In this document: piece after piece, positions 1-64,000 of the stretch
Position numbering within the stretch: the first letter of the stretch is position 1
Layout of the letters: each line of letters opens with the position of its first letter
IMG/VR virus record: IMGVR_UViG_3300029267_002727
Span: 33,715 to 97,714 of that record
Source: a virus
Reading direction: 5' to 3' (one strand)
Length of the DNA stretch: 64,000 bases
Program-made: the position numbers and the translations under genes
The notes under the pieces: generated by a model
The model's database searches: none
What the model was told of the DNA's origin: nothing
The model's input: only the letters and a program-made list of their open reading frames with translations

Positions 1-106
1 CCATAACATCATTGCGATGCAAGACCAGGCACTCCAGAATCGCACTGCCGACCTCTCCCAGGCCCACTACGATGTGCCTTACGGCGCCTGCTACAATGTG
101 TGTCAT
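1..106 (-). CDS. N-terminus of a Rossmann-fold oxidoreductase, probably a nucleotide-sugar dehydrogenase (runs off the window)
   Basis: Read by hand: MTHIVAGAVRHIVVGLGEVGSAILECL with GxGxxG; ATG overlaps the TGA of the epimerase. Confidence 0.6.
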   Translation of the reverse strand, partial: MTHIVAGAVRHIVVGLGEVGSAILECLVLHRNDVM

Positions 107-1134
107 GCCATCTTCTCCTTTACTTTGTCATAGATCCAGGCATACGTGCGCTCCATGCCCTCCTCCAGCGATACCTGCGGCTCATACTTGAGCTCGCGGC
201 GCATCAAAGATAAGTCTGCGTTTCTTCCCCTGACGCCCTGCGGCTTGCTGATGTCGTGCTCCAGGGTCGCCTTGTCCTCAATGCCCGCGCACCTGGCGGC
301 GATCATGGCAAGCTCGTCCACCGACACCGATCGGTCGGTCCCGATATTCATAGGGGCCCCGAAGTCAGACTGCATGAGGGCCCAGACCATCTCCACGCAG
401 TCGTCGATGTAGCAGAACGACCGCCGCTGCTGGCCGTCGCCCCAGATCGGGATGTGGTACTCGCCCGTAATAGCCGCCTTGGCCATCTTGTAGCACATAG
501 CCGCCGGTGCTTTGACCCGGTTGTCGTTATCTGCGTCCCAGGCCCCCTCGGGCCCGAAGACATTGTGGAAGCGCGGGATACGAACCTCCACATGGCTGGC
601 CTTGACGTCGCCGCGCATGTACATGTAGAGACTCTCGGTGAGTAGCTTCTCTCTTCCGTAAGCGTCTTCCGGGTGCCCGTCCCAGGCGTCGCCCTCTTGT
701 AGAGGACGCGAGTCAGCGAACATCTGCCGCCGCACTGGGTAGACACACGCCGACGACGTGAACAGGAGGCGGCCGGGCTTCTCGTAGTCACGCCAGTTTA
801 CGCGCGCAGCCTCAGCCGAGAACAGGCTGATCAACATGTTGTTACGGAAGATGGTATAGTCGTGACTGGAGATAAACCCCATGCCGCCCATATCCGCTGC
901 GAGGCAGTAGGCCTCATGAACACCATCGAACGCCTGGACGACGTTGGGGAACTCCCGGAGGTCGCAGTTCCAGTTGAAGAAATTGGGGCTGCACTCGTAG
1001 CCCTCTGGCTCTTTCCAGTCCACGCCGATCACGTAGCGCCCCTTCTCCTGAAGAAAGCGCACCAGGTGGTGGCCAATGAACCCGGCTGCGCCTGTCACAA
1101 GGGATACGACAGAGTTTTCGTCAAATGTCTTCAT
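103..1134 (-). CDS. NAD-dependent nucleotide-sugar epimerase/dehydratase (GDP-mannose 3,5-epimerase-like extended SDR)
   Basis: TGAAGFIG, LAADMGGMGFI, SSACVYP, YGREK (YxxxK), RFHNVFGP, KAPAA, WGDGQQRRSFCYIDDC. Confidence 0.92.
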   Translation of the reverse strand: MKTFDENSVVSLVTGAAGFIGHHLVRFLQEKGRYVIGVDWKEPEGYECSPNFFNWNCDLREFPNVVQAFDGVHEAYCLAADMGGMGFISSHDYTIFRNNMLISLFSAEAARVNWRDYEKPGRLLFTSSACVYPVRRQMFADSRPLQEGDAWDGHPEDAYGREKLLTESLYMYMRGDVKASHVEVRIPRFHNVFGPEGAWDADNDNRVKAPAAMCYKMAKAAITGEYHIPIWGDGQQRRSFCYIDDCVEMVWALMQSDFGAPMNIGTDRSVSVDELAMIAARCAGIEDKATLEHDISKPQGVRGRNADLSLMRRELKYEPQVSLEEGMERTYAWIYDKVKEKMA

Positions 1135-1624
1135 TTGTCCTCCATTTATAAAGTAGCTCTGTTTCCAGGAGCAGGATCGCTATACATGAATGCGGGTCTA
1201 ACACCTGCCCGCGGCGCACCATCCAACCGGCGTCACCAATAGGGATACCGCCTACAGAGCTTATAGCCTCTGACGGTACGAACTTTGCTGGCAGGCTGAC
1301 GCGGCAAGTATAGACGCGCACCTTGTCTCTGCGCCAGGATGTGTCGATGTACCAATCCCCAAACTCCTCCCAGTCCTCGCCCCGCAGGCCAACCTCCTCA
1401 TGTAGCTCACGGGCCGCCGCATCAACGTACGGCTCACCGGCATTGATATGGCCAGCAGGAAGCTGCCACACCGCATGATGGGGGCCCTCTTTATACTGGT
1501 GGATCATGATGATCTTGTTATCTGTCGTCATGGCGGCGATCATGACGACATCCCCGCGACTGGCGTGGTAATAGTCTGCGTTAGTGTCATACCACACACG
1601 CACCCAGGGTGTTTTCAGGATCAT
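1121..1624 (-). CDS. Nudix hydrolase (ADP-ribose/NDP-sugar pyrophosphatase-like)
   Basis: Nudix box GHINAGEPYVDAAARELHEEVG. Confidence 0.9.
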   Translation of the reverse strand: MILKTPWVRVWYDTNADYYHASRGDVVMIAAMTTDNKIIMIHQYKEGPHHAVWQLPAGHINAGEPYVDAAARELHEEVGLRGEDWEEFGDWYIDTSWRRDKVRVYTCRVSLPAKFVPSEAISSVGGIPIGDAGWMVRRGQVLDPHSCIAILLLETELLYKWRTNEDI

Positions 1625-2097
1625 TATGACACAGCACTAGCAAATGCGGTCGCCATCAGCTTGGCGTCGTCCAGTGTCCGCGCTACAAAGCCCACAGGGA
1701 GACTGAGATCCTCCTCTGGATGTTCGGCCAGGTACTCGTCTGTCCACCCGGAAGTAGCGCAAACGTGGCCGGGACCGGTGACCTCATCGCCGATCCCAAA
1801 CCCGCAGATGGCACGGTGCGACCAACCGTACCACCTTTGCTCGCGCTCACAAAATCCGATAGAGCACGTGCGCCCTCGACCATCGTTAGCGTCCGGGATG
1901 GGCGGGTCTCGTGGCTCTGGCTTGATGCCGCGCTGCACGATCAAGCGATGGGCAGCTACGCTATCCCCAATATAATGGCCCTCGGGGGTATACGCAGACT
2001 TGATGGTCACCTTGTCACCGCCATCAAAGGCAACCTCTTCAGTCCTGACCTCGTAGCCCGCCTTGTACTGGCGCACCCTTAATACCCTTGTGTCCAT
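1624..2097 (-). CDS. Hypothetical phage protein
   Basis: Translationally coupled ORF (stop/start overlaps on both sides). Confidence 0.7.
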   Translation of the reverse strand: MDTRVLRVRQYKAGYEVRTEEVAFDGGDKVTIKSAYTPEGHYIGDSVAAHRLIVQRGIKPEPRDPPIPDANDGRGRTCSIGFCEREQRWYGWSHRAICGFGIGDEVTGPGHVCATSGWTDEYLAEHPEEDLSLPVGFVARTLDDAKLMATAFASAVS

Positions 2098-2396
2098 TAG
2101 TCCGCCCAATCATGCACCATAACCGGGTTATAGCACGAGCCCGGGAAGATGCCGCGGCCACAACGGACGCGCACCTCTTGGCCGGCAGATACCAGGCCAG
2201 CGCCAACTGTAAAGGCAAACGGCCTCTCGCGATAGCTCGTGGCCACATCGACCTGGTCGTAGCGCCAGCCAGCCGACGACACCTGCGTCACGCGGCCGGC
2301 GATTAAGACCTTACTGGCGGCAGTCATGTCAATCAGCAAAAAGAGGATCACCAAGGCGAGAAATACTACACCAGAGAACATGAGCACCCTTGTCAT
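2097..2396 (-). CDS. Hypothetical protein with N-terminal membrane anchor
   Basis: MTRVLMFSGVVFLALVILFLLI hydrophobic start; GGAGG upstream. Confidence 0.6.
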   Translation of the reverse strand: MTRVLMFSGVVFLALVILFLLIDMTAASKVLIAGRVTQVSSAGWRYDQVDVATSYRERPFAFTVGAGLVSAGQEVRVRCGRGIFPGSCYNPVMVHDWAD

Positions 2397-2398
2397 TT

Positions 2399-3652
2399 TT
2401 AGCCTCCAAAACGAATCAGGGCGGGGATCTTGTTGGAATCCAAGAACCCCCACATGTCGATCACCGTTTTCCCAGAGAGGTCCATTTCCTCGAGAGCATG
2501 ATAAGCCTCCCAGGGTGTCATGAGCACCAGTACGTCGCACATATCGACTACTTCATCGAGGGACGGCACACGATCACTGGTGGGGTCATGGTACCACACC
2601 ACGGCCGCTGACGGGAGCATCTCGCCCAGCTTGATGCCGGGCGACTCCTCCATGATATCCACGCCGGGTTTGTACGTCAGGCCCAGGATCCCAATTCTGG
2701 AGCCGTAATGCCACACCTGCGCAGCGAGCCAGTGCGCCATCACATTCGTGAACGCCTCCACGCCGCCGATCAGGACGGCAGGCGTATCTGTGATGCCCGC
2801 ATGCGCAGACAGGGCCCGGCAATCGCGGGGGAAACATGGCCCCCCAGGCCACACACCAGGTGAGAAGTACCTATGCCCGATGCGGGAATCGTCCCCAATC
2901 GCCCCCAGGACATCCCCCGCGTTTGCTCCGGGTGTATTGTGACAGATCATCGCGACCTGGTTGGCAAGCTGAATCTTGGTGACCACTGACACATTGAGCG
3001 CGATCTTGGCCACCTCGGCGCTCGCGACACTCATAAAACGGAACGGCACGAAATTGTCTTCCACATCGACGATACTGCGATAGTACCGCGCCACGACATC
3101 GCTGGCCCGCTCCGTGTCAGCGCCGATCATGACCATGTCCGGGTGCCTGAAATCTCGGACGATCCGGCCCTGCGCCACGAACTCTGGCGAGTAGGTAATG
3201 CCCCACTCTTCACCCAGTACTCCAGCGGCCCAAGCGGACAACGCAGTAGCGATCTCTCCGTTGACGGATCCTGGCATAACAGTGCTTACGATGTTGACGA
3301 CCTGATACTCAGAGTTCTTGCACATGCCTAGCCCGATACGCTCGCACGCGTCAAGGATGAACGCGTTACTGAACGACCCGCCACGCTTGCTGGGCGTCGG
3401 AACAATCACATTGATCAGTTCGCCCCATGAGCAGGCCTCGGCGATGTCCGTAGTGGCTTGCAGTTCTTTGCCGCCGTACTCAGCTACCAGATCAGTCACG
3501 CCTGGCTCCATCGTGTCTACGTCGCCGGCATTGACCCTGTCCACCATCTCTTGATTGATATCTGCACAAAACACCTCGTGCCCGCAGTCCGCAGACACCG
3601 CAGCCAGGGGTAGCCCCAGCCGGCCACAGCCACCCACGTACACTACCTTCAT
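2399..3652 (-). CDS. UDP-glucose/GDP-mannose dehydrogenase family protein
   Basis: GGCGRLGLP, VPTP, STVMPG, SPEF, AEVAK, GGPCFPRD (catalytic Cys), LGLTYKPG; start set at MKVVYV after AGGAGG. Confidence 0.92.
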   Translation of the reverse strand: MKVVYVGGCGRLGLPLAAVSADCGHEVFCADINQEMVDRVNAGDVDTMEPGVTDLVAEYGGKELQATTDIAEACSWGELINVIVPTPSKRGGSFSNAFILDACERIGLGMCKNSEYQVVNIVSTVMPGSVNGEIATALSAWAAGVLGEEWGITYSPEFVAQGRIVRDFRHPDMVMIGADTERASDVVARYYRSIVDVEDNFVPFRFMSVASAEVAKIALNVSVVTKIQLANQVAMICHNTPGANAGDVLGAIGDDSRIGHRYFSPGVWPGGPCFPRDCRALSAHAGITDTPAVLIGGVEAFTNVMAHWLAAQVWHYGSRIGILGLTYKPGVDIMEESPGIKLGEMLPSAAVVWYHDPTSDRVPSLDEVVDMCDVLVLMTPWEAYHALEEMDLSGKTVIDMWGFLDSNKIPALIRFGG

Positions 3653-3921
3653 CAGTCTTCCCTCCTGGTTTCGACTAGGTCGCTCTCGCGCACGACGCCC
3701 CCCTCGATGAAGAATGCGGCGCGCCACTCGATCTCACACCCCAATAACAGCGCTACTCGGTAGGCATAGTATGCAGGGTTTGCGCCGTGCGGTGCGTCTA
3801 TGATCGCCCTGCCGTCGATGTACATGACGGTAACCCCATCAAAGAATACGAACACATCGGGGCCATCCGTTGTGACCTCCGCTATCTCCTCCCCGTTGAT
3901 TGTATGGATCTCAGTCTTCAT
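3652..3921 (-). CDS. Hypothetical protein
   Basis: Coupled ORF MKTEIHTING... Confidence 0.55.
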   Translation of the reverse strand: MKTEIHTINGEEIAEVTTDGPDVFVFFDGVTVMYIDGRAIIDAPHGANPAYYAYRVALLLGCEIEWRAAFFIEGGVVRESDLVETRRED

Positions 3922-4541
3922 AGCTGATATGCCAAGAAGAACCCATTCCCCACCTTGCTGTCCGGGTCCTCCTCCATGATCAGGTCCCAACCTGCCCAAT
4001 AATCAATGGCCTCTTTCAGAAACTCGGGTGTGAACTTCCACCAGTGACCATACGGGCCCCCGACGCAGGGCTGCGTGTCCGCAGGCGGTACATTGTCGTG
4101 GCCCCATCCGTCCTCGTACGCGCGCTCGATGCGCTCCATGGTGAACCATTCTAGAGGTCGTTTATCGGTCTTGAGTTGATCGTGGTGCGGGACGATCATC
4201 AGGAAGTAGCCGCCAGGCCTCACGACACGTTGCCACTCATACCATGCCCGAACCGGATCTGGTACGTGCTCCATGACATGAGAGGACACTACATAGTCCA
4301 CCGTGTTGTCGAAGAGGGGAATGTAGCCGGCGCGACCATGTAGATGGCAGAACCCTCGATGGCCGCTCTTGTCCGACTCATTATAGTAGTGGTCCTCCGC
4401 CCAGGCCGGCGACACGTTGATGCACGCCTTCAGAAAGAACGAGTTGCCGTCAGGGTGATCGGAATTAGCACCGCCGAGCTCAACGCCCTTCATGCGCGGG
4501 TCACCGACAAGGTCAAGCGTTGGTTGATGTGGCCTGTTCAT
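3918..4541 (-). CDS. Class I SAM-dependent methyltransferase (type 11-like)
   Basis: GVELGGA, DNTVDYVVSSHVMEHVPDP, RVVRPGG. Confidence 0.85.
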   Translation of the reverse strand: MNRPHQPTLDLVGDPRMKGVELGGANSDHPDGNSFFLKACINVSPAWAEDHYYNESDKSGHRGFCHLHGRAGYIPLFDNTVDYVVSSHVMEHVPDPVRAWYEWQRVVRPGGYFLMIVPHHDQLKTDKRPLEWFTMERIERAYEDGWGHDNVPPADTQPCVGGPYGHWWKFTPEFLKEAIDYWAGWDLIMEEDPDSKVGNGFFLAYQL

Positions 4542-4822
4542 CCTGTCGTCGAGTCCTTTCCAGCCATGGAGCCGAATAGGTTCGCGGGTACATAAACCTC
4601 CTCGGCATTCCCGTCGCTCTCTGCCTCTAGGATATCCATCGTCTCGTCCGGGGTAAGCAGGAACCCAACTAGCTCTTTGGCCCGCACTGCGTACCATCGA
4701 AGCTCGCCATTGACCCGGACCCAGATATCGATAGAGGTGCCATTCTTGCGAAACCCGATCTCGCCCCTGGTTCTCGTGCACGTCAGAAACCCACTAAGCC
4801 TCCATGGCCGCAGCTTAAACAC
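4538..4822 (-). CDS. Hypothetical protein
   Basis: GTG start after GGAGG, coupled to neighbours. Confidence 0.5.
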   Translation of the reverse strand: MFKLRPWRLSGFLTCTRTRGEIGFRKNGTSIDIWVRVNGELRWYAVRAKELVGFLLTPDETMDILEAESDGNAEEVYVPANLFGSMAGKDSTTG

Positions 4823-5678
4823 TGATCGCCTCCTCCGGATTCTCGTACCCATCAAACTCCTGATGATAGCCGATCTCGCCGGCGTCCAACTGTCTTACGG
4901 CCTCGTCCCTGGACAACTGTGCCACCCCAAGGATCTTCGCCTTGTCCCGTCGGCTAATCGAGCCGTCGCCGAATATCCCTGTCACCCTTACGTCCGGGAG
5001 AATGGCGGAGTAGAAACAGGCAGCCCTCAGCCGCTGTTGCGTCCAGTGGTCCCCATACCCCCACCTACCCCACGGAAGAGACATATCTGCATGCGCAGGC
5101 AGGAACTTTTCGTAGAACGGGTGCCATTCGTACCCGATGGCCGCGAAGGCAATAGGCGTGCGGGCGACACACGCCCCGTGTACGAATGGCACCTCTACAA
5201 TCCCCCCTGGGCCACGGGGGGCATCGTCGGGAGGAGGGTCGGGGTGTCGGGCCACCCGTAAGCCTACCTGGCCCAGGACTTTCCCGTTCCACATCTCCGT
5301 GTTGTTCAACTTTATTGCCGCAAGTAGCTTTTCTAGCCAGCCCGCGGCGGCGATCATATCCGAGTCAAACTTGATCCCCACCGCTTTCTCGTTGAGCATA
5401 TCATCTTCCCAGGGGCGCCACCCGGTGTTTACCCCCCGAGAGATGCTCATCGGCTCCGGGATGCGCAAGGCGTAGAACCCGTTGGTGCACCGTAGCCATT
5501 CCCAGCACCGGGTGTCTGTGGATCCGTTGTCCACCGGGACGATAACATGTGGAGGCCTTACCTGCTTGCGCAATGTCTCGAGGACGCGCTTGACACAATG
5601 GTGGCGTCTATTCTCGGCGGTGTTGAAAAACGGAACGGCGACAACCCCTATCACGAGTTCGCCACCTCGACCAACCAC
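4815..5678 (-). CDS. Glycosyltransferase family 2 (GT-A fold)
   Basis: VAVPFFN, VDNGSTD, SRGVNTG, DSD (DxD), HGACVA, WGYGD. Confidence 0.8.
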   Translation of the reverse strand: MVGRGGELVIGVVAVPFFNTAENRRHHCVKRVLETLRKQVRPPHVIVPVDNGSTDTRCWEWLRCTNGFYALRIPEPMSISRGVNTGWRPWEDDMLNEKAVGIKFDSDMIAAAGWLEKLLAAIKLNNTEMWNGKVLGQVGLRVARHPDPPPDDAPRGPGGIVEVPFVHGACVARTPIAFAAIGYEWHPFYEKFLPAHADMSLPWGRWGYGDHWTQQRLRAACFYSAILPDVRVTGIFGDGSISRRDKAKILGVAQLSRDEAVRQLDAGEIGYHQEFDGYENPEEAISV

Positions 5679-5962
5679 TTGCCCATAGCGGCCGGAATCT
5701 GAACGACCAGGTCCCTGTGAAGTCGAACAACCGCCTTGATGCGATCCTGTTGCATCTTTGTGAATGGCGGTTTCTTGATCATCTTGCGGGCCTCGTCCAG
5801 GTCTATCACGCCCGCCTGGGCCAGCGCGGCCACTCCCTGATAGAGCAGTCCGAGACCCATGTTGTTGATCGCCGAGGCAGAGATGGCGACCTCTTCCACC
5901 GGGGGGATCGCGCGTTCTGTTACAGAATCTGCAAATTCGGCACCTACGTTACTCTTTTTCAT
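5651..5962 (-). CDS. Hypothetical protein
   Basis: ORF with RBS inside the operon. Confidence 0.55.
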   Translation of the reverse strand: MKKSNVGAEFADSVTERAIPPVEEVAISASAINNMGLGLLYQGVAALAQAGVIDLDEARKMIKKPPFTKMQQDRIKAVVRLHRDLVVQIPAAMGKWLVEVANS

Positions 5963-6659
5963 TTAATTGCTCCTGTAGGCGTAGCATGGCTGCGCGCTGC
6001 TCGTGGTTCTGGCGTGTCAGCCTCGCAAGTAGCTCCTCGTACTCGTACACCATAGCGCCGGGCATACGCTCGCCTTTCTGTAACAGAACGGCCCAGTGCG
6101 ACACATACGACGCATCGTAATTCGGTGTACGGAACATGCCATATCTGGCAAATTCCCGCATCCAATATGCAGTGGGGCGCGAGTTGACGTGGGTGGGCTC
6201 GGTGTAGTCCTGGGGGTTACTGGAGAAGAGGACGTAATCGGCGCGCTGAGACATTAGGCCAATAGCGTTTTTTGCCGCAGCCGGCAGGAGGTGCTCGACG
6301 ACCTCGATGCACACGACCAGGCTAAAACGGTCGAGCTCGTGCGCATAGGTTTCGGGGTTGCTGGCGTCCCCTCCCCACACAAAATCCTGGTACTCGTCCG
6401 GCACACACTGAATAGCATGATTCGAGACATCAAACCCGAATGCTCGCACCCCCCTCTTTCGGAGGGCTGCCACCAGCATGCCCATCGCACACCCAACGTC
6501 CAACACTGTCTCCGGGCCAACGTCGGTCACGATCCGGTCTGCTATGGCATCAAAGAACGACAACCAGGGCTCCTCGTATTGATAGGGCCGCTCCCCGAGT
6601 CCGTGTTGATAGTAATGGTTCAAGTACAGATTGTCCAGACGCCCTCGAAGATTAGTCAT
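5949..6659 (-). CDS. Class I SAM-dependent methyltransferase (glycan-cluster type)
   Basis: VLDVGCAMG motif I, GFDVS, CIEVVEH, EPTHVN. Confidence 0.88.
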   Translation of the reverse strand: MTNLRGRLDNLYLNHYYQHGLGERPYQYEEPWLSFFDAIADRIVTDVGPETVLDVGCAMGMLVAALRKRGVRAFGFDVSNHAIQCVPDEYQDFVWGGDASNPETYAHELDRFSLVVCIEVVEHLLPAAAKNAIGLMSQRADYVLFSSNPQDYTEPTHVNSRPTAYWMREFARYGMFRTPNYDASYVSHWAVLLQKGERMPGAMVYEYEELLARLTRQNHEQRAAMLRLQEQLNEKE

Positions 6660-6885
6660 GCGCGAAAAACTCCACTATCCCTTTTGATGTAGCATCCAAA
6701 GATACTGTTGGCGCGATCTCCCAGATCAGCGATATGACAAGGAAGAGTAATGCAAGGCCCAGACCCGGCAGAAACAACATGGCAAGAAGCGACTGGGCGT
6801 TGTGCTTTTTGTCGTAGGCTCCGAATGCAACGCCGCTTATAAAGCCCCAGAAGAAGATGTACACACCGACAAGAATCTCAGACAT
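6652..6885 (-). CDS. Small membrane protein
   Basis: Two hydrophobic helices. Confidence 0.55.
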   Translation of the reverse strand: MSEILVGVYIFFWGFISGVAFGAYDKKHNAQSLLAMLFLPGLGLALLFLVISLIWEIAPTVSLDATSKGIVEFFAHD

Positions 6886-7389
6886 CTACCCTGATCCAGC
6901 TAGTACCCACTTTAGGGTTGTTACTCTAAACTTCTTCCTTCCCCAATCCAAGTAGATGGGGCCTCCGTCCATCGCCCAATGAAGAATATCAGACGTCAAC
7001 AGCCCCGCAACCAACCCTATCGTCATCTCTGTGGAAAGAGGCCATTGCACACTAAAAATCCTTAGACATGCATGTATGTAAGCCACCCTGCCGGCGGTCC
7101 CCACCACCGGGAAATGGGAAAGTACGTGTCTGTGCCGACAAACCCGGGCATAGGGATCCCAAACCGCCAACCACAGATACCCGACGACGGGGAGCCACTT
7201 GATGAGCTTTCTCTCCCCATGGTGAATAATGATCTGGTCAATCTGGTCAAGGTCCGGCCCAACGAAGATTCCCAGAACGCACCCCGCCGCTGCAAAGAGC
7301 CCGACCCAGGGATCCACCATCGCGGCGACGAGCAATCCGGTAGGGATTGCGGCCAGGAGGGAAGCCGCTGCATGGGCTTTACCATCCAT
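6886..7389 (-). CDS. DUF2227-like membrane metal-binding protein
   Basis: GKAH, GPDLD, HRHVLSH, LHWAMD motif pattern with transmembrane segments. Confidence 0.75.
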   Translation of the reverse strand: MDGKAHAAASLLAAIPTGLLVAAMVDPWVGLFAAAGCVLGIFVGPDLDQIDQIIIHHGERKLIKWLPVVGYLWLAVWDPYARVCRHRHVLSHFPVVGTAGRVAYIHACLRIFSVQWPLSTEMTIGLVAGLLTSDILHWAMDGGPIYLDWGRKKFRVTTLKWVLAGSG

Positions 7390-7415
7390 CTACCATCTCG
7401 TACTTCTCCAGAAAC

Positions 7416-7757
7416 TCATTTGAGCTCATCCTCCAGAGCGCCCAGGTATGGCTCTAGCCCATATCCCAAATGCTGGTCATGGGCATAGTTCAATAGGTCC
7501 TCGGCCGCCCTCCGCAGGCTCTTTTTGCGCCGGGGAAGAAAACCCACCAATCGCCCGAGGAAGTAGTCGTCCGCGAGTACCCTTAGCCCGATCAACCCAA
7601 AGGCCAAGATCGCCACCTTCACCGTGAAAACCCCCCACCCTGGGCCGACCATCTCCACCCCGCATACGCGAACTACCGCCCCCTGCAACATCCCCAGCAG
7701 AACCAGGATAACCAGTCTCGTTATAGACTCCCAGACGAAACGCATGTCATCCCCCAT
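7416..7757 (-). CDS. Hypothetical membrane protein
   Basis: Two hydrophobic segments, basic C-terminal part. Confidence 0.55.
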   Translation of the reverse strand: MGDDMRFVWESITRLVILVLLGMLQGAVVRVCGVEMVGPGWGVFTVKVAILAFGLIGLRVLADDYFLGRLVGFLPRRKKSLRRAAEDLLNYAHDQHLGYGLEPYLGALEDELK

Positions 7758-7836
7758 GCGAAAACAGGCGCGCCATTGCCGGAAAGCAATGACATGCCTG
7801 CCCCAATAGATGAAACAAGGACGCGCCCATATTTCT

Positions 7837-7864
7837 ATTTTAGCGCAAAAACCATAGCTGTCAA
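7837..7864 (-). promoter_or_regulatory. Sigma70-type promoter for the leftward operon
   Basis: TTGACA-16bp-TAAAAT on the minus strand. Confidence 0.6.
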
Positions 7865-7868
7865 GGGG

Positions 7869-8090
7869 TCAATTCAAGGGTACGATCTGCTCCTCCCGCA
7901 ATTCGAGGTCGTGCCGCTGCTCGTTGCAACTGGAACAGCGAATGATCCCCGCCCGCCCCGGAGAGATGTTGTCGTACGACTGGTCCATCAGGTGGCCCGT
8001 CTCATCGAAACGCGTGACAGCCCAGCCGATCACCTGCCGCTTCAGATATACACCACAAAGAGACCCGCAATGAGGACAAGCAGGAAGCAT
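7869..8090 (-). CDS. Small zinc-ribbon protein
   Basis: CPHC...CSSC; ATG after GGAGG. Confidence 0.65.
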   Translation of the reverse strand: MLPACPHCGSLCGVYLKRQVIGWAVTRFDETGHLMDQSYDNISPGRAGIIRCSSCNEQRHDLELREEQIVPLN

Positions 8091-8186
8091 ACCAACCTCC
8101 CCACAGACCAAGAGGGCGCCCACGAGCCCGTCCGATGTGTGCGTAACTCCGTGGCGCCCTCACCAGCATGTCTGATAAGCGCTTCA

Positions 8187-8215
8187 ATGATACCACGGGA
8201 GAGGCAGGCAGTCAA
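8187..8215 (-). promoter_or_regulatory. Sigma70-type leftward promoter at the strand switch
   Basis: TTGACT-17bp-TATCAT with extended -10 TG. Confidence 0.6.
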
Positions 8216-8332
8216 GAGGCCAATTGGCATGCCCAACCTTAATGCGCGCGCCAGTCAGAATAGGTAGTAGTAATGACTGTAGATGAAGGTGGGGTCGCAT
8301 CTACAACAAAATCATATAAGGAGGCAGGGGCA

Positions 8333-8551
8333 ATGTCAATCGTAGACCTGGATCAAGACAAGCGCGCAGCATTCGCAATGTACTTTTACGGCCATCGCGC
8401 GAGCCTGAATAAGGCCCTTGCAATGGCGGGGCTCTCTTATCTCGATCAAGAGGCCGCTTTGTTCGTTCGTCCTAATATGCCCATCAATGCCGAGATTCTC
8501 GACAATGGGGATATTATCATTCGTAGGCGCTGGCAACGACCAGTGCGCTAG
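8333..8551 (+). CDS. Hypothetical early protein
   Basis: ATG after AAGGAGG. Confidence 0.65.
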   Translation: MSIVDLDQDKRAAFAMYFYGHRASLNKALAMAGLSYLDQEAALFVRPNMPINAEILDNGDIIIRRRWQRPVR

Positions 8552-8566
8552 TATAAGGAGAATAAG

Positions 8567-8704
8567 ATGCACAGCTATGGCGACGATCACAACCCGATGC
8601 TCCGTATCCTGCTCATTGCACCGTTCGCGGCAGCAGTCGTCATGTTGGGGATGTATCTGATCCCCACCATCAGCACCATTATGGCGACACTCACCTCGTT
8701 CTAG
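8567..8704 (+). CDS. Small membrane protein, 45 aa (below the ORF-track cutoff)
   Basis: MHSYGDDHNPMLRILLIAPFAAAVVMLGMYLIP... after AAGGAG. Confidence 0.6.
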   Translation: MHSYGDDHNPMLRILLIAPFAAAVVMLGMYLIPTISTIMATLTSF

Positions 8705-8711
8705 TCTCTAT

Positions 8712-8799
8712 CACCCATCCTTGTGGCAGCCTTCGGGCATTTGACTTGGATGGGTGCAGAGCATAGCACATACAACTGTGTATGTGCTGCGTTCTGCAC
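8712..8799 (+). ncRNA. Overlapping tandem-hairpin element 1
   Basis: CACCCATCC/GGATGGGTG stem (inner GCC-UUCG-GGC) overlapping a 21-bp stem at 8754-8799. Confidence 0.65.
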
Positions 8800-8821
8800 A
8801 ATATCATATAGGAGGAAGATC

Positions 8822-9007
8822 ATGAAGACAACAGTATTGGTATTCAAGAACGATGCAGGGGACATCATCATCATTCGTAGCCGCTTCTCCTTGAGCGAGG
8901 CCGATCCCGCCAAGCTCTCGCCGTTCGAGCGCTGTGTGGCAGCAAAGGCCAGGGAGAAGGGGCTGCACGTAGAGATTGGGGAGCTCACAATCCCCAGCCC
9001 CGCATAA
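8822..9007 (+). CDS. Hypothetical early protein
   Basis: ATG after AGGAGG. Confidence 0.65.
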   Translation: MKTTVLVFKNDAGDIIIIRSRFSLSEADPAKLSPFERCVAAKAREKGLHVEIGELTIPSPA

Positions 9008-9015
9008 CAATATAC

Positions 9016-9106
9016 ACCTGGCCCTATCCAGCATAGGGCCCAGGTCAGAATTGTCTATATGCAAATGTAGACAGTTCTGACCTGGGAGCGCTCCGTTGTG
9101 GAGCGC
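9016..9106 (+). ncRNA. Overlapping tandem-hairpin element 2
   Basis: Stem A 9016-9045, 22-bp stem B 9039-9086 with GCAA loop, stem C 9088-9106. Confidence 0.75.
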
Positions 9107-9146
9107 CTATATATGCTCTCTCTTCAGAGGGCAGGAGGTTATTAGC

Positions 9147-9455
9147 ATGAACGCCATCAAGTTTGACGGGCTGCTCTTTCTCAGTATCGACAAGCTGGCA
9201 GCTTACATCGGCCGTCGATATGGTTATCTGGCAGGCGTGCCAGAGGATCACCCTCAGATCGCTGTTGTGTCTGCTCTGCACGGGCTCAGCGAAGAATACT
9301 TCTTTGATCTCGAGGGCATAGCTGTGCAGAGGCCAAGGCACGACTGGCCAGAAACCCCGCAATGGGCCAAGGATATGGCAGAGAGCTACGGCTACCCACA
9401 ACCCTCTTATGAGGAGGACGACATAGCCGATGGGCAATGCACTATGTGGGACTAA
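9147..9455 (+). CDS. Hypothetical acidic early protein
   Basis: ATG after AGGAGG. Confidence 0.65.
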   Translation: MNAIKFDGLLFLSIDKLAAYIGRRYGYLAGVPEDHPQIAVVSALHGLSEEYFFDLEGIAVQRPRHDWPETPQWAKDMAESYGYPQPSYEEDDIADGQCTMWD

Positions 9456-9467
9456 CAACTAAATAGA

Positions 9468-9560
9468 GGGCCCTGTACTAGCAGGGCCCCAAACCAGAAT
9501 TGCCTATATGCAAATGTAGACAATTCTGGTTTGGGATGCGGGGGTAATAGTGCCCCCACA
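9468..9560 (+). ncRNA. Overlapping tandem-hairpin element 3 (homolog of element 2)
   Basis: Stem A 9468-9489; stem B 9488-9535 shares its core with element 2 and has compensatory changes; stem C about 9540-9557. Confidence 0.75.
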
Positions 9561-9564
9561 TGTT

Positions 9565-9710
9565 AATGGGCCATTGCTGAGAGCCCCGCGAGAAGCCAAG
9601 TCAGGCTACATACCTTGGGCTTGCCCTCCGTATAAGTAGCTGCCGTGCGACCAACACGGTACTGGCGTAGCAGGAGACGTCCTGCGCGGGCTTCTCAGCA
9701 GTGGCCCATT
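9565..9710 (+). ncRNA. Candidate structured ncRNA closed by a 26-position stem
   Basis: 9565-9590 pairs with 9685-9710 (25 of 26 positions, including G-U); branched internal stems. Confidence 0.65.
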
Positions 9711-9733
9711 TTTCTATAGGAGGTGTATAGGAA

Positions 9734-9874
9734 GTGCGCAATGGAAAGGCCGCAGTATATATCGTGCTTGCGGCGAGCCTGGTTTGCGCAGGGCTCGCCT
9801 CGCCCCTGATCCTGGAGGCGCTGGAGTTCATCGCCCAAGTCCTATGGTACATGTTCCTGGGGCCTATTCAGTAG
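9734..9874 (+). CDS. Small membrane protein, 46 aa (below the ORF-track cutoff)
   Basis: GTG start after AGGAGG; MRNGKAAVYIVLAASLVCAGLASPLILEALEFIAQVLWYMFLGPIQ. Confidence 0.55.
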   Translation: MRNGKAAVYIVLAASLVCAGLASPLILEALEFIAQVLWYMFLGPIQ

Positions 9875-9886
9875 AGGAGGAATCCG

Positions 9887-10093
9887 ATGATCGAAAACGT
9901 GTACGGCAACCCCTGGATCCACATGATCAATCAGGCCATCCTGGCCAACCCGGCGCCCCTCGTGGCGCCCCCGTCCCACACCAAGGGCGTCTGCCCGCCT
10001 TACTCTGGGCCCTCCAAGAGGACCCGGGCCAAGCGTGCGGCCAAGCGTCACCCGCGCCGCGGCACAGGGAACTGCGGTAGGCAGCGCTCATGA
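9887..10093 (+). CDS. Small basic hypothetical protein
   Basis: AGGAGG RBS; Arg/Lys-rich C-terminus. Confidence 0.55.
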   Translation: MIENVYGNPWIHMINQAILANPAPLVAPPSHTKGVCPPYSGPSKRTRAKRAAKRHPRRGTGNCGRQRS

Positions 10094-10275
10094 TCACCCT
10101 CGAGTATCAGTTCAAGTCGGATGCCGAGAGAGACTTTCTGGCCAGCTACATCTTCAACCAGGCCCTCGGCATGAAGGAGGTGGCAAAAGAGGCCGTCCTC
10201 CCAGGTGAGCGCGAGAAGCTAGAGAACAAGGCGCAGGCCCTGCGCCGGCTCGCGGTCGCGATCGACAACACATAG
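10090..10275 (+). CDS. Hypothetical protein
   Basis: ATGA-coupled ORF. Confidence 0.6.
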   Translation: MITLEYQFKSDAERDFLASYIFNQALGMKEVAKEAVLPGEREKLENKAQALRRLAVAIDNT

Positions 10276-10327
10276 GGGTTCCAGCTTGGGCGTCGTATCA
10301 AAACATCTTACACAGCACAAAAGAATA

Positions 10328-10433
10328 GCCTGCTGGCGGGCATTGTACACCAGCGCCTAACTGGTTGAAATAGACCAGACGAATCTGTAACCCGTCTCGT
10401 GGCGGGTGTGGCCTCCCAGCGGTTTGGGCGGCC
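10328..10433 (+). ncRNA. Candidate structured RNA (pseudoknot plus successive hairpins)
   Basis: GCCT/GGGC with GCTGG/CCAGC pseudoknot; CTGGTT/GACCAG, ACCCGTC/GGCGGGT and GGCC..GGCC stems. Confidence 0.4.
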
Positions 10434-10438
10434 GAAAC

Positions 10439-10545
10439 GCGTAAGCTCGGCGGGGGCTTACGCAAAAACCTTAAAGCCTCTATAAGGTTTTTGCGTGTGC
10501 CCCGGCTACGGCTCGAGGCGCCAATCTTCCGTGGAGGTAGGTTCG
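10439..10545 (+). ncRNA. Overlapping tandem-hairpin element 4 with conserved leader
   Basis: Stem A 10439-10463, stem B 10460-10496, then leader shared with element 5. Confidence 0.7.
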
Positions 10546-10860
10546 ATGGGTATGTACTGCGACGTTTATGGGGTCGAGGTCAAGATGGCCGGCCTGCTCG
10601 CCGTTGCCGCTGACGAAGTCGTGGGTGGCGATGACTGCGGGGTCGTTGTCATCTCACGCGAAGACGCCATGGAGATCCTGTCCGTGATGCGTGGCGAACT
10701 GCTGAACGGCTGGGCCAACAAGGCCAACGTTTACAGTGGGGACGCCCCGCTTTCGGGTGTTCAGGATATCCTTCACTTCGCCGGTGATGTGGTCGCATTC
10801 AGGCAGCTCCTGCTATGGGTAGCCTATGAGAAAGGAGAAGAGGAGCTAGTGTTCGCCTGA
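10546..10860 (+). CDS. Hypothetical protein
   Basis: ATG after GGAGGT; the upstream GTG in the ORF track lies in the repeat leader. Confidence 0.65.
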   Translation: MGMYCDVYGVEVKMAGLLAVAADEVVGGDDCGVVVISREDAMEILSVMRGELLNGWANKANVYSGDAPLSGVQDILHFAGDVVAFRQLLLWVAYEKGEEELVFA

Positions 10861-10870
10861 CAATCAAATA

Positions 10871-10979
10871 GCGCAAGTTCCAGCCGGGGCTTGCGCAGAG
10901 CTCACTCTCACAAGAGGGTGATCTCTGCGTGTGCCCCGGCTACGGCTCGTGGCACCAATCTTCCGTGGAGGTAAGTTCA
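10871..10979 (+). ncRNA. Overlapping tandem-hairpin element 5 with conserved leader
   Basis: Stem A 10871-10896, stem B 10893-10930, leader nearly identical to 10492-10545. Confidence 0.7.
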
Positions 10980-11684
10980 GTGTCTCAGTCCAAGTTTTCT
11001 CTCGCGTTGGTTGCGCTCTTGAGCGTGGCCCTCGGGGCCGTCCTGGCCCTGCTGATCGCTCGCCCCGCAGCCTCCGTGGCTGCCCCCCAGACCTCTGGCC
11101 CCGCGGCCTCCGTGGCTGCCCCCCAGGCCTCTGGCCTGTTGTCCCAGTCCGAGATGGAATCGCTGGCTGCCAATCGCGTGGAGTTCGTGCGTGAAGATGG
11201 CGCCCGCTGCACCATTCTCTCCAACGGCGAGCTCGACTGCGAGTGCTGCCAGTGCCAGCAGGAGGCCGCCCCGTGCATCAATACCACACCTGTGGTTACC
11301 GTGTCCGCACCCGTCACGTTCACGAAGGTCGTCACCGTACAACTCCCGTGCAAGGAAGTTGCTACCGAGGACGAAGAGGCGTTCCTGATCGACGATCCCC
11401 CGGATCGCCCCGATGATCCCGGTGATGAGCCTGACACGCCCGATGGGCCCGATACGCCTGATGACCCCGGCGATCCCGACACGCCCGATGATCCCGGTGA
11501 TGAGCCCGACACGCCTGACAAGCCCGACAGGCCAGCCGATGATGGCGACAAGGAGGGCAACGGGAACAATGGCGTGGGGAACGGCTATGACCCGCAGCCC
11601 AAGGGTGACCCCAAACCCAACGACACCGGGGACGATATGGGCCCCGGTAACCCAGACAACAAGGGCGGCAAGAAGGACAAGTAA
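10980..11684 (+). CDS. Secreted/membrane-anchored protein with Cys cluster and Pro-Asp-rich repeats
   Basis: Signal/TM segment, tandem PAASVAAPQxSG, CECCQC, PDxPDDPG repeats, GNNGVGNGYDPQP motif. Confidence 0.75.
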   Translation: MSQSKFSLALVALLSVALGAVLALLIARPAASVAAPQTSGPAASVAAPQASGLLSQSEMESLAANRVEFVREDGARCTILSNGELDCECCQCQQEAAPCINTTPVVTVSAPVTFTKVVTVQLPCKEVATEDEEAFLIDDPPDRPDDPGDEPDTPDGPDTPDDPGDPDTPDDPGDEPDTPDKPDRPADDGDKEGNGNNGVGNGYDPQPKGDPKPNDTGDDMGPGNPDNKGGKKDK

Positions 11685-11695
11685 AGGAAAGGGCA

Positions 11696-11926
11696 ATGAA
11701 ATACAGGACGGCAGCAGGCAGGGCGTTCAAGATCCCGGCCGGCTCCCACGTGCACGTGGAGGTCAGGCCAGATGAAATCATCGTCACCAGGGGGAACGGT
11801 GGCGTCGCAAACGAACTCCTGGAGGCCGCAGTCAAGAACGGCATCCAGTACACACCGCAGGGAGACCTGCGCCTTGTTTCGGACACCCTCAGAAGGACCG
11901 GGGGCGTCTTTCATCTCAAAGGATAG
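11696..11926 (+). CDS. Hypothetical protein
   Basis: ORF in the early operon. Confidence 0.55.
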   Translation: MKYRTAAGRAFKIPAGSHVHVEVRPDEIIVTRGNGGVANELLEAAVKNGIQYTPQGDLRLVSDTLRRTGGVFHLKG

Positions 11927-11934
11927 GAGGCAAG

Positions 11935-12264
11935 ATGGACATCACGAGCATAACGCAAGAGATCGCCGAGGTCGGCCCCGAGACCACTGATTATCGGAAC
12001 GTCCGCCAGCGCGCGATAGACGCTGGCGCTACCGAGCTCTGCATCATCATCCAGTACAGTAATAACCTCGGTGCTGGTGTGATGCGGTGCCTCGTGGATG
12101 GGATCGAGAAGAACGTGCCCGCCCCCATGTGGAAGGCCGTCGAATGGCTGGACGGGTACGTCGTGCGCGACACCCCCGACGAAGGGGGGATGGTGCGGTA
12201 CGTCGTGGGCCCCGTGGACTTCGAGGACGCGCGGCGCCGCTACAAGGAGGAGTACCGTGCCTAG
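11935..12264 (+). CDS. Hypothetical protein
   Basis: AGGAGG RBS. Confidence 0.65.
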   Translation: MDITSITQEIAEVGPETTDYRNVRQRAIDAGATELCIIIQYSNNLGAGVMRCLVDGIEKNVPAPMWKAVEWLDGYVVRDTPDEGGMVRYVVGPVDFEDARRRYKEEYRA

Positions 12265-12463
12265 CTGCTGGTATGACGCGATCCGCGTGGTAGTGCGCTA
12301 CATCTTTGATGGATACGTGACCGAGATTCACGACACCGATCGCATCGGGGCCAACGAACACATCGAAGACGCCATTAACCGATTCGGCCTCGAGAAGATC
12401 GAAGCAGACGTTTACCGGGACGCATCGGGCGGCCTGGTCGTTATCACACAGGAGGCAAGTTAA
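12257..12463 (+). CDS. Hypothetical protein
   Basis: GTG start after AGGAG. Confidence 0.55.
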   Translation: MPSCWYDAIRVVVRYIFDGYVTEIHDTDRIGANEHIEDAINRFGLEKIEADVYRDASGGLVVITQEAS

Positions 12464-12464
12464 G

Positions 12465-13802
12465 ATGGCTATCAGCAGGAAAAAGATGATCGAGACGGCC
12501 GTGCAAGCGGCCAAGGACATGGGGTGGGAATCGGTCAAATTCGAGGATGACGGCAAGGACGTCATGATCGTTCTCAATGCCCCGGGCGCGGCCGAGCAGA
12601 TGACCGAGCCATGCCGGCTACCCACGCTGGTCCGGGCCGTGCGCAACGTTGGGCCCGCAGCGGACTACCCGGCCATCGAAGAGTACCCGGTGCGCTACGA
12701 CGAGAGCATGCCCTACGAAGGCCACGAGGACCCGCGCGAGCAGTACGTCCAGCCAGTAACCAAGTGGGACGAGGTTTACTCGCCCCCAGAGGATCGGCCG
12801 GGCGATTACGTAGAAGAGGAGGCATTTCCTCCCGAACACTACGGGCCCGAGAAGGACCCCTTCACCGTGGACGCGGCCGTAGAGATCTCCGAGGCCGAGA
12901 GCCACGCAGATGAACCGACCGAGCTCGAGAAACCCGAGCCGGATGATGATCCGTTCGCCGGCCTGGAAGTGCCGGCCGAGATCGTGGAGGTGGCGACCGA
13001 GCCGCTCCCCGAGAAGGAGGAGGCAAAAGTGGCGAAGAAACGTGCGCGTCGTGCGAGTGAGTCCCGTGACGATCTGATCGCTCGCTGCAAGGCCCTGGGG
13101 ATCACGGGCTACTCTCGCCTGAACGTCAAGTCTCTGAGGGCCCTGATCCGCAACGTGGAGCGAAACCGCGAAGAGATCGGCCGGCTCGCCGCGGCGCTAG
13201 ATGCCGCCGAGCAGCTACCGGGCCCAATCGAGGACGTCAGTGGTCACGGCATCGAGCCGCCCACCATCAAGGTGAGCCCCAAGATGGCGGCGACCGAGGG
13301 TGACGTGTTTGTGCAGGACCGCGGTGGGATCGCCCACCCAGAACAGATCTTCCCCCAGGAGGAAACCACAGTGAACCTCTCTGCTGAAACCGTCGAGAAG
13401 CTGGGCCTGCGCGACGAGATGATCGACCTGGGTGAGGGCCGCTGCGCCATTGCCCGCCACGGCAACGATACCAAGGTGTTCAGCCGCAAGATCAGCGCCA
13501 GCCTGAAGACTCAGATGGAGGGGAACGGCTGGAAGTTCTTCAACGTGACCGGCGAGCGAGCGCGGGAACTGTTGCGCAACAAGCGCAAGGCCGCAGGCAT
13601 GGGCACCGCGCCCGTCGCCATCTCCCACAAGCGCGGTGAGGACTGCGTGGAGCGTCTGAACGGCCGGGTGTACGCAAAGCCTGGCTACATGTTCCGCCTC
13701 AGCCTCAAATCCGACCCGTCCGTAACCAACGAGTTCGCCACCATCAACGAGGCCGTATGGCGCAAGCTCTGGAATATCGCGGTGGTGTACGTGGGCGTGT
13801 AG
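12465..13802 (+). CDS. Multidomain protein with acidic linker and Rho-N/HeH-like motif
   Basis: SRDDLIARCKALGITGYSRLNVKSLRALI resembles the Rho N-terminal helix-extension-helix motif. Confidence 0.65.
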   Translation: MAISRKKMIETAVQAAKDMGWESVKFEDDGKDVMIVLNAPGAAEQMTEPCRLPTLVRAVRNVGPAADYPAIEEYPVRYDESMPYEGHEDPREQYVQPVTKWDEVYSPPEDRPGDYVEEEAFPPEHYGPEKDPFTVDAAVEISEAESHADEPTELEKPEPDDDPFAGLEVPAEIVEVATEPLPEKEEAKVAKKRARRASESRDDLIARCKALGITGYSRLNVKSLRALIRNVERNREEIGRLAAALDAAEQLPGPIEDVSGHGIEPPTIKVSPKMAATEGDVFVQDRGGIAHPEQIFPQEETTVNLSAETVEKLGLRDEMIDLGEGRCAIARHGNDTKVFSRKISASLKTQMEGNGWKFFNVTGERARELLRNKRKAAGMGTAPVAISHKRGEDCVERLNGRVYAKPGYMFRLSLKSDPSVTNEFATINEAVWRKLWNIAVVYVGV

Positions 13803-13812
13803 ACCGTTCTCT

Positions 13813-13836
13813 GGGGGAGCCCCTGGTGGCTCCCCC
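13813..13836 (+). terminator. GC-rich hairpin after the early operon (no U-tract)
   Basis: GGGGGAGCC-6nt-GGCTCCCCC. Confidence 0.55.
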
Positions 13837-13868
13837 CACCTACTCAGGGGGCGAATGTGAATTGGCCC

Positions 13869-13898
13869 CTTGACAGGTGTTTAGTTGCATGGTAGAAT
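13869..13898 (+). promoter_or_regulatory. Sigma70 promoter with putative operator
   Basis: TTGACA-17-TAGAAT with extended -10 TG; CTTGAC-aggt-GTTTAG. Confidence 0.8.
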
Positions 13899-13920
13899 GA
13901 GAACCAGATAAGGAGGCCCT

Positions 13921-14469
13921 ATGAACGATCAAGACCTAGCACGGCTAGTACTGGCAGGATACCCGATCTGGGTCGAGGTGACGGACGCACGGCTAGAAGT
14001 CTGCCCCCCGGACGGCCCTTCCCCCTCCCCATTTCCGTACGCCGAGTGGCTCGAGTACGCGGACGAGAACACCACCGAGGCCCTGGACATCTACGTAGAG
14101 TACAACGGCGAAATGTACTGGGCCGGCGAGCTCCTGAGCGGCATAGGGATCGGGCCCCTCCTCCGTAGTGAGGACGCCATGCGGGAGTATGCGTATCAGG
14201 GCGCGCGCGACCCGTTCCGACAGTGGGACGGGTTCTGTACAGAATGCTACAAGTTTTGTAGGAGGCGGCGCGTGATGCGGTCGATCGGTGGCGGGGAGTG
14301 GCAGTGCCCTTACTGTGACGCTATCGAGTATCACCCAGGGGACCTAGAGAGCCCGACCCTGACCACGAACAAGCAGAGAGCTCGGCGAATGGCCGAGCTC
14401 CTATGGGGTCTAGGGTTGCAGGAGCAAGCCCTGGAGTACGATCCAAGATATTCCCCGGAGGTAAACTGA
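13921..14469 (+). CDS. Hypothetical zinc-finger protein
   Basis: CTEC...CPYC; AAGGAGG RBS. Confidence 0.7.
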   Translation: MNDQDLARLVLAGYPIWVEVTDARLEVCPPDGPSPSPFPYAEWLEYADENTTEALDIYVEYNGEMYWAGELLSGIGIGPLLRSEDAMREYAYQGARDPFRQWDGFCTECYKFCRRRRVMRSIGGGEWQCPYCDAIEYHPGDLESPTLTTNKQRARRMAELLWGLGLQEQALEYDPRYSPEVN

Positions 14470-14690
14470 TGGACCCAGAACAGGCACGCACGATTTCGAT
14501 AGTACGCGAACTGGTGTGCGGCAAGCAACTGACGCTACCCAATGGTTACACCCTGGCCATGAGCAAAGATATGACCATCGGGTTCATCATGGGGTGTCAG
14601 GACTACATTGTGGGATCTATGACACTGGCGCAACTGCACGCACTACTCACCAAGTTCGATATCGGACCAGTCATCCCGGAGGTGAACTGA
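14469..14690 (+). CDS. Hypothetical protein flanked by 18-bp direct repeats
   Basis: CCCGGAGGT(A/G)AACTGATG at both ends. Confidence 0.6.
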   Translation: MDPEQARTISIVRELVCGKQLTLPNGYTLAMSKDMTIGFIMGCQDYIVGSMTLAQLHALLTKFDIGPVIPEVN

Positions 14691-14944
14691 TGCAGAACCA
14701 CAAGGACGAACTGACCAGCAAGCAGATCGCGGAACGTGAAAGGCTCTTGGCGCACGGTCTCCCCGAAGGCTATGGGGAGGAAGTCCCGGAGATGGATGGG
14801 GAAGAAGACCCCCGCAGCCGGCACGAGCGACGCGCGGACGCAGCCAGGGCCCGGAAGAAGAAGGCCCGCGAGGCCAAGATCCGAGCCAGGCGTAATCGGG
14901 CCCGCAAGAACAAGCGAGGAAAGAAGCGAGGGAAGAAGCAATGA
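14690..14944 (+). CDS. Small protein with very basic C-terminus
   Basis: Arg/Lys-rich tail ...RNRARKNKRGKKRGKKQ. Confidence 0.6.
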   Translation: MQNHKDELTSKQIAERERLLAHGLPEGYGEEVPEMDGEEDPRSRHERRADAARARKKKAREAKIRARRNRARKNKRGKKRGKKQ

Positions 14945-15312
14945 GCGTGCTTAGTAACCCCACAGAGTGGGCAGAGGGATACCGGGCGTTCTGGCGAGGG
15001 CTGTCGTGGCAGGATACCCCGTACGAAAGCGGCCCAAAGTGGTCGGCATGGGATAGGGGCTGGACGTACGCGGCCAACCAAGAAGCGGAAGAACAGCGGC
15101 GGCGCAACGAGAGCGAACCAATCGACACACCCGCCAGCAGTGAACTATCCGTTGCCTGGTCCCGCGGCTATCTCCACTACTGGCACGACAACCGTCCCAA
15201 CGAGTATGAAAAAGGCTCCATCGAGTACGCCGACTGGCAGGTAGGGTTTGAAGATGCCGCCGAGGAGGACTACCTCGACACCATAGAAACTGAGGAGGAG
15301 CTTGATGATTGA
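14941..15312 (+). CDS. RMF-like (Rmf/CrpP-fold) protein, two motifs
   Basis: WAEGYRAFWRG..TPY..WDRGW and WSRGYLHY..NEY..WQVGF. Confidence 0.7.
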   Translation: MSVLSNPTEWAEGYRAFWRGLSWQDTPYESGPKWSAWDRGWTYAANQEAEEQRRRNESEPIDTPASSELSVAWSRGYLHYWHDNRPNEYEKGSIEYADWQVGFEDAAEEDYLDTIETEEELDD

Positions 15313-15610
15313 GATCTACGAGGTGACGCACCACCTCCCCTACGTGTGCCCCAACTGTGAGGGCCGCCTGACTGTAGTGGGAACCGCAACGAACGAACGC
15401 AACAACCCGGTGATCGGCCTATACTGCCCGCGCTGTGACAGGGCAATGGAGATCGAGATCGTCCTCGACGGCCGGCGCAATCCGCACGCCGAGGGATATG
15501 CCCAGTACGAGCTCTACCTCGATGTTACCAACCCCTATCGCGATGAGTGGCACGCCCAGCGCTTTCATCAGGGAGTGGAAGACGCCAAGAAAGACGAGAT
15601 CCCCTTCTAG
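15305..15610 (+). CDS. Zinc ribbon plus degenerate RMF-like motif plus SSB-like DEIPF tail
   Basis: CPNC..CPRC; HAEGYAQY..NPY..FHQGV; ends DEIPF. Confidence 0.65.
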   Translation: MIEIYEVTHHLPYVCPNCEGRLTVVGTATNERNNPVIGLYCPRCDRAMEIEIVLDGRRNPHAEGYAQYELYLDVTNPYRDEWHAQRFHQGVEDAKKDEIPF

Positions 15611-15620
15611 GAGGACCAAG

Positions 15621-15911
15621 ATGAGTAGCGAGAGCTACCACGAGGGATACCTTGACTTCCAGCGCGGCCACGGGTGCCAATGCAACCCCTACACCCCCAT
15701 GACCTGCGAGTGGCGTGGTTGGAGAAATGGTTGGTTCCAGGCCAAGCAAGATAAGGGCTGGCCCTGGCACGAAGGCTACGATGCCTACCAGAATGGCATT
15801 TCCTGGACCGACAACCCGCATCCAGTGAACGCCGAAGACAATGCGTGGCTGGAGTGGGACGCCGGCTGGGAGCAGGCCCGGCGAGAAGAGGAAGCTATCC
15901 AGGATGAGTGA
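15621..15911 (+). CDS. RMF-like protein, two motifs
   Basis: YHEGYLDFQRG..NPY..WRNGW and WHEGYDAYQNG..NPH..WDAGW. Confidence 0.72.
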   Translation: MSSESYHEGYLDFQRGHGCQCNPYTPMTCEWRGWRNGWFQAKQDKGWPWHEGYDAYQNGISWTDNPHPVNAEDNAWLEWDAGWEQARREEEAIQDE

Positions 15912-16179
15912 ATCAACCGCCTACGTCGAAGGATACTGCGCTTGGGCAGATGGGAGCCTGTGCCCGTACGTTTCTCTGTCTCAGGAGTGGTGGGACTGGC
16001 ATCGCGGCTACTGGCAGGCTAAACAGGAGGACTTTGAGGCCCAAACCCCGTACCAGGAAGGCCATGAAGCCTACTTTCGAGACGTGGACCTGGACGATAA
16101 CCCCTACCCGCCCTCTGAGTCCGCGCACGCTGACTGGAACGCCGGCTGGACGCAGGGTGAGCTAGAGGTTATAGATTGA
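15904..16179 (+). CDS. RMF-like protein, two motifs
   Basis: YVEGYCAWADG..CPY..WHRGY and YQEGHEAY..NPY..WNAGW. Confidence 0.72.
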   Translation: MSESTAYVEGYCAWADGSLCPYVSLSQEWWDWHRGYWQAKQEDFEAQTPYQEGHEAYFRDVDLDDNPYPPSESAHADWNAGWTQGELEVID

Positions 16180-16292
16180 TAACCATATCTGGTTATCGAC
16201 CAGGGCACGCACGTAGGGGCCCAAAAGAGTGAAGACGTCAGACACCTGTGTAGCGCTACAGTAGCGTTACACCGCGTTACAGGAGATATAGC

Positions 16293-16610
16293 ATGAGCCC
16301 ATTTGATGAAGGCTACCAAGCATACTGGAACGGCGAGGGCCCCGAGGCCAATGCGTACGAAGACGGCGAGAACAGGTTCTTCTGGAACACAGGCTGGGTA
16401 TGGGCAGAGTATGATGACGCCAGCCGCACGAATGAGCCAGCGCGCAAACTGCTCAGTGGCGAGGCCGTAGAGATCAACACGGTGGGAGGCCTGCGCGGAG
16501 CGATCGCGGCGCTGCCGGATGTACTCGATGTTCGGGCGTGCTCGGATCAGGGCTTCCACTTCATTACCCTCATGGTCGATGGGAACACGCTGCTTATGGA
16601 GGCTGAGTAA
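16293..16610 (+). CDS. RMF-like motif fused to a C-terminal domain
   Basis: FDEGYQAYWNG..NAY..WNTGW. Confidence 0.7.
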   Translation: MSPFDEGYQAYWNGEGPEANAYEDGENRFFWNTGWVWAEYDDASRTNEPARKLLSGEAVEINTVGGLRGAIAALPDVLDVRACSDQGFHFITLMVDGNTLLMEAE

Positions 16611-16611
16611 T

Positions 16612-16812
16612 ATGTGGGGCTTTGAGATAGCAAGTGATGGTACTCCGGTGGCCGTTGAGGTGCCAACCCCGTACGAGCAGGGCCACCTGGCCTTCTTCGA
16701 GGACAAGGATCTGTCTGAGAACCCGCACATCCGTGACGACTACCGGGCAGAATGGGAGGATGGCTGGCACGCAGCCCGAGCCGAGCAGCGATGGCGGCGG
16801 AAGAGGAAATAA
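16612..16812 (+). CDS. RMF-like protein
   Basis: YEQGHLAFFE..NPH..WEDGW. Confidence 0.7.
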   Translation: MWGFEIASDGTPVAVEVPTPYEQGHLAFFEDKDLSENPHIRDDYRAEWEDGWHAARAEQRWRRKRK

Positions 16813-16852
16813 CTATGAGCGAACTGAGCATACCCGAGATGGAGGCTGAGTA

Positions 16853-17092
16853 ATGAGACCATGCGAGGAGCAAGAGTACAGGTGTGGACGCAATGCGTTC
16901 CTCGACTCGTTTCCATACGACAAAAGCAGATCGGGCGCCTGGCGCAGCGGCTGGATGCACGAGTATCACGTGGCCAGGCGCCAAGACCGGGCCGACCTCA
17001 CTGACGAGATCGAGGCAGCGCTGAGAAAGTACGGGCTATCCTTCCATGACGCGCACAATGCCGTCACAGAGGCCCTGGATCGTGTATTCTAG
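16853..17092 (+). CDS. Shortened RMF-like motif plus C-terminal helices
   Basis: YRCGRNAF..FPY..WRSGW. Confidence 0.6.
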   Translation: MRPCEEQEYRCGRNAFLDSFPYDKSRSGAWRSGWMHEYHVARRQDRADLTDEIEAALRKYGLSFHDAHNAVTEALDRVF

Positions 17093-17100
17093 GAGGTGAC

Positions 17101-17445
17101 ATGACCGACAAATGCTACAACGAAGGCGTATTGGCCCGCAAGCGCAACGAGTCCAGGGATAGTTGCCCCTATTATACGTCCAATCGTGTAGACTGGCTCC
17201 GTGGCTGGGATGACCAGGACTGGCGTATCTCCCGTACTACCCCTATAGGCTACGACGACATCGTGGTACGGATACCTATGTACCCGGAGGACATGGCAGA
17301 CTGGCCGTACGCAGAGATACGGGAAGCCGTGATGGAAGCCCTGATAGAGGGGCTGGAAGATGTCTTCATCGCTACCCCCGCCTGTATGAGCAGGGAAGAC
17401 GCGGAGGAGTGCGTTGCCGAGGCGGTGGGCAGGGTGTGGCAATGA
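17101..17445 (+). CDS. RMF-like protein (closest to canonical RMF) with acidic C-terminal domain
   Basis: YNEGVLARKRNESRDSCPYYTSNRVDWLRGW versus RMF GYQAG..GRSKEMCPY....SQWLGGW. Confidence 0.75.
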   Translation: MTDKCYNEGVLARKRNESRDSCPYYTSNRVDWLRGWDDQDWRISRTTPIGYDDIVVRIPMYPEDMADWPYAEIREAVMEALIEGLEDVFIATPACMSREDAEECVAEAVGRVWQ

Positions 17446-17463
17446 GCGCCGAGACATGGCAAG

Positions 17464-17694
17464 ATGGCACTATATAGTATAGCGGCCCTCGCAATAAGTG
17501 ACACCGGCTCCGAAATATGGGTCGGCAGTGTTCTGGCAGACACTCAGGAGGAGGCCGAGAGGTACGGCCTCGGGGTGGCGCTAGATTGGCTCCCCTGTTC
17601 GTGTGGGTACAGATCCCACAGATGCTGGGCAACACAGGTTCCTGACGGGTATGTACACAAAGCATACCACGAGATTCACGCTCTAGGGAGGTGA
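17464..17694 (+). CDS. Hypothetical protein, paralog of 18283-18567
   Basis: MALYSIAA..GSVLADTQEEA..G..P..GY pattern shared. Confidence 0.55.
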   Translation: MALYSIAALAISDTGSEIWVGSVLADTQEEAERYGLGVALDWLPCSCGYRSHRCWATQVPDGYVHKAYHEIHALGR

Positions 17695-17698
17695 ATGT

Positions 17699-17857
17699 AT
17701 GTCTCGAACTTGTATGAGCAACGCCTGGAAAGAAGGGTTTAAGGCATACCAGTGCGGTGTTCCGTTCGGCGCTAACCCCTATCCCATTTGCTACGATGAT
17801 GACAGGTGGATAGAATGGGAAAATGGCTGGGTCCAAGCGTGTAAATGGTCGCAGTAA
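17699..17857 (+). CDS. RMF-like protein, 52 aa (below the ORF-track cutoff)
   Basis: Read by hand: MSRTCMSNAWKEGFKAYQCGVPFGANPYPICYDDDRWIEWENGWVQACKWSQ after GGAGG. Confidence 0.72.
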   Translation: MSRTCMSNAWKEGFKAYQCGVPFGANPYPICYDDDRWIEWENGWVQACKWSQ

Positions 17858-17877
17858 TGAGTGAGTAAGGAGGTAAC

Positions 17878-18279
17878 ATGAAAGACAATACAGTCAGTAA
17901 CCTGGCCCTCTGGCTGGGCGATGTTCTGGCCGAACGCGCTGACGAAGTGAGTGCCCCTGAGTGCCGCGCTGCCCTGGAGCAGGCAATGGAGAGCGTCGGG
18001 ATCCCAGACCACATGGAGGGATACGACGAGATCGTCGGTTTCGACGAGAAGAGCGACACCGAGCAGTGGCTGATCTGCTGGATCGGCACGCTTACCCCGG
18101 ACAAGCAGTTCGGGGACAGCCCCAGTCAGGGGTGGTCGCTCGTCGCCAACTTCTGGAGCGTGGAGTTCAACCTGTTCATCCGTGAGTTGGCCCAGAAGAT
18201 GGAAGAGCACGTTGACTACTGCGTAGACGAGAAGCTGAAAGAGATCCGCGACTACTATGAGTGCGGGGATGGGTGGTAA
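17878..18279 (+). CDS. Hypothetical acidic protein
   Basis: AAGGAGG RBS. Confidence 0.65.
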   Translation: MKDNTVSNLALWLGDVLAERADEVSAPECRAALEQAMESVGIPDHMEGYDEIVGFDEKSDTEQWLICWIGTLTPDKQFGDSPSQGWSLVANFWSVEFNLFIRELAQKMEEHVDYCVDEKLKEIRDYYECGDGW

Positions 18280-18282
18280 GCC

Positions 18283-18567
18283 ATGAGACTGTACGCAGTG
18301 GCAATGAGCGCCAGCTACGTAGAGGGCAATGAGGTGTATATCGAGACCCTAGCAGGTTCGGTGTGGGCCCGCTCTCAAGATGAAGCCGTAGGAGCAGGGT
18401 ATCGCCGCGTTGCACAAGACTACCCCCTCAGCGACGGATGGGAAAACTACTCTGTCGCGGCCTCTGAGATCCCAGAAGAGGCGCGATTGATGCCCGAAAT
18501 CAAGCTGGAAGAAGACTACGAAGACTACGCACAAGGGTACGCCATGGGTTTGGGATACGACCCATAA
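18283..18567 (+). CDS. Hypothetical protein, paralog of 17464-17694
   Basis: MRLYAVAM..GSVWARSQDEAVGAG..YP..GW. Confidence 0.6.
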   Translation: MRLYAVAMSASYVEGNEVYIETLAGSVWARSQDEAVGAGYRRVAQDYPLSDGWENYSVAASEIPEEARLMPEIKLEEDYEDYAQGYAMGLGYDP

Positions 18568-18587
18568 GACATGGTAAAGGAGCTAAC

Positions 18588-18950
18588 ATGAGCGCAACAG
18601 GCCCCGACCAAACTTGGGAAGAAGGATACAACGCCGGGTTCTACGAGGGGAAACACGCCGACAACCCATACAGTGGGCACGACGAGAGGTTTCACCCGTG
18701 GAACCAGGGCGTACAGGCAGGGTACGATGACGGCTTCTGGCCATTCTATGACGAGGGTATCGAAGCGCGCAGTGATCGCGAGCGCCTCGAAGATAACCCA
18801 TACGAGCCTCGCACTCTCGAGTCAGAGATGTGGAAACGCGGCTGGATAGCCGAGTTTGAGAGAGTGCACGAAGACCGTGGGTGGCACTGGCTGTTCAAAG
18901 CGTCTGATCGCATTGTCTTTCAGCCGGAGGGGGAGATATGCTCTACCTAG
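18588..18950 (+). CDS. RMF-like protein, two motifs
   Basis: WEEGYNAGFYEG..NPY..WNQGV and YDEGIEA..NPY..WKRGW. Confidence 0.72.
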   Translation: MSATGPDQTWEEGYNAGFYEGKHADNPYSGHDERFHPWNQGVQAGYDDGFWPFYDEGIEARSDRERLEDNPYEPRTLESEMWKRGWIAEFERVHEDRGWHWLFKASDRIVFQPEGEICST

Positions 18951-21501
18951 AGATGACCGACGAACAAGAGGCCCGCTATGATGAGCTCTGCGCACGCGAA
19001 GCGGTGCTCCAGGATGAGGTGAGTCATCTCCCCGTCCTTGGCGCAGTCTACCGCCTTGCCAAGATCGACGAGGAGCTCACAGACATTCACTATGAAGTGG
19101 CCGAGATGCTCGATGCCATGATCGCGGAGGCAAGACGATGAGGGAAAGATACGGTATCTGGAGTGAAGACCTGGGATGGTACGTTGGCACGTTCCTGGGA
19201 CTGGGGTTCTTCGAGCAGCACGTCAAGGATGATGACTGCTCCATTGCGGAGCGCCCAGTCGAGTTCGAGTCGTTCACGGAAGCGGACGAGTTCTTGGAGT
19301 CTTGGTGTGGCGGCCGCGCAGGTTGCCAGGTGAGATCCTATACACGCAGTAGTTGCAATGCGTTCCTTGAACGCATCGGCTACTGGGAGTATCTGCAACA
19401 GGCCACCGATCACGAACTCGAAGAGACTGTGGATACTTGGAAACGCAGAGAGGCAACCCACATCATCGAGGGTGGCCGCGCGGAGATGATAGCCTATATT
19501 GCCAGAAAGGAACTGGAATGAACGACTATGATCTCGCCCTTGAGGCAGTGGCCGAGGGATGGGCCATACTGCAAATGCTGGCCGAAACCGACAATGACGA
19601 ACGGTGGTTTGCCAGCACGTTTGCCAGTAACCTGGACGGTATCGCAGCGAAACTGGGCTGGCCCAACGCGCTGGCTATCTGCCGTTACCAGGCAGAAGAA
19701 GAAAACAAGTACCGGGATAGGTACTACTATATGTACTACTAGGAGGCAGTCATGGATCTGGTTTTAGTCAAAACTGTGAGGATAATCGACGGCCAGCAGG
19801 TGATGGACTGGGTACAGGCCGAGTTCGGCCGCTTTGTTGGTATGGCCTGCGAGGGGGCCGTCGATATGCAGGGCGAGTCCTGCTGGTGCGTGTGGAGTGT
19901 CCAGCTTGACCAGTACACGTGTACCCACGACGTCGCCGATGTGCTCGACACGCTACAATTCCAGGTAAGCCGCCATGGAGAAGTGGAGCTCATGGATGTC
20001 CTGGAGTACCTGTACCATATTGGGGAAATAGACCCCGGAATGTACACGTTCTACGCTGAGTGGTAAGGAGGCCAGTATGAACATTGTCTGTGCAAACTGC
20101 GGAAAGTGGCGCAAACACTACGCCAAAGGGCTATGCTTGCGCTGTTATCAGAGCAAGTGGGAGCGCGAGCACGGCCACTCCCGTTCTGTGGGATTCTGTA
20201 CAGAATGCAACAAGATGAGGCAATTGGTGGCCCGTGGTATGTGTTCCGCTTGCTACCAGCGCGACAGGCGCAAGAGACAGAAGGAGGCCGGGGATGCATG
20301 CACTTAAGAAACACGACGATTCCGCCAATGACTATGACCTGAACGAGATGCACACGTGCGTCTGGATCCACATCGGAAACCTGTCCGTTTGCATCCATGA
20401 AACAGACGAGGGCGTGGCAGCTAATATCTGGCCACGCCCCGCCGCTGACGCGCAGGGGCCCCTCACCAGTACGTACGCGTTCTTTACGGAGGCCGAAGAT
20501 GGCGAAAGTTAGATATAAACGCACGGTCACGATCACGATCCAGTTCGGCGAGAAAGACGATCTCGAGACGCTGTGCAGTATATTCGAGGAAGTGATCGGA
20601 TGCGTCCCCGCAGACATCACCCTGGATGAGATCGAGGACGCATTCATGAACGTGCTCGCGGCAGAGCGGGAGTGGGAACTGGGAGGAGACGAAGATGCAA
20701 ACAGTGAATGAAGTCAGGCTCGCCATCCTCGAGAACTTTATGAAGGATGTGTCTATCGCCCTTCAGGACGAGAGTGACCCAGAAAACTTGCGGTGGCGAC
20801 TGTCCGAGATCGAGGCGACATACGTCTCCGCGCTGGAGGTTGCCACGCCCAAGGTTGGTGACAAGGTGAAGATCGTCCGTGCGTGCATCGACGCCGACAT
20901 GCTGAACATTGCAGATGCTATGATCGAGAAGCTGCACGAGCGCGGCACAGTAAACGCGGTCTACCCAAGGACGCAGGCAGTCGAACTCGACTCTACCGTG
21001 TTCGCGTTCACGTTCGACGAGGTGGCCCTGTGCAGGTAGGCGACCGCGCCGTAGTCCGCGCCAACCCCCGCTCCAAGACAGTCAAGGGCGGGGAAGAGAT
21101 AACCATCCTTGAAATCAGGTATACCGAGGTCACGGCGCAGGTACACAACCTGCCCGCGGGCAAAATAGGACAACGTCGTATCCTCCGGGAGGATGTTGTC
21201 ATACCCGAGCAGCTTCAACTGCTCTAAGGAGGTCATCATGGCCAGGCGCAAACAGTGCCCGCGTTGCGGGAAGAGACCGCGCCTGTATGGCGATGGCCAC
21301 TGGTGCCGTAAGTGTACCTCAGACCACAGTGCGTTGATCGCCGAGCTCGTGGGTTACGTAGTGATGGGGCGAGCCGTGGGTCATCGTGGCACCGCGCAAT
21401 GGGAACAAGAACTGCTTCAAGAATTGGCTATTGCACCAAGCGACATGTGGAGTATCGTATCCGCGGCCCAAGAAGCAACGGGCCTATACCCTACCTATTA
21501 A
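18938..21501 (+). other. Run of about 10 small coupled hypothetical genes
   Basis: Contiguous ORFs with GGAGG RBS at 18938, 19138, 19518, 19752, 20077, 20294, 20499, 20695, about 21030 and 21238. Confidence 0.6.
20077..20307 (+). CDS. Tandem C4 zinc-finger protein
   Basis: CANC..AKGLCLRCY and CTEC..ARGMCSACY. Confidence 0.7.
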   Translation: MNIVCANCGKWRKHYAKGLCLRCYQSKWEREHGHSRSVGFCTECNKMRQLVARGMCSACYQRDRRKRQKEAGDACT

Positions 21502-21511
21502 GGAGAAACAA

Positions 21512-22126
21512 ATGTCTTACCAGAATCTCACGGCCAGTGTCCAGATGTTGAGTGTGACGCAAGGATTCGCAGCTTTCTCGCAGAGCGGAGACAAGCAGAT
21601 CCCCATGATGTTGCAGGCCGGCACCGACAAGATGGCGTCGTTCTTCAAGAGCCTGGAGAAGGGCGACGTGGTCCTGATCTCCGGCAGCCGCATCGAAGGC
21701 GTGAGCCAGGGGACGTCCACAGAGTTTTATAAGGTCACGGTCTTTCAGGCCGTGAAGATGGGACGAAATAGCGACGTCAGTGTCGCGCAGGTTGTGCTGG
21801 AAGGCAACCTGGGATCCGATCCCCGGCTGAACACGACGGGCAAAGGAACGCCCGTCTGCAATTTCAGCATGAACGCCGACGATGCGTGGTTCTCAGTCAC
21901 GGCGTGGGGGAACACCGCCAACGCTGCGGGCAAGTTCCTGAGCAAGGGCTCCCGTGTGCTCGTTGCGGGGCCACTTCAGCCCGTTGAGAAATACAAGTCA
22001 AACGGCGAGACCCGCATCAACGCCAAGGTTACCGGGTTCCGCGTGATCTTCCTGGATCCTCGCAAGAGCAGTCCGCAGACCGCGCCGCAGGCCCCGCAGG
22101 ATGACGGTGAGGAGATCCCCTTCTAA
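21512..22126 (+). CDS. ssb: Single-stranded DNA-binding protein, probably with two OB folds
   Basis: LEGNLGSDP..VCNFS..WFSVTAWG..LSKGSRVLVAG; acidic EEIPF tail; N-terminal half has LEKGDVVLISG. Confidence 0.9.
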   Translation: MSYQNLTASVQMLSVTQGFAAFSQSGDKQIPMMLQAGTDKMASFFKSLEKGDVVLISGSRIEGVSQGTSTEFYKVTVFQAVKMGRNSDVSVAQVVLEGNLGSDPRLNTTGKGTPVCNFSMNADDAWFSVTAWGNTANAAGKFLSKGSRVLVAGPLQPVEKYKSNGETRINAKVTGFRVIFLDPRKSSPQTAPQAPQDDGEEIPF

Positions 22127-23120
22127 TGGCTATCGGAGACATAGGCTATTACCTGCACATTGGGGACTTCATAGAGTCGTCCAAGTACGTTTTCCTGGGC
22201 GAGGTAGTCGAGGAAGGGCTCGTCGTGGATCTAGGACACATTGACACCGGCGAACAGTGCGAACTCGGACATGATGAATATGTCGTTGAAACCGAGGATC
22301 ACGAATTGTGGTATCACCGCCCGCACGTTCTTGGCCCCTACACGGTTGAACAAGCGCGTAACCTACAGGATATCGCCGACAAGATAAACGGCCTGGTGGC
22401 CCACATCGAGGCCGCAAACATGGACTTGAAGCACTTCGGTGAGCAGCTTGACTCGAAAGCTGAGGAGTGGCTATAATGCGTGTCAGCGACAGCAGGATCC
22501 ACGTAGCAGTCGGCGACCTGATGCTGCGCCCGGACGGATGGTGGCGCGTGACGGCGCTGATCCCCACGTACGCCCTGGAGATCGGCGGTGACGACTTTGA
22601 CGGCGGAGTAGCGTGCGAACGCGAGTTCCGGCCGCCGCCCGTCGGCACCAAGTACATCGAGCGCCTCGGCGAGACGCAAGTCAAGACCTGGAGGTAGTGA
22701 TGAAACACCTGCTGTATCAAGAGGAATATCCAACTGGCAAGGCATGCGAGTACTGCGCAGCCGGCGAGATCGGCGAGGATGGCTTCTGCGATCGCTGCGG
22801 GCGATATGTATCGCCAGGGGTAATCCATCTCTGCCCAATTTGTGGCCATGACATCGACACATATCACTGCTGCTACATGGATTGTGGCGAGGAACAGATC
22901 GTCTACCTGGGCCTTGACTCGAACTCGTCCAGGAACTACATCGCGTGGGACCAGGATGGGGACCTGTGGTACTTTGCGTACCGCGCCGACTATGACGTAG
23001 ACAAATTGCTCAGATCATGCCCGCGCCCGATCAGCAGGAGCGAGGCGCAGGAGATTGTCGATGAGTACGAGCAGGAATGCCACCGCGAGATCGCTGCCCT
23101 CGAGGCCGAGATCGAGCGCC

Positions 23121-23723
23121 TCAATCGGGAGACGGCTCGTCTATAATCTCCCCATCGAAAGTGTCGCCCTTCTTGAAGGTGACGGTGTCCCCGGACGGAG
23201 TGGTTGCCGTCACCTTCGAGAAGGCGAGTCCGGGGAATTGGGGAGGCGGCTTGCTTGCCTCCTCTTCCTGTAACAGAATTGCGCTCTCCTCCGGAAGAAC
23301 GCCGAAGGTGGCAACCTGAAGAAGAAGTTCCATTGCCCTGGCGATATCCCTGGGGTAAGGGATAACGTTCTTGTCGCCAACCTGCCGTACTTCGCCCCGG
23401 GCAATGGCGGCCAGCATGGGCACCCCCTCGAAGACCGCATCGCGAGCCTGGCGCTGAACCTCCACGGACGCGCCGACCTGCGACAGCAGGAACTCGGAAT
23501 GTCTTCGGCGCATGATCGCAGCAGCACGATCCGCTGCGACTCCCTGCACCTCCTCCACTTCGTCCTCGAATGCATCGCGCCATCGGTAATAAGTGGAGGT
23601 GGGGACGCCCGCGTTGGACATCGCCTTGGTAATCGGCGTCTGGTTCAGGTAGTAGTCGATGAACCCGGCCTCGAGACGGTCCCTTTCTTGGGACTCCAAA
23701 CTTTTTTTTGCAGAGATTCCCAC
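23121..23723 (-). CDS. HTH protein, terminase small subunit-like
   Basis: ITKAMSNAGVPTSTYYRWR HTH followed by long helices; GTG start after GGAGG; own promoter. Confidence 0.55.
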   Translation of the reverse strand: MGISAKKSLESQERDRLEAGFIDYYLNQTPITKAMSNAGVPTSTYYRWRDAFEDEVEEVQGVAADRAAAIMRRRHSEFLLSQVGASVEVQRQARDAVFEGVPMLAAIARGEVRQVGDKNVIPYPRDIARAMELLLQVATFGVLPEESAILLQEEEASKPPPQFPGLAFSKVTATTPSGDTVTFKKGDTFDGEIIDEPSPD

Positions 23724-23742
23724 GTGTACGCCTCCCACGACA

Positions 23743-23771
23743 ATTATAGCGCACTTAACACCGTGCGTCAA
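23743..23771 (-). promoter_or_regulatory. Sigma70 promoter of the TerS-like gene
   Basis: TTGACG-17-TATAAT on the minus strand. Confidence 0.75.
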
Positions 23772-23786
23772 GGTGTGAATTGGGGG

Positions 23787-23816
23787 GTTGACAGGCGTCA
23801 AGCGATATGCTAAAAT
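23787..23816 (+). promoter_or_regulatory. Sigma70 promoter with putative operator (divergent from the previous one)
   Basis: TTGACA-17-TAAAAT with extended -10 TG; GTTGAC-aggc-GTCAAG. Confidence 0.8.
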
Positions 23817-24096
23817 AAGACACAGGAGGACAAAGCATGAAAGTCTACACAGTCATCAAGTCGTGCGCCCACTACGTCGAGCTCGTCCAAGTGTTTAGAG
23901 ACCATGCGGACGCAGCGAACGCCTACCGCCAGCAACAGCGCCTCATCCTCGAAGCCGCCGGGGTTCGCACCATGGGGCAGCTTCGCGAACTGACGGCAGA
24001 TGAGTTAGAAGACTTGATCTGGGAAGAGTACTACGACCTGGACTGGGACGACGGCAGCCCCAGCATCGTCTCCTGGTACACAGCGGAGTTGGAGTG

Positions 24097-24387
24097 ATGG
24101 GCTTTGTCTACCTCCTCCACTTCGATAAGCGCATCGGCGACCTCAACAACCCACGGGGACAAGCGCAGCATTACATCGGGTACGCCGAGAATGTCCCCGC
24201 ACGAATGAAACGACATAGGGAAGGTAACGGGGCCAAGATTATGGCCTTCTTAGCCCGAGAGGGCATCGGGTTTACCCTGGTGAGGGTGTGGATCGGAGAC
24301 AAGGATCTCGAGAAGAGGCTAAAGCGCCAGCACAACGCAAGGCGCTTTTGCCCTATCTGTAGGAGGGAACATGGCACGCAGGCTTAG
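24097..24387 (+). CDS. Stand-alone GIY-YIG nuclease
   Basis: FVYLLHF..HYIGYA..RMKRH..EKRLK..CPIC. Confidence 0.8.
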   Translation: MGFVYLLHFDKRIGDLNNPRGQAQHYIGYAENVPARMKRHREGNGAKIMAFLAREGIGFTLVRVWIGDKDLEKRLKRQHNARRFCPICRREHGTQA

Positions 24388-24824
24388 AGAAGATGGGCTA
24401 GAAGTACTCATCGACACGATCCGTGACCTAGAGCGGTTCATTCCCTACGGCGTAGAGGCCGTTTCCACATTCACGGGCATGGAGCCCATCGTGTGGCTAG
24501 AGAATACCACATTCTGGGAGTTGTTCCCGGACGCCGGGTGGGACTGCTCTGAGAAGCAAGAGGATGGGACTATCGTGTGGAGTTGGGAGTATAGCGGGGT
24601 TACGTTCATGACAATGCTGGGGACAGAACGGGAGCCCGAGTACGAGCCGCATGAAAGTGTGAGGTGGCATTGATGGGTAAACGTAAGAGCAGGCGCAAGA
24701 AAAAGCGACAGAAAGAGCGCGCCAAGAAGAAAGAGCCACTGGGCGTGGCGCTCAAGAGGCGCAAGAGAGAGTTAGCCGAAAGAGACCCGGTCTCTCATAG
24801 CACTACGGTGTATCGGAGGGCCTA

Positions 24825-25082
24825 ATGAAGAGCAAAATGGGAAAGTTTGAGCCGGTCGAGCTCCTGGTGGATGGGCAAACGTACCTGCGGCTCGGAAATG
24901 AGCCGGACCACGTGTACATTGGCCCATTTGATGAAGGGGATGTGCACATTCGCCATGGGATACTGTACATGGGGCCCCAACAGGTCGGGTGGATCGACTA
25001 TGATGAGCCATACATGGTGTTCCGGGTGAGCGGCGAAAGGTTCTATGCCGATACCCTGGACGTCGTTACGGCCCATTTCTAG
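24825..25082 (+). CDS. Hypothetical protein, paralog 1 of a tandem triplet
   Basis: KFEPVELL..G.TYLRL..IGPFD. Confidence 0.65.
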   Translation: MKSKMGKFEPVELLVDGQTYLRLGNEPDHVYIGPFDEGDVHIRHGILYMGPQQVGWIDYDEPYMVFRVSGERFYADTLDVVTAHF

Positions 25083-25091
25083 GAGGAGAGC

Positions 25092-25364
25092 ATGAACAAG
25101 TTCGAGTCGGTCGAGTTCTTGGAGCCTGGGCACACATACCTGCGGCTGGTGCGCCGGACGTGGCGCGCAGATGATACAGAAGAATTTATCGGCCCATTCG
25201 ATCCACGCCTCACTCTCAATGGGTCCTTGCTGTATATGGGCGATGTATATGTGGGGGGAATGCGTGAGGACGCAGGGGGCTGGATGATCGAAGTAGGCGG
25301 GAAGCTCTGGGAATACGATATTGTAGAGGTCGTCACCATTCCGCATGGCGGCTGGGATGACTAG
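25092..25364 (+). CDS. Hypothetical protein, paralog 2 of the triplet
   Basis: KFESVEFLEPGHTYLRL..IGPFD. Confidence 0.65.
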   Translation: MNKFESVEFLEPGHTYLRLVRRTWRADDTEEFIGPFDPRLTLNGSLLYMGDVYVGGMREDAGGWMIEVGGKLWEYDIVEVVTIPHGGWDD

Positions 25365-25373
25365 GAGGAGGAC

Positions 25374-25712
25374 ATGAGAGAGTTTGTGTCAGCCAAGTTC
25401 TTGGAGCCCGGACGCCCGTACATTCGCGCAGAGCGCGCGGGCTTTGTGGGAAGCAGAGAAGACCGCGCTGTCGTCATCGGGCCATTCGATCACTGCATGG
25501 TCACAATCGACCGCGAGCTCCTGCTAGTTGGGTTTGTTGCCGTGGCCCGCATGACCGACGAGCGCACCTGGCTCATCGACGTGGACGGCGAGGTGGACGA
25601 GTTCGATTTCATAGAGACCTTCCTGGCCCCCATCAGCCGGGGCGCTCGTATTGGCGACTGGGAAGGCTATTTGCAATCGTGCGCAGACCACGATCACGCA
25701 CTAGGGAGGTAA
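25374..25712 (+). CDS. Hypothetical protein, paralog 3 of the triplet
   Basis: EFVSAKFLEPGRPYIRA..IGPFD. Confidence 0.65.
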   Translation: MREFVSAKFLEPGRPYIRAERAGFVGSREDRAVVIGPFDHCMVTIDRELLLVGFVAVARMTDERTWLIDVDGEVDEFDFIETFLAPISRGARIGDWEGYLQSCADHDHALGR

Positions 25713-28700
25713 AGACTGATGATTACGATCGAAGACCTAACGAGAGAACTGGACCGACTCGAGAGCGAGGCGTACGGACTGAGCCTGGACGCAACGCCGG
25801 ATGAGTGCGATGTCATCTTCATCAAGGCCGACAACCTCTTCAGCGCCGTGGAGGAATACTTTGGAGTGAGCTATTGGAACCCAGGCGAGCCCTGGTGTAC
25901 CAATAGCCAGTTCAAGATCCCGGTGACTTCCACGGATGCGGGGAATAACGGCGGCCTGCGCACCTACGAAGAGGACAGGGCAGAGCGAGAAGCCTACGAT
26001 GCCGGCATCACCGAGCCGCTGCTTGACCACAACTTGTATTGGGCTCGCTTGCGCCTGGCCCAGGCCCACGACCTGATCGAGGACGGGTGGCAAAGTGCCG
26101 GCGAGGACTACGACGAGGTGAAGTTCGCGTGGGCTGGCGGCGAGTTTGCCCGGAACGACCTGCCGGAGTACTGCACATTCGCGACGGACGAGCAGATGGA
26201 GGAGATTGCGCGGCTGGCGGACGAGATCATGGAGAACGCCGGGCACCACTCTAGCGCAGTCCTGGAGTGCGCCGCCTACAACGTGATTGGCCACGAACTG
26301 GAAGATTTGGAGGTCTAATGGCATACGAGGATTCCGTAACTCACACAAACGTCTTCACTCACTATGAGCCTGGCGACCTGGTCGTGGCGTCATCGACACG
26401 CAGCCCGCTAGAGCGTGGTACCGTGTACGAGGTTCGGTGCTTTGTACCACCGTCACCCGGCGAGGATCACGGAGGCACGGTCTTTCTCGAAGGTGTTCGG
26501 TGGGGACAGAATGCCGAGTATGTGCGCCTACAGGAGGCCTAATGAACAACATTACGCTGCGCACCAAACTGAGCGATCGCAGTGAGCAGGCCCCGCTCTT
26601 TGAGTGGGATGCCTACAAGGTGTGGAAGGCAGAAGTTGACTACCTGATGAACGAGAAGGGGATGTCGGAGGAGGACGCGCAAGATCAGGCATCTCATCAC
26701 GACTGGGACCTGGAGGAGAGGGAGTGGCGCTGGCTGTGCGAGTGCGTCGAGGAGTGGATGGCAGACAACGACTTCTACCACTTCTACATGGAAGTGGGTA
26801 ACGTCGGGTGGCGCAAGCTCCATGGCAATACCACGTTTGCCGTAGACACCGGCGCACAGTTCCTTCGCAAGGTTGCGGCCATGGATCAATATGACCGCAT
26901 CACCCTGTACGAGAGCGGCAAGCCGGGCGACGATAACTACTACCTGTATGGCACTGTCAGTGAACACGACGGCACTGGCAGCCGGCAGGTCTACCCTGTT
27001 CCCGGGTGCTGGATCTGCGGCGAGCCCATTGCGCCTGGCGACGAAGGCTCGTTCGATGGCGGAGTGTGCCACAAGGACTGCGCGTACGCCGAGTTCGATG
27101 CCCTGATACAAAAGGAGCAGTACTACGAGTTCGACGAACTGCTCGCTGCGGCCATCGAGGCGTGCCCGGATCACACATACTCTAGCTATCAGGATCTGAC
27201 GCGCGCGCTGTTCGAGTACGGGTACGACTGGACGGACGACCTGTATGAATTTGCTGAGGAGCACAGGTTGTTCCCGCAGGCCGTGATCGACGCGGCCCGC
27301 GCAGCCATGAAAGAATTGGAGGCGAAATGGCGAGCCTGAGAGATTCTGTAACAGAAAAGATCCTTGCGGTGAAAGTCAGCCCAATGTTTATGGCGATTCT
27401 GGATTGCCTGCTGGACGTGGAGCCCCGGCGCACCGACCCCGGCCTTGTATCCCTGGTGATCACGAGCGACGGAGGATTGCTCGGACAGCAAGCCGACCAC
27501 GTGGGCTACAACGACTTCCTCGGCAGCAAGTCCGATCTGTACTACAATATCGACGGCATATCCGAGGTCGCGGAACTCACGAACGAAGAGTACGACTGGC
27601 TCCAAGAACGCGTGGAGGCGCTGTGCCGATGAAATATTTTGTCAGCCGACAGAGCTACTGGGGAGAGGAAGAACCCCTGGTCGTGGAGATCGCCCAGGGT
27701 GGCTGCGACTTCGCGGGCTCCGATATGCTCGCAGACGGACCCGAGTTCCGCAAGCTCGGAAGCTGTGAGGAGTACACCGACCCGCGCGAGGCATTGGCGG
27801 CAGCGTTTCGCATCAAAGAGGCATGGGAGCACATGCTCTACCTGGACGGGGATCACGATCCCGTACGCATCGAGACCGGATTCACCGCCGGATTCACCAT
27901 GCCGTTCACCAGCTACCCCTCCGACGACGATCTCAGGAAGTGGGCACAAGAAGAGTGGGACAAGCTGCCCAAGTGCGACTGGTGTGGCGAAGCAATCACC
28001 GGTGACGCGTGGATGCTCTGGGAGTATGTAGACTCCAAGTTCTGCTCTCAGTACTGCGCCGACGAGTTCTGGGCAGATCAACAAGAGGAGGAAGAGGCCG
28101 ATGACGAATTTTAAGCAGGACGAAACCCATTTGTACGGACGAAAGTGGGTCGAGCTTTGCGATATCGTGCACGACCTGAAGAGCCAGGAGGCGAGCGCGA
28201 TCAATAACGCCGGCAAAGAAGCCCAGATCGCGTACATTACCGGGCTGACCACAGACGATGTCGAGTACGTGATCCACCGGCTCCGGCTGATGGTGTATGA
28301 GCTAGGCGGCCCCGCCGAGCGGCGCCGGTCTGACGATCTCCTGGACAGCTTTGGACTGCTTAGCGACACGGTCACAAAGGCGCAAGCCGAGGCCCTGCGC
28401 GATCACCTGGAGATGATGGGCCGATGATCGTCGTGATGCACGCGACATACTGGACGATGAGCGCGGGCAGTGTAAAATGGCGACTGACGCCGAAGCAGTT
28501 CCAGGACTGGCAGCGCCTCTTTATTGAGTCGCGCTGCGAGATGGGATGGTTTCAGGGCGGCATAGCATTCAGAGTGGGGGTGCAGAATGTATAACATCAA
28601 AACCGAGATCGACGCGCTCGATGAAAGGACTGGAGAGAACGGGGACCAGTACACCGACTCTGGCCAGGCGTGGGATCTCCTGAACTGGATTCGCGGCCAG

Positions 28701-30742
28701 TTCGTAGGCCTGCGACCGGCCACCGGGAAAGAGCTACACACAGCCCTGGAACAGTACGGCACAGACGACGTCCAGTTCGACAACGACGCGATGGCATCGG
28801 ACAACGATGAAGGCGGCGTGTGGGTGCAGGCGTGGGTGTACTTGCGCCCGGAGGAGGACTGACATGCACGAATGGCTAGTTGAAACAATAGACGCGGACG
28901 ACCGCCCGGCAGGGCTGTGGCTAGTGGTGACGTATAATTACATCAGCGATCGATCAGCACTTGCCGACGCCATTCAGGCTGTCGCATGCTTGCTCGGTGA
29001 ATCTGACGCATGGAAAGAACGCTACGGCTACCCCGTCGAGTTTTCTGATCTTGCGGAACGCGCCACCCCTAGCACCCTGAATACATGCGGCATCTTGCGA
29101 ATCGAACGTACTTACCCGGCGCTCATCTACAATCACTATGAGCCCCTATCGGAACAGGAGGAACTCTAATGGCCACCGTTGTCAATCCGTTTGGTGAAGA
29201 GTACGAAGCAAGCCGCGTCCTGGTTCAGCGCACAGTGACCATGCTCATCGAGGCTGTCGTAGACCTGGACGATGACAGCCCGGAGCCCTGGACTGAAGAC
29301 GAGGACATCTCAGAAGAAGTAAATGATCAGGTCTCCCGCGCCCTGAGATACGCACGAGCCGCCGTGCCGCACTTCCAGATCGAGGTGTACAGCACCGACG
29401 ATCAGACCGTGGAGGCGGTCGATGGCTAACAACTATCTTCAGTTCTCAGTCCAGATCCTGCACCTTACACCGCAGGAGGAAGCGTACTGGCGAGGCGTGA
29501 TGCTCCGCCAGGAAAACGAGTACGACGAGGGCTACACCCTCAACTACAGCTTTAGGTTCTATGGCGACTACGTGATGCTTTACGCCGAAGAGTTTGGGGA
29601 CCTGGAGATCCTCGCGGACGACATCCAGATGTTCCTGAAGAAGTTCCGGCCCACCAAACGGATCGAGGTGGAGTGGGCCGAAACCTGCTCCAGCATGAGG
29701 CCGGGCGAGTTCGGCGGCGGAGCGCTGCTGATAACCTCATATCAGCAGTATTGGATGAGCACACAGAGCGCATTCGAGATCCTGAGCCGAGACGCCGACG
29801 CAACCGAGGTCGGCCTGGTGATACACACGGAGTAGGAGGCTTTTGATGCTTAACCCCAGAATCTGGTGCCTACTGGCTGACGAGACCGAGTACTGGCGCG
29901 ACGACTACCAGGCCGCCGCCGGTCGCCTGATCGGGATCTACCTGTACGACGAAAGGGAGATCACGCACCTGTGCGAGTTCATCGGCAGCTATTGCTGCTG
30001 GCACGTGGAGACGACCACACACAGGCACGTCACCGACGAGATGTGGGAGAACATCCGAGATGCCGACGCGGACGGCCCGGGTGTGGAATATCGCCACACC
30101 TACCAGGTCGATGCATGCCTGGAGATCAAGCAGGGGGACAAGTTCCCGGACGGCATGAAGATGGCCCGGTTCTTCCTCTGGGAGCTCACGGATGAAGAGT
30201 GGGCGGAATGCAAGGAAGAAAACCCGGAAGAGCCGCGCAGGGTGGCGATGGATGAGGCCCTGGAGTATGCCCGGGGCAATAGCCTGTATTAGGAGGCCTA
30301 ACATGCAAGAGTTCAGGATCGCAAACGTAGAGTTTCTGATGCAAGACAATTCCGTGGAAGCCTACAGTGAGCACGTCGAGAACTATGGCACAGTGACGCT
30401 ATACCGGGTACCCGTCGCCATTTCCATCGGCGGTGACTACTGGCTCAGCGCGTATACCGGCAGCACCCAGGAGTACCAGGATGGCGACGAGCCCAAGCTG
30501 AAAGACGCGGTCTTCTGCCTCGTGGACGAACTGGCGAGCGCCCTATTCGACCCGGACGAGTTCTATGAGACAGTCACGCAGGGCAAGCCGGACAGAGGCG
30601 CATTGCGCAACTCGCTCGACTTCCTCGACTTTGTAGAAGCGCACGATTTCGAGGTCGAGAGGATGATCGAGGAGATCTCTGGCGTTCCCGGCTGGCTCAA
30701 TAGGGGCAAGCTGGAAGAATACCTGAAGGACCTGTAACCGAT

Positions 30743-30790
30743 TTTGCATGGGGAAGTGTATCAGATTTTTCGGTGCGCTTCCCCTGCAAA
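30743..30790 (+). ncRNA. Long intergenic hairpin (possible RNase III-type processing site)
   Basis: About 21-bp stem with three U-G pairs that form only on the plus strand. Confidence 0.55.
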
Positions 30791-32009
30791 TTTCACCTGG
30801 AGGTAACGAGATGGAATGGGAGTGCCCCCACGATTGGCTGTACGACAAGATGAGGGAAAAGTTCGCTGAGGAGGACCGGCAGTGGATCAGGGTATTCTTC
30901 TGGAGCATGGCGTGCCAGCTTGGCGACGATCAGATCCGGGGCATCTTTGAGCGTGCGATGGACGCAGACGGATATTTCGAGGAGGTGGACGATGCCTGAG
31001 CTTCGACTCGAAGTTGCGGAGACGTTTCACGACTTCCAGTTGTACCTGGAAGACGACAGCGGCAACGTGCTGGACGCCGCGTGCATGGGTGACGGTGTAG
31101 ACGTTGAGTACGACGGCCGGACGGTCGGCAATGAAGGGTTCGTCGAGGCGTGGCAAAGAGACGTTGACGTTTATTTCAACGAGTACATGGAAGCGTACTT
31201 CCCCGACTGGATCGACTACGTAGGCGCCATGCGCCTGCCCGCAGACGTAGAAGAAATCTTCCGGGAGGCTGAATATGCCACGGACTAGATACAACGGCGC
31301 CGATGCAGACTATGTAACCGACGACCCGACCGGGCCGTGCGTCTTGTTCCACGCCCAGGAAGGCGACGCAATTCAAGACATCGACATAAGCCGCCACGGG
31401 GTGTACATCACGGGCCAGATCATGGACCGCGACAACTGGCACCCTATTGACACGCTGCCTGTGTATATCTCGATGGAGCAACTGCAACAGGCGCTGGCCT
31501 GGCTGGAGGACCAAGATGCGTAAGTTCACAGTATATCTGGGTAAAATTGACGGATACGGCAACGGCGTAAGGAATTGCCCCGTGGAGATCGAGGTCGAGT
31601 TACGCAAGCAGTCCGGTGTACATACCACCATCGACCTGAAAGAAATCGTCTGTCCTATCGAGCTCAGTATCGTCGGTGCCGCGTGGAATCACATCCACAC
31701 CAACTGGCTCTTTGGCGGACAGTGCTACGACACCATCATGGAATACTTCCCGGGCGATCCGCTCGTGGCAGAAATCGTCGAGGTGTGGCGGTATTGGCAC
31801 TTGAACGCCATGGTGGCCGGGACCAGGAAGCAAGAGCATTACCTGGCTACCTACGAAGGCGAACGCACGGGCGACTACACTGACGACTGTGAGATCTTGC
31901 GGCGCGCCGGCCTTCTCAAAGATCAATGGTACACCTATGGCACTGCGTGGCTGGTGGAGCCACTGCCGGACGACGTGATCGAACAGGTACTTTCTTGGGA
32001 GGAACAGAC

Positions 32010-32234
32010 ATGAGATGCCCCGAGTGCGGCGACACGAATATCAAGCGGGCTATCTTGCAAGAGACAGGCTTTGTCGAGTGGTGGAACGATGACGATCTCC
32101 TGGACTACGAGATGGGAGACGTGGGCGACATCGTGCGTATTTACTCTTACGAGTGCCTCTCTTGTGGACACAGGGATGAGGCCAGCGCCGGAGTCGAGGA
32201 AGAAGCTATGATCAAGGAATGGGAGGACGACTAA
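32010..32234 (+). CDS. Acidic zinc-ribbon protein, paralog A
   Basis: MRCPECG..IKRAILQE..YECLSCG. Confidence 0.7.
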   Translation: MRCPECGDTNIKRAILQETGFVEWWNDDDLLDYEMGDVGDIVRIYSYECLSCGHRDEASAGVEEEAMIKEWEDD

Positions 32235-32235
32235 G

Positions 32236-32451
32236 ATGAGATGCCCTAACTGTGGAAGCGAAGACATCAAGAAGGCCATCGTCCAGGAGGTGTACATCAA
32301 GGAGTTCTGGAGCGAGGGAGAGCGCGTCGGGTGGGACGCCGCCGACTTCGGGGACGAGCTCCGAGTGGTCGGCTACAAGTGCATCGACTGCGAGACGCAG
32401 GAATGGGTCGAGGACAACGAAGACGAAGTCGTAGAGAGATGGGAGGGCTAA
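32236..32451 (+). CDS. Acidic zinc-ribbon protein, paralog B
   Basis: MRCPNCG..IKKAIVQE..YKCIDCE. Confidence 0.7.
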   Translation: MRCPNCGSEDIKKAIVQEVYIKEFWSEGERVGWDAADFGDELRVVGYKCIDCETQEWVEDNEDEVVERWEG

Positions 32452-32678
32452 GATGTCTGAGTTCTACACTGCGACGGTCAAGATCCTGGTACGCGCAGGC
32501 AGTGTGGCGGAGGCCTGCGACGGAATGAGCGAGTTGCTGAGTGGCGCCATTGAGTCGGGGTACGACTTTGTGCAGGACTGGGGGTATCCCGAGCCCTACG
32601 ACCACCCAGCACCAATAGAGTGCAACCCCGATAGCCCGGACTACCAAGAGGGCGACTTTCTCTATATGGAGGGCTGAG

Positions 32679-33218
32679 ATGAACAAACTGGTCAAGCTGA
32701 TCGAAAAAGCGCAACAGGGTGAGATCGACCTACGGATAGACTGCGATGCGGGCTGCCATATGATCGAGGACGAGACCTACAACGCGCTCGAGGCCATTCT
32801 CTGTGTCGCAGAAGATGGATTGCCCCTCGAGGCGTACTATGCCGAGCCAGAGGCTGACGTGTACATGTCGGACCTGCACAGGTGGCTCCAGAACGACCGG
32901 TTCGCGCCCATGTGGTGCGAGAACGCTGTCAGCGAACTGGGCTGGGAAGGCGTGGGCAAGACGGTCGCCGGCATGCTCAATTGGGGACAGTACATGCAGA
33001 AGCGTCAGATCCACTACTGCGTCGTGGAAGCGCTCAAGAGGGAGCTCGAGGATCTCCCGGACGAGTACGTGATGTGGTGCAACGACTGCGACTGGATCGC
33101 GCACATCGAAGGAGAGCGAGAGGATGTGTGCCAGGTCTGCGGCAGCGAGAACCTCGAGTGGGATCTGTGGGAGCCTGAGTGGCAGGACGCCATCGACGAA
33201 TATGAGGAGGGCAAGTGA
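32679..33218 (+). CDS. Ocr-like acidic DNA-mimic candidate with C-terminal zinc ribbon
   Basis: ADVYMSDLHRWL..AVSELG..LNWGQY pattern; CNDC..CQVC. Confidence 0.5.
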   Translation: MNKLVKLIEKAQQGEIDLRIDCDAGCHMIEDETYNALEAILCVAEDGLPLEAYYAEPEADVYMSDLHRWLQNDRFAPMWCENAVSELGWEGVGKTVAGMLNWGQYMQKRQIHYCVVEALKRELEDLPDEYVMWCNDCDWIAHIEGEREDVCQVCGSENLEWDLWEPEWQDAIDEYEEGK

Positions 33219-33219
33219 G

Positions 33220-33654
33220 ATGAACGTGATCGTTGAACTCTCATACTCAGCATACGAGACAGGGGATGCGCCGAGCGCGGCACTGATAGACATCTCCAAA
33301 GACGCGGCCAGGCTATTCCTGGGCACCCTGGCCGACGCGCGCAAGTTGCGGCGGGACAATCCATCGGTCTATAATATCACCCTGTGGGCGTGGCCGCCCA
33401 TGCAACTCTTCTATAGCTGGGAAGATTGTGACACTCCGCTCGAGGGGGCCGTGTGGGATGAAGAGATCCCAGAAGGATCCATCGAGAGCGATTGGACAAT
33501 TCACTATATGGTGACAGACTGCGTGCTGTTCGACACGGACAACATCGGGGAAGACTATGTCCGCTTCCGTGGCGGGTTCTCGCACGGCCACCTCGAGTTT
33601 TGCAGCGCACGTATCTATCGCGATGTCCTCGAAGACATCGCAAGGAGTGAATGA
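33220..33654 (+). CDS. Hypothetical protein, paralog of 34682-35134
   Basis: L.DAR..P.VYNITLW ... VRFRG..EFCSARI.R..LE shared. Confidence 0.6.
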   Translation: MNVIVELSYSAYETGDAPSAALIDISKDAARLFLGTLADARKLRRDNPSVYNITLWAWPPMQLFYSWEDCDTPLEGAVWDEEIPEGSIESDWTIHYMVTDCVLFDTDNIGEDYVRFRGGFSHGHLEFCSARIYRDVLEDIARSE

Positions 33655-34681
33655 GATGCCATACGTGTATCAAGAACCAACGATATTCATGACACTCGGA
33701 CAGGCACTGCCAGGGCTGGAAGGCCCCGTGGACGTACACTACGCCTACAAGGATGGGTACGGGACCGACCCGATGCGCTATCACTACCAGGTCCTGGATG
33801 ACGACGGGGTGGATTTCGTCGCCTTTGATGTCCGGGAGGTGTGGCGCCACGTCCCGGCCGAGGATCTTGGCCTGGACATGGAAGATCGAGATGCGCACCG
33901 GACGATCCTGTGCATGGCGTACTTTGCCGCGCAGGGCCAAACCTTCGTGGAGTGGCTCGACTCGAACGCGCTCGCGTACGCGGGGGAGGGCTAAGATGAA
34001 CCACGAACTAACCAATATCGGGCCGTTCCGCTACGAACCGGTAAGCATAGAGAGCCACACTGGCGAACACAACACCTCGATGGAGATACGAGTCGATCTC
34101 GGTGGCAACAGTCGCGTTCTGCTTGCCGACGTATATCTCGAGTACAGCGAGGACGGCGAGGTTGTCCTGTACGTCTGGGACGAGCACCAGGTATTCGTTG
34201 GGGATCCCACCAGGATCGTTCTGATTAGGCATGTAGGTGACGCGATCGAGAAAGCATTGGAGGACACCGATGTATGACCCACGTGACGACCAGGAACTGC
34301 GCGATATGATCGAGGCCTCGCTCCGGGTACTGGATCCCGATGTTGTGTGCGACGAGGACGAGGACGTGAAATGGCTTATCGTCGCTGGCGATATCCCGGC
34401 AGGCATGGATCCAGCGGCAGCGGACGACGCTGGCTACGATGTGGTGTTCATCGACTACGAGATCGTCAGTGCGGACACCTACGGTGACGATGGCAAAGGC
34501 TACAACGTAGGGTGGACCATGACACGCTGGGGCGGCGAGATCCTCGCACAGTGTATGCCCTACAACTACACATCGCGAGTGTGGACGCGCAGCAAGGACG
34601 AGATCTACGCACGCGCTATCGACACGCTCGATACCCTCCGTTGGTGGGTGAACGGGCGCGAGTGGAATAACAGGGGGTGAA

Positions 34682-35134
34682 ATGTACGCGATCCTTGAAC
34701 TACAGACACAGAACGAGTTCGACGGCGTCCCCACTATCGGGGTTGTCAAGATCGGCCCCGGAGAAGCCAAGAGCCTCCTCAGCCACCTGGACAATGCACG
34801 GATGATAATGGGGCTTGTGCCAGATCTGTACCATATCACCGTGTGGGTCAACAGGGACTGGATGGGCCTGTGGGATGACGTAGACGAGCCGGAGTTTGAC
34901 TACCACGGAACCACCCTTACGCCCAACATCCCCACGGGAGACCCCGCGCTGGACTACTTTGGTAAAGAGGAAACTCTGAACTATCTCATCGTTGACTTCA
35001 TCGTCGGCAAACAGAAACCAGAATACGACGAGATTAGGTTCCGTGGCTGCACACACAGCAGTTGCTCGGAGTTCACTTCGTCCGCGATCGACAGGGAGGC
35101 CCTTGAATGGGCACTGGAGGAACAAGATGTCTAG
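34682..35134 (+). CDS. Hypothetical protein, paralog of 33220-33654
   Basis: LDNAR..PDLYHITVW ... IRFRG..EFTSSAIDREALE. Confidence 0.6.
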   Translation: MYAILELQTQNEFDGVPTIGVVKIGPGEAKSLLSHLDNARMIMGLVPDLYHITVWVNRDWMGLWDDVDEPEFDYHGTTLTPNIPTGDPALDYFGKEETLNYLIVDFIVGKQKPEYDEIRFRGCTHSSCSEFTSSAIDREALEWALEEQDV

Positions 35135-38100
35135 GCTTTACGTTTCTGCAATGGGCGACAACTCGGCCGAGGTTACCCGGCAAGGCCACCGGCGCGTCAG
35201 CGCGCACCCACGCGGCTACACGGGCGGCATTCGAGTGGATGGGTACGTAGACGGCGACTGGGACGTGTTCAGCGTGTGGATCACGGGCGGCAGCGGTGGA
35301 GCCGTTGGGGACGTGCTCGCCTTCCGTGTGCAATTCGACGCGCAACGTGCAGAGATCACCGACGTGGGCAGCGTCGTGATGGATGCGGTGATGGACATTC
35401 TCGACGAGGAGGAAGCATGATACACAAACTGGCAGTCGATCAAAGAGTGGCCCTGAAGGAGTACGCCGATAAGATCTCCGATGGCTTACCAGATGGATGG
35501 GTGAACTACGAGCGCGAACAGTATGGCACAGTCGCGTTCTCCATCGAGCTCCCGGGCCAGCCGGCGACAGCAGACACCTGCGAGTACATGGACACGGAGT
35601 ACCTGGCACTATTCCCGTATGCCGTGCCTGGAATTGTACACGTTGAAGGATACGATGCAGCCGTGGATTTCCTGAACACGCTGAGAGAGGGCCCAACGGT
35701 AGACTGGAAGAAGTGCATGGCCGTCTACCACACCGCCCACATCCAGGCATGGTGGGACGCGGTATCCACATTCCTGGGCGACGTGGACGTGGACGAGAAC
35801 GGCGTGCCCGTCATCCCCACCGAGGGAGACGGCGTGCCGTGGTGGCCTGATGAGTTGCGCGATTTCCAGCACGCCGACGCCGTGACCACGGTGGGGTACA
35901 CAGACGCACATGGCACGTACAGCAGTATCGAGCCGCCAGAGGATGAAGGGTGCCTGCCTTTCTGGTACTACTTCGACCACAACGAAGGAAAAGAAGTTGA
36001 CATTAACTATGTCCTCGAAGCCCAGAAACTCAATCCCCTGGAAGAGCTCCTGGCACTCGGAATGCTATACACCAGCGACAGCTTCGGCACCACTTATGCC
36101 TACGTGCAGACCGAGGTCGTTGGAGCCTGCTGGCTTAGGCCTGTCCCGGAGAACCTGGAGTATCTCGAAGCGACGGTGCAGTCAGAGGCGTTCGATCGCT
36201 ATTACACCACCTATAACGAGGACGGGGAAGACGACCACCCCATAGCAATCGCTGCGTTCCTGGACCGCGTAGAGCGGGCGCTGGGCGAGTGGCACTACCA
36301 CGAAGATGAATTGGCGGAGTATCAGGAAGAGATCGAGCAAGCCCGCAGAGATTACCTGGGAGGCGAACAATGAGGATTGCGGAATATAAATTGAAAGTGC
36401 GTGGCGAGCCGTGGGAAGAAACCCCGGTATTCGTCGAGGTGGACATCGACAGCGTAGAGGACATCATCCAGCAAGAAGCGCTCGAAGATGACTTTCAGAT
36501 GCCGGGGATCCCGTTCGCAGACCTGGCAGACGGGATCGCGAACGGCCTGGCCCGGGTGTACCAGTGCGAGGTGCGCTGGAACACGAAGGGGTCGTTCCAG
36601 GGCCATTACGTGGGTCGGGGCACGCGCGAGCCCGCCATCGAGGAAGAGGTCGAGTATAACGAGAGTGACTGGTGGAACTAGGAGGCACACGATGATCATG
36701 TACTACGCGCGCATTGACCCGATTGACGACGACACAGTTTTCTACATCTGCGACTCCCCCGAGGCCGCGGAAGAGGTGATCGCACGCTACGTGCAGGAAG
36801 AGTGGTACAAAGAGCTTGGCCCCATCCCAGAGGACAGATGGGAAGCTGTCGAAGCCTACTTCGAGAGCCACGGATGGTACGAGACGAGCCACATGGAGGT
36901 CACGACGATGCAGAATATCGGAAAGGAGTTTCCGCGATGAAAGTGATATGTGTCCACGCATTTGCGTGCCCGCGTAGCGGAGAATGCAAACACGCGGCCC
37001 CGCATGACGAGATCAGTACTTGCAGTAACGGATGCACGGAATATGATGACGCCTACTGTGCCCCACCCCTCTTCTATCTCACCGAGAAAGACCTATGCGA
37101 CAGGATCGAGGAGGTGCTCGGGCGCGAGCGCGGGCTGCATCTCCCCAACATCCTCACAGTAGACGAGTTCCAAAGCGTCGCCGAGGATGTGTACCAGCAA
37201 CTCATGAACGTGTGGAGGGAGGAGATGGACGAGGTGATCACCGAGGCGCTGGAGTTTGTCCAGTGCGCCCGAGGGGGCCTGTAGTGGACGAGAGATTTGA
37301 GGATCGCTACGAGCGAATGGAGATGAACGCCGCGCGGCTTGCCGAGGAGCAGGCCGCGCGCGGCGCCCTCCCCTGCCCCGACTGTGGGAGCGCGGACGGG
37401 ATGCAGTGGTACAGCAGAGAGGGAGTCCTGTTCGTGTACCAGAAGTGGCCCGAGGGCCTAATCCCCCTTGTGTGGTATCAGGTCAAGGGAGACGACCACT
37501 GCATGTACGCGCCGTGCCGGACGTGTAACCCGTTCGGTGTGATACCAGAGGGGTACGAGCCGGTGGAGTTGGCAAGCCTAGACGAGTGGCTGGAGAGTGA
37601 GTGCATGTGCCCGGACTGTGTCCGGGAAAGGAGTAACTGATGTACAGCAACGGAAAAGACCGCGGAACGTTCAACTTCTGGGTCCACAGCTTCCTCGACA
37701 GTGGCGGAGTCTGTGGCTACCACCACGACAGGGTCACCCCGCAGGAAGACGACGATCCCATGCAGGTCCATTTCGTAGGCAGCAAGATCGAGTACGCCAC
37801 CATTTCCCTGCCCCACTTCCTGAACCAGATCCTGGACGCCACCGACCCTGTCGCCATCGCCCTGGAAACCCTGCTGTATGCAGCGCCAGGCGACTCCTGG
37901 AACGATGCGGTGGAGTGGCTCCAAGAAAACCTATGGGAGGCGCTCGACCTGACGCTTGAGCACCAAGACAACTTCCGCGGGCTCGAAGTGGACGATGACA
38001 TCATGAAGGCCCTGGATGCCATCGACGCATGGCTAGAGGACGAGCCTGTCTTCGGCGCCGGGTTCTACACCTACAACAGTAAGAACAGCCTCGACCAGGA

Positions 38101-38652
38101 CTTTGCAGTATCCCTGCTCATCGGCAATGAGGAGTTCTACGGCGAGCAGTACGCGATCGTTCGCACACACAACGGATGCGATGCGCGCGGCGGGTTCTCA
38201 GAACCCGTCGTGGCACTGGTGAGAGACATCGAGTACTTCTACAGTTGGGAGGCCAACCTCTACTGCCCGGAGTGTCACGCGAGTTGGGAGTCCGAACACC
38301 AGTACATCCAAGACATGGAGCAGATCGGGTGGCCCACCCTGGACGACGTGGATCAGTGGGCAGCCCTGCTTGAGACGACTCAGCAATACGCGGCCGGCCA
38401 ACTGTCGTTCATGAAAGAGGAGCCGAAGTGGATACACACGATCTCCATGGACACTGCCGCAGACGTGATCGCCGCTCTGGACGAAGGCGCCGAGCTCGCG
38501 GACGCGTTTCCCCAGGCCCTGGTGAATGGCGTAGCGCCGACCGGCCGGTTCAGTGAGGCGGACGCCGGCGACACGCTGCTGCTGTGCCCAAACTGCCTCC
38601 GATTCTCTGCCTACGTCAGCAGCACGGTAGCCTACGGGTTCTGAACTGGGGC

Positions 38653-38682
38653 CTTGACATCCGTTAAGTCTTGTGGTACACT
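38653..38682 (+). promoter_or_regulatory. Sigma70 promoter with putative operator
   Basis: TTGACA-17-TACACT with extended -10 TG; CTTGAC-atcc-GTTAAG. Confidence 0.8.
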
Positions 38683-38717
38683 TGGAAAGTAAGTAAAAAA
38701 CCATCAAGGAGTGTACC

Positions 38718-38960
38718 ATGACACAAGTGAAGCTATCAGAGAAGGCTCGGCGAGTCTACCAGGCGATGTGCGACCTCCAGGAGGAGCATGTACGACTTGG
38801 CGCCACCTTGCAGGCTATCGCAAAGCGCGCCGGGCTCAACAACCGGGGGTCGGTCGCCTATCACCTGCCGGCGCTTATCGAGGCAGGGCTGGTGAGGGAT
38901 GCTGGCACAAAGAGCCACAAGTACGTGGCTGTCGTGCCGGTGGAGGACAAGGATGAATGA
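38718..38960 (+). CDS. LexA-type winged-helix DNA-binding protein without peptidase domain
   Basis: LSEKARRVY..TLQAIAKRAGLNNRGSVAYHLPALIEAGLV matches the LexA N-terminal domain pattern. Confidence 0.75.
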   Translation: MTQVKLSEKARRVYQAMCDLQEEHVRLGATLQAIAKRAGLNNRGSVAYHLPALIEAGLVRDAGTKSHKYVAVVPVEDKDE

Positions 38961-39561
38961 GGCCCAGACGACGAGCAGACTCACAGATCTCTTGGGTCGT
39001 CTGGGCCTCTGGCCCTACAAAATACCCGACACCAGCGCGAATCACCCCCAGGGGGGCGAGCCGGACATCATCTGCATGGACATCGACGTAGCGATCGAGG
39101 TAAAGATGTTCGACGACCCCACCGGCGAGTGGGAGAGCGCCAACTTCCCATTCCGGCACCTGCGCGCGGATCAGCGCGCGTACCTGGAGATGTTCCAGCG
39201 GGACGGACATCATTCATACCTGGCCCTGGGAACACGGCACGGCACGGCGGGATCGAAAACAAGGCCGCGCCTGTTGTGGCTGATCCCGTATCGGGAGTGG
39301 ATAGATATCGAGACACGGGTAAAGAAGTATCGCAAGTCACTGCCGCTGGACTACCGCCCGCGCCTAGAACGGCCTGTTCGGGACCGGGGCCTGGTGGCAA
39401 CTCATCTTCTGCATGACTATGAACTCGTTTGGGACGATGGGTGCTGGCACCTACCGCCCCACAGCCCATTCTATGAGTTTACCACAGTCAAAGAGCCGGA
39501 CCAGGAACGCGACTTGTACCAAATGAGGGAGATATGGCGTCAACTGAAGCAACAGAACTGA
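38953..39561 (+). CDS. PD-(D/E)XK nuclease, RecU/Holliday-junction resolvase-like
   Basis: GEPDI..AIEVK..LRADQRAYL. Confidence 0.7.
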   Translation: MNEAQTTSRLTDLLGRLGLWPYKIPDTSANHPQGGEPDIICMDIDVAIEVKMFDDPTGEWESANFPFRHLRADQRAYLEMFQRDGHHSYLALGTRHGTAGSKTRPRLLWLIPYREWIDIETRVKKYRKSLPLDYRPRLERPVRDRGLVATHLLHDYELVWDDGCWHLPPHSPFYEFTTVKEPDQERDLYQMREIWRQLKQQN

Positions 39562-40385
39562 TCATCCCCCAGAAAGTTGAACTCGTGACAGGTGACGTAG
39601 TCAAGGCATACGTCACGCGCCTGGAAGAGATGGCAGAGCGGGAGCTCACGCGCCGCACAGAAGAAGGATACGTGATGAGCCCGGGCGAGCGCGAGCTTGA
39701 GAAACACAAGCTGATGTTGGACTACTGTGCGGTGATGGACAACATCAATCAGCGAGCCCGGCAATTGGTCCTGGAAGCAATACATCGGCGACGACTAAAC
39801 GAGCATTCGCCGGAGGGGTGGTCCGACCTCCGGGAGACGATCGAGGACGCCGTCCCGTCTTACAGCGGCGGCACCAGGCATCAGCTACAGCGCGTGGCGG
39901 AGGTCATTGCCCCCTGGTGCGAGGCGCACAACATCGACATCTACGACAGCCCGGAGGCCCTGTGGCGGGTGAACGAGGCAGCTTCGTTCATTGCCAAGAT
40001 CATCGAGGGGGACGCCCCGGAGCAACAGAAGGTCGCGGACGTCCGCAGAACCCTCGACTATGTCACGACCCACAACCAGCAGGAAGTAAGGGCGTACGTC
40101 CGGCAATACAAAGGCACACCCATCCGGGCGGGTCAGGCCGAACTCCCGGACGGTAATTCTGTACTCGTGTTGGTTGGCAAGCCTGCCGAGATTCGGGCGG
40201 CCCGGATGCTGATCGGGAACCGAGCGACGTGGACCCATCACGCACAAGCTATCGACAGCAAGGGCGACCTTCGACCAAGCAAGGCCGGGAAGGGACAACT
40301 CGTGAGAGACACGAGCACAGGCGCCACCCTCGTCGGGATGCAGGTCTTCAATGAGGATGGAGAACTGATTCAAGAGGTGGAATAA
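39534..40385 (+). CDS. Hypothetical protein
   Basis: 283-aa ORF with RBS. Confidence 0.65.
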   Translation: MASTEATELIIPQKVELVTGDVVKAYVTRLEEMAERELTRRTEEGYVMSPGERELEKHKLMLDYCAVMDNINQRARQLVLEAIHRRRLNEHSPEGWSDLRETIEDAVPSYSGGTRHQLQRVAEVIAPWCEAHNIDIYDSPEALWRVNEAASFIAKIIEGDAPEQQKVADVRRTLDYVTTHNQQEVRAYVRQYKGTPIRAGQAELPDGNSVLVLVGKPAEIRAARMLIGNRATWTHHAQAIDSKGDLRPSKAGKGQLVRDTSTGATLVGMQVFNEDGELIQEVE

Positions 40386-41243
40386 GGAGGTTAGGATGGA
40401 CACGGCAACTGTAGCAGTCTTGGTAACGTGGGCGATGGCCATGATGTACACGGGGGTAGCCTTCACGATGGCAGCAGGGTTTGGCCTGATGTGCTGGCGC
40501 CTGACACAGAGGCAGCCACAGCCGGCCACGTTGAACGGCGGGTTCTTCGACCTGATCAAGTTCGGAGTGGTCCCGATCGATCGCGTGGGGCGCGTGACAG
40601 TCCAGGCTGAGCATGAAGGCTACGAGAGGGCATGGCAGTACATCGGGGACAAGTTTGCGTACTTTGTCTACACCAGCCCGCAACTCACGGGCGACACGAT
40701 GACAGTATAAAGGAGTGACATGAACAGCAGAGTGTACCGATACATCAAAGACGAACACGAGCCCCGGGAACCCCGTTTGTATATGCGGGGAGTAGGGTTC
40801 ATTTGCGAAGGCTGCGAAAACTACATGACAGAAAAACATCGTATGGCCTCGGTGATGGACGCAGTCCCGGACGAGCGTGGCGGCCTAGTCCATCTCGATT
40901 GCGTCGTCGGATTTGCGCGCATCACGACGACCGCCGTGTGCAGCACCAAAGATGTCTTTCGCTACAAAGATGGTGACTCCCTCTCAGGACGCACGTTGTG
41001 CCTGGCCCGGATGCAAGCTACCACAGATCGGCTCGGTATCACGAAAGCGGCGGAGTGGCCAGACGGGTGGCCCGTAGACAACGAGTATCTTGAGTTCCTG
41101 CTCGACTGGCGCGAGTACGAAGATGCAATGCGCGAGCTCAAACAGGCAGGCGCAGAAGAGCGACGGCGCCGGGACAATGCCAAGTACGGCGCCGCGCGGG
41201 CCGCCGCCGAGCAGAGAAAGATCGAGTGCGAGAAGTACCAGGC

Positions 41244-42044
41244 ATGAGGCACCGCGAGATCGCCATCCTTATCCTTGCCATTGTCGTGTGCGTTGAACTG
41301 TTCTCGTTCATGCCCACACTACTCGGAGTGAGGATGGGCGGGGACTGGTTCGGGTTCTTCCGGCCTCGCGTACTGCACATAGAGCGCCTGTACGAGCAGG
41401 GCCCCACGTCATACGCTCCATGGACCTTCGTTCCGCTCATACCCGTTGCGCTACTGCCTCCACAGTTGGGGTACGGAGTACTGCTGACATGCTCTGTGGC
41501 TGTGCTGGTGGCCTGCACGGGGAAGTGGTGGCGCGCCCTTCTCCTGGTGGCGTGTTGGCCGGTGATGGACGGGTTACAACTGGGGCATCTGGATGCCCTA
41601 TTGTCTATCGTGTTTCTGCTGCCGCTGGATTGGGCCCTCGTACTCGTGTCCATGAAGCCAATCGTGCTGTGGCCCTGGGCGCTGCTTTCTGTACAGAAAG
41701 CAACAAATAATGACTGGCGAATGCTGGCATCCATAATGAGCAAGCTGGTCATAATCGCTATCGTGTCGCTATTGATACGGGGGTGGTGGCCCGCCAAAAT
41801 CGAGCTCGACCAGGTAGGCATGCCGTACCCGCAGATCTGCACGTGGCCCCACCTGATTCCCATCGGGGTCTACTTCATGACGCGCAAAAAGGAGCGCGCC
41901 TGGCTGATCGCCGGACTGTTCTTGACGCCCTACCTGAACCCATATCACCTGACCCCGATCCTTGCGTACGTATACAGGAACGAGGACAGATGGTGGGTAC
42001 TGGCACTGATCACGGCAGCGACGTGGTTGCCAGTCATATTATAG
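41244..42044 (+). CDS. Polytopic membrane protein, GT87/GT-C glycosyltransferase-like
   Basis: YAPWTFVPLIPVALLP, LQLGHLD, SMKP motifs; many TM helices. Confidence 0.65.
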   Translation: MRHREIAILILAIVVCVELFSFMPTLLGVRMGGDWFGFFRPRVLHIERLYEQGPTSYAPWTFVPLIPVALLPPQLGYGVLLTCSVAVLVACTGKWWRALLLVACWPVMDGLQLGHLDALLSIVFLLPLDWALVLVSMKPIVLWPWALLSVQKATNNDWRMLASIMSKLVIIAIVSLLIRGWWPAKIELDQVGMPYPQICTWPHLIPIGVYFMTRKKERAWLIAGLFLTPYLNPYHLTPILAYVYRNEDRWWVLALITAATWLPVIL

Positions 42045-42731
42045 GAGAACCAATATGGACTCGCGTGCACAAGATTTTGCCATATACCTATCGACGCTTA
42101 GTACGAGGAGGGCCCGGTCCGCGCTCCTTGACTTTGAGATCGTGCTGAGAGAGGAGTTTTCCGCACGGGACCGCCGAGACCTGCCCGATGTAGTCTCTGG
42201 GATGCTACGCTTACTGGCCAGCCGGCTCGGTATGGAGCTCGTAGAACCGGAGGATGAATATGAGTGATCTGAGGACCCCAAACCTGGATAAGATGTCGGA
42301 AGTAAGAAAGCTCAGTCAGACCATTGGCGAGTTCATCGTGTGGCTGCGCGACGAGAAGGAGATCGACACGTGCAGACGGCTGGAGGTAGAGCCATTCGAG
42401 GACGATACAGGGCCGGGCTACTATGGTGAGTGCCCGGTGTGCGGGCGCGAACTGAACCTGTGCGGCGACCCGTACGTATTCTGGTGGCCCGCGTACGCCA
42501 ACATCCAGGAGTGGCTCGCCGAGTTCTTTGGCATCGACTACGACGAGATAGAGCGCGAGAAAATGGAGCTCCTGATACACCTGCGAGATCAACAGGGAGG
42601 CGACTGATGTTTGAGTCACTGCCGATCTGGGTCCAATTCATCATTGCAGGGGCCGTGCTCGCGCTGGTAAGCTGGTTCGCAATCCCCCTCCTGGTAGACC
42701 TCATCGAGGGGCTATTTCACAGGAGTCGCAA

Positions 42732-43802
42732 ATGACCAATAAGATCAAGAACGAGTCTCACGACACAAGGTACTTCACAATCACGCCCAGACTGGTGTGG
42801 GCCCTATCCCGCACCCCGCACGACTACACGTTCTGGTGCGTGGTCAAGATGATCGCCGGCGACAACGAGGAGTGCATCCTTGGCACCGACGACCTGGCCA
42901 CGATGGCCATGATATCGAAGGGCGGCGCCCACAACTCACGCGACTGGCTCATAAAGATGGGGCTGCTCGAAGGCGAGGTCCGGCAAGACCCTGGCTATCA
43001 GGCAGTGTGGCACCTACGAGTGCCTGACATCTGGAAGCGCAGCATCGAGTGGGCGGAGGCGTACATCAAGCTACGTGACCGGGTCGCGTGGAAGGCCATG
43101 CAGAAGAAGGCACACAAGGAAGGGCAGGATCTGGAACTCATCGAAGCGATGCTCGCAGGGCTCCCCGGCGTTCACCCCTTGAACGCTGAGGAGGAGCGTT
43201 CACCCCATGAACACCCTCGTTCACCCCATGAACGAGAGCGTTCACCCCATGAAACAAAGAATATCCCTAAGAATAACCATAAGAAGAACCCAATACCCGC
43301 GCGGCAGCCCGCGCAGGCCACCGAACTGGAATACGACTACGACGACCTGGATGGGTCCGGGGGCGACCCCGACAAGACCGAGCAGGGCTGGATGCAGCCC
43401 GAGCTCCCGATCCACCATCAGGTCCTAGACGTGGCCCACGCCAAGCGGTTCCAGAAGACCCGGTGGAAGAAGCGGCTGACCGGCCTCGCACAGGCTATCG
43501 CGTCCGGGGACATTCTTGGAGGTGGCGTGTACCAGGCGTGCCTAGACGGTCTGGACAAATGTGAGAATGGCGTGGTGCAGGAGCCGCTGCCGCCGATCCC
43601 GGCCTCCTGGCTGGACTGGCGGCTGGAGCAAGCCCGGAGGAACCGCTGGTCCATAGGGGGAACGGTTGACGCGCTGTTCTCTCGGGAGGCGCTGGTCAAG
43701 CACTGCCAGTACCACCTGCGTGAGATGGGGGCAGCGGTCCCGGCGAAAGAAGTTCAGTATGAGGACGCCGACCTGGGCGCAGTGGAGGTAATCAACCTAT
43801 GA
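42732..43802 (+). CDS. Phage replication initiator (lambda O-like architecture)
   Basis: N-terminal wHTH-like region, internal DNA iterons, DnaC-like gene two ORFs downstream. Confidence 0.7.
   Translation: MTNKIKNESHDTRYFTITPRLVWALSRTPHDYTFWCVVKMIAGDNEECILGTDDLATMAMISKGGAHNSRDWLIKMGLLEGEVRQDPGYQAVWHLRVPDIWKRSIEWAEAYIKLRDRVAWKAMQKKAHKEGQDLELIEAMLAGLPGVHPLNAEEERSPHEHPRSPHERERSPHETKNIPKNNHKKNPIPARQPAQATELEYDYDDLDGSGGDPDKTEQGWMQPELPIHHQVLDVAHAKRFQKTRWKKRLTGLAQAIASGDILGGGVYQACLDGLDKCENGVVQEPLPPIPASWLDWRLEQARRNRWSIGGTVDALFSREALVKHCQYHLREMGAAVPAKEVQYEDADLGAVEVINL
43169..43295 (+). repeat. Four iterons plus A-rich tract: putative replication origin
   Basis: CGTTCACCCC(A/T)TGAA at 43169, 43197, 43218 and 43239, then AACAAAGAATATCCCTAAGAATAACCATAAGAAGAA. 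Confidence 0.75.
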
Positions 43803-44182
43803 AGCGCGAGGACCTCGTGAGCCTACTTGAAGTGTTGCAGCAAGACGAGATGGAGATCAACCTCTCCAAGGGGCGCGAGTATGCCCAGGGGGACGAGGAT
43901 GCGTTGCAGAATTTCAAGGTAATCTCCAAACTGGTGAAGTTGATGTTCGGCGCAGATGTCTCCCCCGAGATTGTGTCCTTCGTGTACATGGCCAAGCACC
44001 TGCTCGCGATTGGGGACTACGTGAAACACGGCGATTCTCGCTCGAACGAGCCGATCACCGGCCGCGTGGAGGATGCGCGGTTGTACCTGGCGCTGCTTCT
44101 GGGGCTGCTGGAGGATGCTGCGGACCACAAGACGGCGGTATTGTTGAGACTGGAGGATACAGATGGCGACTCCGCTGAGTGA
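43799..44182 (+). CDS. All-alpha nucleotide pyrophosphatase-like (MazG/DUF1599-like) protein
   Basis: KGREYA..DALQNF..KH..EPI..RVEDARLY. Confidence 0.6.
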   Translation: MKREDLVSLLEVLQQDEMEINLSKGREYAQGDEDALQNFKVISKLVKLMFGADVSPEIVSFVYMAKHLLAIGDYVKHGDSRSNEPITGRVEDARLYLALLLGLLEDAADHKTAVLLRLEDTDGDSAE

Positions 44183-45203
44183 TCTCACGGGGCAAGCCTT
44201 GGTAGATGCGGGCTATGCCATGCAGAAGAGGCTAGAGGAGACGGAGAAGAAGAAGCGGGAGTACATGCTTGATGATCCGTCTGTGTGTTCCCGGTGCGGC
44301 CAGAAGAAGCGCGCGATCAGCAAGACGCTGACCGAGCTAGGGCTCGACTCTCACCCCAAGGCAGATGAACTCGGGGTCGTCACCTGGTACGCTCCATGTG
44401 ACAACCCGGAGTGCCAAGCGATCGCGGCACAGGCAATGAGCGGGTTCTCAACTGACGGTACAGATATGAAGCTGGAGCAGGCGATCTATCGGGGTAGCCT
44501 GGGGTACGCCGGCATAGGCGGGCTGAACATGCAGGGCCTGACCCTGGAAGGGTTCAATACAGAGTGGCCGCCGCTCGAGGAGCATAGAGTGGCCCTGCGC
44601 TCCGCACTGGACAAAATGACCGCGTGGTCGCAGGATCCCCAGGGCACGCTGATCCTGTCCGGGCCCTATGGTATTGGCAAGACGCGCCTGGCAGTGGGGT
44701 GCCTGCGCAATTACTTGAAGGGCCGCGAGTCAAGGAACCTACCGGCAGGCATCGAGGACAAGCGTGTAACGGATCGCAGGGTGGGGTTTCACCTTGCCTG
44801 TGTAGAGGCGTGGAACATGATGAAGGGCCTGTGGGGTACGAATGAGTCGGCCGGCCGGTACAGGGACATTGACATCACCGAGGCCGGCCTTCTCCGAAGG
44901 GCGCAGCAGGCAGGCCTTCTGGTTCTGGATGATCTGGACAAGGTTCGGCCGGGCGAGACGTATTTGCGGTGGATTCTGAGTATCATGAACTACCGCTCAG
45001 ACGACGATCGCCCGACCATCATCACCATCAACCGCCCGGTCAAGCAACTGGGCGGACACCTCAAATCTCAGCAGGGCCCGAAAGAGCCGGGTGCGGCAGA
45101 CGCGGCCGAGGCGCTGATGTCTCGCATCCTCTATAGGGCTATCCCGCTCCAGTTCTCGAAGGAGCAGCCCGACTTCAGGAAGGGGGCTGTCGTCGATGGC
45201 TAA
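44163..45203 (+). CDS. DnaC/IstB-like AAA+ helicase loader
   Basis: Walker A GPYGIGKT, Walker B LLVLDDL, TIITIN, SRI. Confidence 0.88.
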   Translation: MATPLSDLTGQALVDAGYAMQKRLEETEKKKREYMLDDPSVCSRCGQKKRAISKTLTELGLDSHPKADELGVVTWYAPCDNPECQAIAAQAMSGFSTDGTDMKLEQAIYRGSLGYAGIGGLNMQGLTLEGFNTEWPPLEEHRVALRSALDKMTAWSQDPQGTLILSGPYGIGKTRLAVGCLRNYLKGRESRNLPAGIEDKRVTDRRVGFHLACVEAWNMMKGLWGTNESAGRYRDIDITEAGLLRRAQQAGLLVLDDLDKVRPGETYLRWILSIMNYRSDDDRPTIITINRPVKQLGGHLKSQQGPKEPGAADAAEALMSRILYRAIPLQFSKEQPDFRKGAVVDG

Positions 45204-45992
45204 ACGCAAGAGCAAGAAGAGGCCGGCAGAGTACGTGACATTCTATGGTCGCGAGAAAACGGACGAGTTCCGCAATGTGACAAGCGCGTTCGTCCTGGGG
45301 GAGACCCCGGAGCAACTCAACGAGTGGCACGAGAGCGACCGGTATGGACTCAGGGAGCGGGGGTTTCATCGGTGCACGACGTTCAAGCTGACAGTGTGGA
45401 CCAGGCACAACGGGGAGGATCTCCCCATTTGTGGGTGCTACGAGTCAGCACAATGGCTGTATATGGAGGTGCAGAATGGTCAGCCAACAGACCCTGAAAG
45501 CAATAGCCAATAGACTTGAAGGAACAGGCGGGACCTTGCTCTCGGCCATGCGCGAGTGCGACGTGCCCTATGTGACGGGCGCAATCTATGAGACAGAAAT
45601 ACAACTGGAAGTAGAGCTTGGCTTCGGCTACTGCAAGGGCTGCGAGATGTGGGGCTACGAGGTGGAGGATGGCCTGTGCCCGGAGTGCCAGGACGAAGCA
45701 AATATGGCCCTGTGAGGAGGTCCAAGTGAACTGGAACATGATTGACGGGATCGCCATAATCGTGTGCGCCATTGGAATTGGTGTGTGTATAGCAGTTTGG
45801 AGGAGAGGGTGATGCGCGACTTTATCCTGATAGTGATCGCGGTGACTGCGGCGCGTTTTCTGTACAGAATTTGGAGAATAACACCATGATAGTGATACTG
45901 GTCTGTGCCGGCATGCTTTGCTTAGGACTGCTCGTGGCGCTCGCGGTCGCAATCGCGTTGTACGCAATATCTCCACGCGAAAGGGGAGGAGA

Positions 45993-46775
45993 ATGAACGA
46001 CTGGAAAAGTCTTCTGGAGGACGGCTACCTGTCCTCCCTGTGGCTCCTGGAGAACGAGGGCCCCGTAGACTTTCACGGGGCCTTCATTCCTGCGGTCGCA
46101 GAGGGCATCATAAGAAGGTGGTGCCCCGAGGGAGGCACGATCTGGGATCCGATGGCGGGCAGCGGGACAACCGGGCGAGAGGCTGTCCGGCTAGGGCGCC
46201 GCCACTTTCAGTCTGACCTGAACCCGACACGTAAAGTGATCGTGCAGGGAGATGCCAGAGACATAGCGGTCTACGAGAGCGCACACGACTCAACGGTAAC
46301 GACTATCCAGGGGCCTCACCACGGCAAGCGGTTCAAGTTCGACACCGTCGTGCTTCACCCACCTTACCACAACATCATCCAGTTCTCTGACAGGGCGGAG
46401 GACCTGAGCAACTGCGACAGCGTGGCCGAGTTCTTGATGGAGTGGCGCCAGGTCGTCCACAACACAGCCGCCCACTTGAAGGATGGCGGGTATCTGGTTG
46501 TCGTGTGCGGCGACATCTGGATCACCCGCGAGGAAGCCAAGAGAACCAATACCCAATACGGACACTATCCGCTGGCCTACTCATGTATGTGCGAGGCGTA
46601 CGAGGTGATGGAGATCGAGGGGATGGGCCCAGCGCTCAAGGCAATCGTAACCAAGGATATCAAGAACAACCAGGCCCGTGCCAAGCAGCGGAACCTGTGG
46701 GCCTCCCGGTACACAGACTGGGGAGCCGTGTTCTTCGAGACAGAGACGATCTTTGCGATCCAGATAGGGGGATGA
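45993..46775 (+). CDS. Amino (N6A/N4C) DNA methyltransferase-like protein
   Basis: WDPMAGSGTT motif I, HPPY motif IV, LKDGGYL. Confidence 0.8.
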   Translation: MNDWKSLLEDGYLSSLWLLENEGPVDFHGAFIPAVAEGIIRRWCPEGGTIWDPMAGSGTTGREAVRLGRRHFQSDLNPTRKVIVQGDARDIAVYESAHDSTVTTIQGPHHGKRFKFDTVVLHPPYHNIIQFSDRAEDLSNCDSVAEFLMEWRQVVHNTAAHLKDGGYLVVVCGDIWITREEAKRTNTQYGHYPLAYSCMCEAYEVMEIEGMGPALKAIVTKDIKNNQARAKQRNLWASRYTDWGAVFFETETIFAIQIGG

Positions 46776-47066
46776 TGAGCAGCCCATGTCCTTTCGAGGC
46801 AGTTGTGACCTATGGCAACCTAACATTTCTGGCGAGCAGGGGGCTTATTTGCAATTACGTTACCGTGGTCCGGGTCAGCGATGGCAAGATAGGGAGCCCG
46901 TCAAAACAAGACTGCCAGCGTATTGCTAATGCCCTCACGCGTGGCATCAGTGACATTAACCTAAGAGAGTGTAATGGGCCAATATGCCAAGGCTGGTGCG
47001 CAGTCACAGCAGATGATGTAGAGAGAGCGATTCAGGAGGCGCGGACCCTCTTGGAAAAAGAGGGGG

Positions 47067-47096
47067 CTTGACAGCCGTTAAGTAACCTGCTATACT
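47067..47096 (+). promoter_or_regulatory. Sigma70 promoter with putative operator
   Basis: TTGACA-17-TATACT with extended -10 TG; CTTGAC-agcc-GTTAAG. Confidence 0.82.
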
Positions 47097-47123
47097 GTAC
47101 ACATATCACTAAGGAGGACCAGC

Positions 47124-47591
47124 ATGTTCGATAAAGAGATTCGCGACGTTGTGATCTTGAGGAAGCGCTCGAAGGCCGTGAAGGGCGCGAGGCTGGAGGC
47201 CGAGGCCGCGATGTACGCCACCCCCGAGGGCAAGAAGTATAAGCGCCTGGCGCTCATCGTCAAGGAGGTGTCGGCCGCACTGAAAGCTGCGGAGCTCCTG
47301 CTTCGGGCCCAGATCGTGGCCAATTTTGACGGCGAGAACAAAAAGCCGGCTCCTGGCCTGGGCGTGCGGGTGGGTAAGCCCAAGCACGAGGTGGTCACCC
47401 ACGTCAGCCCGTACGAGTTGGTGCAGTGGGCCCGCGAACACGCGCCCAGTGCCCTGGCCGTGGACACGGAGTACTTTGAGAATATGGCCATCGAAGGCAA
47501 GGTTCCCCCCGAGATCGCCACGGTCCTCGAGACCCCTGGCAAGGTCACGGGCACGATCGCCAGCAAGCTGGAAGAGATGTACGATGTTTAG
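47124..47591 (+). CDS. Coiled-coil protein, Mu Gam/Gp157-like
   Basis: N-terminal coiled coil, then GLGVRV..LVQWAREH..LAVD. Confidence 0.45.
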   Translation: MFDKEIRDVVILRKRSKAVKGARLEAEAAMYATPEGKKYKRLALIVKEVSAALKAAELLLRAQIVANFDGENKKPAPGLGVRVGKPKHEVVTHVSPYELVQWAREHAPSALAVDTEYFENMAIEGKVPPEIATVLETPGKVTGTIASKLEEMYDV

Positions 47592-48560
47592 AATGCCATT
47601 CATGGATCCCAACGGACGCCAGGCTGTGTGTGGCGTCGAAATCTCGAACAGGATCGTGGTGATCACAGAGCTCCCGGAGAACCGGGGCATGTCAGTAACA
47701 AATTGCTGCGAGTTCCTGGCAGCTTACGTGGCCAACTCCTTCAATGTGGATCCCAACAAGGTTGTGTGGGTTGAGCACTACCCCGAGCGGGACGGCCTGG
47801 ACGAGACGTTTGACCTGGTGGAGCTTCGGTGGCGGCACACTGCACATGGATGGACGGTGATTGGTAGGCCGCGCTGGGCGCCGTCGAGTGCCAAGTTCGT
47901 TAGAGCTTATCTGGAGGCCGAATGAGCCAACTCGATATTCCTGAAATGAATATGGACGACGAGGAGTTCGCGGCGTTGCAGGCTCGCGCCTGCGTACATG
48001 ACGTGGTAGTGAGCAAGTTGGTTGCCGGTGTGAATCCAGTGTGGGTGACATGTGAGTGCACGTGCTATGAGCATTCTGTGATCATTCGCGACAGCGGCAC
48101 AGAGGTGGCAGTGTGCCCAAACTGCGGGACTTACCTGCGGCTGTTCCCGATTGAAACGCTAGAGGATCTCGCGCTGTACGAAAGTGGCGCCTTCGATGCC
48201 AGGGGGATGCTGTGCTAGAGCCAGGGAAAGTTTGGGATGCAATACGAATCAACGCTTCTCGCGGTGGAGATTGGCCGGCGTCTGCGGAGAATGAGCGGCT
48301 ACCGGGAACGGTGGCCGGGTTCTACACCGATGTCTTCCGGGACATCCTGAACAAGTGGATGGGGCACAACCTGCGCTCCTCCAAGGCAGACCTAGAGTTT
48401 GTTCGCGGGATTCGTATCCGGTTCCTGGACTTCCTGTACGGGCATGTGAAGTCGTGCAACGATCTCACGTGTGGGGAGGCCGTCTCTGCGATGCGGTTCC
48501 TGGACGAGACGTATGCGAAGGACTTGCTGTTCGAGTGGTTGCTGGCGGAAGGAGTCGAGT

Positions 48561-48950
48561 ATGGATCCGATGAGTCGTAACGAGCTCAAAGCCCGCCTTC
48601 TTATGGAGTTCCCGTTTTGTGACGTTTGTGGTGCCCGCCTGGGCCCGCAGAATGTCCCGGATATGCACGAGTCTATCGTCCCCAAGCGAGCGGCAATGGG
48701 CTGGCAGCCCAAGGAAAGGCGGCTACTGATCAATCACGAGTACAACTGCCATCTGCTGTGCCATGGGCCGTGTCACGAGTGGGCTCACGCCCATCCCCGG
48801 GAGATGGTGGCACGTAAGATCGCTCGCTATGGGATGGATGCGATCCACGAGTGGATCGAGACACTTGGGTTCAAGGTGCCGTATGCCTGGCACCGGGGGC
48901 TGGATGAAGCAGAGGCCAGGAGACTGGCCGAGATAAGGAGAATGCCATGA
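48561..48950 (+). CDS. HNH/NinG-like zinc-binding nuclease
   Basis: CDVCG..MHE..NCHLLCHGPCHEWAH. Confidence 0.6.
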   Translation: MDPMSRNELKARLLMEFPFCDVCGARLGPQNVPDMHESIVPKRAAMGWQPKERRLLINHEYNCHLLCHGPCHEWAHAHPREMVARKIARYGMDAIHEWIETLGFKVPYAWHRGLDEAEARRLAEIRRMP

Positions 48951-50078
48951 GTGCGCATTGCTGTCTGTGCGGCGTCTCGCTAGGCGCGCATAACAGGCAT
49001 AGTTCTAGCCTGTGCGAGTCTTGTGCTGCCGCCGAGCACGAGGGGCAACAGACTTTTGAGGAGTATCAGGCCCAGCAGGGCAACCCGAACTTTCTGCCCG
49101 AGTACTTTGGGCGGGGCGTGAACATCGACGCGATCCGCGACTTTTGCGGCATCGATCCGTTTCACCCGATCGCCATTGCGTGGACGGAGATGTTACTGGA
49201 TGCAGACATGTCGGGCGACCCGGGCATGTACTACTCCCTGGCCGAGTATCAAGATGCGGCCGAGGGTAAGGTGCAGGCGCGATGCAACGATGACGACTTG
49301 GCTATCTATGAAAGCTGGCTGGAGAGCACAGGAGGCTGGCCGGATGCCTAGAATAGACAACTCGCAAGCGAATATCGATGCCGTGAACGTTCTGATCGAG
49401 GAGATGTGGGGCCGCGCGCCACTCCTGGAGGACTTTTGCGAGGAAGACCCGGGGCAGACGCCCCCGATCGACCTGTGCCGATGGTGCTTCGAGGACTTGG
49501 AAGGGTTTGGCCCGCAGGACGAGATAGAGCATCCAGGCTACGATCTGGACTTCTATCAGTGTGCGGTTTGCGGAGACGAACTACTAGAGGAGGGAGACAA
49601 ATGACCACACAGATATGCAATGACCCGCGCGAGATCAGGATGATATGTGTTGACGATCACGACGGAGGCCTGTGGTATACCGCCGGCGAGGGAGGATTGA
49701 TCTCCATTACGCCCTATCTGGAAGGCGGCATGTACAACAGCAGTGTTTGGTTCTTGTTGTCATACGAGGACGGGCATGTCGATCGCATTAACGGCAGGTT
49801 CGTCTGGAGAGCGTCTCACGCGTAGGAGGTTTCCCATGGCCCACATTTCTAGTGTGGTTGAAACTGGCTTACCTATTCGACGTCTGTACTATTCTGACAA
49901 TACTGTTGCGGCCCAGCTACACAAGGATAGTGTAGAGGAGATCGTCGCGTACCTCGATCAGGACGGTGAGATCTACTACGCCCTGCTCGATGCCGCCGGC
50001 CTCGCGTTCAAGCGTATCAGGGGTGACTTTGTCATGGTGGTCGAGCACGGCGATCCGGCACCATTCTAGGAGGCGCGT

Positions 50079-51830
50079 ATGGGAATCCCTTGCAGGCCCT
50101 ATCAACAAGAGGCTGTTGACGCACTGTGGGAAGCACTGAAGAAGGACGACGTGTGGGCGGTTGGGTGTGCGATGGCTACCGGCCTGGGTAAGACCCGAGT
50201 AGGCCTCGTGTTTATCGACCAGCACCTGGATGGCGGCCGCGCTCTGTGGCTGGCCCACCGCAACAAGCTGGTGGAGCAGCCCCTGGAGCGGCTCCGAGAA
50301 CTATGGCCAGATGCCAACATCGGTGTAGTCAGGGCGCGCAAGAACGACGTCGATGCAGACATCATTTTGGGTAGCGTGGCCACGCTCACCCGCGAGAACC
50401 GGATGCAGGAGCTCTTGGCCGCGGGCAAGATCGACATCATCGTGACGGATGAATGCCATCACGGCCCCAGCGAGTCATACGAGCGCATCTACAAGTGGGT
50501 CAGGGAGCACAACCCAAACGTGGTGCACGTGGGCCTCACTGCGACCCCGTGGAGGCGCGACGGTAAGTGGGCAAAGGGCGAGTGGACGTTTCAGGAGCTC
50601 CCCCGAGGAGCCCAGAAAAATATCCGCTGGGGAATCCGGGAGGGGTGGCTAGTTCCCCCTGTGGGAACTGAGGTCGAAACGGAGGTCTATAAGCAAGGTA
50701 AGTTTGCCGCCGACCTGTCAAGGGTAAGGGTCACCGCAGGCGACTTCAACACCGGCGAGCTCGCAGACGTTCTCGATGCTGCTCAGTGGCATCTGCTTGT
50801 CGCTAAGTATTACCTCGAGCACTTTGTCACGCCGTACGATGAAGAGAAAGAGGTTGTAGGCAGCGGCGAGGGCAAGCAGGCCATCGCCTTCACCGTCGAT
50901 GTTGCGTCCTCGAAGAAGCTGTGCGAGGAGCTCAAGTCCAGGGGCGTGAAGGCTGCCCATATCGACGGCACGATGTCGGACAAAGATCGTAAGCCTATCG
51001 AGCGCGGGTTCACATCGGGCAAGATACAGGTACTGTGCAACTGCGCGGTCTACACGGAGGGGGCAGACTTCCCCTCCGCTGAGGTTGTACTGATGGCCAG
51101 GCCCACCAGGTCGCCCGGCTTGTTCACACAGATCGTAGGTCGCGGCTTGCGCCCCTATCCCGGTAAGGACCACTGTGATGTAGTCCTGTTCGCCGGTCAC
51201 GGCGCAGACCTGATGACCCTCTTCGACCTTGGCAAGAGCAAGAAGGTCAAGAAGGCGGAGAAGGCAGCCAAGGAACTTGGGATCCCAGGCGTGAGCGCCG
51301 GCATCAATGTGTTCGATGAGCATACGGTCACCGGCGCTGGCACGAAGGCTACACTGGTGTCCCTGTTCAACGGGAGCAAGCACGCCTGGTTCCGCGATGG
51401 CGCCGTGTTCTCCCTGGGCCTGGGCGAAACTAAGGATGAAAAGAGCGGAAACCTGTACCAGAGGACACTCGTCATCTTGCCGCCTAATGGGGATGACTGT
51501 TGGCACCTGATGGCCTTGGGCCGGAGGGTGTGGTACGGCCAGGACCAGAAGCGACACGGCGGCCAGTGGCGCGTGTACGAGCTCGATGCAGGAATGGATA
51601 TCGAGGAGATGATGGATATGGCGGCTGGCGTCATCGAACGACGGGCCTGCAATACCCTCTCCAAGAAGCGCAAGCGGTGGAGGAAGGATCCTGCATCCAA
51701 GGGCCAGCTAGGAACACTTCATAGGATGGGCGTTACGCCGCCCAAGGGCCTCGGAAAGGGTGATGCGTCCAGGCTGATATCTCACTACATTGCGATGAAT
51801 GTGCTGAGGAAGGAGGGGTACGTATCATGA
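50079..51830 (+). CDS. Superfamily 2 DEAD/DEAH-box helicase
   Basis: RPYQ, ATGLGKT, DECHH, GLTATP, TEGAD, QIVGRGLR. Confidence 0.93.
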   Translation: MGIPCRPYQQEAVDALWEALKKDDVWAVGCAMATGLGKTRVGLVFIDQHLDGGRALWLAHRNKLVEQPLERLRELWPDANIGVVRARKNDVDADIILGSVATLTRENRMQELLAAGKIDIIVTDECHHGPSESYERIYKWVREHNPNVVHVGLTATPWRRDGKWAKGEWTFQELPRGAQKNIRWGIREGWLVPPVGTEVETEVYKQGKFAADLSRVRVTAGDFNTGELADVLDAAQWHLLVAKYYLEHFVTPYDEEKEVVGSGEGKQAIAFTVDVASSKKLCEELKSRGVKAAHIDGTMSDKDRKPIERGFTSGKIQVLCNCAVYTEGADFPSAEVVLMARPTRSPGLFTQIVGRGLRPYPGKDHCDVVLFAGHGADLMTLFDLGKSKKVKKAEKAAKELGIPGVSAGINVFDEHTVTGAGTKATLVSLFNGSKHAWFRDGAVFSLGLGETKDEKSGNLYQRTLVILPPNGDDCWHLMALGRRVWYGQDQKRHGGQWRVYELDAGMDIEEMMDMAAGVIERRACNTLSKKRKRWRKDPASKGQLGTLHRMGVTPPKGLGKGDASRLISHYIAMNVLRKEGYVS

Positions 51831-52063
51831 GTCTCACAGATCGTGAGATGGATATCTTGGAGATGGCGGCGCGGGGATGGACGAACTGCGGCATAGCCGC
51901 CTACTATGACATCAGCAGGCAAACAGTAAAGAACCACATGTCATCAGTGATGGCGAAGCTGTGCGTCACATCCAGAACAGGGGCGGTGGTTGTGGCCTTC
52001 CAGCTTGGCTTGATAGATCTGTTTCACGTGCGCGTAGAACGGACATACGACCATGAAGATTAA
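51827..52063 (+). CDS. Stand-alone LuxR/NarL-type HTH regulator
   Basis: LTDREMDIL..G.TN..IA..ISRQTVKNHMSSVMAKL.V.SRT.AV. Confidence 0.88.
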   Translation: MSLTDREMDILEMAARGWTNCGIAAYYDISRQTVKNHMSSVMAKLCVTSRTGAVVVAFQLGLIDLFHVRVERTYDHED

Positions 52064-52315
52064 GTGGTCTGTTGTTCTGCTCCTGCTGCTCGCAACGACA
52101 CTGTACAGAATGGGGCAGGATGTACCACGATGAATAGGAGGTCCTTATGAGACTAAGGTTCCCGTTCCGCAAGATGGCGCCACGCGCGCCCACAAAAGAA
52201 GACGACGAAGAGCAGCGGCGCAGGGAGGCCGCTGCTCTTCGCAAGAAGCTACAGAAGGATCGTCCATGGTACCTGAAGGTAAAGGGTAATACCGACGAGC
52301 TAGGGAAATTGGGTA

Positions 52316-52345
52316 CTTGACAGATGTCGAGCCCCATGGTATATT
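52316..52345 (+). promoter_or_regulatory. Sigma70 promoter with putative operator
   Basis: TTGACA-17-TATATT with extended -10 TG; CTTGAC-agat-GTCGAG. Confidence 0.78.
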
Positions 52346-52380
52346 ATGACAGAGTAGGACAACCACCGAGGAGGTAACTG

Positions 52381-53439
52381 ATGGACTACAACTCACTTCT
52401 GAGACAGGATGGGCCCAAGGCAGACGCGGCATTCAAAACCCTGTTGGGGCCAGTGCCTCCGCAGATGACCTTTGAGCGCCAGGGGCCAAGCGGAACGAAG
52501 CTGACCTATGTGAAACACCAGGACGTGACGCTCTTGATGCAGAAGGCCTTTGGCCCGTTCTGGAACTTTGACGTGCTGGAGACCGGCACCTGCAAGGAGA
52601 TGATTCCCCGCCGGAACGGAGAGGACGTCGAGAAGTGGACGGCCTGGGCGCGCGGCAAGCTGACCCTGTTTATGCAGCTTGACAACGGAGACGTGCTGCC
52701 GCTTACCTGGACCGCGGTCGGGAACTTTGACAACGTGCGCAAGATGCCTGACGCCTCGGGGCGATCTAGTGCGGCTAGCCGGTCGATCTGTAAGGCTGTC
52801 GCCCTAGCGCTGGGCTTTGGGCACGAGTTCTACGAGCCGACCGACGTGATCATACTGAACCCCAGGGCCATCTGGAACATGCTCCTGGAGCACGCGGCCG
52901 AGAACGGCGTGGGCCACGACACCGTAGAGGCCGCAATCAAGTCGTGCGGGATCCCTCAGTCAGAGTGGGTCGATCGGTACGACGAGCTCTGCGCGATCGT
53001 GGACAAGCTGGAGGGCAACGTGTTCGACGAGGATTCCATCGTTAAGGAGGATCCAACGCCACAGGCGATCAACCCAGCGAAGACGGAGACAACGGCCGCA
53101 GGCCCGTTCTCGGAAATCACAACCGCAGCCCCATCGGGCGCTGACGCCACCGAGACCGTCGAGGATCCCGTCGTGCAGGCCGCCATCGAGGAGCTCGGCG
53201 CCACCGTGGTCGGAGAGCCGGACTGGGGCTGGGGCGAGTTCTTCCTGCACTGCAAGGACGAGCTCGGGATCGCGTCCCCCACTGAGGCTAACAAGGAACT
53301 CGACAAGATGTACGGGAAAGGCCAGCGGCCGAAGTCGAAGCGCGAGATGTTCCAGGAATTGAAGGTCAAACTAGGCAAGGCCGACGATACAACCTCACAG
53401 GATACGAGCTCGAAAGGCGAAGAACAGTCTTTCTTCTAG
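52381..53439 (+). CDS. Rad52/Sak-like single-strand annealing protein
   Basis: RQGPSGTKLTYV..V..LM..AFGPFWNFDV..AASRSICKAVA..LGFG. Confidence 0.75.
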   Translation: MDYNSLLRQDGPKADAAFKTLLGPVPPQMTFERQGPSGTKLTYVKHQDVTLLMQKAFGPFWNFDVLETGTCKEMIPRRNGEDVEKWTAWARGKLTLFMQLDNGDVLPLTWTAVGNFDNVRKMPDASGRSSAASRSICKAVALALGFGHEFYEPTDVIILNPRAIWNMLLEHAAENGVGHDTVEAAIKSCGIPQSEWVDRYDELCAIVDKLEGNVFDEDSIVKEDPTPQAINPAKTETTAAGPFSEITTAAPSGADATETVEDPVVQAAIEELGATVVGEPDWGWGEFFLHCKDELGIASPTEANKELDKMYGKGQRPKSKREMFQELKVKLGKADDTTSQDTSSKGEEQSFF

Positions 53440-53454
53440 GCGCGAATCGAGCCG

Positions 53455-53488
53455 GGGCGAGGGAGGGCCGAGAGGCTCTCCCCCGCCC
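53455..53488 (+). terminator. GC-rich hairpin with GAGA loop after the annealase gene (no U-tract)
   Basis: GGGCG-A-GGGAGGGCC-GAGA-GGCTCTCCC-C-CGCCC. Confidence 0.5.
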
Positions 53489-54851
53489 TGTAGGGAGGCG
53501 CAGATGCCAACGAGATACTCATCCAGAGAACAAGAGAAGAACTACCAAACAACGCGTGTCTTTGTGGCCAAAGAGGTTGTGTATAACCAGTGGAACTCTC
53601 CGGCCTACAATCGGTGGAGAGTCATCAGGATGGACATGGCGACGCACGAGTTCGAGGAATCCGATAGGATGTATACCAAGGCCGGGGCCCTCGATTGTGC
53701 CAAGTCTACCGCGCAGATGAAGAACCTTCCGTTCGATCTCCAGAAGGACATCGTTGACTATGCCTGGGTCAGGCGTGGCCCGACGCTGCGCTGCATCGCG
53801 TGCGGCGAGAAGTGGAACGACACCTTCTATAGAGAGTGGAAGCGTGGGTGGGAGCCCGAACTGTGTCCCAGGTGCAAGGCCGCTTTTGACATCGGTAATC
53901 AGGTCCGTGAGGAGCGTACGGACTGTGTGTGGTCCGACTACAACGGCCTGGGTGAGATCTCCGAGATATTCCGAGACATCGCGTTGGCCATGATGCAAGC
54001 CAACACGGGCAAGCATGAGCAGATGCGTGGCGCAGAGGTAATCGGTGAGTACCACCCAACCTCTTACGGACATCACATTTCTGTAACAGAAAAACAGCGC
54101 GATGCAGCACGAGCCCTGATTGTCTTGATCAAGCAGGCTATGAAGAGTTCGTATAAGAAGGGCTACTTCGATGGGTCATCCCTATTGCACCGGTTGGCCA
54201 AGTGCGAGGTGAGCCCGAACGAGTTTGCGGACACAAGGGAGGCAAAGAGTGAGTAAGAAGGCAAATGTCTTCATAGGTGCGGCTGCCGGGATGTTCGGGG
54301 CGGGCCTCGCCGGGAACAGGTGGCAGACCGTCGCCATATCGGCCGTTCTTATGATCATCGGCCTGAGACTGTGGCGGGGAAACAGGGGAGGGAAGTAATG
54401 ACCGGGCTACAGGGGCTCTCGCGGCATGCCGATATGCTAGAAAACGTGCGTGCGCAGATCATTACCACTAACAGCGAGGACTGGGGTGTCATTGCGCCCG
54501 CATTAGTCGAGTGGGCATCGTCATTTGCGGCGCTCTGTGGGGCGCAGGAAGCAACACCCGAGATGTCAGTATACCTAAGAGCGATCAGGTTCATAGCAGA
54601 AGTCATTTATGTGATGGGATATAAGCGCGGTAAGAGCCAGAGGTGAGAGATGCTATTCACAGTGTGGTTTTGGTACATCGGCAAGAAGGGCGAGGGCAGG
54701 TTTAGCGCCAGGGGGCACATGGCAAGCTGTGTGTTCGCCGGCGTCTTGACTGACCTGATTGTACTTGGGATCGTCACCAACCACTTCATTGCCTGCAACA
54801 TCGCGGGCGTATCGCCCCGGAGTTGGTCGTGGGAATTTCTAGGAGGTTAGC

Positions 54852-55571
54852 ATGGGATACGTCAGTTTTGACATCGAGATCGCTAAGGACAACCTGAAGA
54901 AGGGTGAGCCCTGGGAGCCCTACTTCAGCGAGATGGGGATCACTTGCGCGGCCACCTTGGCCATTCCGGGCAACCGCCTGATGGACTGGCACCCGCTGGA
55001 GCAGGACAAGGCCAAGGCGTTCCGGCCCAAGATGGACCAGGACGAGGTTTGTGTGATGGTACAGTACCTGATCTCGCAGGTCGAGCGCGGCAACCCTCCC
55101 CTGGCGTGGAACGGAGCGCGTTTCGATTTCTGGGTCCTGATGGAGGAGGCCCCCGAGTCGATGAAGCACGACATCATCGCCCTGGCGTGGGGTCAGATTG
55201 ATCCCGGGTTCCAGATGATGAACGACCTCGGTTACATGTGCAGCCTGAAGGCGGCGGCCGAGGGGATGGGCGTCGAAGGCAAGTTAGATGGAATGACCGG
55301 TGCTCAGGCGCCGGCAGCCTGGAAAGAGGGGCGGGAACGTCAGGACTTGGTCATCGAGTATGTGAGACAGGACGTTGTGGCCGCCCACAACGTGTATCAG
55401 GCGATCCTGGAGAAAGGGCGCCTCGAGTGGGTGTCTGGTCGTGGGAATCAGATGCAGTGGACGCCAGAGATCAAGGACGGGCGACTCTTGACGGTCTTGG
55501 AGTGCATGCAGAGACCGCAGAAGAGAAATCCACTGATGAGCAGAGAGGAGGCGGTTGCATGGATGAAGTAG
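54852..55571 (+). CDS. RNase H-like DEDDy 3'-5' exonuclease
   Basis: FDIE, WNGARFDF, SLKAAA, YVRQDV. Confidence 0.82.
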   Translation: MGYVSFDIEIAKDNLKKGEPWEPYFSEMGITCAATLAIPGNRLMDWHPLEQDKAKAFRPKMDQDEVCVMVQYLISQVERGNPPLAWNGARFDFWVLMEEAPESMKHDIIALAWGQIDPGFQMMNDLGYMCSLKAAAEGMGVEGKLDGMTGAQAPAAWKEGRERQDLVIEYVRQDVVAAHNVYQAILEKGRLEWVSGRGNQMQWTPEIKDGRLLTVLECMQRPQKRNPLMSREEAVAWMK

Positions 55572-56332
55572 AGTATCACGCAAGTCCGCCGCAGTGGGCG
55601 CGGGACTATATCGAGGAAGTAGGCGACGAGACAGTTGAACCTTCCGTCTGGAGTGCTGCGAAGCCTGGGGTCGATATGCCGGCATTCCTACACACTCCAC
55701 TCATGCGGTTCGCGGCTCTGTGGGCAATTTTCTCGTGCCTTGTAACCTGTGCCATAATGGCGGTGATTCAGTGAGCGAGGATATTGTGATTTACAGTGCC
55801 GAGTATCCCAAGGACGAGCCCTTGTGGGTGGTCATATTCCTGGGGCCGCTGGTCCGCTTTTCGGTCGTAGCTGTTGCCACCGTGTCGATTTTCGCGGTGC
55901 TGACGCTGTGGTTAGTGATACAGATATCAGGAGGATAAACATGGAAGACCCTATCAACAACATCATCAAGACATTCCCGGTGAACGAGACTATCGCCGTC
56001 GAGGATTTGGCGGAGTGGACGCAGGCCGGCTGGGCGTACGTAGGCACGTTTGTCTTTACAGAGGACGTGCAGACGATACAGATCGCGCGCCCGGGCCAGC
56101 CAGATGTGCCGGTGATGCCACGTCACGTTTTCGTCCGGCCGCCCGGACTAGTCTCTACAACGGTGGTCATGTCCACGATCATGGGTGTGGCAGAGGCGTT
56201 CGGAGACAACGAGGAGGTCGAAAAGGCCCTGGACGCGGTGCTGCACAACCTCACCGGTCAAACCATCGAGGGGTTCAGGAAGCGGGCCGCGCAGTATCGG
56301 GCCATGCAGAAAGAACAAGGAGGCATGCTACA

Positions 56333-57313
56333 ATGAGCCAGGTACGAGTCGCGGTAGACGTCGGGTATTGGGGCACGAAGGTACTCTGGGCTAACGGCGA
56401 GCATGGGAGTTCGATCTTTCCCTCAGCGGTAGGGACCCCCGACGAGGCACGGTTCTCCCTGGGGTTCGAGGGGAAATCAATTATCCTGCGTGAGCCCCGG
56501 AATGTGGTTATCGGCCGGCGGGCACTGATGACAAGTCGCCACGTCGTGCAGTCCCGGTCACCTGACTGGGTGCGGTCGCCTGAATGGTACGACCTGTTCT
56601 TGGCCTCGTTGACCGAGGTCACGCAGGCCCTGAACTACAACCTGGACCTCTGTGTCGGGCTGCCGATGGCACACTACAAGCCCAACAAAGAGATCGTGAG
56701 GGCGCGCCTTCAGGATACACACGTTGTGGTACGCGAGGGCCGGCAACCCCAGCGGTTCCACGTGCACGAGGTCCGGGTAGTGCCCCAGGCCTGGGGTGTC
56801 GTTATTGACCAGGCGATCGACGGTAATGGGGAATACGACGTTTCATGGCTGAACTACACAGTCGGAGTGATCGACATCGGTGGAAATACCACCAACATCC
56901 TGGCCCTGGATGGCCTGGCCGAGGTCCCGTCAGGGAGCACATCTATCGCCAAGGGTGCGATGGATATCACAAGCGCGCTACAGGCATGGCTGAACGATAA
57001 CTGCCCCGGCCTCTCGCTGCGGACGCATAAGCTGATGCGGGCTGTCACTGACCGCAAAGTGATGTATGACGGGGAATGGATAGACCTTAGCGAAGTCATT
57101 GAAGGGATCGCAGAGCCAATGGTTGCCGAGGTTGTGGCCCAGACGAGCCAGCGTTGGCCGAACCTGGTTGGCATCGACAAGTTGCTGATCGGTGGCGGCG
57201 GCGGGGCCCTGCTGGGTGCATATATCCAGGAGAGGATCCCCCGGGCTATCTTGGTGGATGACCCGGTCATGGCAAACGTCAGGGGCTACTTCAAGCTGCT
57301 AGGGGTCAAATGA
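56333..57313 (+). CDS. parM: ParM/StbA actin-like partition ATPase
   Basis: VDVGYWGTK, VGLP, VVPQ, IDIGGNTTN, IGGGGA, ANVRGY. Confidence 0.9.
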   Translation: MSQVRVAVDVGYWGTKVLWANGEHGSSIFPSAVGTPDEARFSLGFEGKSIILREPRNVVIGRRALMTSRHVVQSRSPDWVRSPEWYDLFLASLTEVTQALNYNLDLCVGLPMAHYKPNKEIVRARLQDTHVVVREGRQPQRFHVHEVRVVPQAWGVVIDQAIDGNGEYDVSWLNYTVGVIDIGGNTTNILALDGLAEVPSGSTSIAKGAMDITSALQAWLNDNCPGLSLRTHKLMRAVTDRKVMYDGEWIDLSEVIEGIAEPMVAEVVAQTSQRWPNLVGIDKLLIGGGGGALLGAYIQERIPRAILVDDPVMANVRGYFKLLGVK

Positions 57314-57624
57314 TGAGGGACGAGAGAGACAGAAAGACCATTAGCTTCCCGCCCGAGGATCACGATTTGGTCGTTTATCTCGATTCTTGTGATAACGCGT
57401 CATGGGAGGTGAGGCAGGCCCTTCGCCAGTACATAGAAGGCAAGGACCGCGTAGAGGCCTTGTGCGAGCTCATGATCCAGCAACATCAACGCATGGCTGA
57501 GACGCTGGAGCGCCTGGAGCATAACGGAGTCGCAGTCCCGAGGTCTAACCCTCACCATAGTGAGGGGATCTCTGCGGAGCACGAGGAGATGGCGGCTAAG
57601 CTCAGGGACCTGGGCAAGGTGTGA
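57310..57624 (+). CDS. ParR-like ribbon-helix-helix adaptor
   Basis: RKTISF..DHDLVVYLD..NASWEVRQALRQYI; coupled directly to parM. Confidence 0.7.
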   Translation: MMRDERDRKTISFPPEDHDLVVYLDSCDNASWEVRQALRQYIEGKDRVEALCELMIQQHQRMAETLERLEHNGVAVPRSNPHHSEGISAEHEEMAAKLRDLGKV

Positions 57625-57649
57625 CAGAGTAAGACAACGGAGTATGACA

Positions 57650-58303
57650 ATGTCGTATTCTTACGATGATAACGGTTTGAGGCCCGGAAGCGACGTGCAC
57701 GTACACACCAGTGGGGGAGGGGGAGGGCGCCTGGCTATCATTATGGGCGCCGTGCTTATCTTTGCCCTGATCGCGATGGGCGCAGCGGGAATCCGTAGCT
57801 TTGGCCCGGAGGCCAAAGCCCGCGCAGAGGTAATCGTCAGGACTCCTGTACCAACTCCGACGCCAATGCCCGAGGTGGTGCAGTCACAGACCAGGGCCAC
57901 CGTCTCTTTCTACGACGTGGTGCGTTGGCTCGTGTACGTGGGCGGCGCATCCCTCGCCGTTCTGGTTGTTGCGCTTGTACTGTCGTGGTCATGGCGGCGG
58001 CGGGAGTATGCTGCCCAGAGAGCGGTACAGCAACTGCATCGGACGAACCCATCCCTGATCAGTGGGTGGGATGAAGTGTATGACCCACTTGGTTCCGGGA
58101 CTCTGTATCTGGGTGAGCCATCGCAGCCAGCAAATATCGAGCACGCGCAGCTTGTGGCGCAGAACTTTAGTGCGGCGGCTGCCTGGAAGCAGGTAGTTAG
58201 CGCTCTAATACAGGCGCAAAAACAACGACAGCTAAGTGGCCCTGAATGCACCACGCTCGAGCGCGGCCTGACGCGACTAGAACAACTGGAGAGCGGTCAA
58301 TGA
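57650..58303 (+). CDS. Two-TM membrane protein with PTPTP linker
   Basis: Hydrophobic helices flanking TPVPTPTP. Confidence 0.6.
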   Translation: MSYSYDDNGLRPGSDVHVHTSGGGGGRLAIIMGAVLIFALIAMGAAGIRSFGPEAKARAEVIVRTPVPTPTPMPEVVQSQTRATVSFYDVVRWLVYVGGASLAVLVVALVLSWSWRRREYAAQRAVQQLHRTNPSLISGWDEVYDPLGSGTLYLGEPSQPANIEHAQLVAQNFSAAAAWKQVVSALIQAQKQRQLSGPECTTLERGLTRLEQLESGQ

Positions 58304-59001
58304 AAGATGCGCTGAAAAGAGGAGCCCTTCTAGGTGTCCTCCTGGGGGCAGTGGCGCTCGCCACAGTGCTAGGACTTACGTTCCTGGGCACAAATGAGCC
58401 GGATATCGGGTATGGCAAGCTAGTCCTGGGGCTAACAGTGTTGTGCCTGGGGGCAGGGGCGCCAGCAGGGGCCCTCGTGGGGGGCCTACAGTACCACCGC
58501 GCTATGATGGAGCCGGAAGCGGCGCCGCCCATCATGGACGAGGATCCGTACGAATACCAGATATACGAGGATGACGGGTGGGACGCAGACATCGAGGACG
58601 CGGAGGGCCCGGACGAGCCCCCGCAGGACCCAACGCTGGCCGAAAAGATCGTGGAGTGTGCCAGGTTGCAGGCAATGTGGCACTATGAACGGGGCCGAGA
58701 GCCCACCAGAGGCGCATTCAAAGAGGCCGGCGTAAGCCAGCCGATATGGAACAGTGCGCGACATCTCTTGAAGATCATGAAGCTGGTGGGCGGGTCGGGC
58801 AGGAGTGTGTCTTGGGAGAGCGCTCATGCCAGCAAGGTGAAGAAATACCTCAACAGAATAGCAGCAGACGGAGACAAGATCTGGGTGCCCACGTTCGGGA
58901 ATGGGCATGACTACCACCAGATCGGGGTGTCAGAGACGCTGGAGAAGAACCGGCACACGCGATACCGGCCGGCGTACACCGCCCCACTCCACAGTGGCTA
59001 G
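58300..59001 (+). CDS. Membrane-anchored protein with acidic linker and possible wHTH C-terminus
   Basis: Two N-terminal TM helices. Confidence 0.55.
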   Translation: MKDALKRGALLGVLLGAVALATVLGLTFLGTNEPDIGYGKLVLGLTVLCLGAGAPAGALVGGLQYHRAMMEPEAAPPIMDEDPYEYQIYEDDGWDADIEDAEGPDEPPQDPTLAEKIVECARLQAMWHYERGREPTRGAFKEAGVSQPIWNSARHLLKIMKLVGGSGRSVSWESAHASKVKKYLNRIAADGDKIWVPTFGNGHDYHQIGVSETLEKNRHTRYRPAYTAPLHSG

Positions 59002-59078
59002 CGATTCGTTTGGATCGGTTATAACCAGGAAACCAACAAACCGAACCGATCTGTAAACCAAAAACGGAGGTAGAAACC

Positions 59079-59774
59079 GTGACACGGAGAAGTGGTGAAG
59101 ACAAAGACCTGCAATCTGCATCGAAGAGGCGCATCACAGCCATTTGGAAGATTGGGTGGATGGGGGCCGGGATAATCGCCGCGCTCGTGCTCCTGTACTT
59201 CGACATTCTATATAGCGCCGATGGCATGATCCCCATTTTTGGGAAGAGCGAGAGCGCTTTCTATCTTTGTTGGGCCCTGAGCATCATCATGAGCCCAATC
59301 GAGATGGCAACGTCGTCCATTATGACAGACCCAGATCAGCGCGCAGAACTCGGCCCGGACGCGCGCGCCATCGGCATGACCATCGGATCCCTGGTGTTTG
59401 TTGCCGATATCGTGACGAACTGGCTGGGGCTATACCTGAGCGCGGCAGCGGACGGTATCGTGACAACCCTCAACTATCTTGTCATCTTCGTGGTCGGCGG
59501 CATACTGGCATTCGTCGAGTACGTGATTGAGTTTCTGGTATCGCTACTGTCCAAGGAGATCGCAAACTTCAAGGTGGCCAACCAAGAGTTCCAAGAGTGG
59601 CATGAACAACACGGCCAGTCCTCGCGCAGCCACTCTCGCGGTAACTCGCCACGCAGTCACAGCCGCCCGCCTGGCGGGTCGCCACGCAGGCCCGGCGGAA
59701 CGCCCAATATGGGCCGCCCGTCCCGCGATGATGGGTTCCGGGATCGGCCTGCGCCGAGAGGGAGGACGATGTGA
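59079..59774 (+). CDS. Four-TM membrane protein with Arg/Ser-rich tail
   Basis: Hydropathy pattern; GGAGG RBS. Confidence 0.6.
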   Translation: MTRRSGEDKDLQSASKRRITAIWKIGWMGAGIIAALVLLYFDILYSADGMIPIFGKSESAFYLCWALSIIMSPIEMATSSIMTDPDQRAELGPDARAIGMTIGSLVFVADIVTNWLGLYLSAAADGIVTTLNYLVIFVVGGILAFVEYVIEFLVSLLSKEIANFKVANQEFQEWHEQHGQSSRSHSRGNSPRSHSRPPGGSPRRPGGTPNMGRPSRDDGFRDRPAPRGRTM

Positions 59775-60124
59775 GAAGAGTAATCTGGCTGGCTTTGGTG
59801 CTCTTGTGTGTTGCGGCCGGGCCCACTGATCATTGTGGGCCTGGCCAGGTCGCCGTCACCTACCCGAACGGAGAGGTAGTGTGCGCGCAGAATGCCTGGG
59901 CATCAAACGGGTTTGCGGTGACGTATTCAGAGTACGCCGGGGAATACTGGCACACAGAGGTGTGGGTCGCAGGGCCCGGGAGCGCTACCATGAGCTATAA
60001 CGGGATGCCGTTTGCGCCGCAAGGGAACGCCGGAGAGGTGCCATGGGATCGAATGGGGTGGCGCGACGAGTACGGCGTGCATGTGAAGCTCACGCAAGTG
60101 ACAACGTCAGAGGGTGCGCAATGA
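59771..60124 (+). CDS. Secreted hypothetical protein
   Basis: MRRVIWLALVLLCVAA signal peptide. Confidence 0.55.
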   Translation: MRRVIWLALVLLCVAAGPTDHCGPGQVAVTYPNGEVVCAQNAWASNGFAVTYSEYAGEYWHTEVWVAGPGSATMSYNGMPFAPQGNAGEVPWDRMGWRDEYGVHVKLTQVTTSEGAQ

Positions 60125-60629
60125 CACTGCCGGCGCACTTTGGAGAGTTTAGTGGGTTCTTTGAGTTTCCCACGATGGAGATTATAGACAGGATGCTGGT
60201 CGCGGGGATACAGCTAGACATGGCCGCGGCCGCCCAGCGACTGCGCGATCTCCAGACAGAAAAGGAGAAGTACCATGAGTCGTCGTTACTACCGCCAGCC
60301 GAGTCGCAGTGGTCAGTACAGGAAACGTAGTACACCGCGCAGAAGGCGGGGGAGTGCCCCAAGGTGGCTGATAGTACCGATCTTGATGGTGCTGGTGCCG
60401 CTGTGCGCATGGATCATCGGCCGGCTACCTGGAGGCTGGTAATGGATGATAATCGGGAATCGGCGCAAGGAGACTGGAACATGAATGGTGGCCCGGGTGA
60501 TCCAACGTACACAGGGCCTGGTCTCTCGTTCTATTGCCTTGTCGGGGTGCTCGCCGTACTGTTCTTGTGTGCGGTTATAGTCTATGTCACGTAAATACCC
60601 CCAGAGGTAATTTTCGCAGCATAAAGTAT

Positions 60630-60656
60630 AAGCCCCCGCTCTCCAGGCGGGGGCTT
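60630..60656. terminator. Probable bidirectional terminator at the convergent junction
   Basis: AAGCCCCCGC-7nt-GCGGGGGCTT between plus- and minus-strand blocks. Confidence 0.7.
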
Positions 60657-60690
60657 GTTCATCTCTCCGAAGCAGTTGGCGGCCTGCCTG

Positions 60691-61038
60691 CTACAGGAGA
60701 AGGATGACAACCACTCCCAGGGCCACCGCGAGTGTGACAAGGGCAGTATCCGTAGCCGACGCCGCTTTCAGCCGCTGTTTGAGCGCTTCTGGCCAGTATC
60801 CTCTGTATGTCAAGAACGCGACGATGGCGGCCAGGGTGATCGGCCCATAGGCGGCCAGCCACGGAAGCAGGGCCACCAGGTCCTCCAAAAGCATCACCAC
60901 GACCACGAGGCCGGCAAAGATGGCGCCACAGATATTCTCCAGGGCGTTACCGCTGAGGCCGCATCCTTGCAGGAACGCCTTGAGCGCCGACACAAGCACC
61001 AGGATCGGCACTCCCCACAAAAGTAGTTCCAAGTCCAT
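60691..61038 (-). CDS. Holin-like membrane protein
   Basis: Three to four TM helices; last gene of the late block, near the endolysin. Confidence 0.55.
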   Translation of the reverse strand: MDLELLLWGVPILVLVSALKAFLQGCGLSGNALENICGAIFAGLVVVVMLLEDLVALLPWLAAYGPITLAAIVAFLTYRGYWPEALKQRLKAASATDTALVTLAVALGVVVILLL

Positions 61039-61039
61039 C

Positions 61040-62275
61040 TCAGTCACTCCTTTCATTCTCTTGATGAAGCACGAATAACGGTTCCGAGATCTCCACATCC
61101 ATGAGATCGGTGTGCTTCACGGGCTTGTAATCGTCCTCGGCAACCCGGTAATGGAGCCAGCGCAGTTGTGTTTGTGACGACCACCCGCCGCCAGATAGCT
61201 GCGTGTGGCTGATCACCCCGCCGATTTCTGGCGTGAGCGCCTTCTCGGCCAAGTAGATGTTCTGGCTCTCAAAGCAGCCGGGGTTGAGGACGGTCATGGG
61301 GCCATGAAAGAACAGGTCCTTGTAATGGACGTGGCCCCATTGTAGGATAACAATCAATCGTGTTTCGGCCTCTGTGACGGCCTCGTTCAGCCAGTCTTTT
61401 GTGGCGTCCTCCGCGCCCTTCTGGCCTCTATATGACTTGGCGTAAGGTGCCCCTCCGGTTGGGTGCCACATACGCACGTTCAGTGCCCCGGTGTCTCCCT
61501 GCATAAGTGGGATGTCTGACTTTCCAAACCCGGCGTATACACAGTCACTGCGATGCTCACAGATGGTGCGAACCACGTTGACGCCGTCTGCTTTGAAGTG
61601 TGACTCGTCGTGGTTCCCGCCCATCAGGAGCCAGGTAAAGCCCTCGTACTGGGGCAGGCCTTCGCAGGCTGCGTCGATCTGCTCGTCACCTCCATAAGCG
61701 TACAGGTCAAAGTTGATACCCCGGTACATATTGATGCCGTGGGTGATATCGCCGCTCACGAGTCCATATTTGCATCCCTCCTCTTCTACGGCCACCTTGG
61801 TGATATGCCGCAGGGCACTATTTTGGTGATGGATCGACCCAAAATGCAGGTCCGACAGGTGAAGCAATGAGATCATTTGGCCCTGTGGCCAGATGTAGTC
61901 CAACTTGGGCCGGTGCGCCGGCCGCTTGGGCATCACGATCTTGTTCGCTCGCTCGGAGAGCTCGTAGCGCCCGCTCTCGCGCATGCCAGCGAGGATCTTG
62001 TCGATAGTGCCGGGCCCTACATCCAGGATGTCCGCGAGATGGATCCTGGTCTGGGGCCCGTGCTTGAGAGCCTTGACGACCTGCTCTGTGCGGGCATCCA
62101 CCACTTCTTCCAGGCTCTCCCCTTCGGGCCACGTGTTTTCCATGGTGTCCTTGAGGGAGGATGGCGGTATACCCAGAGCCCTCGACGCCGCTGCCCAGGT
62201 TTGTTTTCCTCCATTTTTAAGGTACTCGATGACCGCTTGCCTCACCTGTTCTGGGTCGTACTTTCTTTTGGGCAT
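61040..62275 (-). CDS. HTH-fused calcineurin-like metallophosphoesterase
   Basis: SDLHFG, GDITHG, GNHD, WHP, GHVH; two N-terminal HTH-like segments. Confidence 0.85.
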   Translation of the reverse strand: MPKRKYDPEQVRQAVIEYLKNGGKQTWAAASRALGIPPSSLKDTMENTWPEGESLEEVVDARTEQVVKALKHGPQTRIHLADILDVGPGTIDKILAGMRESGRYELSERANKIVMPKRPAHRPKLDYIWPQGQMISLLHLSDLHFGSIHHQNSALRHITKVAVEEEGCKYGLVSGDITHGINMYRGINFDLYAYGGDEQIDAACEGLPQYEGFTWLLMGGNHDESHFKADGVNVVRTICEHRSDCVYAGFGKSDIPLMQGDTGALNVRMWHPTGGAPYAKSYRGQKGAEDATKDWLNEAVTEAETRLIVILQWGHVHYKDLFFHGPMTVLNPGCFESQNIYLAEKALTPEIGGVISHTQLSGGGWSSQTQLRWLHYRVAEDDYKPVKHTDLMDVEISEPLFVLHQENERSD

Positions 62276-62295
62276 TGTTTTCCACCTCCTCTATT

Positions 62296-62325
62296 AGTGT
62301 AGCAAAGAACTTAACACTTGTCAAG
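62296..62325 (-). promoter_or_regulatory. Sigma70 promoter with putative operator
   Basis: TTGACA-17-TACACT with extended -10 TG; CTTGAC-aagt-GTTAAG. Confidence 0.8.
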
Positions 62326-62441
62326 GGGTGGATTTCGCCCCGGCAAAATATCCATGCAGGCCTCCTTTGTCCCCAGTATACACCTTGTTGGGCGTCTCGT
62401 CCAGTACCGATATCCCAAATATATCGCAGATTTATCCCAAA

Positions 62442-63038
62442 TCAGGCGCCGTCCCACTCGCAGACTCTTTTGACTAAGGCTGGGTCTACGCCGTGCTCGA
62501 TGTAGAAGATAGATGGCTGCACCCACTTGTACCTGGTATCGCCCACGTAGGTGTTTGGCGTCGGGATACTCCACATGTTCGTAATGCATATCTGGTTGTG
62601 CAGGTGGGCGCTGTACTGGCCACCTGCGTTGCCAATGGATCCCAGGCTGTCGCCGATCCGCACGACCTGGCCATCGCTGACTGCCATATCTTTCAGGTGC
62701 CAGCCAGCCCACACGACCAACTCGCCGGTGCGTGCGACACCCAGAAGCTGTACGATATTTCCAATGCGGTTACCCCAGTCGCGCGCGTTGAGAACGATGC
62801 CCGAAAACGGCGCAACGAGCGGTTCCCCCAAGTCAGTATCGCCCCCAGATTCGAGGTTAAAATCCTCACATCGGTCGGGGTGATAGTCATACGCCCCAAA
62901 GCGCCGGGTTGCCTCGTACCAAGGTTGGCCCAGGTTTGCCATAGGCAGCCTGAAGTCCTCAGCGTAGGGGATGCCCTCGATTGTGCCATGGCAATCTTGG
63001 CACTTAATTGTCACACTCTGACCGGGTTTTAGTTCCAC
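62442..63038 (-). CDS. M23-family peptidase, probable endolysin
   Basis: YHPDRCEDFN, APFSGIV, GNIV, WHL, V..GQ.V..G..LGSIGN, AHLH. Confidence 0.82.
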   Translation of the reverse strand: MELKPGQSVTIKCQDCHGTIEGIPYAEDFRLPMANLGQPWYEATRRFGAYDYHPDRCEDFNLESGGDTDLGEPLVAPFSGIVLNARDWGNRIGNIVQLLGVARTGELVVWAGWHLKDMAVSDGQVVRIGDSLGSIGNAGGQYSAHLHNQICITNMWSIPTPNTYVGDTRYKWVQPSIFYIEHGVDPALVKRVCEWDGA

Positions 63039-63136
63039 TTTGCCACCTCTCTCGACTCAAACACAAGGCAACGGTGGCTACGCTCGTCGCCCCAGTCTTG
63101 CTCAAAGTTACCATTCTTGAGTAGATTTTCGCTCAT
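63029..63136 (-). pseudogene. 35-codon ORF resembling the truncated start of a carbohydrate-binding-domain protein
   Basis: MSENLLKNGNFEQDWGDERSHRCLVF after AGGAGG. Confidence 0.4.
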
Positions 63137-63166
63137 ACTTGCCTCCTGTGACAGGTTTATCGCAGT

Positions 63167-64000
63167 CTACCAGGCTCGCTGGTGCTGCGTAGAATCTGTG
63201 TGATTCGATAGCCAACCGTTGGCCTTCTGCTGGGTGGTAGACGTGGCCGCCTGTGTGTTCAAGGAACTCCCAGTGTCCTGGAACACCAGGAACTCGACGT
63301 ACGTGCCAGCTGCCATGTAGAACATGCCTGTCACGACCGAGACACTGGTCGACGCATTCAGACCAGCATAAACGTCGTTAAGCCCCAGCTTGGTAGTGCC
63401 ATCCTTCTGGATCATGATGGCCTGCTTGCGGTCGACAGCGCCAGGGGATGCAAAGGTAACGCCTCCGCCAGCGATGTAATATCCGGCAGTCTTAGCATAC
63501 AGCTTGGTATCAGGGCTCAAGGCGGTGCCGCCGAATCCACTGTCTGTATCGTGCACCTGGCTGTTGAAGTCCAGTGCTGTCCACGAACCGTGGGGGATGC
63601 TCTGCGTCGTGGTACGGATGGCGCGACAGCCGCGGGCCGTGCAGGCTGCGATCTCGCCATCCTTCAGTTGCACGCTGTCGATGGTCACACCCGAACCGGA
63701 GGACCGCTCGGCCACCGTGTTCGTCTTAATGCCATTGGTGAAAGTCTGCGCCTGACTGCTGCCCCCAGTGCGTGCGCCGGTGGCCAGGAGATACTGTGTG
63801 TGGTCGTCATCAGTCAGCCCATTCAGCGCCGCGCCATGGTCGAGCTTGCCGCCTTCGGCGTCGCTCTGGTGATTGTGCACAGCGTCGGCCCATACCACGT
63901 CCCAGTCCAACTGCCCGCCCGAGTCCGCAGCATGAGTGTGGGCCTCGTCGTGATGATCGTCTGTGCCCACGCCAGAGAGGTCGCTGTGAGCAACCTGCCC
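63167..64000 (-). CDS. Tail fibre C-terminal part with HxH motifs and C1q-like head (5' end outside the window)
   Basis: HTH/HNH dyads, HG.L.GL.DDDHTQY, TQSIP..WTAL.F..HDTD, AGYY, YVEFLVFQDTG. Confidence 0.7.
   Translation of the reverse strand, partial: GQVAHSDLSGVGTDDHHDEAHTHAADSGGQLDWDVVWADAVHNHQSDAEGGKLDHGAALNGLTDDDHTQYLLATGARTGGSSQAQTFTNGIKTNTVAERSSGSGVTIDSVQLKDGEIAACTARGCRAIRTTTQSIPHGSWTALDFNSQVHDTDSGFGGTALSPDTKLYAKTAGYYIAGGGVTFASPGAVDRKQAIMIQKDGTTKLGLNDVYAGLNASTSVSVVTGMFYMAAGTYVEFLVFQDTGSSLNTQAATSTTQQKANGWLSNHTDSTQHQRAW

Follow-up and report, generated by a model that had tools for sequence, protein, structure and literature searches.

Why should a densely packed phage genome devote long, strongly folded spacers to the borders between some of its smallest genes? 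The question is raised by a locus within the window (i.e., the 64,000-nt stretch of IMG/VR record IMGVR_UViG_3300029267_002727 analysed here) from an uncultured, high-GC phage of about 98 kb in which almost all genes are ORFans. This otherwise compact genome has roughly eight + strand spacers of more than 100 nt, and five of them fall inside these 2.3 kb. A preliminary description had found tandem hairpins in these five spacers and had read them as processing cassettes that punctuate the first early operon, a label that, like the one-transcript status of the gene block, is an assumption.

Results

Structured spacers between small genes

The five spacers (117-278 nt, + strand) separate co-directional small genes, each led by an SD, and each holds one element (E1 to E5) laid out in a constant order: the upstream stop codon, a gap of 8-14 nt, stem A, stem B, one or more small hairpins, and the SD of the next gene. 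The features are as follows, z being the RNA folding score relative to dinucleotide shuffles.

8333..11684, + strand: genes separated by the elements, with a GGAGG-type SD on all nine (g1-g9)
8333-8551, 8567-8704 and 8822-9007, + strand: g1, g2 and g3
9147-9455, 9734-9874 and 9887-10093, + strand: g4, g5 and g6
10090-10275, 10546-10860 and 10980-11684, + strand: g7, g8 and g9
8713..8799, + strand: E1; z -5.6; -51.7 kcal/mol on the + strand versus -41.7 kcal/mol on the - strand
8713-8720/8748-8755, + strand: stem A of E1, extendable to 8757, with a small C(UUCG)G hairpin inside
8754-8774/8779-8799, + strand: stem B of E1; 21 positions (18 Watson-Crick, 2 G.U, 1 A.C), loop ACUG
9016..9133, + strand: E2; z -9.5
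9020-9027/9033-9040, + strand: core of stem A of E2, extendable to 9016-9045
9039-9060/9065-9086, + strand: stem B of E2; 22 bp, GCAA tetraloop
9088-9094/9100-9106, + strand: stem C of E2
9114-9121/9126-9133, + strand: stem D of E2, a fourth hairpin, abutting the SD
9468..9561, + strand: E3, a paralogue of E2; z -8.8
9468-9475/9482-9489, + strand: stem A of E3
9488-9509/9514-9535, + strand: stem B of E3; 22 positions, one of them C.A, GCAA loop
9536-9546/9551-9561, + strand: stem C of E3
9565..9710, + strand: branched 146-nt RNA sharing the E3 spacer; closing stem of 24-26 bp
10276..10438, + strand: structured leader (~165 nt) of several small hairpins, upstream of E4
10439..10545, + strand: E4; z -3.8
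10439-10446/10456-10463, + strand: putatively transient stem A of E4
10450-10476/10480-10506, + strand: arms of the long interrupted hairpin of E4, extending outward to ~10438-10520
10523-10543, + strand: small SD-sequestering hairpin of E4
10871..10979, + strand: E5, a paralogue of E4; z -6.0
10871-10881/10886-10896, + strand: putatively transient stem A of E5
10882-10909/10914-10941, + strand: arms of the long interrupted hairpin of E5, extending to ~10872-10951
10926-10978, + strand: 53-nt 3' leader of E5, 94% identical to 10492-10544

Hairpins are present in all five spacers where they had been described, and they fold far better than shuffled sequences: none of 200 shuffles matched any of the spacers in stability. 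When the whole 97.7-kb genome was folded in a sliding 60-nt window (mean -15.4 kcal/mol, sd 5.0), the five B stems came out at -32 to -49 kcal/mol, placing the long stems of E1-E5 within the top ~10 of the 60-nt hairpins genome-wide, with that of E5 ranked first. The B stems comprise 21-22 positions in E1-E3, and the arms of 21-28 nt in E4 and E5 reach ~33 bp, giving each element a duplex of 19-22 bp, or ~33 bp for E4/E5. Stem B of E2 is a perfect duplex, those of E1 and E3 contain a single 1x1 mismatch, and the long hairpins of E4 and E5 have small symmetric internal loops.

The five elements had been credited with a single architecture. Their sequences instead divide into three families (E1; E2 and E3; E4 and E5), and the common layout is in part a consequence of paralogy. 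In E4 and E5, moreover, the MFE fold is a single interrupted hairpin of ~33 bp that takes in the 3' arm of stem A together with part of what had been called stem C. The alternative containing stem A is 6.3 kcal/mol less stable, such that stem A in these two elements is predicted to be a transient alternative fold.

Pfam and PHROG gave no significant match for any of the nine genes, g7 having only a sub-threshold similarity to DUF6381 (E 0.005). The elements likewise match no described Rfam family: Rfam 15, searched over the whole window at gathering thresholds, returned nothing, and at E values up to 5 the region 8200-14000 yielded only chance-level miRNA and snoRNA matches. There were no tRNA or tmRNA genes.

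Selection as RNA on the mRNA strand

In all five spacers the MFE of the + strand is below that of the - strand. As had been noted, non-canonical positions in the B stems favor the + strand, with 11 G.T against 2 A.C in a strand-neutral count, and the GCAA (GNRA) and C(UUCG)G tetraloops are legible as such on that strand only. Pairing also outlasts sequence between paralogues. Three consecutive pairs have been exchanged between the stems of E2 and E3 (GGU/ACC to AAC/GUU); between E4 and E5, a U-A pair in stem A is replaced by C-G, and the inner B stems are unrelated yet paired, all as originally reported.

A scan of JGI metagenomes with g4 recovered two contigs, L007 and L008, both short and both from one related phage, which provided a comparison for the elements, termed family I (E2, E3 and the copies in the relative) and family II (the E4/E5 type) below. 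Across the 21 pairs of stem B in family I, 98.1% of cells are paired, and 7 of the 21 pairs have changed on both sides (i.e., are compensatory). For the full three-helix structure, 89.7% of cells are paired versus 32-49% in slid controls, and the observed covariation was reached by none of 500 shuffles, figures that derive from about 3-4 independent sequences because there is only one related phage, represented by two short contigs. Covariation, the excess of G.U and the two tetraloop types (GCAA and UUCG) together show that the folds of E1-E5 are kept by selection as RNA on the + (mRNA) strand.

Other structures in the same block show the same behavior. In the branched 146-nt RNA, comparison with L007 shows 3 changes that are compensatory and no pair that is broken, and the same counts hold for the leader upstream of E4. 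Hairpin D of E2, which abuts the SD, and the SD hairpin of E4/E5 are both retained in the relative despite sequence change. The GNRA tetraloop on the long stem is kept in 4 of the 5 family I copies although its closing pair varies, and in one copy the tetraloop G has been lost.

Conservation of the elements exceeds that of the genes around them. Stems A and B of E3 are identical to the relative at 68 of 68 positions and the core of E4 at 68 of 70 (97-100%), as against 70% identity for g5, 74% for g6, 59% for g7, 81% for g1 and 78% for g2. This difference points to purifying selection on the E3 and E4 cores, though recent recombination or gene conversion could partly account for it.

Elements at the borders of exchanged genes

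The elements border gene slots whose content is not the same in this phage and in its relative. The slot of g3 is occupied in the relative by a paralogue of g4, flanked by two family I elements, and in place of g8-E5-g9-g10 there is another gene, which follows a family II element. The modules within the elements have themselves been rearranged. The first element of the relative consists of an E2-type A and B followed by a hairpin resembling stem B of E1, and at the E2 position there is an E3-type stem A that overlaps stem B by only ~2 nt. Because stem A types have been swapped between copies in this way, the overlap of A and B is not conserved. The proposal that this overlap acts as a switch, in which cutting B frees A, is not supported as a trait common to all copies; a real two-state competition occurs only in E4 and E5.

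Among the searches for related loci, the JGI scan with g4 alone recovered relatives. Covariance models of both families found no further copies elsewhere in the genome, and the models of both families (R1 and R2) matched nothing in the host-takeover region of SPO1 (FJ230960 1-14000). There was no blastn match in the phage GenBank collection, and no exact occurrence in IMG/VR of motifs from either family; a degenerate stem-B pattern hit IMG/VR twice, both times by chance in AT-rich coding DNA. Protein searches of IMG/VR with the 445-aa gene, the probable terminase, the g8 alignment and P0003 disclosed no related loci. The g8 homologues number 22 (P0003-P0024); P0002 is encoded on contigs of up to 105.7 kb. 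GTDB genomes had no match to the g8 alignment or to a DNA motif, and hence gave no clue to the host.

Transcription signals

A U tract is absent after A, B or C in all five elements, whereas canonical terminators, with a hairpin and a run of U, occur elsewhere in this genome, and it is for lack of U tracts that we reject a reading of the elements as intrinsic terminators. On the + strand, none of the five spacers contains a sigma-70 promoter at a cut-off of 9 matches in 12, the best candidate being an 8/12 match with a poor -10 hexamer in the E1 spacer. Even at relaxed stringency the + block 8333-13802 is left without a sigma-70 promoter, nor was a promoter of any recognizable kind found for the gene block. 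Near-consensus promoters do flank the block (- strand, 7864, 8215 and 8339; + strand, 13870).

Profile searches with Pfam Sigma70_r2, Sigma70_r4_2 and RNA_pol detected no gene for a sigma factor or a T7-type RNAP, the RNA_pol result being weak because that profile matched none of the control genomes. An RNAP motif has been claimed for the tape-measure protein, but PDB sequence search, Pfam and an ESM look-up did not detect it; the first two of these see only an N-terminal DEDDh exonuclease in this protein.

Discussion

A proposed model of RNase III punctuation

Our analysis gives about an even chance that E1-E5 are processing and stability signals of the RNase III type that punctuate a polycistronic mRNA. 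Under this model, the five elements, the 146-nt RNA and the ~165-nt leader would all be structured segments of one + strand message, and host RNase III would cut within the long duplex, which is stem B in E1-E3 and the ~33-bp hairpin in E4 and E5. The GC-rich hairpin A, situated 8-14 nt beyond the upstream stop codon, would then cap the 3' end generated by the cut, and the downstream message would carry one or two small hairpins (C, D or the SD hairpin) at its 5' end, with the result that each small gene would gain its own stability and its own rate of translation. In E4 and E5, stem A would form first, during transcription, and then give way to the long hairpin; once the RNA had been cut, stem A could fold again. 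The 146-nt RNA, with its long closing stem, is predicted to be an additional duplex of the kind that RNase III cuts. Both the cutting and the later role of the flanking hairpins are what we infer from these folds.

The processing reading put forward originally thus survives with respect to RNA-level selection on the + strand, the intergenic position, a duplex of RNase III class and the flanking hairpins, but finds no support for its overlap switch. The length of the element duplexes meets the ~22-nt double-stranded minimum that has been used in defining RNase III targets (PMC5371410), and T7, T3 and lambda RNAs are listed among the targets of this enzyme (PMC5371410). A Pfam profile search of the genome found no phage-encoded RNase III, and the processing model therefore depends on the enzyme of the host. 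Counting against this model is the near-perfect duplex of E2 stem B, which lacks the internal loop that characterizes the T7 signals.

Comparison with known phage signals

Dunn and Studier are said to have described signals of this type, the RNase III signals R0.3, R0.5, R1, R1.1 and R1.3 in the early polycistronic mRNA of T7 and T3. Each T7 site is cut once and contains a distinctive asymmetric internal loop, and the hairpin left on the 3' end is thought to stabilize the upstream message. As in T7, the present locus has a number of hairpins, each some two helical turns long and without a U tract, in the spacers of small genes that run in one direction close to the genome start; unlike T7, it shows no sequence similarity to those sites, stem B of E2 and E3 pairs almost perfectly over 22 bp below a GNRA loop, every element has extra flanking hairpins, and cleavage is predicted only. 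Sites for Bs-RNase III in the early mRNA of the Bacillus phages SP82 and SPO1 were reportedly characterized by Panganiban and Whiteley in 1983. There, too, a repeated family of intercistronic hairpins, which can refold after cutting, lies between host-takeover genes with strong SDs, but those hairpins form a different sequence family in which our models match nothing, and base composition is very different, with 55-60% GC here. The signals of both T7 and SP82/SPO1 are also located where gene cassettes are exchanged.

The PeSLs of T4-type phages, which combine a consensus sigma-70 promoter with a terminator stem-loop (PMC2839356, PMC4122927), resemble our elements in being repeated, intergenic, GC-rich stem-loop cassettes that flank ORFans in a plastic early region (PMC2839356, PMC4122927), and in that the joints of gene replacements between close relatives fall at the cassettes. 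The stems described here are, however, much longer and covary as RNA, and we reject the PeSL reading because none of the five spacers has a promoter.

The preliminary description had also raised put-like antiterminators and single-stranded hairpin promoters as alternatives. The HK022 genome carries two put RNAs, directly behind PL and PR, and promoters of the N4 virion RNAP have a 5-7 bp stem, a 3-nt loop and a conserved sequence, and are read on the template strand. Our elements are put-like in their tandem hairpins and N4-like in forming early-region hairpins without host promoters, yet neither pattern fits: there is no promoter upstream of any element, and the five sites belong to three sequence families that are unrelated to one another; the stems are 19-22 bp with 4-nt loops, the non-template strand has the better hairpin, and no sequence is common to the families.

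Alternative explanations

It is conceivable, though in our view unlikely, that the hairpins are never cut and act as they stand, as barriers to 3'-to-5' exonucleases behind each cistron, as uncouplers of translation between cistrons, or as local masks over the SD that set the level of the next gene. The start of stem A so soon after each stop codon agrees with this, as do the E2 and E4/E5 hairpins that abut or sequester the SD and are kept in the relative, and the evidence for selection at the RNA level is shared with the RNase III reading. Barriers and SD masks, however, need just 6-12 bp, yet every element has 19-33 bp, long enough for RNase III cleavage to be expected by default (PMC5371410). 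Less probable still is that the elements punctuate transcription, as attenuators, terminators or promoter-terminator cassettes of a PeSL- or N4-like sort, for a polymerase other than the unmodified sigma-70 holoenzyme. Each small gene would then be its own transcription unit. The lack of a sigma-70 promoter for the + block fits such a role, and PeSLs likewise border slots that differ between relatives (PMC2839356); but the elements lack the U tract of the real terminators in this genome, the three families have no common motif that a polymerase could read, the better hairpin lies on the non-template strand, and neither a sigma factor or T7-type RNAP (by Pfam, with the weak RNA_pol negative) nor a tape-measure RNAP motif was detected. 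A stronger version, in which a non-canonical and possibly virion-delivered polymerase transcribes the block 8333-13802 and the cassettes are structure-specific stop and start signals, we regard as highly improbable; were it true, each ORFan gene would be a separate unit, under a structure-read promoter-terminator system unlike that of N4.

Two further explanations account for particular features of the locus. The conservation of element cores well above coding sequence, and of the GNRA tetraloop in 4 of the 5 family I copies while its closing pair changes, might be expected of a binding site for a phage or host RNA-binding protein, whether a nut- or put-like antiterminator site or the operator of a translational repressor. 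There is little probability of this: three unrelated families cannot serve one protein, E4 and E5 differ completely in their inner B stems, the G of the tetraloop is missing from one family I copy, put RNAs directly follow promoters and there are none here, and Rfam has no match. A single-protein operator in particular is rejected because unrelated sequences remain paired. The coincidence of the elements with mosaic joints between the two phages, and the reshuffling of hairpin modules seen in the first element of the relative, would suit palindromes that act as DNA (e.g., recombination hot spots or selfish REP/MITE-like elements) and have no role as RNA. This we consider very improbable, in view of the 11:2 asymmetry of G.T to A.C and the strand-specific tetraloops, the compensatory changes in adjacent structured RNAs that are not palindromic, and the confinement of all copies to one 2.3-kb stretch, covariance models having found none elsewhere.

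Implications

The elements most likely represent a type of signal already known from phages, here in a new uncultured phage, and introduce no new principle. If RNase III does cut them, this phage would be a further independent lineage in which a multi-gene message is divided by the host enzyme and its pieces are capped with hairpins, which would support the device as general among tailed phages, beyond T7 or SPO1. The elements offer conserved non-coding landmarks for annotation and candidate insulators for synthetic operons. They also mark the points at which gene cassettes are swapped, and so help to explain how ORFan-rich regions of phage genomes evolve.

Hairpin elements between the first plus-strand genes

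The phage record is 97.7 kb long (the window is bases 33715-97714 in IMG/VR) and carries a 144-nt terminal repeat, which suggests a circular assembly. According to the gene map, genes are packed very tightly across the genome, structural and glycan genes on the minus strand extend to window 7757, and a long plus-strand gene run begins at 8333. Five of the genome's roughly eight plus-strand spacers longer than 100 nt lie between the first nine genes of this run. The preliminary description saw one shared architecture in its five hairpin elements (E1 to E5, with successive stems A, B and C, B being the long duplex); all five do form stable hairpins, but they represent three sequence families rather than a single type (E1; E2 and E3, or family I; E4 and E5, or family II).

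Features of the gene block (window coordinates)
7869-8090, minus strand: small Zn-finger gene (gene map)
8333-11684, plus strand: first nine genes, g1 to g9, small, with GGAGG-type Shine-Dalgarno (SD) sites
8713-8799, plus strand: E1; stem A enclosing a C(UUCG)G hairpin, then a 21-position stem B
9016-9133, plus strand: E2; stem A, GC-rich and 8-13 bp long, followed by stem B (22 bp, GCAA tetraloop), which abuts A, and by stem C; an extra fourth hairpin, D, adjoins the SD site
9468-9561, plus strand: E3; stems A, B and C as in E2
9565-9710, plus strand: branched 146-nt RNA; closing stem of 24-26 bp, then a run of U
10276-10438: 165-nt leader upstream of E4, with several small hairpins
10439-10545, plus strand: E4; best fold a single interrupted hairpin of ~33 bp
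10871-10979, plus strand: E5; best fold as in E4

None of g1 to g9 has a significant match in Pfam or PHROG, g7 having only a sub-threshold match to DUF6381. The g8 product (10546-10860) is one of an uncharacterised family of 94-131-aa proteins (22 cluster representatives among 1.8 billion proteins at E up to 1e-3), itself without a Pfam or PHROG match, in which the N-terminal Met is invariant (consensus MGMYC) and W and D positions are conserved. The g9 product starts with a hydrophobic, signal-like segment, and a 9-nt periodic repeat inside the gene (11400-11548, seven overlapping copies) encodes a Pro/Asp-rich tract.

Each spacer folds more stably than all 200 of its shuffles (z-scores of -5.6, -9.5, -8.8, -3.8 and -6.0 for E1 to E5). 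Folding the genome in sliding 60-nt segments gives a mean of -15.4 kcal/mol (sd 5.0), against which the B stems reach -35.2, -39.3, -32.1, -36.3 and -49.3 kcal/mol, that of E5 being the strongest hairpin in the genome. In all five spacers the plus strand is the more stable, with a margin of 1.7 to 10.2 kcal/mol. A genome-wide search with the family I and family II covariance models found no additional copies.

In E4 and E5, the stem A originally described is an alternative fold, 6.3-6.4 kcal/mol less stable than the long hairpin; in co-transcriptional prefixes it forms first and is displaced when the 3' arm emerges. The two elements are 94% identical over the final 53 nt before the start codon, and this shared 3' end is predicted to contain a small SD-sequestering hairpin.

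Selection for base pairing

Searches of GenBank phages, IMG/VR and GTDB genomes found no relative. When g4 was used to scan JGI metagenomes, two contigs of one related phage (L007 and L008) came up, which match the window as a mosaic at 77-95% identity and are laid out as follows.

Order of features in the relative
After g2: a family I element with E2-type A and B, then an E1-B-like hairpin
In the g3 slot: a g4 paralogue replacing g3
Next: an E2 orthologue carrying an E3-type stem A
Next: truncated g4, E3 orthologue, 146-nt RNA, g5-g7
End: one family II element, then a different gene

The relative's own g4 is cut to 69 aa, its final ~106 nt being lost (paralogue and truncated g4 are covered by L008 815-1081 and L007 20-229), and g4-type genes are bordered by family I elements in both phages.

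Sequence comparison bears out the details of the preliminary description: E2 and E3 differ by a three-pair swap, and E4 and E5 by a U-A to C-G swap in stem A and by inner stems that are unrelated yet paired. The A/B overlap is not conserved, since copies swap their types of stem A and are then left with an overlap of ~2 nt. Across five family I copies, 98.1% of stem B cells are paired, with both-side changes in 7 of 21 pairs; the covariation of the whole three-helix structure was reached by 0 of 500 column shuffles, and with the 3' partners slid out of register only 32-49% of cells paired, against 89.7% in place. In the B stems, G.T positions outnumber A.C positions by 11 to 2 when counted with a strand-neutral stem finder. 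Between the two phages, the A+B segment of E3 (68/68) and the core of E4 (68/70) are almost unchanged, whereas the genes beside them are only 59-81% identical. Pairing is also kept in the 146-nt RNA and in the 165-nt leader: no pair is broken in either, and compensatory changes number three in each, those in the leader falling in three hairpins (e.g., GCUGG/CCAGC to GCCGG/CCGGC); the 146-nt RNA also has several wobble-compatible single changes, its closing stem being 92-96% and its interior 79% conserved. Taken together, stem B covariation, the G.T/A.C bias, core conservation and the compensatory changes show that base pairing in the plus-strand RNA is under selection, a combination at odds both with a sequence-specific protein site and with a symmetric DNA palindrome.

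Promoters and terminators

A U tract follows none of the five elements, which argues against canonical terminators; textbook hairpin-plus-U terminators occur in other spacers of the genome. One follows a second structured RNA of ~160 nt with a 20-bp closing stem (genome 27279-27538, minus strand; window -6435 to -6176), and shows that canonical terminators are read by the host.

The sigma-70 search found no plus-strand promoter for the block 8333-13802. In the five spacers no plus-strand match reaches the cut-off of 9/12, the best being 8/12 (E1, with a poor -10 hexamer), and upstream of g1 the best is 7/12. On the minus strand, near-consensus promoters lie at 7864, 8215 and 8339, the last overlapping the g1 start codon; the plus strand has one at 13870. 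Segment 8252-8330 is better conserved in the relative than the genes are, and because its 6-bp hairpin (8252-8257/8274-8279) changes there solely to plus-strand G.U pairs, the sequence suggests that the plus transcript starts upstream of 8252. The block ends in a 9-bp G/C hairpin lacking a U tract (13812-13840, within 13803-13920), directly followed by a near-consensus extended -10 sigma-70 promoter (13870-13898) serving the next operon.

A weak, below-cut-off match to a Sigma70_r4_2-like helix-turn-helix (E 5.6e-4) was seen in a 78-aa gene after the helicase (51824-51961). Outside the window, in the 2634-aa protein of the tape-measure slot (genome 7348-15252, minus strand), a DEDDh exonuclease domain is clearly recognised at the N-terminus (Pfam RNase_T, 3.4e-19; PDB 2p1j, 6e-8); a claimed RNA polymerase motif was not detected in it by PDB sequence search, Pfam or ESM look-up.

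Discussion

RNase III acts on double-stranded RNA, and every element contains an RNA duplex of 19-33 bp. Double-stranded regions above ~22 nt have been used as the minimum RNase III target, and RNAs of phages T7, T3 and lambda are textbook examples of what the enzyme cuts (PMC5371410). Because these duplexes and the 24-26 bp closing stem of the 146-nt RNA belong to this target class, the simplest reading, to which we give about an even chance, is cutting by host RNase III combined with hairpin capping; the phage genome has no RNase III gene. Cleavage of the long duplexes would leave hairpin A as a 3' cap 8-14 nt past the stop codon and small downstream hairpins at the new 5' end, and the 146-nt RNA may be set free from the message as a separate small RNA.

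Hairpins that stay uncleaved and serve stability or translation insulation are a less likely alternative. Transcriptional punctuation read by some polymerase other than the unmodified host sigma-70 enzyme is improbable. The two alternatives of the preliminary description fail: a single-stranded DNA hairpin promoter of the N4 kind has different stem and loop sizes, and the better hairpin here is on the non-template strand; a put-like antiterminator is at odds with the missing promoter and with five sites spread over three families. We consider a protein-binding RNA site more doubtful still, and a DNA-level repeat very unlikely.

The elements have no Rfam match, and they are not of the SPO1 sequence family: the family I and II covariance models give no hit in the SPO1 host-takeover region (FJ230960 1-14000). 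Functionally, they are closest to the early RNase III sites of T7/T3 and the SP82/SPO1 sites, cleavage being predicted here. Because they bound gene replacements between the two phages, they resemble PeSLs (PMC2839356) in evolutionary behaviour; a PeSL-type cassette itself is contradicted by plus-strand sigma-70 matches below 9/12 in every spacer. The array adds one more member to an already known kind of phage signal and is mildly unusual in two respects: E4 and E5 have a two-state fold, and the gene block lacks a recognisable promoter.

Follow-up and report, generated by a model that had tools for sequence, protein, structure and literature searches.

A palindrome over the -35 box of six promoters in an uncultured phage, a putative operator for a shared repressor

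Described systems that resemble this locus

Phage repressors that act on multiple operators at promoters are familiar, and the arrangement described here involves no new principle. The immunity repressor of cluster A mycobacteriophages (PMC9283540) is a single regulator that acts through many dispersed short sites and turns down early lytic promoters, as we propose for the present phage. Stoperators are asymmetric, bound by a monomer and also found in transcribed regions, where they stop elongation. On the contrary, the site in our phage is palindromic and lies on promoters only, and its repressor is still a candidate. Integration or immunity genes were not seen in the window (the whole stretch of DNA that was analysed, 64 kb).

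LexA represses DNA-damage genes and is cleaved upon RecA activation; its box in Gram-positive bacteria is CGAAC-N4-GTTCG. The LexA/SOS box (1LEA/3JSO) resembles the phage site in that it is read by a winged helix, has two inverted half-sites 4 bases apart and often overlaps the promoter, but the phage half-site is TTGAC rather than GAAC. The first-pass annotation of this DNA had noted an AC-N4-GT core in common with the Gram-positive box; the core is indeed present, but with 2 of 5 half-site bases in common the likeness is weak. The genes that follow the six promoters do not look like a repair regulon, and no link to DNA-damage genes was found. Short proteins consisting of a LexA domain only already form named clusters in phages, as can be seen among the Atlas structure neighbours.

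The sites of ComA and DosR have the layout hexamer-N4-hexamer. Stand-alone LuxR/GerE and NarL-family domains (GerE 1FSE, VraR, LiaR, DosR, NarL) bind inverted repeats as dimers, and a protein of this kind, a GerE solo of 78 aa, is encoded by the phage. Last, TetR-linked TTGACA-N3-GTCAAG palindromes of some Actinomycetota have the same arms and the same spacing as the phage site, but they serve cellular catabolic genes, presumably under a TetR-family regulator; no phage protein matches TetR_N.

The palindrome and the promoters that carry it

The phage is uncultured and novel, with a genome of about 98 kb (97.7 kb); its proteins are almost all unknown and its lineage has almost no known relatives. 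In the window there are six matches to TTGACNNNNGTYNAG, at 13870, 23788, 38654, 47068 and 52317 on the plus strand and at 62310-62324 on the minus strand. The mean number of TTGAC-N4-GTYNAG matches expected in the window is 0.23, and none of 100 dinucleotide-preserving shuffles reaches six. The whole 97,714-bp virus record contains the same six copies (there are none in its first 33.7 kb), while the reversed-pattern control gives no match over that record.

All six matches belong to promoters that combine TTGACA, a 17-bp spacer, TAnnnT and a TG at -15/-14, and that are thus of the sigma-70/sigma-A type (-35 TTGACA, spacer of 16-18 bp, -10 TAnnnT). They also have in common an upstream GAATTGG-like element. 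According to our own gene calls, each lies before a block of genes, either in a gap or at the extreme end of the gene upstream. The coordinates below follow the first-pass annotation, which counted from the base preceding TTGAC (C at five of the six sites, G at 23787).

13869..13898, plus strand: promoter and putative operator, CTTGACAGGTGTTTAG then TGgTAGAAT, ahead of the gene block 13921-23146
23787..23816, plus strand: promoter and putative operator, GTTGACAGGCGTCAAG then TGcTAAAAT, ahead of the block that starts at 23837
38653..38682, plus strand: promoter and putative operator, CTTGACATCCGTTAAG then TGgTACACT, ahead of the 80-aa winged helix-turn-helix (wHTH) gene and the replication block; orthologue kept in the relative L010
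47067..47096, plus strand: promoter and putative operator, CTTGACAGCCGTTAAG then TGcTATACT, ahead of the block 47124-52320 with the helicase and LuxR solo genes
52316..52345, plus strand: promoter and putative operator, CTTGACAGATGTCGAG then TGgTATATT, ahead of the block 52381-60330
62296..62325, minus strand: promoter and putative operator, CTTGACAAGTGTTAAG then TGcTACACT, ahead of the 411-aa gene 61040-62275
23743..23772, minus strand: N7 variant promoter, CTTGACG-N6-GTTAAG in TTGACG-17-TATAAT, divergent from the 23788 promoter and serving the 200-aa gene 23121-23723
7837..8339, minus strand: three leftward host-type promoters without the right arm (7864, 8215, 8339), the contrast class within the genome

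Several statements of the first-pass annotation are borne out by these data. The GTYNAG element does lie at the same offset in the six promoters, and the N7 variant is real: the minus-strand TTGACG-17-TATAAT at 23771 is followed by GTTAAG 7 bases on. The motif is indeed absent from the promoters near 7.8 and 8.2 kb. As a matter of fact, the whole genome contains 11 sites of the form TTGAC[A/T]-16..18-TAnnnT, of which six carry the motif and five do not (7864, 8215 and 8339 on the minus strand, 22448 on the plus strand, within a gene, and genome position 27786 on the minus strand). Conversely, GTYNAG-N5-TGnTAnnnT occurs seven times in the genome, at these six promoters and once within a gene. 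When the spacing of CTTRAC-Nx-GTYAAG is scanned from 0 to 12, only N4 (3 sites) and N7 (1 site) are found, each at a promoter. A single genome thus holds many dispersed sites, six plus one spacing variant, every one of them on a promoter.

CTTGAC-N4-GTYNAG is a 16-bp imperfect palindrome. The caveat of the first-pass annotation, that the left half-site is simply the -35 hexamer, is correct, so that the motif-specific sequence is the right arm only, at about -26 to -21; RNA polymerase is not known to make base-specific contacts in this region. Over the six sites four bases of the right arm are invariant and a fifth is always Y, whereas its flanks, 3 bases on the left and 5 on the right, vary; it follows that selection acts on the bases of the arm and that the arm is not a recent copy. 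The four invariant bases are all complementary to the -35 arm. The commonest form of the right arm, GTTAAG, departs from a perfect mirror image of CTTGAC. We estimate the chance of such a symmetry at about 1 in 256 per register, that is roughly 0.04 over about 9 registers.

The comparative support comes from one relative, L010, a single contig of 1.76 kb that contains homologues of three consecutive genes (the wHTH protein is 51% identical and its neighbours are 66% and 59% identical). Ahead of its wHTH gene is the sequence CTTGACGCCTGTCAAG-N5-TGgTATACT, so that the order of operator-like palindrome, wHTH gene and two neighbours is the same as in the phage. The arms of the two sites are identical at 11 of 12 positions and their centres at 1 of 4 (three of the four central bases differ), and where the residues are identical, 48-61% of the third codon positions agree. 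Four of the five spacer bases that follow the arm are identical to those of the phage, which indicates that the divergence is not saturated.

The operator reading and its candidate binders

We consider that the palindrome is probably an operator for a dimeric repressor, lying over the -35 box (we give this a probability of about 0.55, based on sequence comparison). The first-pass annotation had also read it as an operator, and the complementarity of the invariant bases, the absence of the right arm from other promoters and its conservation in L010 all argue for this reading; the TetR-linked palindromes of some Actinomycetota are a precedent for such a palindrome as an operator. Most likely, six strong promoters share here a landing site for a repressor that turns their gene blocks off together, a strategy familiar from other phages.

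From these observations we infer binding and repression as follows. The six sites and the N7 variant are promoters for the host RNA polymerase, of the sigma-70/sigma-A type, heading rightward early and middle gene blocks. A dimeric helix-turn-helix repressor would occupy both arms, whose centres are separated by 10 bp and lie on the same side of the helix. Its competition with sigma region 4 for access to the -35 box would turn the whole promoter class off as a group. Spared from this repression would be the promoters that lack the right arm, namely the leftward ones at 7864, 8215 and 8339 and another among the virion genes. If confirmed, this would be the first regulatory map of this phage, with two classes of promoters read by the host polymerase, one of which could be switched off as a group, and it would provide a compact promoter-operator pair together with two small candidate repressors:

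38718..38960, plus strand: 80-aa stand-alone wHTH protein, first candidate binder
51827..52063, plus strand: 78-aa stand-alone LuxR/GerE-type HTH protein, second candidate binder

The motif alone points to no particular regulator, since unrelated phages often have the 30-base pattern of promoter plus palindrome: it occurs in at least 117 stretches, and a control pattern whose right arm is reversed in 86, although the difference shrinks to 35 against 29 when sequence clusters are counted. Provided the palindrome is an operator, each of these two small proteins is a possible but tentative binder, to the same degree, and the chances are better, although below even, for a binder outside this pair, whether from the phage or from the host.

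The 78-aa protein had been named in the first-pass annotation as a control only, but as a binder it is no less plausible than the 80-aa protein. It has a GerE domain (67.6 bits, cut-off 23.5) over residues 1-57 of 78 and no other domain, and is in that sense a solo protein. Its top NCBIfam match is the 74-aa solo PedR (1e-12, below the equivalog cut-off), it matches GerE 1FSE at 2.9e-7, and among solved structures it comes closest to the DNA-binding domains of proteins such as VraR/LiaR, GerE, DosR and NarL. It also matches sigma-70 region 4 (26.1 bits), which is the domain that reads the -35 box; this is suggestive only. A bolder form of the operator reading, which we find rather unlikely, would be that a tiny phage protein uses the -35 hexamer of the host as a half-site, and that promoters are marked for silencing when the -35 box is repeated in mirror form ten bases further on, as a sigma-competitive 'mirrored -35' switch of at least 7 operons; the candidates would be the sigma-region-4-like LuxR/GerE solo and the LexA-domain-only winged helix.

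The first-pass annotation had favoured the 80-aa protein, as a LexA-derived repressor without peptidase domain that would bind at each of the six promoters, its own among them, and so be an autoregulated, Cro-like master switch. We regard this as unlikely, even if several observations point to it. The gene comes first after the 38654 promoter, in an order that is kept in L010. Three of seven remote relatives pass LexA_DNA_bind (48.4, 28.7 and 57.5 bits, cut-off 23.7), and an 8-sequence profile that includes them finds the DNA-binding domain of E. coli LexA (1LEA) at 8.7e-8, the next family being at 2.6e-3. LexA_DNA_bind clusters make up 6 of the 10 Atlas structure neighbours listed, several of them short and viral, and Foldseek aligns the predicted structure with LexA at TM 0.68-0.69 (rmsd 2.0).

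The protein itself, however, does not match Pfam LexA_DNA_bind (PF01726) even at E<=1: its best Pfam match is HTH_20, just below the cut-off (26.5 bits against 27), and HTH_5 is found at E 0.058. A profile of the 5 closest sequences places Rrf2 (0.0055) and TetR (0.025) ahead of LexA (0.051). In a wide structure search many wHTH families are level at Z 8-10, and LexA is absent among the 50 matches listed. The helix-3/wing stretch is 53-55% identical to actinobacterial ArsR-type regulators of 180 aa. The 80-aa protein is thus a generic winged helix, which appears LexA-like only through its remote relatives and its predicted structure, and its derivation from LexA, like its link to the palindrome, is conjectural. 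Its description as a protein without autocleavage domain stands: the S24 peptidase/dimerisation domain PF00717 gives no match and the chain ends after the wing. According to PMC8565304, it is through this C-terminal domain, which contains the self-cleavage site, that LexA dimerises. Lacking the peptidase domain, the 80-aa protein therefore lacks the known dimerisation domain too, and no other dimerisation element is evident in it. Moreover, it follows directly only one of the six promoters, which with about 4 HTH genes would happen by chance with an estimated frequency of about 0.2, and about half of the positions of its recognition helix differ in the L010 homologue, while the arms of the palindrome are unchanged.

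Explanations without a phage repressor

Slightly less probable again is the possibility that there is no dedicated regulator, in which case GTYNAG would be a spacer or shape element of host promoters that raises their activity, or a trait that a single lineage of promoters has inherited, and its resemblance to a mirrored -35 box would be fortuitous. Strong early promoters of known phages do have common sequence outside -35 and -10. The six promoters share not only the right arm but also the TG motif and the upstream GAATTGG-like element, and neither the C at -36 (also found at four of the five promoters without the motif) nor the -35 left arm is specific. On the other hand, we estimate that the mirror relation would arise by chance in a few percent of cases only, every invariant base being complementary to the -35 arm, and two of the five motif-less sites have the GAATTGG-like element as well. 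In addition, the 15-base pattern is not enriched in 301 sampled genomes of Actinomycetota, the phylum to which the host is guessed to belong: it has 154 matches there, and the reversed control has about 217 (hand tally).

It may also be, with a lower probability, that a host transcription factor binds the palindrome and ties the early and middle operons to a host signal. Cellular factors that read such a palindrome do exist, judging from the Actinomycetota: TTGACA-N3-GTCAAG is enriched in 7 of the 301 sampled genomes (10 against 0 in the control in one of them, G113, and 7 against 0 in another, G180), and the 20 sites examined lie ahead of genes for P450, aldehyde dehydrogenase, acyl-CoA synthetase, esterase and nitronate monooxygenase; at 3 loci a TetR_N gene runs divergently beside the palindrome. 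However, no such regulon is tied to this phage, and the hints of an actinobacterial host are weak; they come from G+C content, ribosome-binding sites and the helicase, whose best full-length matches are to actinophages (28-29%, in a collection rich in actinophages).

The least probable explanation, which we hardly credit, is that the palindrome forms a small sense-strand RNA hairpin that serves as a processing or stability signal in read-through transcripts: the variable arm positions do pair if G-U is allowed (Y opposite G, A or G opposite T) and RNAfold folds 7 of 8 sites on the sense strand (-3.4 to -6.0 kcal/mol) against 3 of 8 on the antisense strand, but the stems are weak (5-6 bp) and site 13870 is unfolded, nothing would oblige an RNA signal to overlap the -35 box, the arm has T, with its weaker G-U pair, more often than C, and transitions are the usual variation in protein-binding sites too.

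Promoters with a mirrored −35 box

The pattern TTGACNNNNGTYNAG has six matches in the window, against 0.23 expected (none of 100 shuffles reaches six), and these are also its only matches in the whole genome, where the reversed control gives none. All six sites have TTGACA, a 17-bp spacer, TAnnnT and a TG ahead of the −10 box, and each immediately precedes a gene block that has a strong ribosome-binding site. The first-pass annotation had described these promoters and their palindrome, TTGAC-N4-GTYNAG; the counts and the promoter context bear it out in every particular, including its caveat that the −35 box itself makes up the left arm. The right arm, GTYNAG, is followed by N5-TGnTAnnnT at seven places in the genome, six of which are the motif promoters. 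Eleven sites genome-wide fit TTGAC[A/T]-16..18-TAnnnT, and the motif is present in 6/11.

Promoters and promoter-like sites (window coordinates unless marked genome)
13870 (+), motif promoter
23788 (+), motif promoter
38654 (+), motif promoter
47068 (+), motif promoter
52317 (+), motif promoter
62310-62324 (−), motif promoter
7864, leftward, promoter lacking the motif
8215, leftward, promoter lacking the motif
8339, leftward, promoter lacking the motif
genome 27786, promoter lacking the motif, ahead of a virion-region gene
22448, site lacking the motif, within a gene
23771 (−), TTGACG-17-TATAAT, with GTTAAG after seven bases, not four

In the right arm, G, T, A and G are invariant among the six sites, with C or T in third place, whereas the three bases 5' of the arm and the five bases 3' of it vary freely; a constant arm between variable flanks excludes recent copy-and-paste as the sole cause. 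All four invariant bases complement the matching bases of CTTGAC, for which we estimate a chance of about 1/256 in a given register and of about 0.04 over the possible registers. The symmetrical form CTTRAC-Nx-GTYAAG occurs with x = 4 (three sites) and x = 7 (one site) only, and in promoters only. A second role for the right arm, as −35 box for transcription in the divergent direction, was rejected: the opposite strand has no TAnnnT at the right distance.

These sites form a promoter class that is real and non-random, its hallmark being the mirrored −35 arm. The palindrome is most likely, at slightly better than even odds (about 0.55), an operator for a dimeric repressor that would silence the rightward early/middle blocks together. 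The shared-operator strategy itself is already known in phages; repressors serving many promoter-overlapping sites are an instance of it (for example PMC9283540).

Other elements were seen next to these promoters. A GAATTGG-like element (AATTGG core) lies 3-5 bases 5' of the −35 box in four of the six motif promoters and in two motif-less ones (window 13859-13865, 23777-23783, 52306-52312, 7869-7875 (−) and 8222-8229); the copy at 23777 separates a pair of divergent promoters. This element may correspond to an UP-like element or to the site of a second factor. At two promoters (window 47040-47066 and genome 27787-27805 (−)) it is replaced by the stretch AAAGAGGGG(g/t)C right before TTGACA, which at 47040 forms the 3' side of a hairpin (CCCTCTT...AAGAGGG).

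The palindrome in a relative, in other phages and in cellular genomes

Scans of IMG/VR with the 80-aa winged-helix protein, the helicase, the 283-aa neighbour and the LuxR solo returned no relative except one 26%-identical helicase, and among deposited phages neither blastn of 7.9 kb nor tblastn of a 586-aa virion-region protein gave a match; word-based searches found just one or two relatives each, on contigs of 0.5-1.3 kb. The lineage is rare, and since the searches were near-empty the comparative evidence is one metagenome contig, L010 (1,759 bp), with homologues of three consecutive genes (51, 66 and 59% identity). Its first 94 bases read AGATTGG-ggg-CTTGACGCCTGTCAAG-tgttg-TGgTATACT and are followed by the winged-helix gene; AGATTGG (L010 21-27) takes the place of the GAATTGG-like element. 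Compared with the window, the arms are identical at 11 of 12 positions, the four central bases at one of four and the promoter core at 30 of 39; the sequences are unalignable further upstream of the promoter, and conserved residues show 48-61% identity at their third codon positions. In this one comparison, the pattern fits an operator whose centre would go unread; the arm is followed by five spacer bases of which four are identical too, so that the sequences are not fully diverged.

We searched IMG/VR for a 30-base promoter-plus-palindrome pattern, with the right arm reversed as a control. The pattern matched at least 117 stretches, mostly in low-G+C phages, against 86 for the control, and at least 87 distinct 30-mers against 38. 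Among the matches listed, crude clustering gives 35 clusters against 29, or 13 against 13 if a good −10 box is required; no pattern-bearing contig is related to this phage, only one contig has two separate sites, and the first genes behind the promoters are diverse and are not regulators. As the pattern is found in unrelated phages, this phage is not alone in having the motif; what sets it apart is the number of copies, six in one genome.

Several of the listed matches come from small phi29-like phages and are promoters paired back to back. In such pairs on IMG/VR contigs L024, L032, L042, L062, L073, L075, L078, L081 and L087, from small gut phages, each −35 box lies inside the spacer of the other promoter, so that CTTGAC-N4-GTCAAG is shared; the pairs have a packaging-ATPase-like gene on one side and a small membrane-protein gene on the other. 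A 31-kb IMG/VR contig (L012/L013) has two promoters 1.3 kb apart, both CTTGACAACTGTCAAG-N5-TGaTACTAT, and is another phage reusing the same promoter-palindrome cassette.

On the cellular side, 301 Actinomycetota genomes were sampled on weak hints only, and this may not be the phylum of the phage's host; no tRNA genes, looked for as a host clue, were found in the phage. The 15-base pattern has 154 matches there, against about 217 for the reversed control (hand tally); four of the 154 are in the unpublished genomes G020, G050, G122 and G176, and the other claims are independent of those genomes. Seven genomes stand out, such as G113 (10 against 0 in the control). Twenty sites (L218-L237) from five genomes (G113, G154, G141, G180 and G139) are regulon-like (C)TTGACA-N3-GTCAAG(T) palindromes ahead of genes for P450, aldehyde dehydrogenase, acyl-CoA synthetase, carboxylesterase and nitronate monooxygenase; three of the loci (L221, L228 and L233) also have a TetR-family gene in divergent orientation. 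Palindromes of this type ahead of catabolic-type genes with a divergent TetR gene indicate that cellular factors can use them as operators, and we therefore keep alive the possibility that a host factor reads the phage palindrome.

Candidate binding proteins and other readings of the right arm

Proteins considered as binders
38718-38960 (+), 80-aa winged-helix protein
51827-52063 (+), 78-aa LuxR/GerE protein
23121-23723, 200-aa gene product, served by the minus-strand promoter at 23771

In Pfam, the 80-aa protein matches HTH_20 (26.5 bits, cut-off 27) and HTH_36, and does not match LexA_DNA_bind even at E ≤ 1. An exhaustive search of 1.84 billion representatives found only seven relatives at E ≤ 0.001, three of which (90, 143 and 102 aa) pass LexA_DNA_bind. 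A profile of all eight sequences matches the DNA-binding domain of E. coli LexA (8.7e-8); a profile of the five closest gives Rrf2 (0.0055), TetR (0.025) and LexA (0.051), and does not single out LexA. The single-sequence model is poor (pLDDT 64.7), and the eight-row model (pLDDT 77) consists solely of three helices plus a two-strand wing. Foldseek with the model gave no match at E ≤ 0.001 and ranked IscR and LexA together (E 0.003-0.01), and in a wide structure search many winged-helix families tied at Z 8-10. With the Atlas's own model, 6 of the 10 neighbour rows are LexA_DNA_bind clusters, and several of these clusters are short and viral; the Atlas feature search puts TrmB-like proteins on top (0.92). 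Over its helix-3/wing stretch the protein shares 53-55% identity with ArsR-type regulators of 180 aa from Kitasatospora and Streptomyces; the upstream regions of the ArsR-type loci L215 and L216 lack a TTGAC-Nx-GTYAA palindrome.

We read this protein as a stand-alone winged helix, devoid of peptidase, which borders the LexA-domain and ArsR-like families. The LexA origin proposed in the first-pass annotation amounts to a resemblance and not to a membership. LexA dimerises via a domain that is absent from the 80-aa protein (PMC8565304). That a LexA-derived 80-aa regulator acts on the motif promoters is possible, at rather long odds.

The 78-aa protein is a clear LuxR/GerE solo (GerE 7.5e-19), which also matches sigma-70 region 4 (26.1 bits) and is labelled 'sigma factor' in PHROGs; its best NCBIfam match is PedR, a 74-aa solo. 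Its closest solved relatives are the DNA-binding domains of VraR/LiaR, GerE, NarL and DosR, a family of dimers on inverted repeats. Its gene is at the far end of the block under the 47068 promoter, with about 250 bp between it and the 52317 promoter. The computed evidence does not separate the two candidates. The 200-aa gene product was rejected as a CI-like repressor: it has no family match and its N-terminus resembles the HTH of small terminase or transposase proteins.

The palindrome could also be a sense-strand RNA signal: its variable arm positions still pair on that strand if G-U pairs are allowed, and RNAfold folds 7 of 8 sense sites and 3 of 8 antisense ones; however, the stems are weak and an RNA signal has no reason to coincide with a −35 box, so that we give this reading little weight. 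A spacer preference of the host may instead account for the right arm; the best evidence against it is internal, other promoters of the same phage doing without that arm.

Gene layout of the phage

The virus record (97,714 bp, of which the window is bases 33715-97714) has a 144-bp terminal repeat and 189 genes by our own rough calls.

Gene blocks
genome 2.7-41.8 kb (−), leftward block: virion and sugar- or nucleotide-modification genes
window 8.3-60.3 kb (+), long rightward block: many small unknown genes, SSB, O-like initiator, DnaC-like loader, helicase, methylase, ParM-like protein
right end of the genome (−), short leftward block

The majority of the proteins have no family match, which makes this phage very poorly known. 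Outside the window, the virion-gene region contains an open reading frame of 2,634 aa (L008, genome 7348-15252 (−)) whose sole family match is a DNA-polymerase exonuclease subunit, over residues 53-232 (PHROG 192, 2e-32). A 150-aa protein (window 1624-2076 (−)) aligns along its entire length with the anti-Thoeris inhibitor Tad6 (5.7e-50); its gene neighbours encode NUDIX, epimerase, UDP-glucose dehydrogenase, glycosyltransferase and methyltransferase proteins. The actin-like ParM/ALP protein (window 56333-57313 (+); ALP_N 6.9e-20, PHROG partition protein 6.7e-45) hints at plasmid-like maintenance or positioning of the phage DNA. No integrase turned up in the window. Six small proteins (window 14941-18950) have weak matches to the RMF family (E 5.6e-8 to 2.3e-3). 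Two gaps (window 9008-9146 and 9456-9600) have in common a long inverted repeat, CAGAATTGyCTATATGCAAATGTAGACArTTCTG, preceded by a terminator-like hairpin, and two others (window 10466-10545 and 10861-10979) share a 50-base leader that ends in a ribosome-binding site.

Follow-up and report, generated by a model that had tools for sequence, protein, structure and literature searches.

Why a phage should keep fourteen copies of a domain resembling ribosome modulation factor (RMF) side by side, and what they could do for it, is the question raised by this locus. The genome (97.7 kb, complete, with direct terminal repeats) comes from an uncultivated phage, and no close relatives of it were found among GenBank phages or in IMG/VR. 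In the window, that is the whole stretch of 64,000 nucleotides analysed here, ten co-directional small genes on the + strand (positions 14941–18950) carry the 14 domain copies within 4 kb; a preliminary description had placed 14 RMF-like motifs in ten ORFs, and all of these ORFs start where it had them. We read the array, tentatively and with slightly less than even confidence, as a paralogous expansion, unusual in its size, of small acidic proteins of the Rmf/CrpP fold in an early-type operon; the array would provide diversified early binders for takeover or anti-defence, possibly acting as nucleic-acid mimics.

The number of copies was reproducible. An HMM built from the 14 copies and run against the six frames of the 97.7-kb genome recovered exactly those 14, the next match having an E of 0.46, and a second whole-genome search returned the same 14 copies. 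The Pfam RMF model (PF04957) matched the genome at 9 places (E 1.6e-9 to 0.06), every one of them within the array and in the correct frame, and it matches 8 of the 10 array proteins, two of these above the curated cut-off. The 14 copies align in a single register, with two invariant glycines and a nearly invariant W; the motif pattern proposed initially, when applied as a strict regular expression, matches only two of them (g3b and g9), the others departing from it to different extents. In a leave-one-out test, 10 of the 14 copies were found with E<0.01, whereas g1b (0.34), g7 (2.1) and g2 (48) were not significant singly; these three have weaker support from hhalign (P 6.4e-5, 1.3e-3 and 5.5e-3, respectively) and from their canonical motif spacing. 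On these comparisons, eleven copies can be regarded as robust and g1b, g2 and g7 as degenerate. The weak copies g2 and g1b nevertheless appear to be under purifying selection, as orthologues 67–79% identical keep the motifs: a metagenomic orthologue of g1 (79% identical) retains that of g1b, and metagenomic orthologues of g2 (67–76% identity) retain EGY, NPY and F..GV.

As had been described, some of the domains stand alone, some form tandem pairs and some are joined to other domains. The first gene, g1 (14941–15312, 123 aa, pI 4.2), has two RMF-fold domains, the robust g1a (14965–15081, leave-one-out E 1.2e-8) and the degenerate g1b (15151–15264), and gave no match in Pfam. In g2 (15302–15610, 102 aa), an N-terminal CxxC...CxxC zinc ribbon, with weak Pfam zinc-ribbon matches, precedes a degenerate RMF-like helix-loop-helix (15482–15592), the weakest copy of the array. 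A tandem pair follows in g3 (15621–15911, 96 aa, pI 4.6; domains 15633–15752 and 15762–15890), supported by Pfam, the HMM, the leave-one-out test and the AlphaFold model, and another in g4 (15904–16179, 91 aa, pI 4.1; domains 15919–16029 and 16045–16167; PF04957 E 3e-5). The latter is paralogous to g3 along its entire length (E 7e-19, with 37% identity in an alignment of 90 aa), and with these two genes duplication took in whole two-domain genes. Downstream, g5 (16293–16610, 105 aa) joins an N-terminal RMF-fold domain (16299–16412, leave-one-out E 2.2e-4) to a 65-aa orphan C-terminal part, g6 (16612–16812, 66 aa) is a single domain (16666–16785; PF04957 1.1e-4, NF011162 4.6e-5, leave-one-out 3.3e-7), and g7 (16853–17092, 79 aa) has its degenerate domain (16865–16975) before a helical tail, with PF04957 at E 0.075, phrog_20222 at 4e-4 and g8 at E 0.005. 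The best RMF-like domain is found in g8 (17101–17445, 114 aa; domain 17110–17226), which scores 33.2 bits against PF04957 (cut-off 27.9), matches phrog_10492 at 4.5e-8 and ends in a 72-aa orphan C-terminal domain for which a look-alike search gave nothing informative. The single domain of g9 (17699–17857, 52 aa; domain 17720–17848), a literal match to the regular expression with a leave-one-out E of 3.2e-9, is 47% identical to g3b, and g10 (18588–18950, 120 aa) carries a last tandem pair (18609–18725 and 18735–18860, leave-one-out 0.049 and 3.9e-7) with a 30-aa tail, its 29.0 bits against PF04957 exceeding the cut-off.

The kinship with RMF, suspected from the motif, was borne out by Pfam, NCBIfam, a profile search of the PDB and structural matches. 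Like RMF of Gammaproteobacteria (PF04957, NF011162; PDB 4V8G, 6H4N, 9IOT, 2JRM), the array domains are helix-loop-helix units of about 40 residues, and they have in common with it the signature G-Y-x-A ... C/N-P-Y ... W-x-x-G-W with identical spacing. When the profile of the copies was compared with the PDB, RMF chains were the only matches (E 9e-5 to 1e-3). The AlphaFold model of g3 (pLDDT 92.5) consists of two helix-loop-helix units, and RMF was its top specific match in Foldseek (9iot_y, rmsd 1.2 Å over 42 columns, prob 0.97; 2jrm, 1.9 Å over 45); in the independent VIA-align search, too, RMF ranked first among the specific matches (4v8g_AV, Z 6.3, rmsd 2.5 Å, 47 of 53 residues). The model of g2 (pLDDT 71) shows a beta ribbon and helices 60–72 and 81–96; the fold searches with it were dominated by the zinc ribbon and did not list RMF. 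The array domains share ancestry and fold with RMF, but all copies score under the cut-off of the RMF equivalog model (40 bits), the highest at 26.5 bits.

On the other hand, the initial suggestion that these proteins have an RMF-like role in ribosome hibernation found no support. RMF is a single basic chromosomal protein of about 55 aa, whereas the array consists of 14 copies in ten phage genes, some tandem or fused, and all ten proteins are acidic (pI 4.1–6.0) and rich in aromatic residues (10–19% W+Y+F), as the preliminary description had noted for most copies. RMF contacts 16S rRNA through Arg3, Lys5, Arg8, Arg11 and Arg15, and also touches proteins, S1, S7 and others (bioRxiv 10.1101/382572). 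The basic N-terminal helix by which it makes these rRNA contacts is missing from the array copies: the position equivalent to Arg15 is Glu in 11 of 14, and the 14 residues upstream of the copies have a net charge of −4 to +1. Acidic and devoid of the Arg/Lys grip of RMF on 16S rRNA, the copies are therefore probably not hibernation factors.

Pairwise identity between the copies averages 29% and reaches 46% at most, and they are old paralogues. What they retain is one aromatic position, followed by E-G-aromatic, A-aromatic, N-P-Y and W-x-x-G-W-x-x-A; on both helices the columns of low entropy are spaced i, i+3/4, i+7, and the remaining columns exceed 2.2 bits, so that conservation is confined to one face per helix and the NPY turn, with the other positions varying freely. 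The conserved residues would thus form a tiny hydrophobic core and the variable ones the surface, and the array can be seen as a single stable scaffold offered with many different surfaces. The closest relative of every copy lies outside this genome and not inside it; part of the array could therefore stem from acquisition, and not from local duplication.

The family itself is large and not new. Phage and mobile-element proteins of the Rmf/CrpP fold are already held in NCBIfam (NF041886, NF041887, NF041856), in PHROGs (10492, 20222, 26347, 1757) and in BFVD, with models from the Caulobacter phages CcrSC and CcrBL9, Pseudomonas phage MR4, Burkholderia phage BcepSaruman, Serratia phage PS2, Escherichia phage phAPEC8 and others, which match the array fold with rmsd 0.4–2 Å over 41–49 residues (prob ~1.0). 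Like the array proteins, they are mostly acidic, with pI <6 in 41 of 46 small single-domain representatives. Since none of the three NCBIfam models scores the array proteins above its curated cut-off (24.9 bits at best, versus 28), these proteins represent new subfamilies. What is unusual is the size of the array, and only to this extent does the earlier proposal of an undescribed system stand. As that proposal had anticipated, such genes normally come in one or few copies: our sample of 21 other whole phage records (16 from IMG/VR and 5 cultured) and 4 metagenome loci gave 1–3 copies in each motif-bearing IMG/VR record (again 1–3 when the fetched stretches were rescanned), 1 in each metagenome locus and 1–4, dispersed, in the cultured phages of 148–322 kb, that is 1–4 in 25 records or loci against 14 copies in 4 kb here. 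Some metagenomic proteins on short contigs (P0008, 561 aa, with 7 stretches; P0047, 653 aa, with 9) multiply the same acidic domain within one chain, whereas the array does so mainly by separate genes. Among 55 long external proteins bearing the domain, Pfam sees RMF alone in 53, and one also matches the antirestriction protein ArdA (E 4.9e-5); other external fusions are to DUF2213 and to a dATP/dGTP pyrophosphohydrolase.

The array occupies the promoter-proximal part of an operon headed by the strong sigma70-type promoter proposed earlier (13870–13898, + strand; TTGACA-17-TAGAAT with extended −10 TG, 11 of 12 consensus positions). On the + strand, the next strong promoters lie at 22448 and 23788, and a terminator scan from the 13870 promoter found none convincing before 19 kb; the array is probably transcribed from 13870. 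Nearly all ten ORFs have a GGAGG-type Shine-Dalgarno sequence 6–9 nt upstream, and the stop and start codons of several array genes overlap or abut. The operon also holds many orphan small genes, and the structural module is distant from the array.

In the mechanism that we propose, the proteins would be made early from this host-type promoter, and each would recognise its own macromolecule of the host (or of the phage) through protein-protein contact. Basic proteins that bind nucleic acids, for instance restriction or other defence nucleases and transcription or translation factors, are the most plausible targets. By inhibiting such targets the array proteins would serve takeover or anti-defence much as acidic nucleic-acid mimics do, and the tandem pairs suggest that two domains are the working unit. 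The preliminary description had likewise put forward a repertoire of small binders, which might serve, among other roles, as decoys for defence sensors or as nucleotide-signal sponges. Ocr of T7 and ArdA are likewise small, strongly acidic and expressed first, but the analogy is only mechanistic: they have no sequence or fold kinship with the array, no array protein matches ArdA in Pfam, and the ArdA match in an external protein is a weak functional hint. Acidity and early position would suit many functions; fusion to ArdA was seen in one protein, and the other fusions point elsewhere.

Some of these fusions, to DUF2213 and to the pyrophosphohydrolase, would fit proteins serving the phage's own processes, as adaptors or in assembly, with the modules binding to one another or to DNA-handling or virion proteins of the phage; mutual association of the domains is also suggested by the tandem fusions and by the proteins with up to 9 stretches. 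We consider this unlikely, given the promoter-proximal position behind a host-type promoter, among orphan small genes and far from the structural module, and a divergence between copies that would be unusual among parts of one assembly. A phage translation-takeover module still aimed at the ribosome or translation apparatus appears very unlikely; such a module might displace host RMF or sequester it, reactivate hibernating 100S particles or attach to basic ribosomal proteins close to where RMF binds. Ancestry and fold are common with RMF, a protein-contact surface could persist given the contacts of RMF with S1, S7 and others, and the g8 domain, the most RMF-like, has a pI of 8.0; however, nearly every copy carries the opposite charge, none scores as a true RMF, and one conserved ribosomal site hardly explains ten divergent paralogues.

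Two further readings have, in our opinion, a very slim chance of being correct. Small, early and aromatic-rich proteins could act as sponges that take up nucleotides used in immune signalling, such as gcADPR or cyclic oligonucleotides, with aromatics stacking on bases and a repertoire covering several signals; yet the conserved aromatics sit at the expected helix-helix core, Pfam gave no match to any known sponge family, and a 40-residue two-helix domain has no obvious pocket, strongly acidic proteins moreover binding anionic nucleotides poorly. It is equally hard to believe that most of the array is evolutionary debris, left by the duplication of small genes that now drift and serve no purpose, as the very low identity between copies, the three degenerate copies and the three proteins with orphan extensions lacking relatives might indicate: all ten frames are intact with ribosome-binding sites, no copy has lost the core residues, orthologues of even the two weakest-looking genes retain the motif, and phage genome size is strongly constrained.

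CrpP, small and borne by mobile elements (Pseudomonas aeruginosa plasmid pUM505 and ICEs), belongs by NCBIfam naming to the same fold family, and the CrpP-related model matches g8 at only E 0.055. It was proposed as a ciprofloxacin-modifying enzyme, an activity since disputed. According to surveys (PMC7918633), crpP-like genes are not always linked to resistance. Nothing suggests an enzyme function in the array proteins.

Only one gap between array genes is long, that of 113 nt separating g4 from g5. It contains two stable hairpins (16176–16272, + strand; MFE −36.6 kcal/mol, z −2.49), whose stems measure 10 and 11 bp, and no T-run. Three genes of other kinds, o1, o2 and o3, are interleaved with the array genes: o1 (17464–17694, + strand, 76 aa), without a Pfam family, is a paralogue of o3 (35% identity over 66 aa, E 4e-7), o2 (17878–18279, + strand, 133 aa) is also without a Pfam family, and o3 (18283–18567, + strand, 94 aa) has a C-terminal YAxGYAMGLGY tail. 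Tails resembling that of o3 end the external tandem RMF-fold proteins P0012 and P0003.

All ten open reading frames named in the preliminary description were found at 14941-18950 on the plus strand (genes g1 to g10, each with one or two RMF-like domains of about 40 residues, marked a and b), and their 14 domain copies fit one alignment, in which two glycines are invariant and a tryptophan is nearly so. A hidden Markov model (HMM) of the 14 copies, run against all six reading frames of the genome, recovered exactly these 14, as did a repeat search, the next best match having an E-value of 0.46; recovery of its own members is circular for those members, so three independent checks were added, namely the Pfam model of ribosome modulation factor (RMF), a leave-one-out test and a profile-sequence comparison. 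The Pfam model hit nine places in the genome, all within the array stretch and in the correct frames. At the protein level PF04957 matched eight of the ten array proteins, with g8 (33.2 bits) and g10 (29.0 bits) above the gathering score of 27.9 bits, and the others at 13.5-24.4 bits or with no score. When each copy was left out in turn, ten were recovered at E < 0.01 and g10a at 0.049; g1b, g7 and g2 were not significant alone, and compared with the eleven solid copies they gave P = 6e-5, 1e-3 and 5.5e-3, respectively. Moreover, the motif residues persist in orthologues from metagenomes, at 67-76% identity for g2 and 79% for the g1b half of g1. On the basis of the Pfam, leave-one-out, profile-sequence and orthologue results, we count eleven robust copies and three degenerate ones. 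The original observation of 14 motif copies holds, with g1b, g2 and g7 as weaker members; the regular expression then used fits, if taken literally, two copies only, as its wording "some degenerate copies" allowed.

When the 14-copy profile was compared with all PDB sequences, the significant matches were to RMF only (2jrm, 9e-5; 6h4n, 8e-4; 4v8g, 1e-3). For the tandem protein g3, AlphaFold2 with 40 tandem relatives as input gave a model of mean pLDDT 92.5 that consists of two helix-loop-helix units. Its top specific matches in Foldseek were RMF (9iot_y, rmsd 1.2 Å over 42 columns, probability 0.97; 2jrm, 1.9 Å over 45), with E-values that are poor for a domain so small, and RMF was also first in an independent all-against-representatives structure search (4v8g_AV, Z 6.3, rmsd 2.5 Å, 47 residues). 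The model has the two-helix fold with the G-Y / C(N)-P-Y / W-x-x-G-W core, and the positions of this core are maintained across the 14 copies. Since RMF ranks top in both structure searches, the objection anticipated in the preliminary description, that predicted structures might not share the RMF fold, falls away for the robust copies; the homology with RMF is borne out by PF04957, the PDB profile matches and the g3 model. Among phage proteins in BFVD, dozens of 44-70 aa have the same fold and superpose on that of the array at 0.4-2 Å.

The g2 protein joins an N-terminal zinc ribbon to a degenerate RMF-like unit, and in its model (pLDDT 71) the ribbon, of beta structure, precedes two helices, at 60-72 and 81-96. 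Fold searches with this model, dominated by the ribbon, returned zinc-ribbon and generic matches, RMF not being listed, and the ribbon superposes on that of NrdR (Z 4.0, rmsd 2.4 Å, 43 residues). Zinc ribbons with paired CxxC recur in small proteins of the operon, at the N-terminus of g2 (15302-15480), in u1 (13921-14469) and in d5 (20077-20307). Orphan C-terminal parts are present in g5, g7 and g8; an ESM Atlas look-up with the C-terminal domain of g8 gave no informative look-alike.

RMF binds the 30S subunit and drives the formation of 100S particles. In the E. coli 100S structure, helix 1 of RMF is inserted between 16S rRNA helices, and Arg3, Lys5, Arg8, Arg11 and Arg15 bond to the 16S rRNA backbone (bioRxiv 10.1101/382572). 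In the array, the equivalent of Arg15, which is the residue before the invariant glycine, is Glu in 11 of the 14 copies and Arg in g1b only, and the equivalent of Arg11 is basic (Lys) only in g8. The 14 residues upstream of the motif have a net charge of -4 to +1, and many copies begin a few residues before it, so that the N-terminal extension is absent. All ten proteins have a pI of 4.1-6.0, in agreement with the acidic character first noticed, and the sole domain reaching pI 8.0 is that of g8, taken alone. Thus, unlike RMF, the array proteins are not basic overall and do not have the basic residues with which RMF bonds to rRNA. They also remain below the curated NCBIfam cut-offs: the best array protein scored 26.5 bits on NF011162, for which the equivalog cut-off is 40, and the best scores on the curated Rmf/CrpP models, a wider fold family of phages and mobile elements, were 24.9 (g8) against 28 for NF041886, 15.1 against 40 for NF041887 and 13.4 against 35 for NF041856. 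The PF04957 and NF011162 scores support membership of the superfamily and not of the RMF equivalog. Like the phage members of the Rmf/CrpP family, the array proteins are small, acidic, RMF-fold and phage-carried; they are of the fold and general kind of this family, yet outside its curated models. An action directed at the ribosome is one of the rival explanations, and the preliminary description leaned towards hibernation; the lost rRNA-contact residues and the reversed charge speak against that leaning and, together with the scores below the equivalog and curated cut-offs, indicate that the array proteins are, judged by sequence, not RMF in function.

Two-domain genes were duplicated whole, as is seen from g3 and g4, which are paralogues along their full length (37% identity over 90 residues; E 7e-19), and from g1 and g10, whose alignment spans the two domains. 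Any two domains of the array share 17-46% identity (mean 29%), and every copy is closer to some external protein than to the other array copies, which rules out a recent burst of duplication and suggests that the array is old, or was partly assembled by acquisition. The low-entropy columns are confined to an aromatic position, E-G-aromatic and A-aromatic of helix 1, the N-P-Y of the turn, and W-x-x-G-W-x-x-A of helix 2. On each helix they line one face, spaced i, i+3/4, i+7, and every other column has more than 2.2 bits; we infer that the conserved residues make up the helix-helix core and the variable remainder the surface. Some copies have three or four extra cysteines near the NPY turn, as in g3a (15675-15710, H-G-C-Q-C ... 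C), and g9 has four (17711-17845); this Cys-rich subset could possibly bind metal or form disulfides.

The phage genome (97,714 bp, with direct terminal repeats) is rated 100% complete in its IMG/VR record, and the window covers its bases 33715-97714. Its helicase is less than 30% identical to that of any cultured phage; searches of GenBank phages with the array region by megablast, and with g8 and g3 by tblastn, gave nothing useful, and when IMG/VR was scanned with g3 and the helicase, no array relative came up. By these searches the phage has no close relative in either collection. In the window, the genes beyond about 8 kb lie on the plus strand. A strong sigma70-type promoter occupies 13870-13898 of this strand (TTGACA-17-TAGAAT; extended -10 TG), and the following strong plus-strand promoters are at 22448 and 23788. 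The array occupies a place within the first 5 kb of the transcription unit behind this host-type promoter. A GGAGG-like ribosome-binding site precedes almost every array ORF, and in several cases the stop codon of one gene overlaps or adjoins the start codon of the next. The sole long gap of the array, of 113 nt, holds two stable hairpins (16176-16272; stems of 10 and 11 bp, no T-run, z -2.49).

Pfam searches with the flanking and interleaved genes found no families. Two of the interleaved genes, o1 (17464-17694) and o3 (18283-18567), both on the plus strand and with no Pfam family, are paralogous (35% identity over 66 aa, E 4e-7) and form a second, smaller expansion among the RMF-fold genes. 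The C-terminus of o3 (18520-18567) is a YAxGYAMGLGY tail, and two tandem RMF-fold proteins from outside the genome, P0012 and P0003, end in comparable tails of the form EGYA(M/A)G(L)GY(G)D/E; the tail of o3 may be a half-domain remnant or a short common motif.

The domain itself is common: in phages and metagenomes, 3138 representative clusters are matched by its profile with E <= 1e-3. At least two stretches, mostly two, are present in about 100 of the best 150 matches, and up to nine in proteins of 300-1300 aa; 53 of 55 long external proteins have no Pfam domain besides RMF. Five chains of 430-650 aa (P0008, P0011, P0047, P0075 and P0084) carry 6-9 RMF-fold stretches each and no other Pfam domain, and represent a repeat-protein form of the fold. 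The pI is below 6 in 41 of 46 small single-domain members, and we know of no acidic RMF-fold cluster with a demonstrated function. An external tandem RMF-fold protein had no match in plasmids by tblastn, and in the full-text literature no paper was found on phage RMF-fold proteins or arrays. As for multiplicity, 16 IMG/VR records with the canonical motif have 1-3 copies per genome, and an HMM rescan of the stretches fetched from them also gave 1-3; four metagenome loci, from a narrower domain alignment, have one copy each, and five cultured phages with the fold (148-322 kb) have 1-4, dispersed. The unusual multiplicity claimed at the outset is therefore upheld against the 1-4 copies of these genomes and loci, and 14 copies in 4 kb are an outlier within this limited sample of 25 records or loci. 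The domain family is known, though uncharacterised; what is new is an array of so many genes, made up of new subfamilies.

As to function, the array would be expressed early, and each paralogue would bind a different macromolecule, serving host takeover or anti-defence through contacts with proteins and away from the ribosome; the most likely mode would be acidic nucleic-acid mimicry aimed at basic nucleic-acid-binding proteins. Taken jointly, the array anatomy and a protein-binding class of takeover or anti-defence make up a reading that we put forward tentatively, its chance of being right falling slightly short of its chance of being wrong. The narrower proposal of a repertoire of mini-binders on the RMF two-helix scaffold, with each paralogue neutralising a target of its own, a host defence or a nucleic-acid-binding one, seems rather unlikely. 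A weak hint towards anti-defence mimicry comes from one external RMF-domain protein, which in the Pfam search of long external proteins is fused to an ArdA-like region (E 4.9e-5). Among the array proteins Pfam gave no match to ArdA (PF07275) at E <= 1, and the feature that they have in common with the ArdA and Ocr mimics is general acidity only.

Other external fusions join the domain to DUF2213 or to a dATP/dGTP pyrophosphohydrolase, and thus it is used in further settings too. Further rival explanations are that the array proteins would be adaptors in processes of the phage itself, that they would act as nucleotide sponges, which the preliminary description put forward along with decoys for defence sensors as candidate roles, or that the array would be drifting debris. 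The retention of ten diverged genes of one fold beside the first promoters argues that the fold matters to the phage and that its task calls for a variety of surfaces.

Should the mini-binder repertoire prove true, acidic Rmf/CrpP-fold proteins would turn out to be inhibitors for anti-defence or takeover that form a large superfamily not recognised so far, of which this phage would be the most expanded known case. In the array, one 40-residue scaffold comes in ten natural variants, which can be compared for partners, toxicity and anti-defence activity, and the label "ribosome modulation factor" is unsuited to the annotation of such genes.

Two other genes of the window were observed. A 432-aa protein encoded at 56015-57313 matches the actin-like ALP_N (E 1e-19) and MreB-like_C (E 1e-12) families, and is an actin-like protein of the phage, perhaps with a part in DNA positioning or segregation. 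In the leftward block, the minus strand at 2399-3727 encodes a complete UDP-glucose/GDP-mannose dehydrogenase with its three domains, an auxiliary sugar-nucleotide enzyme carried by the phage.
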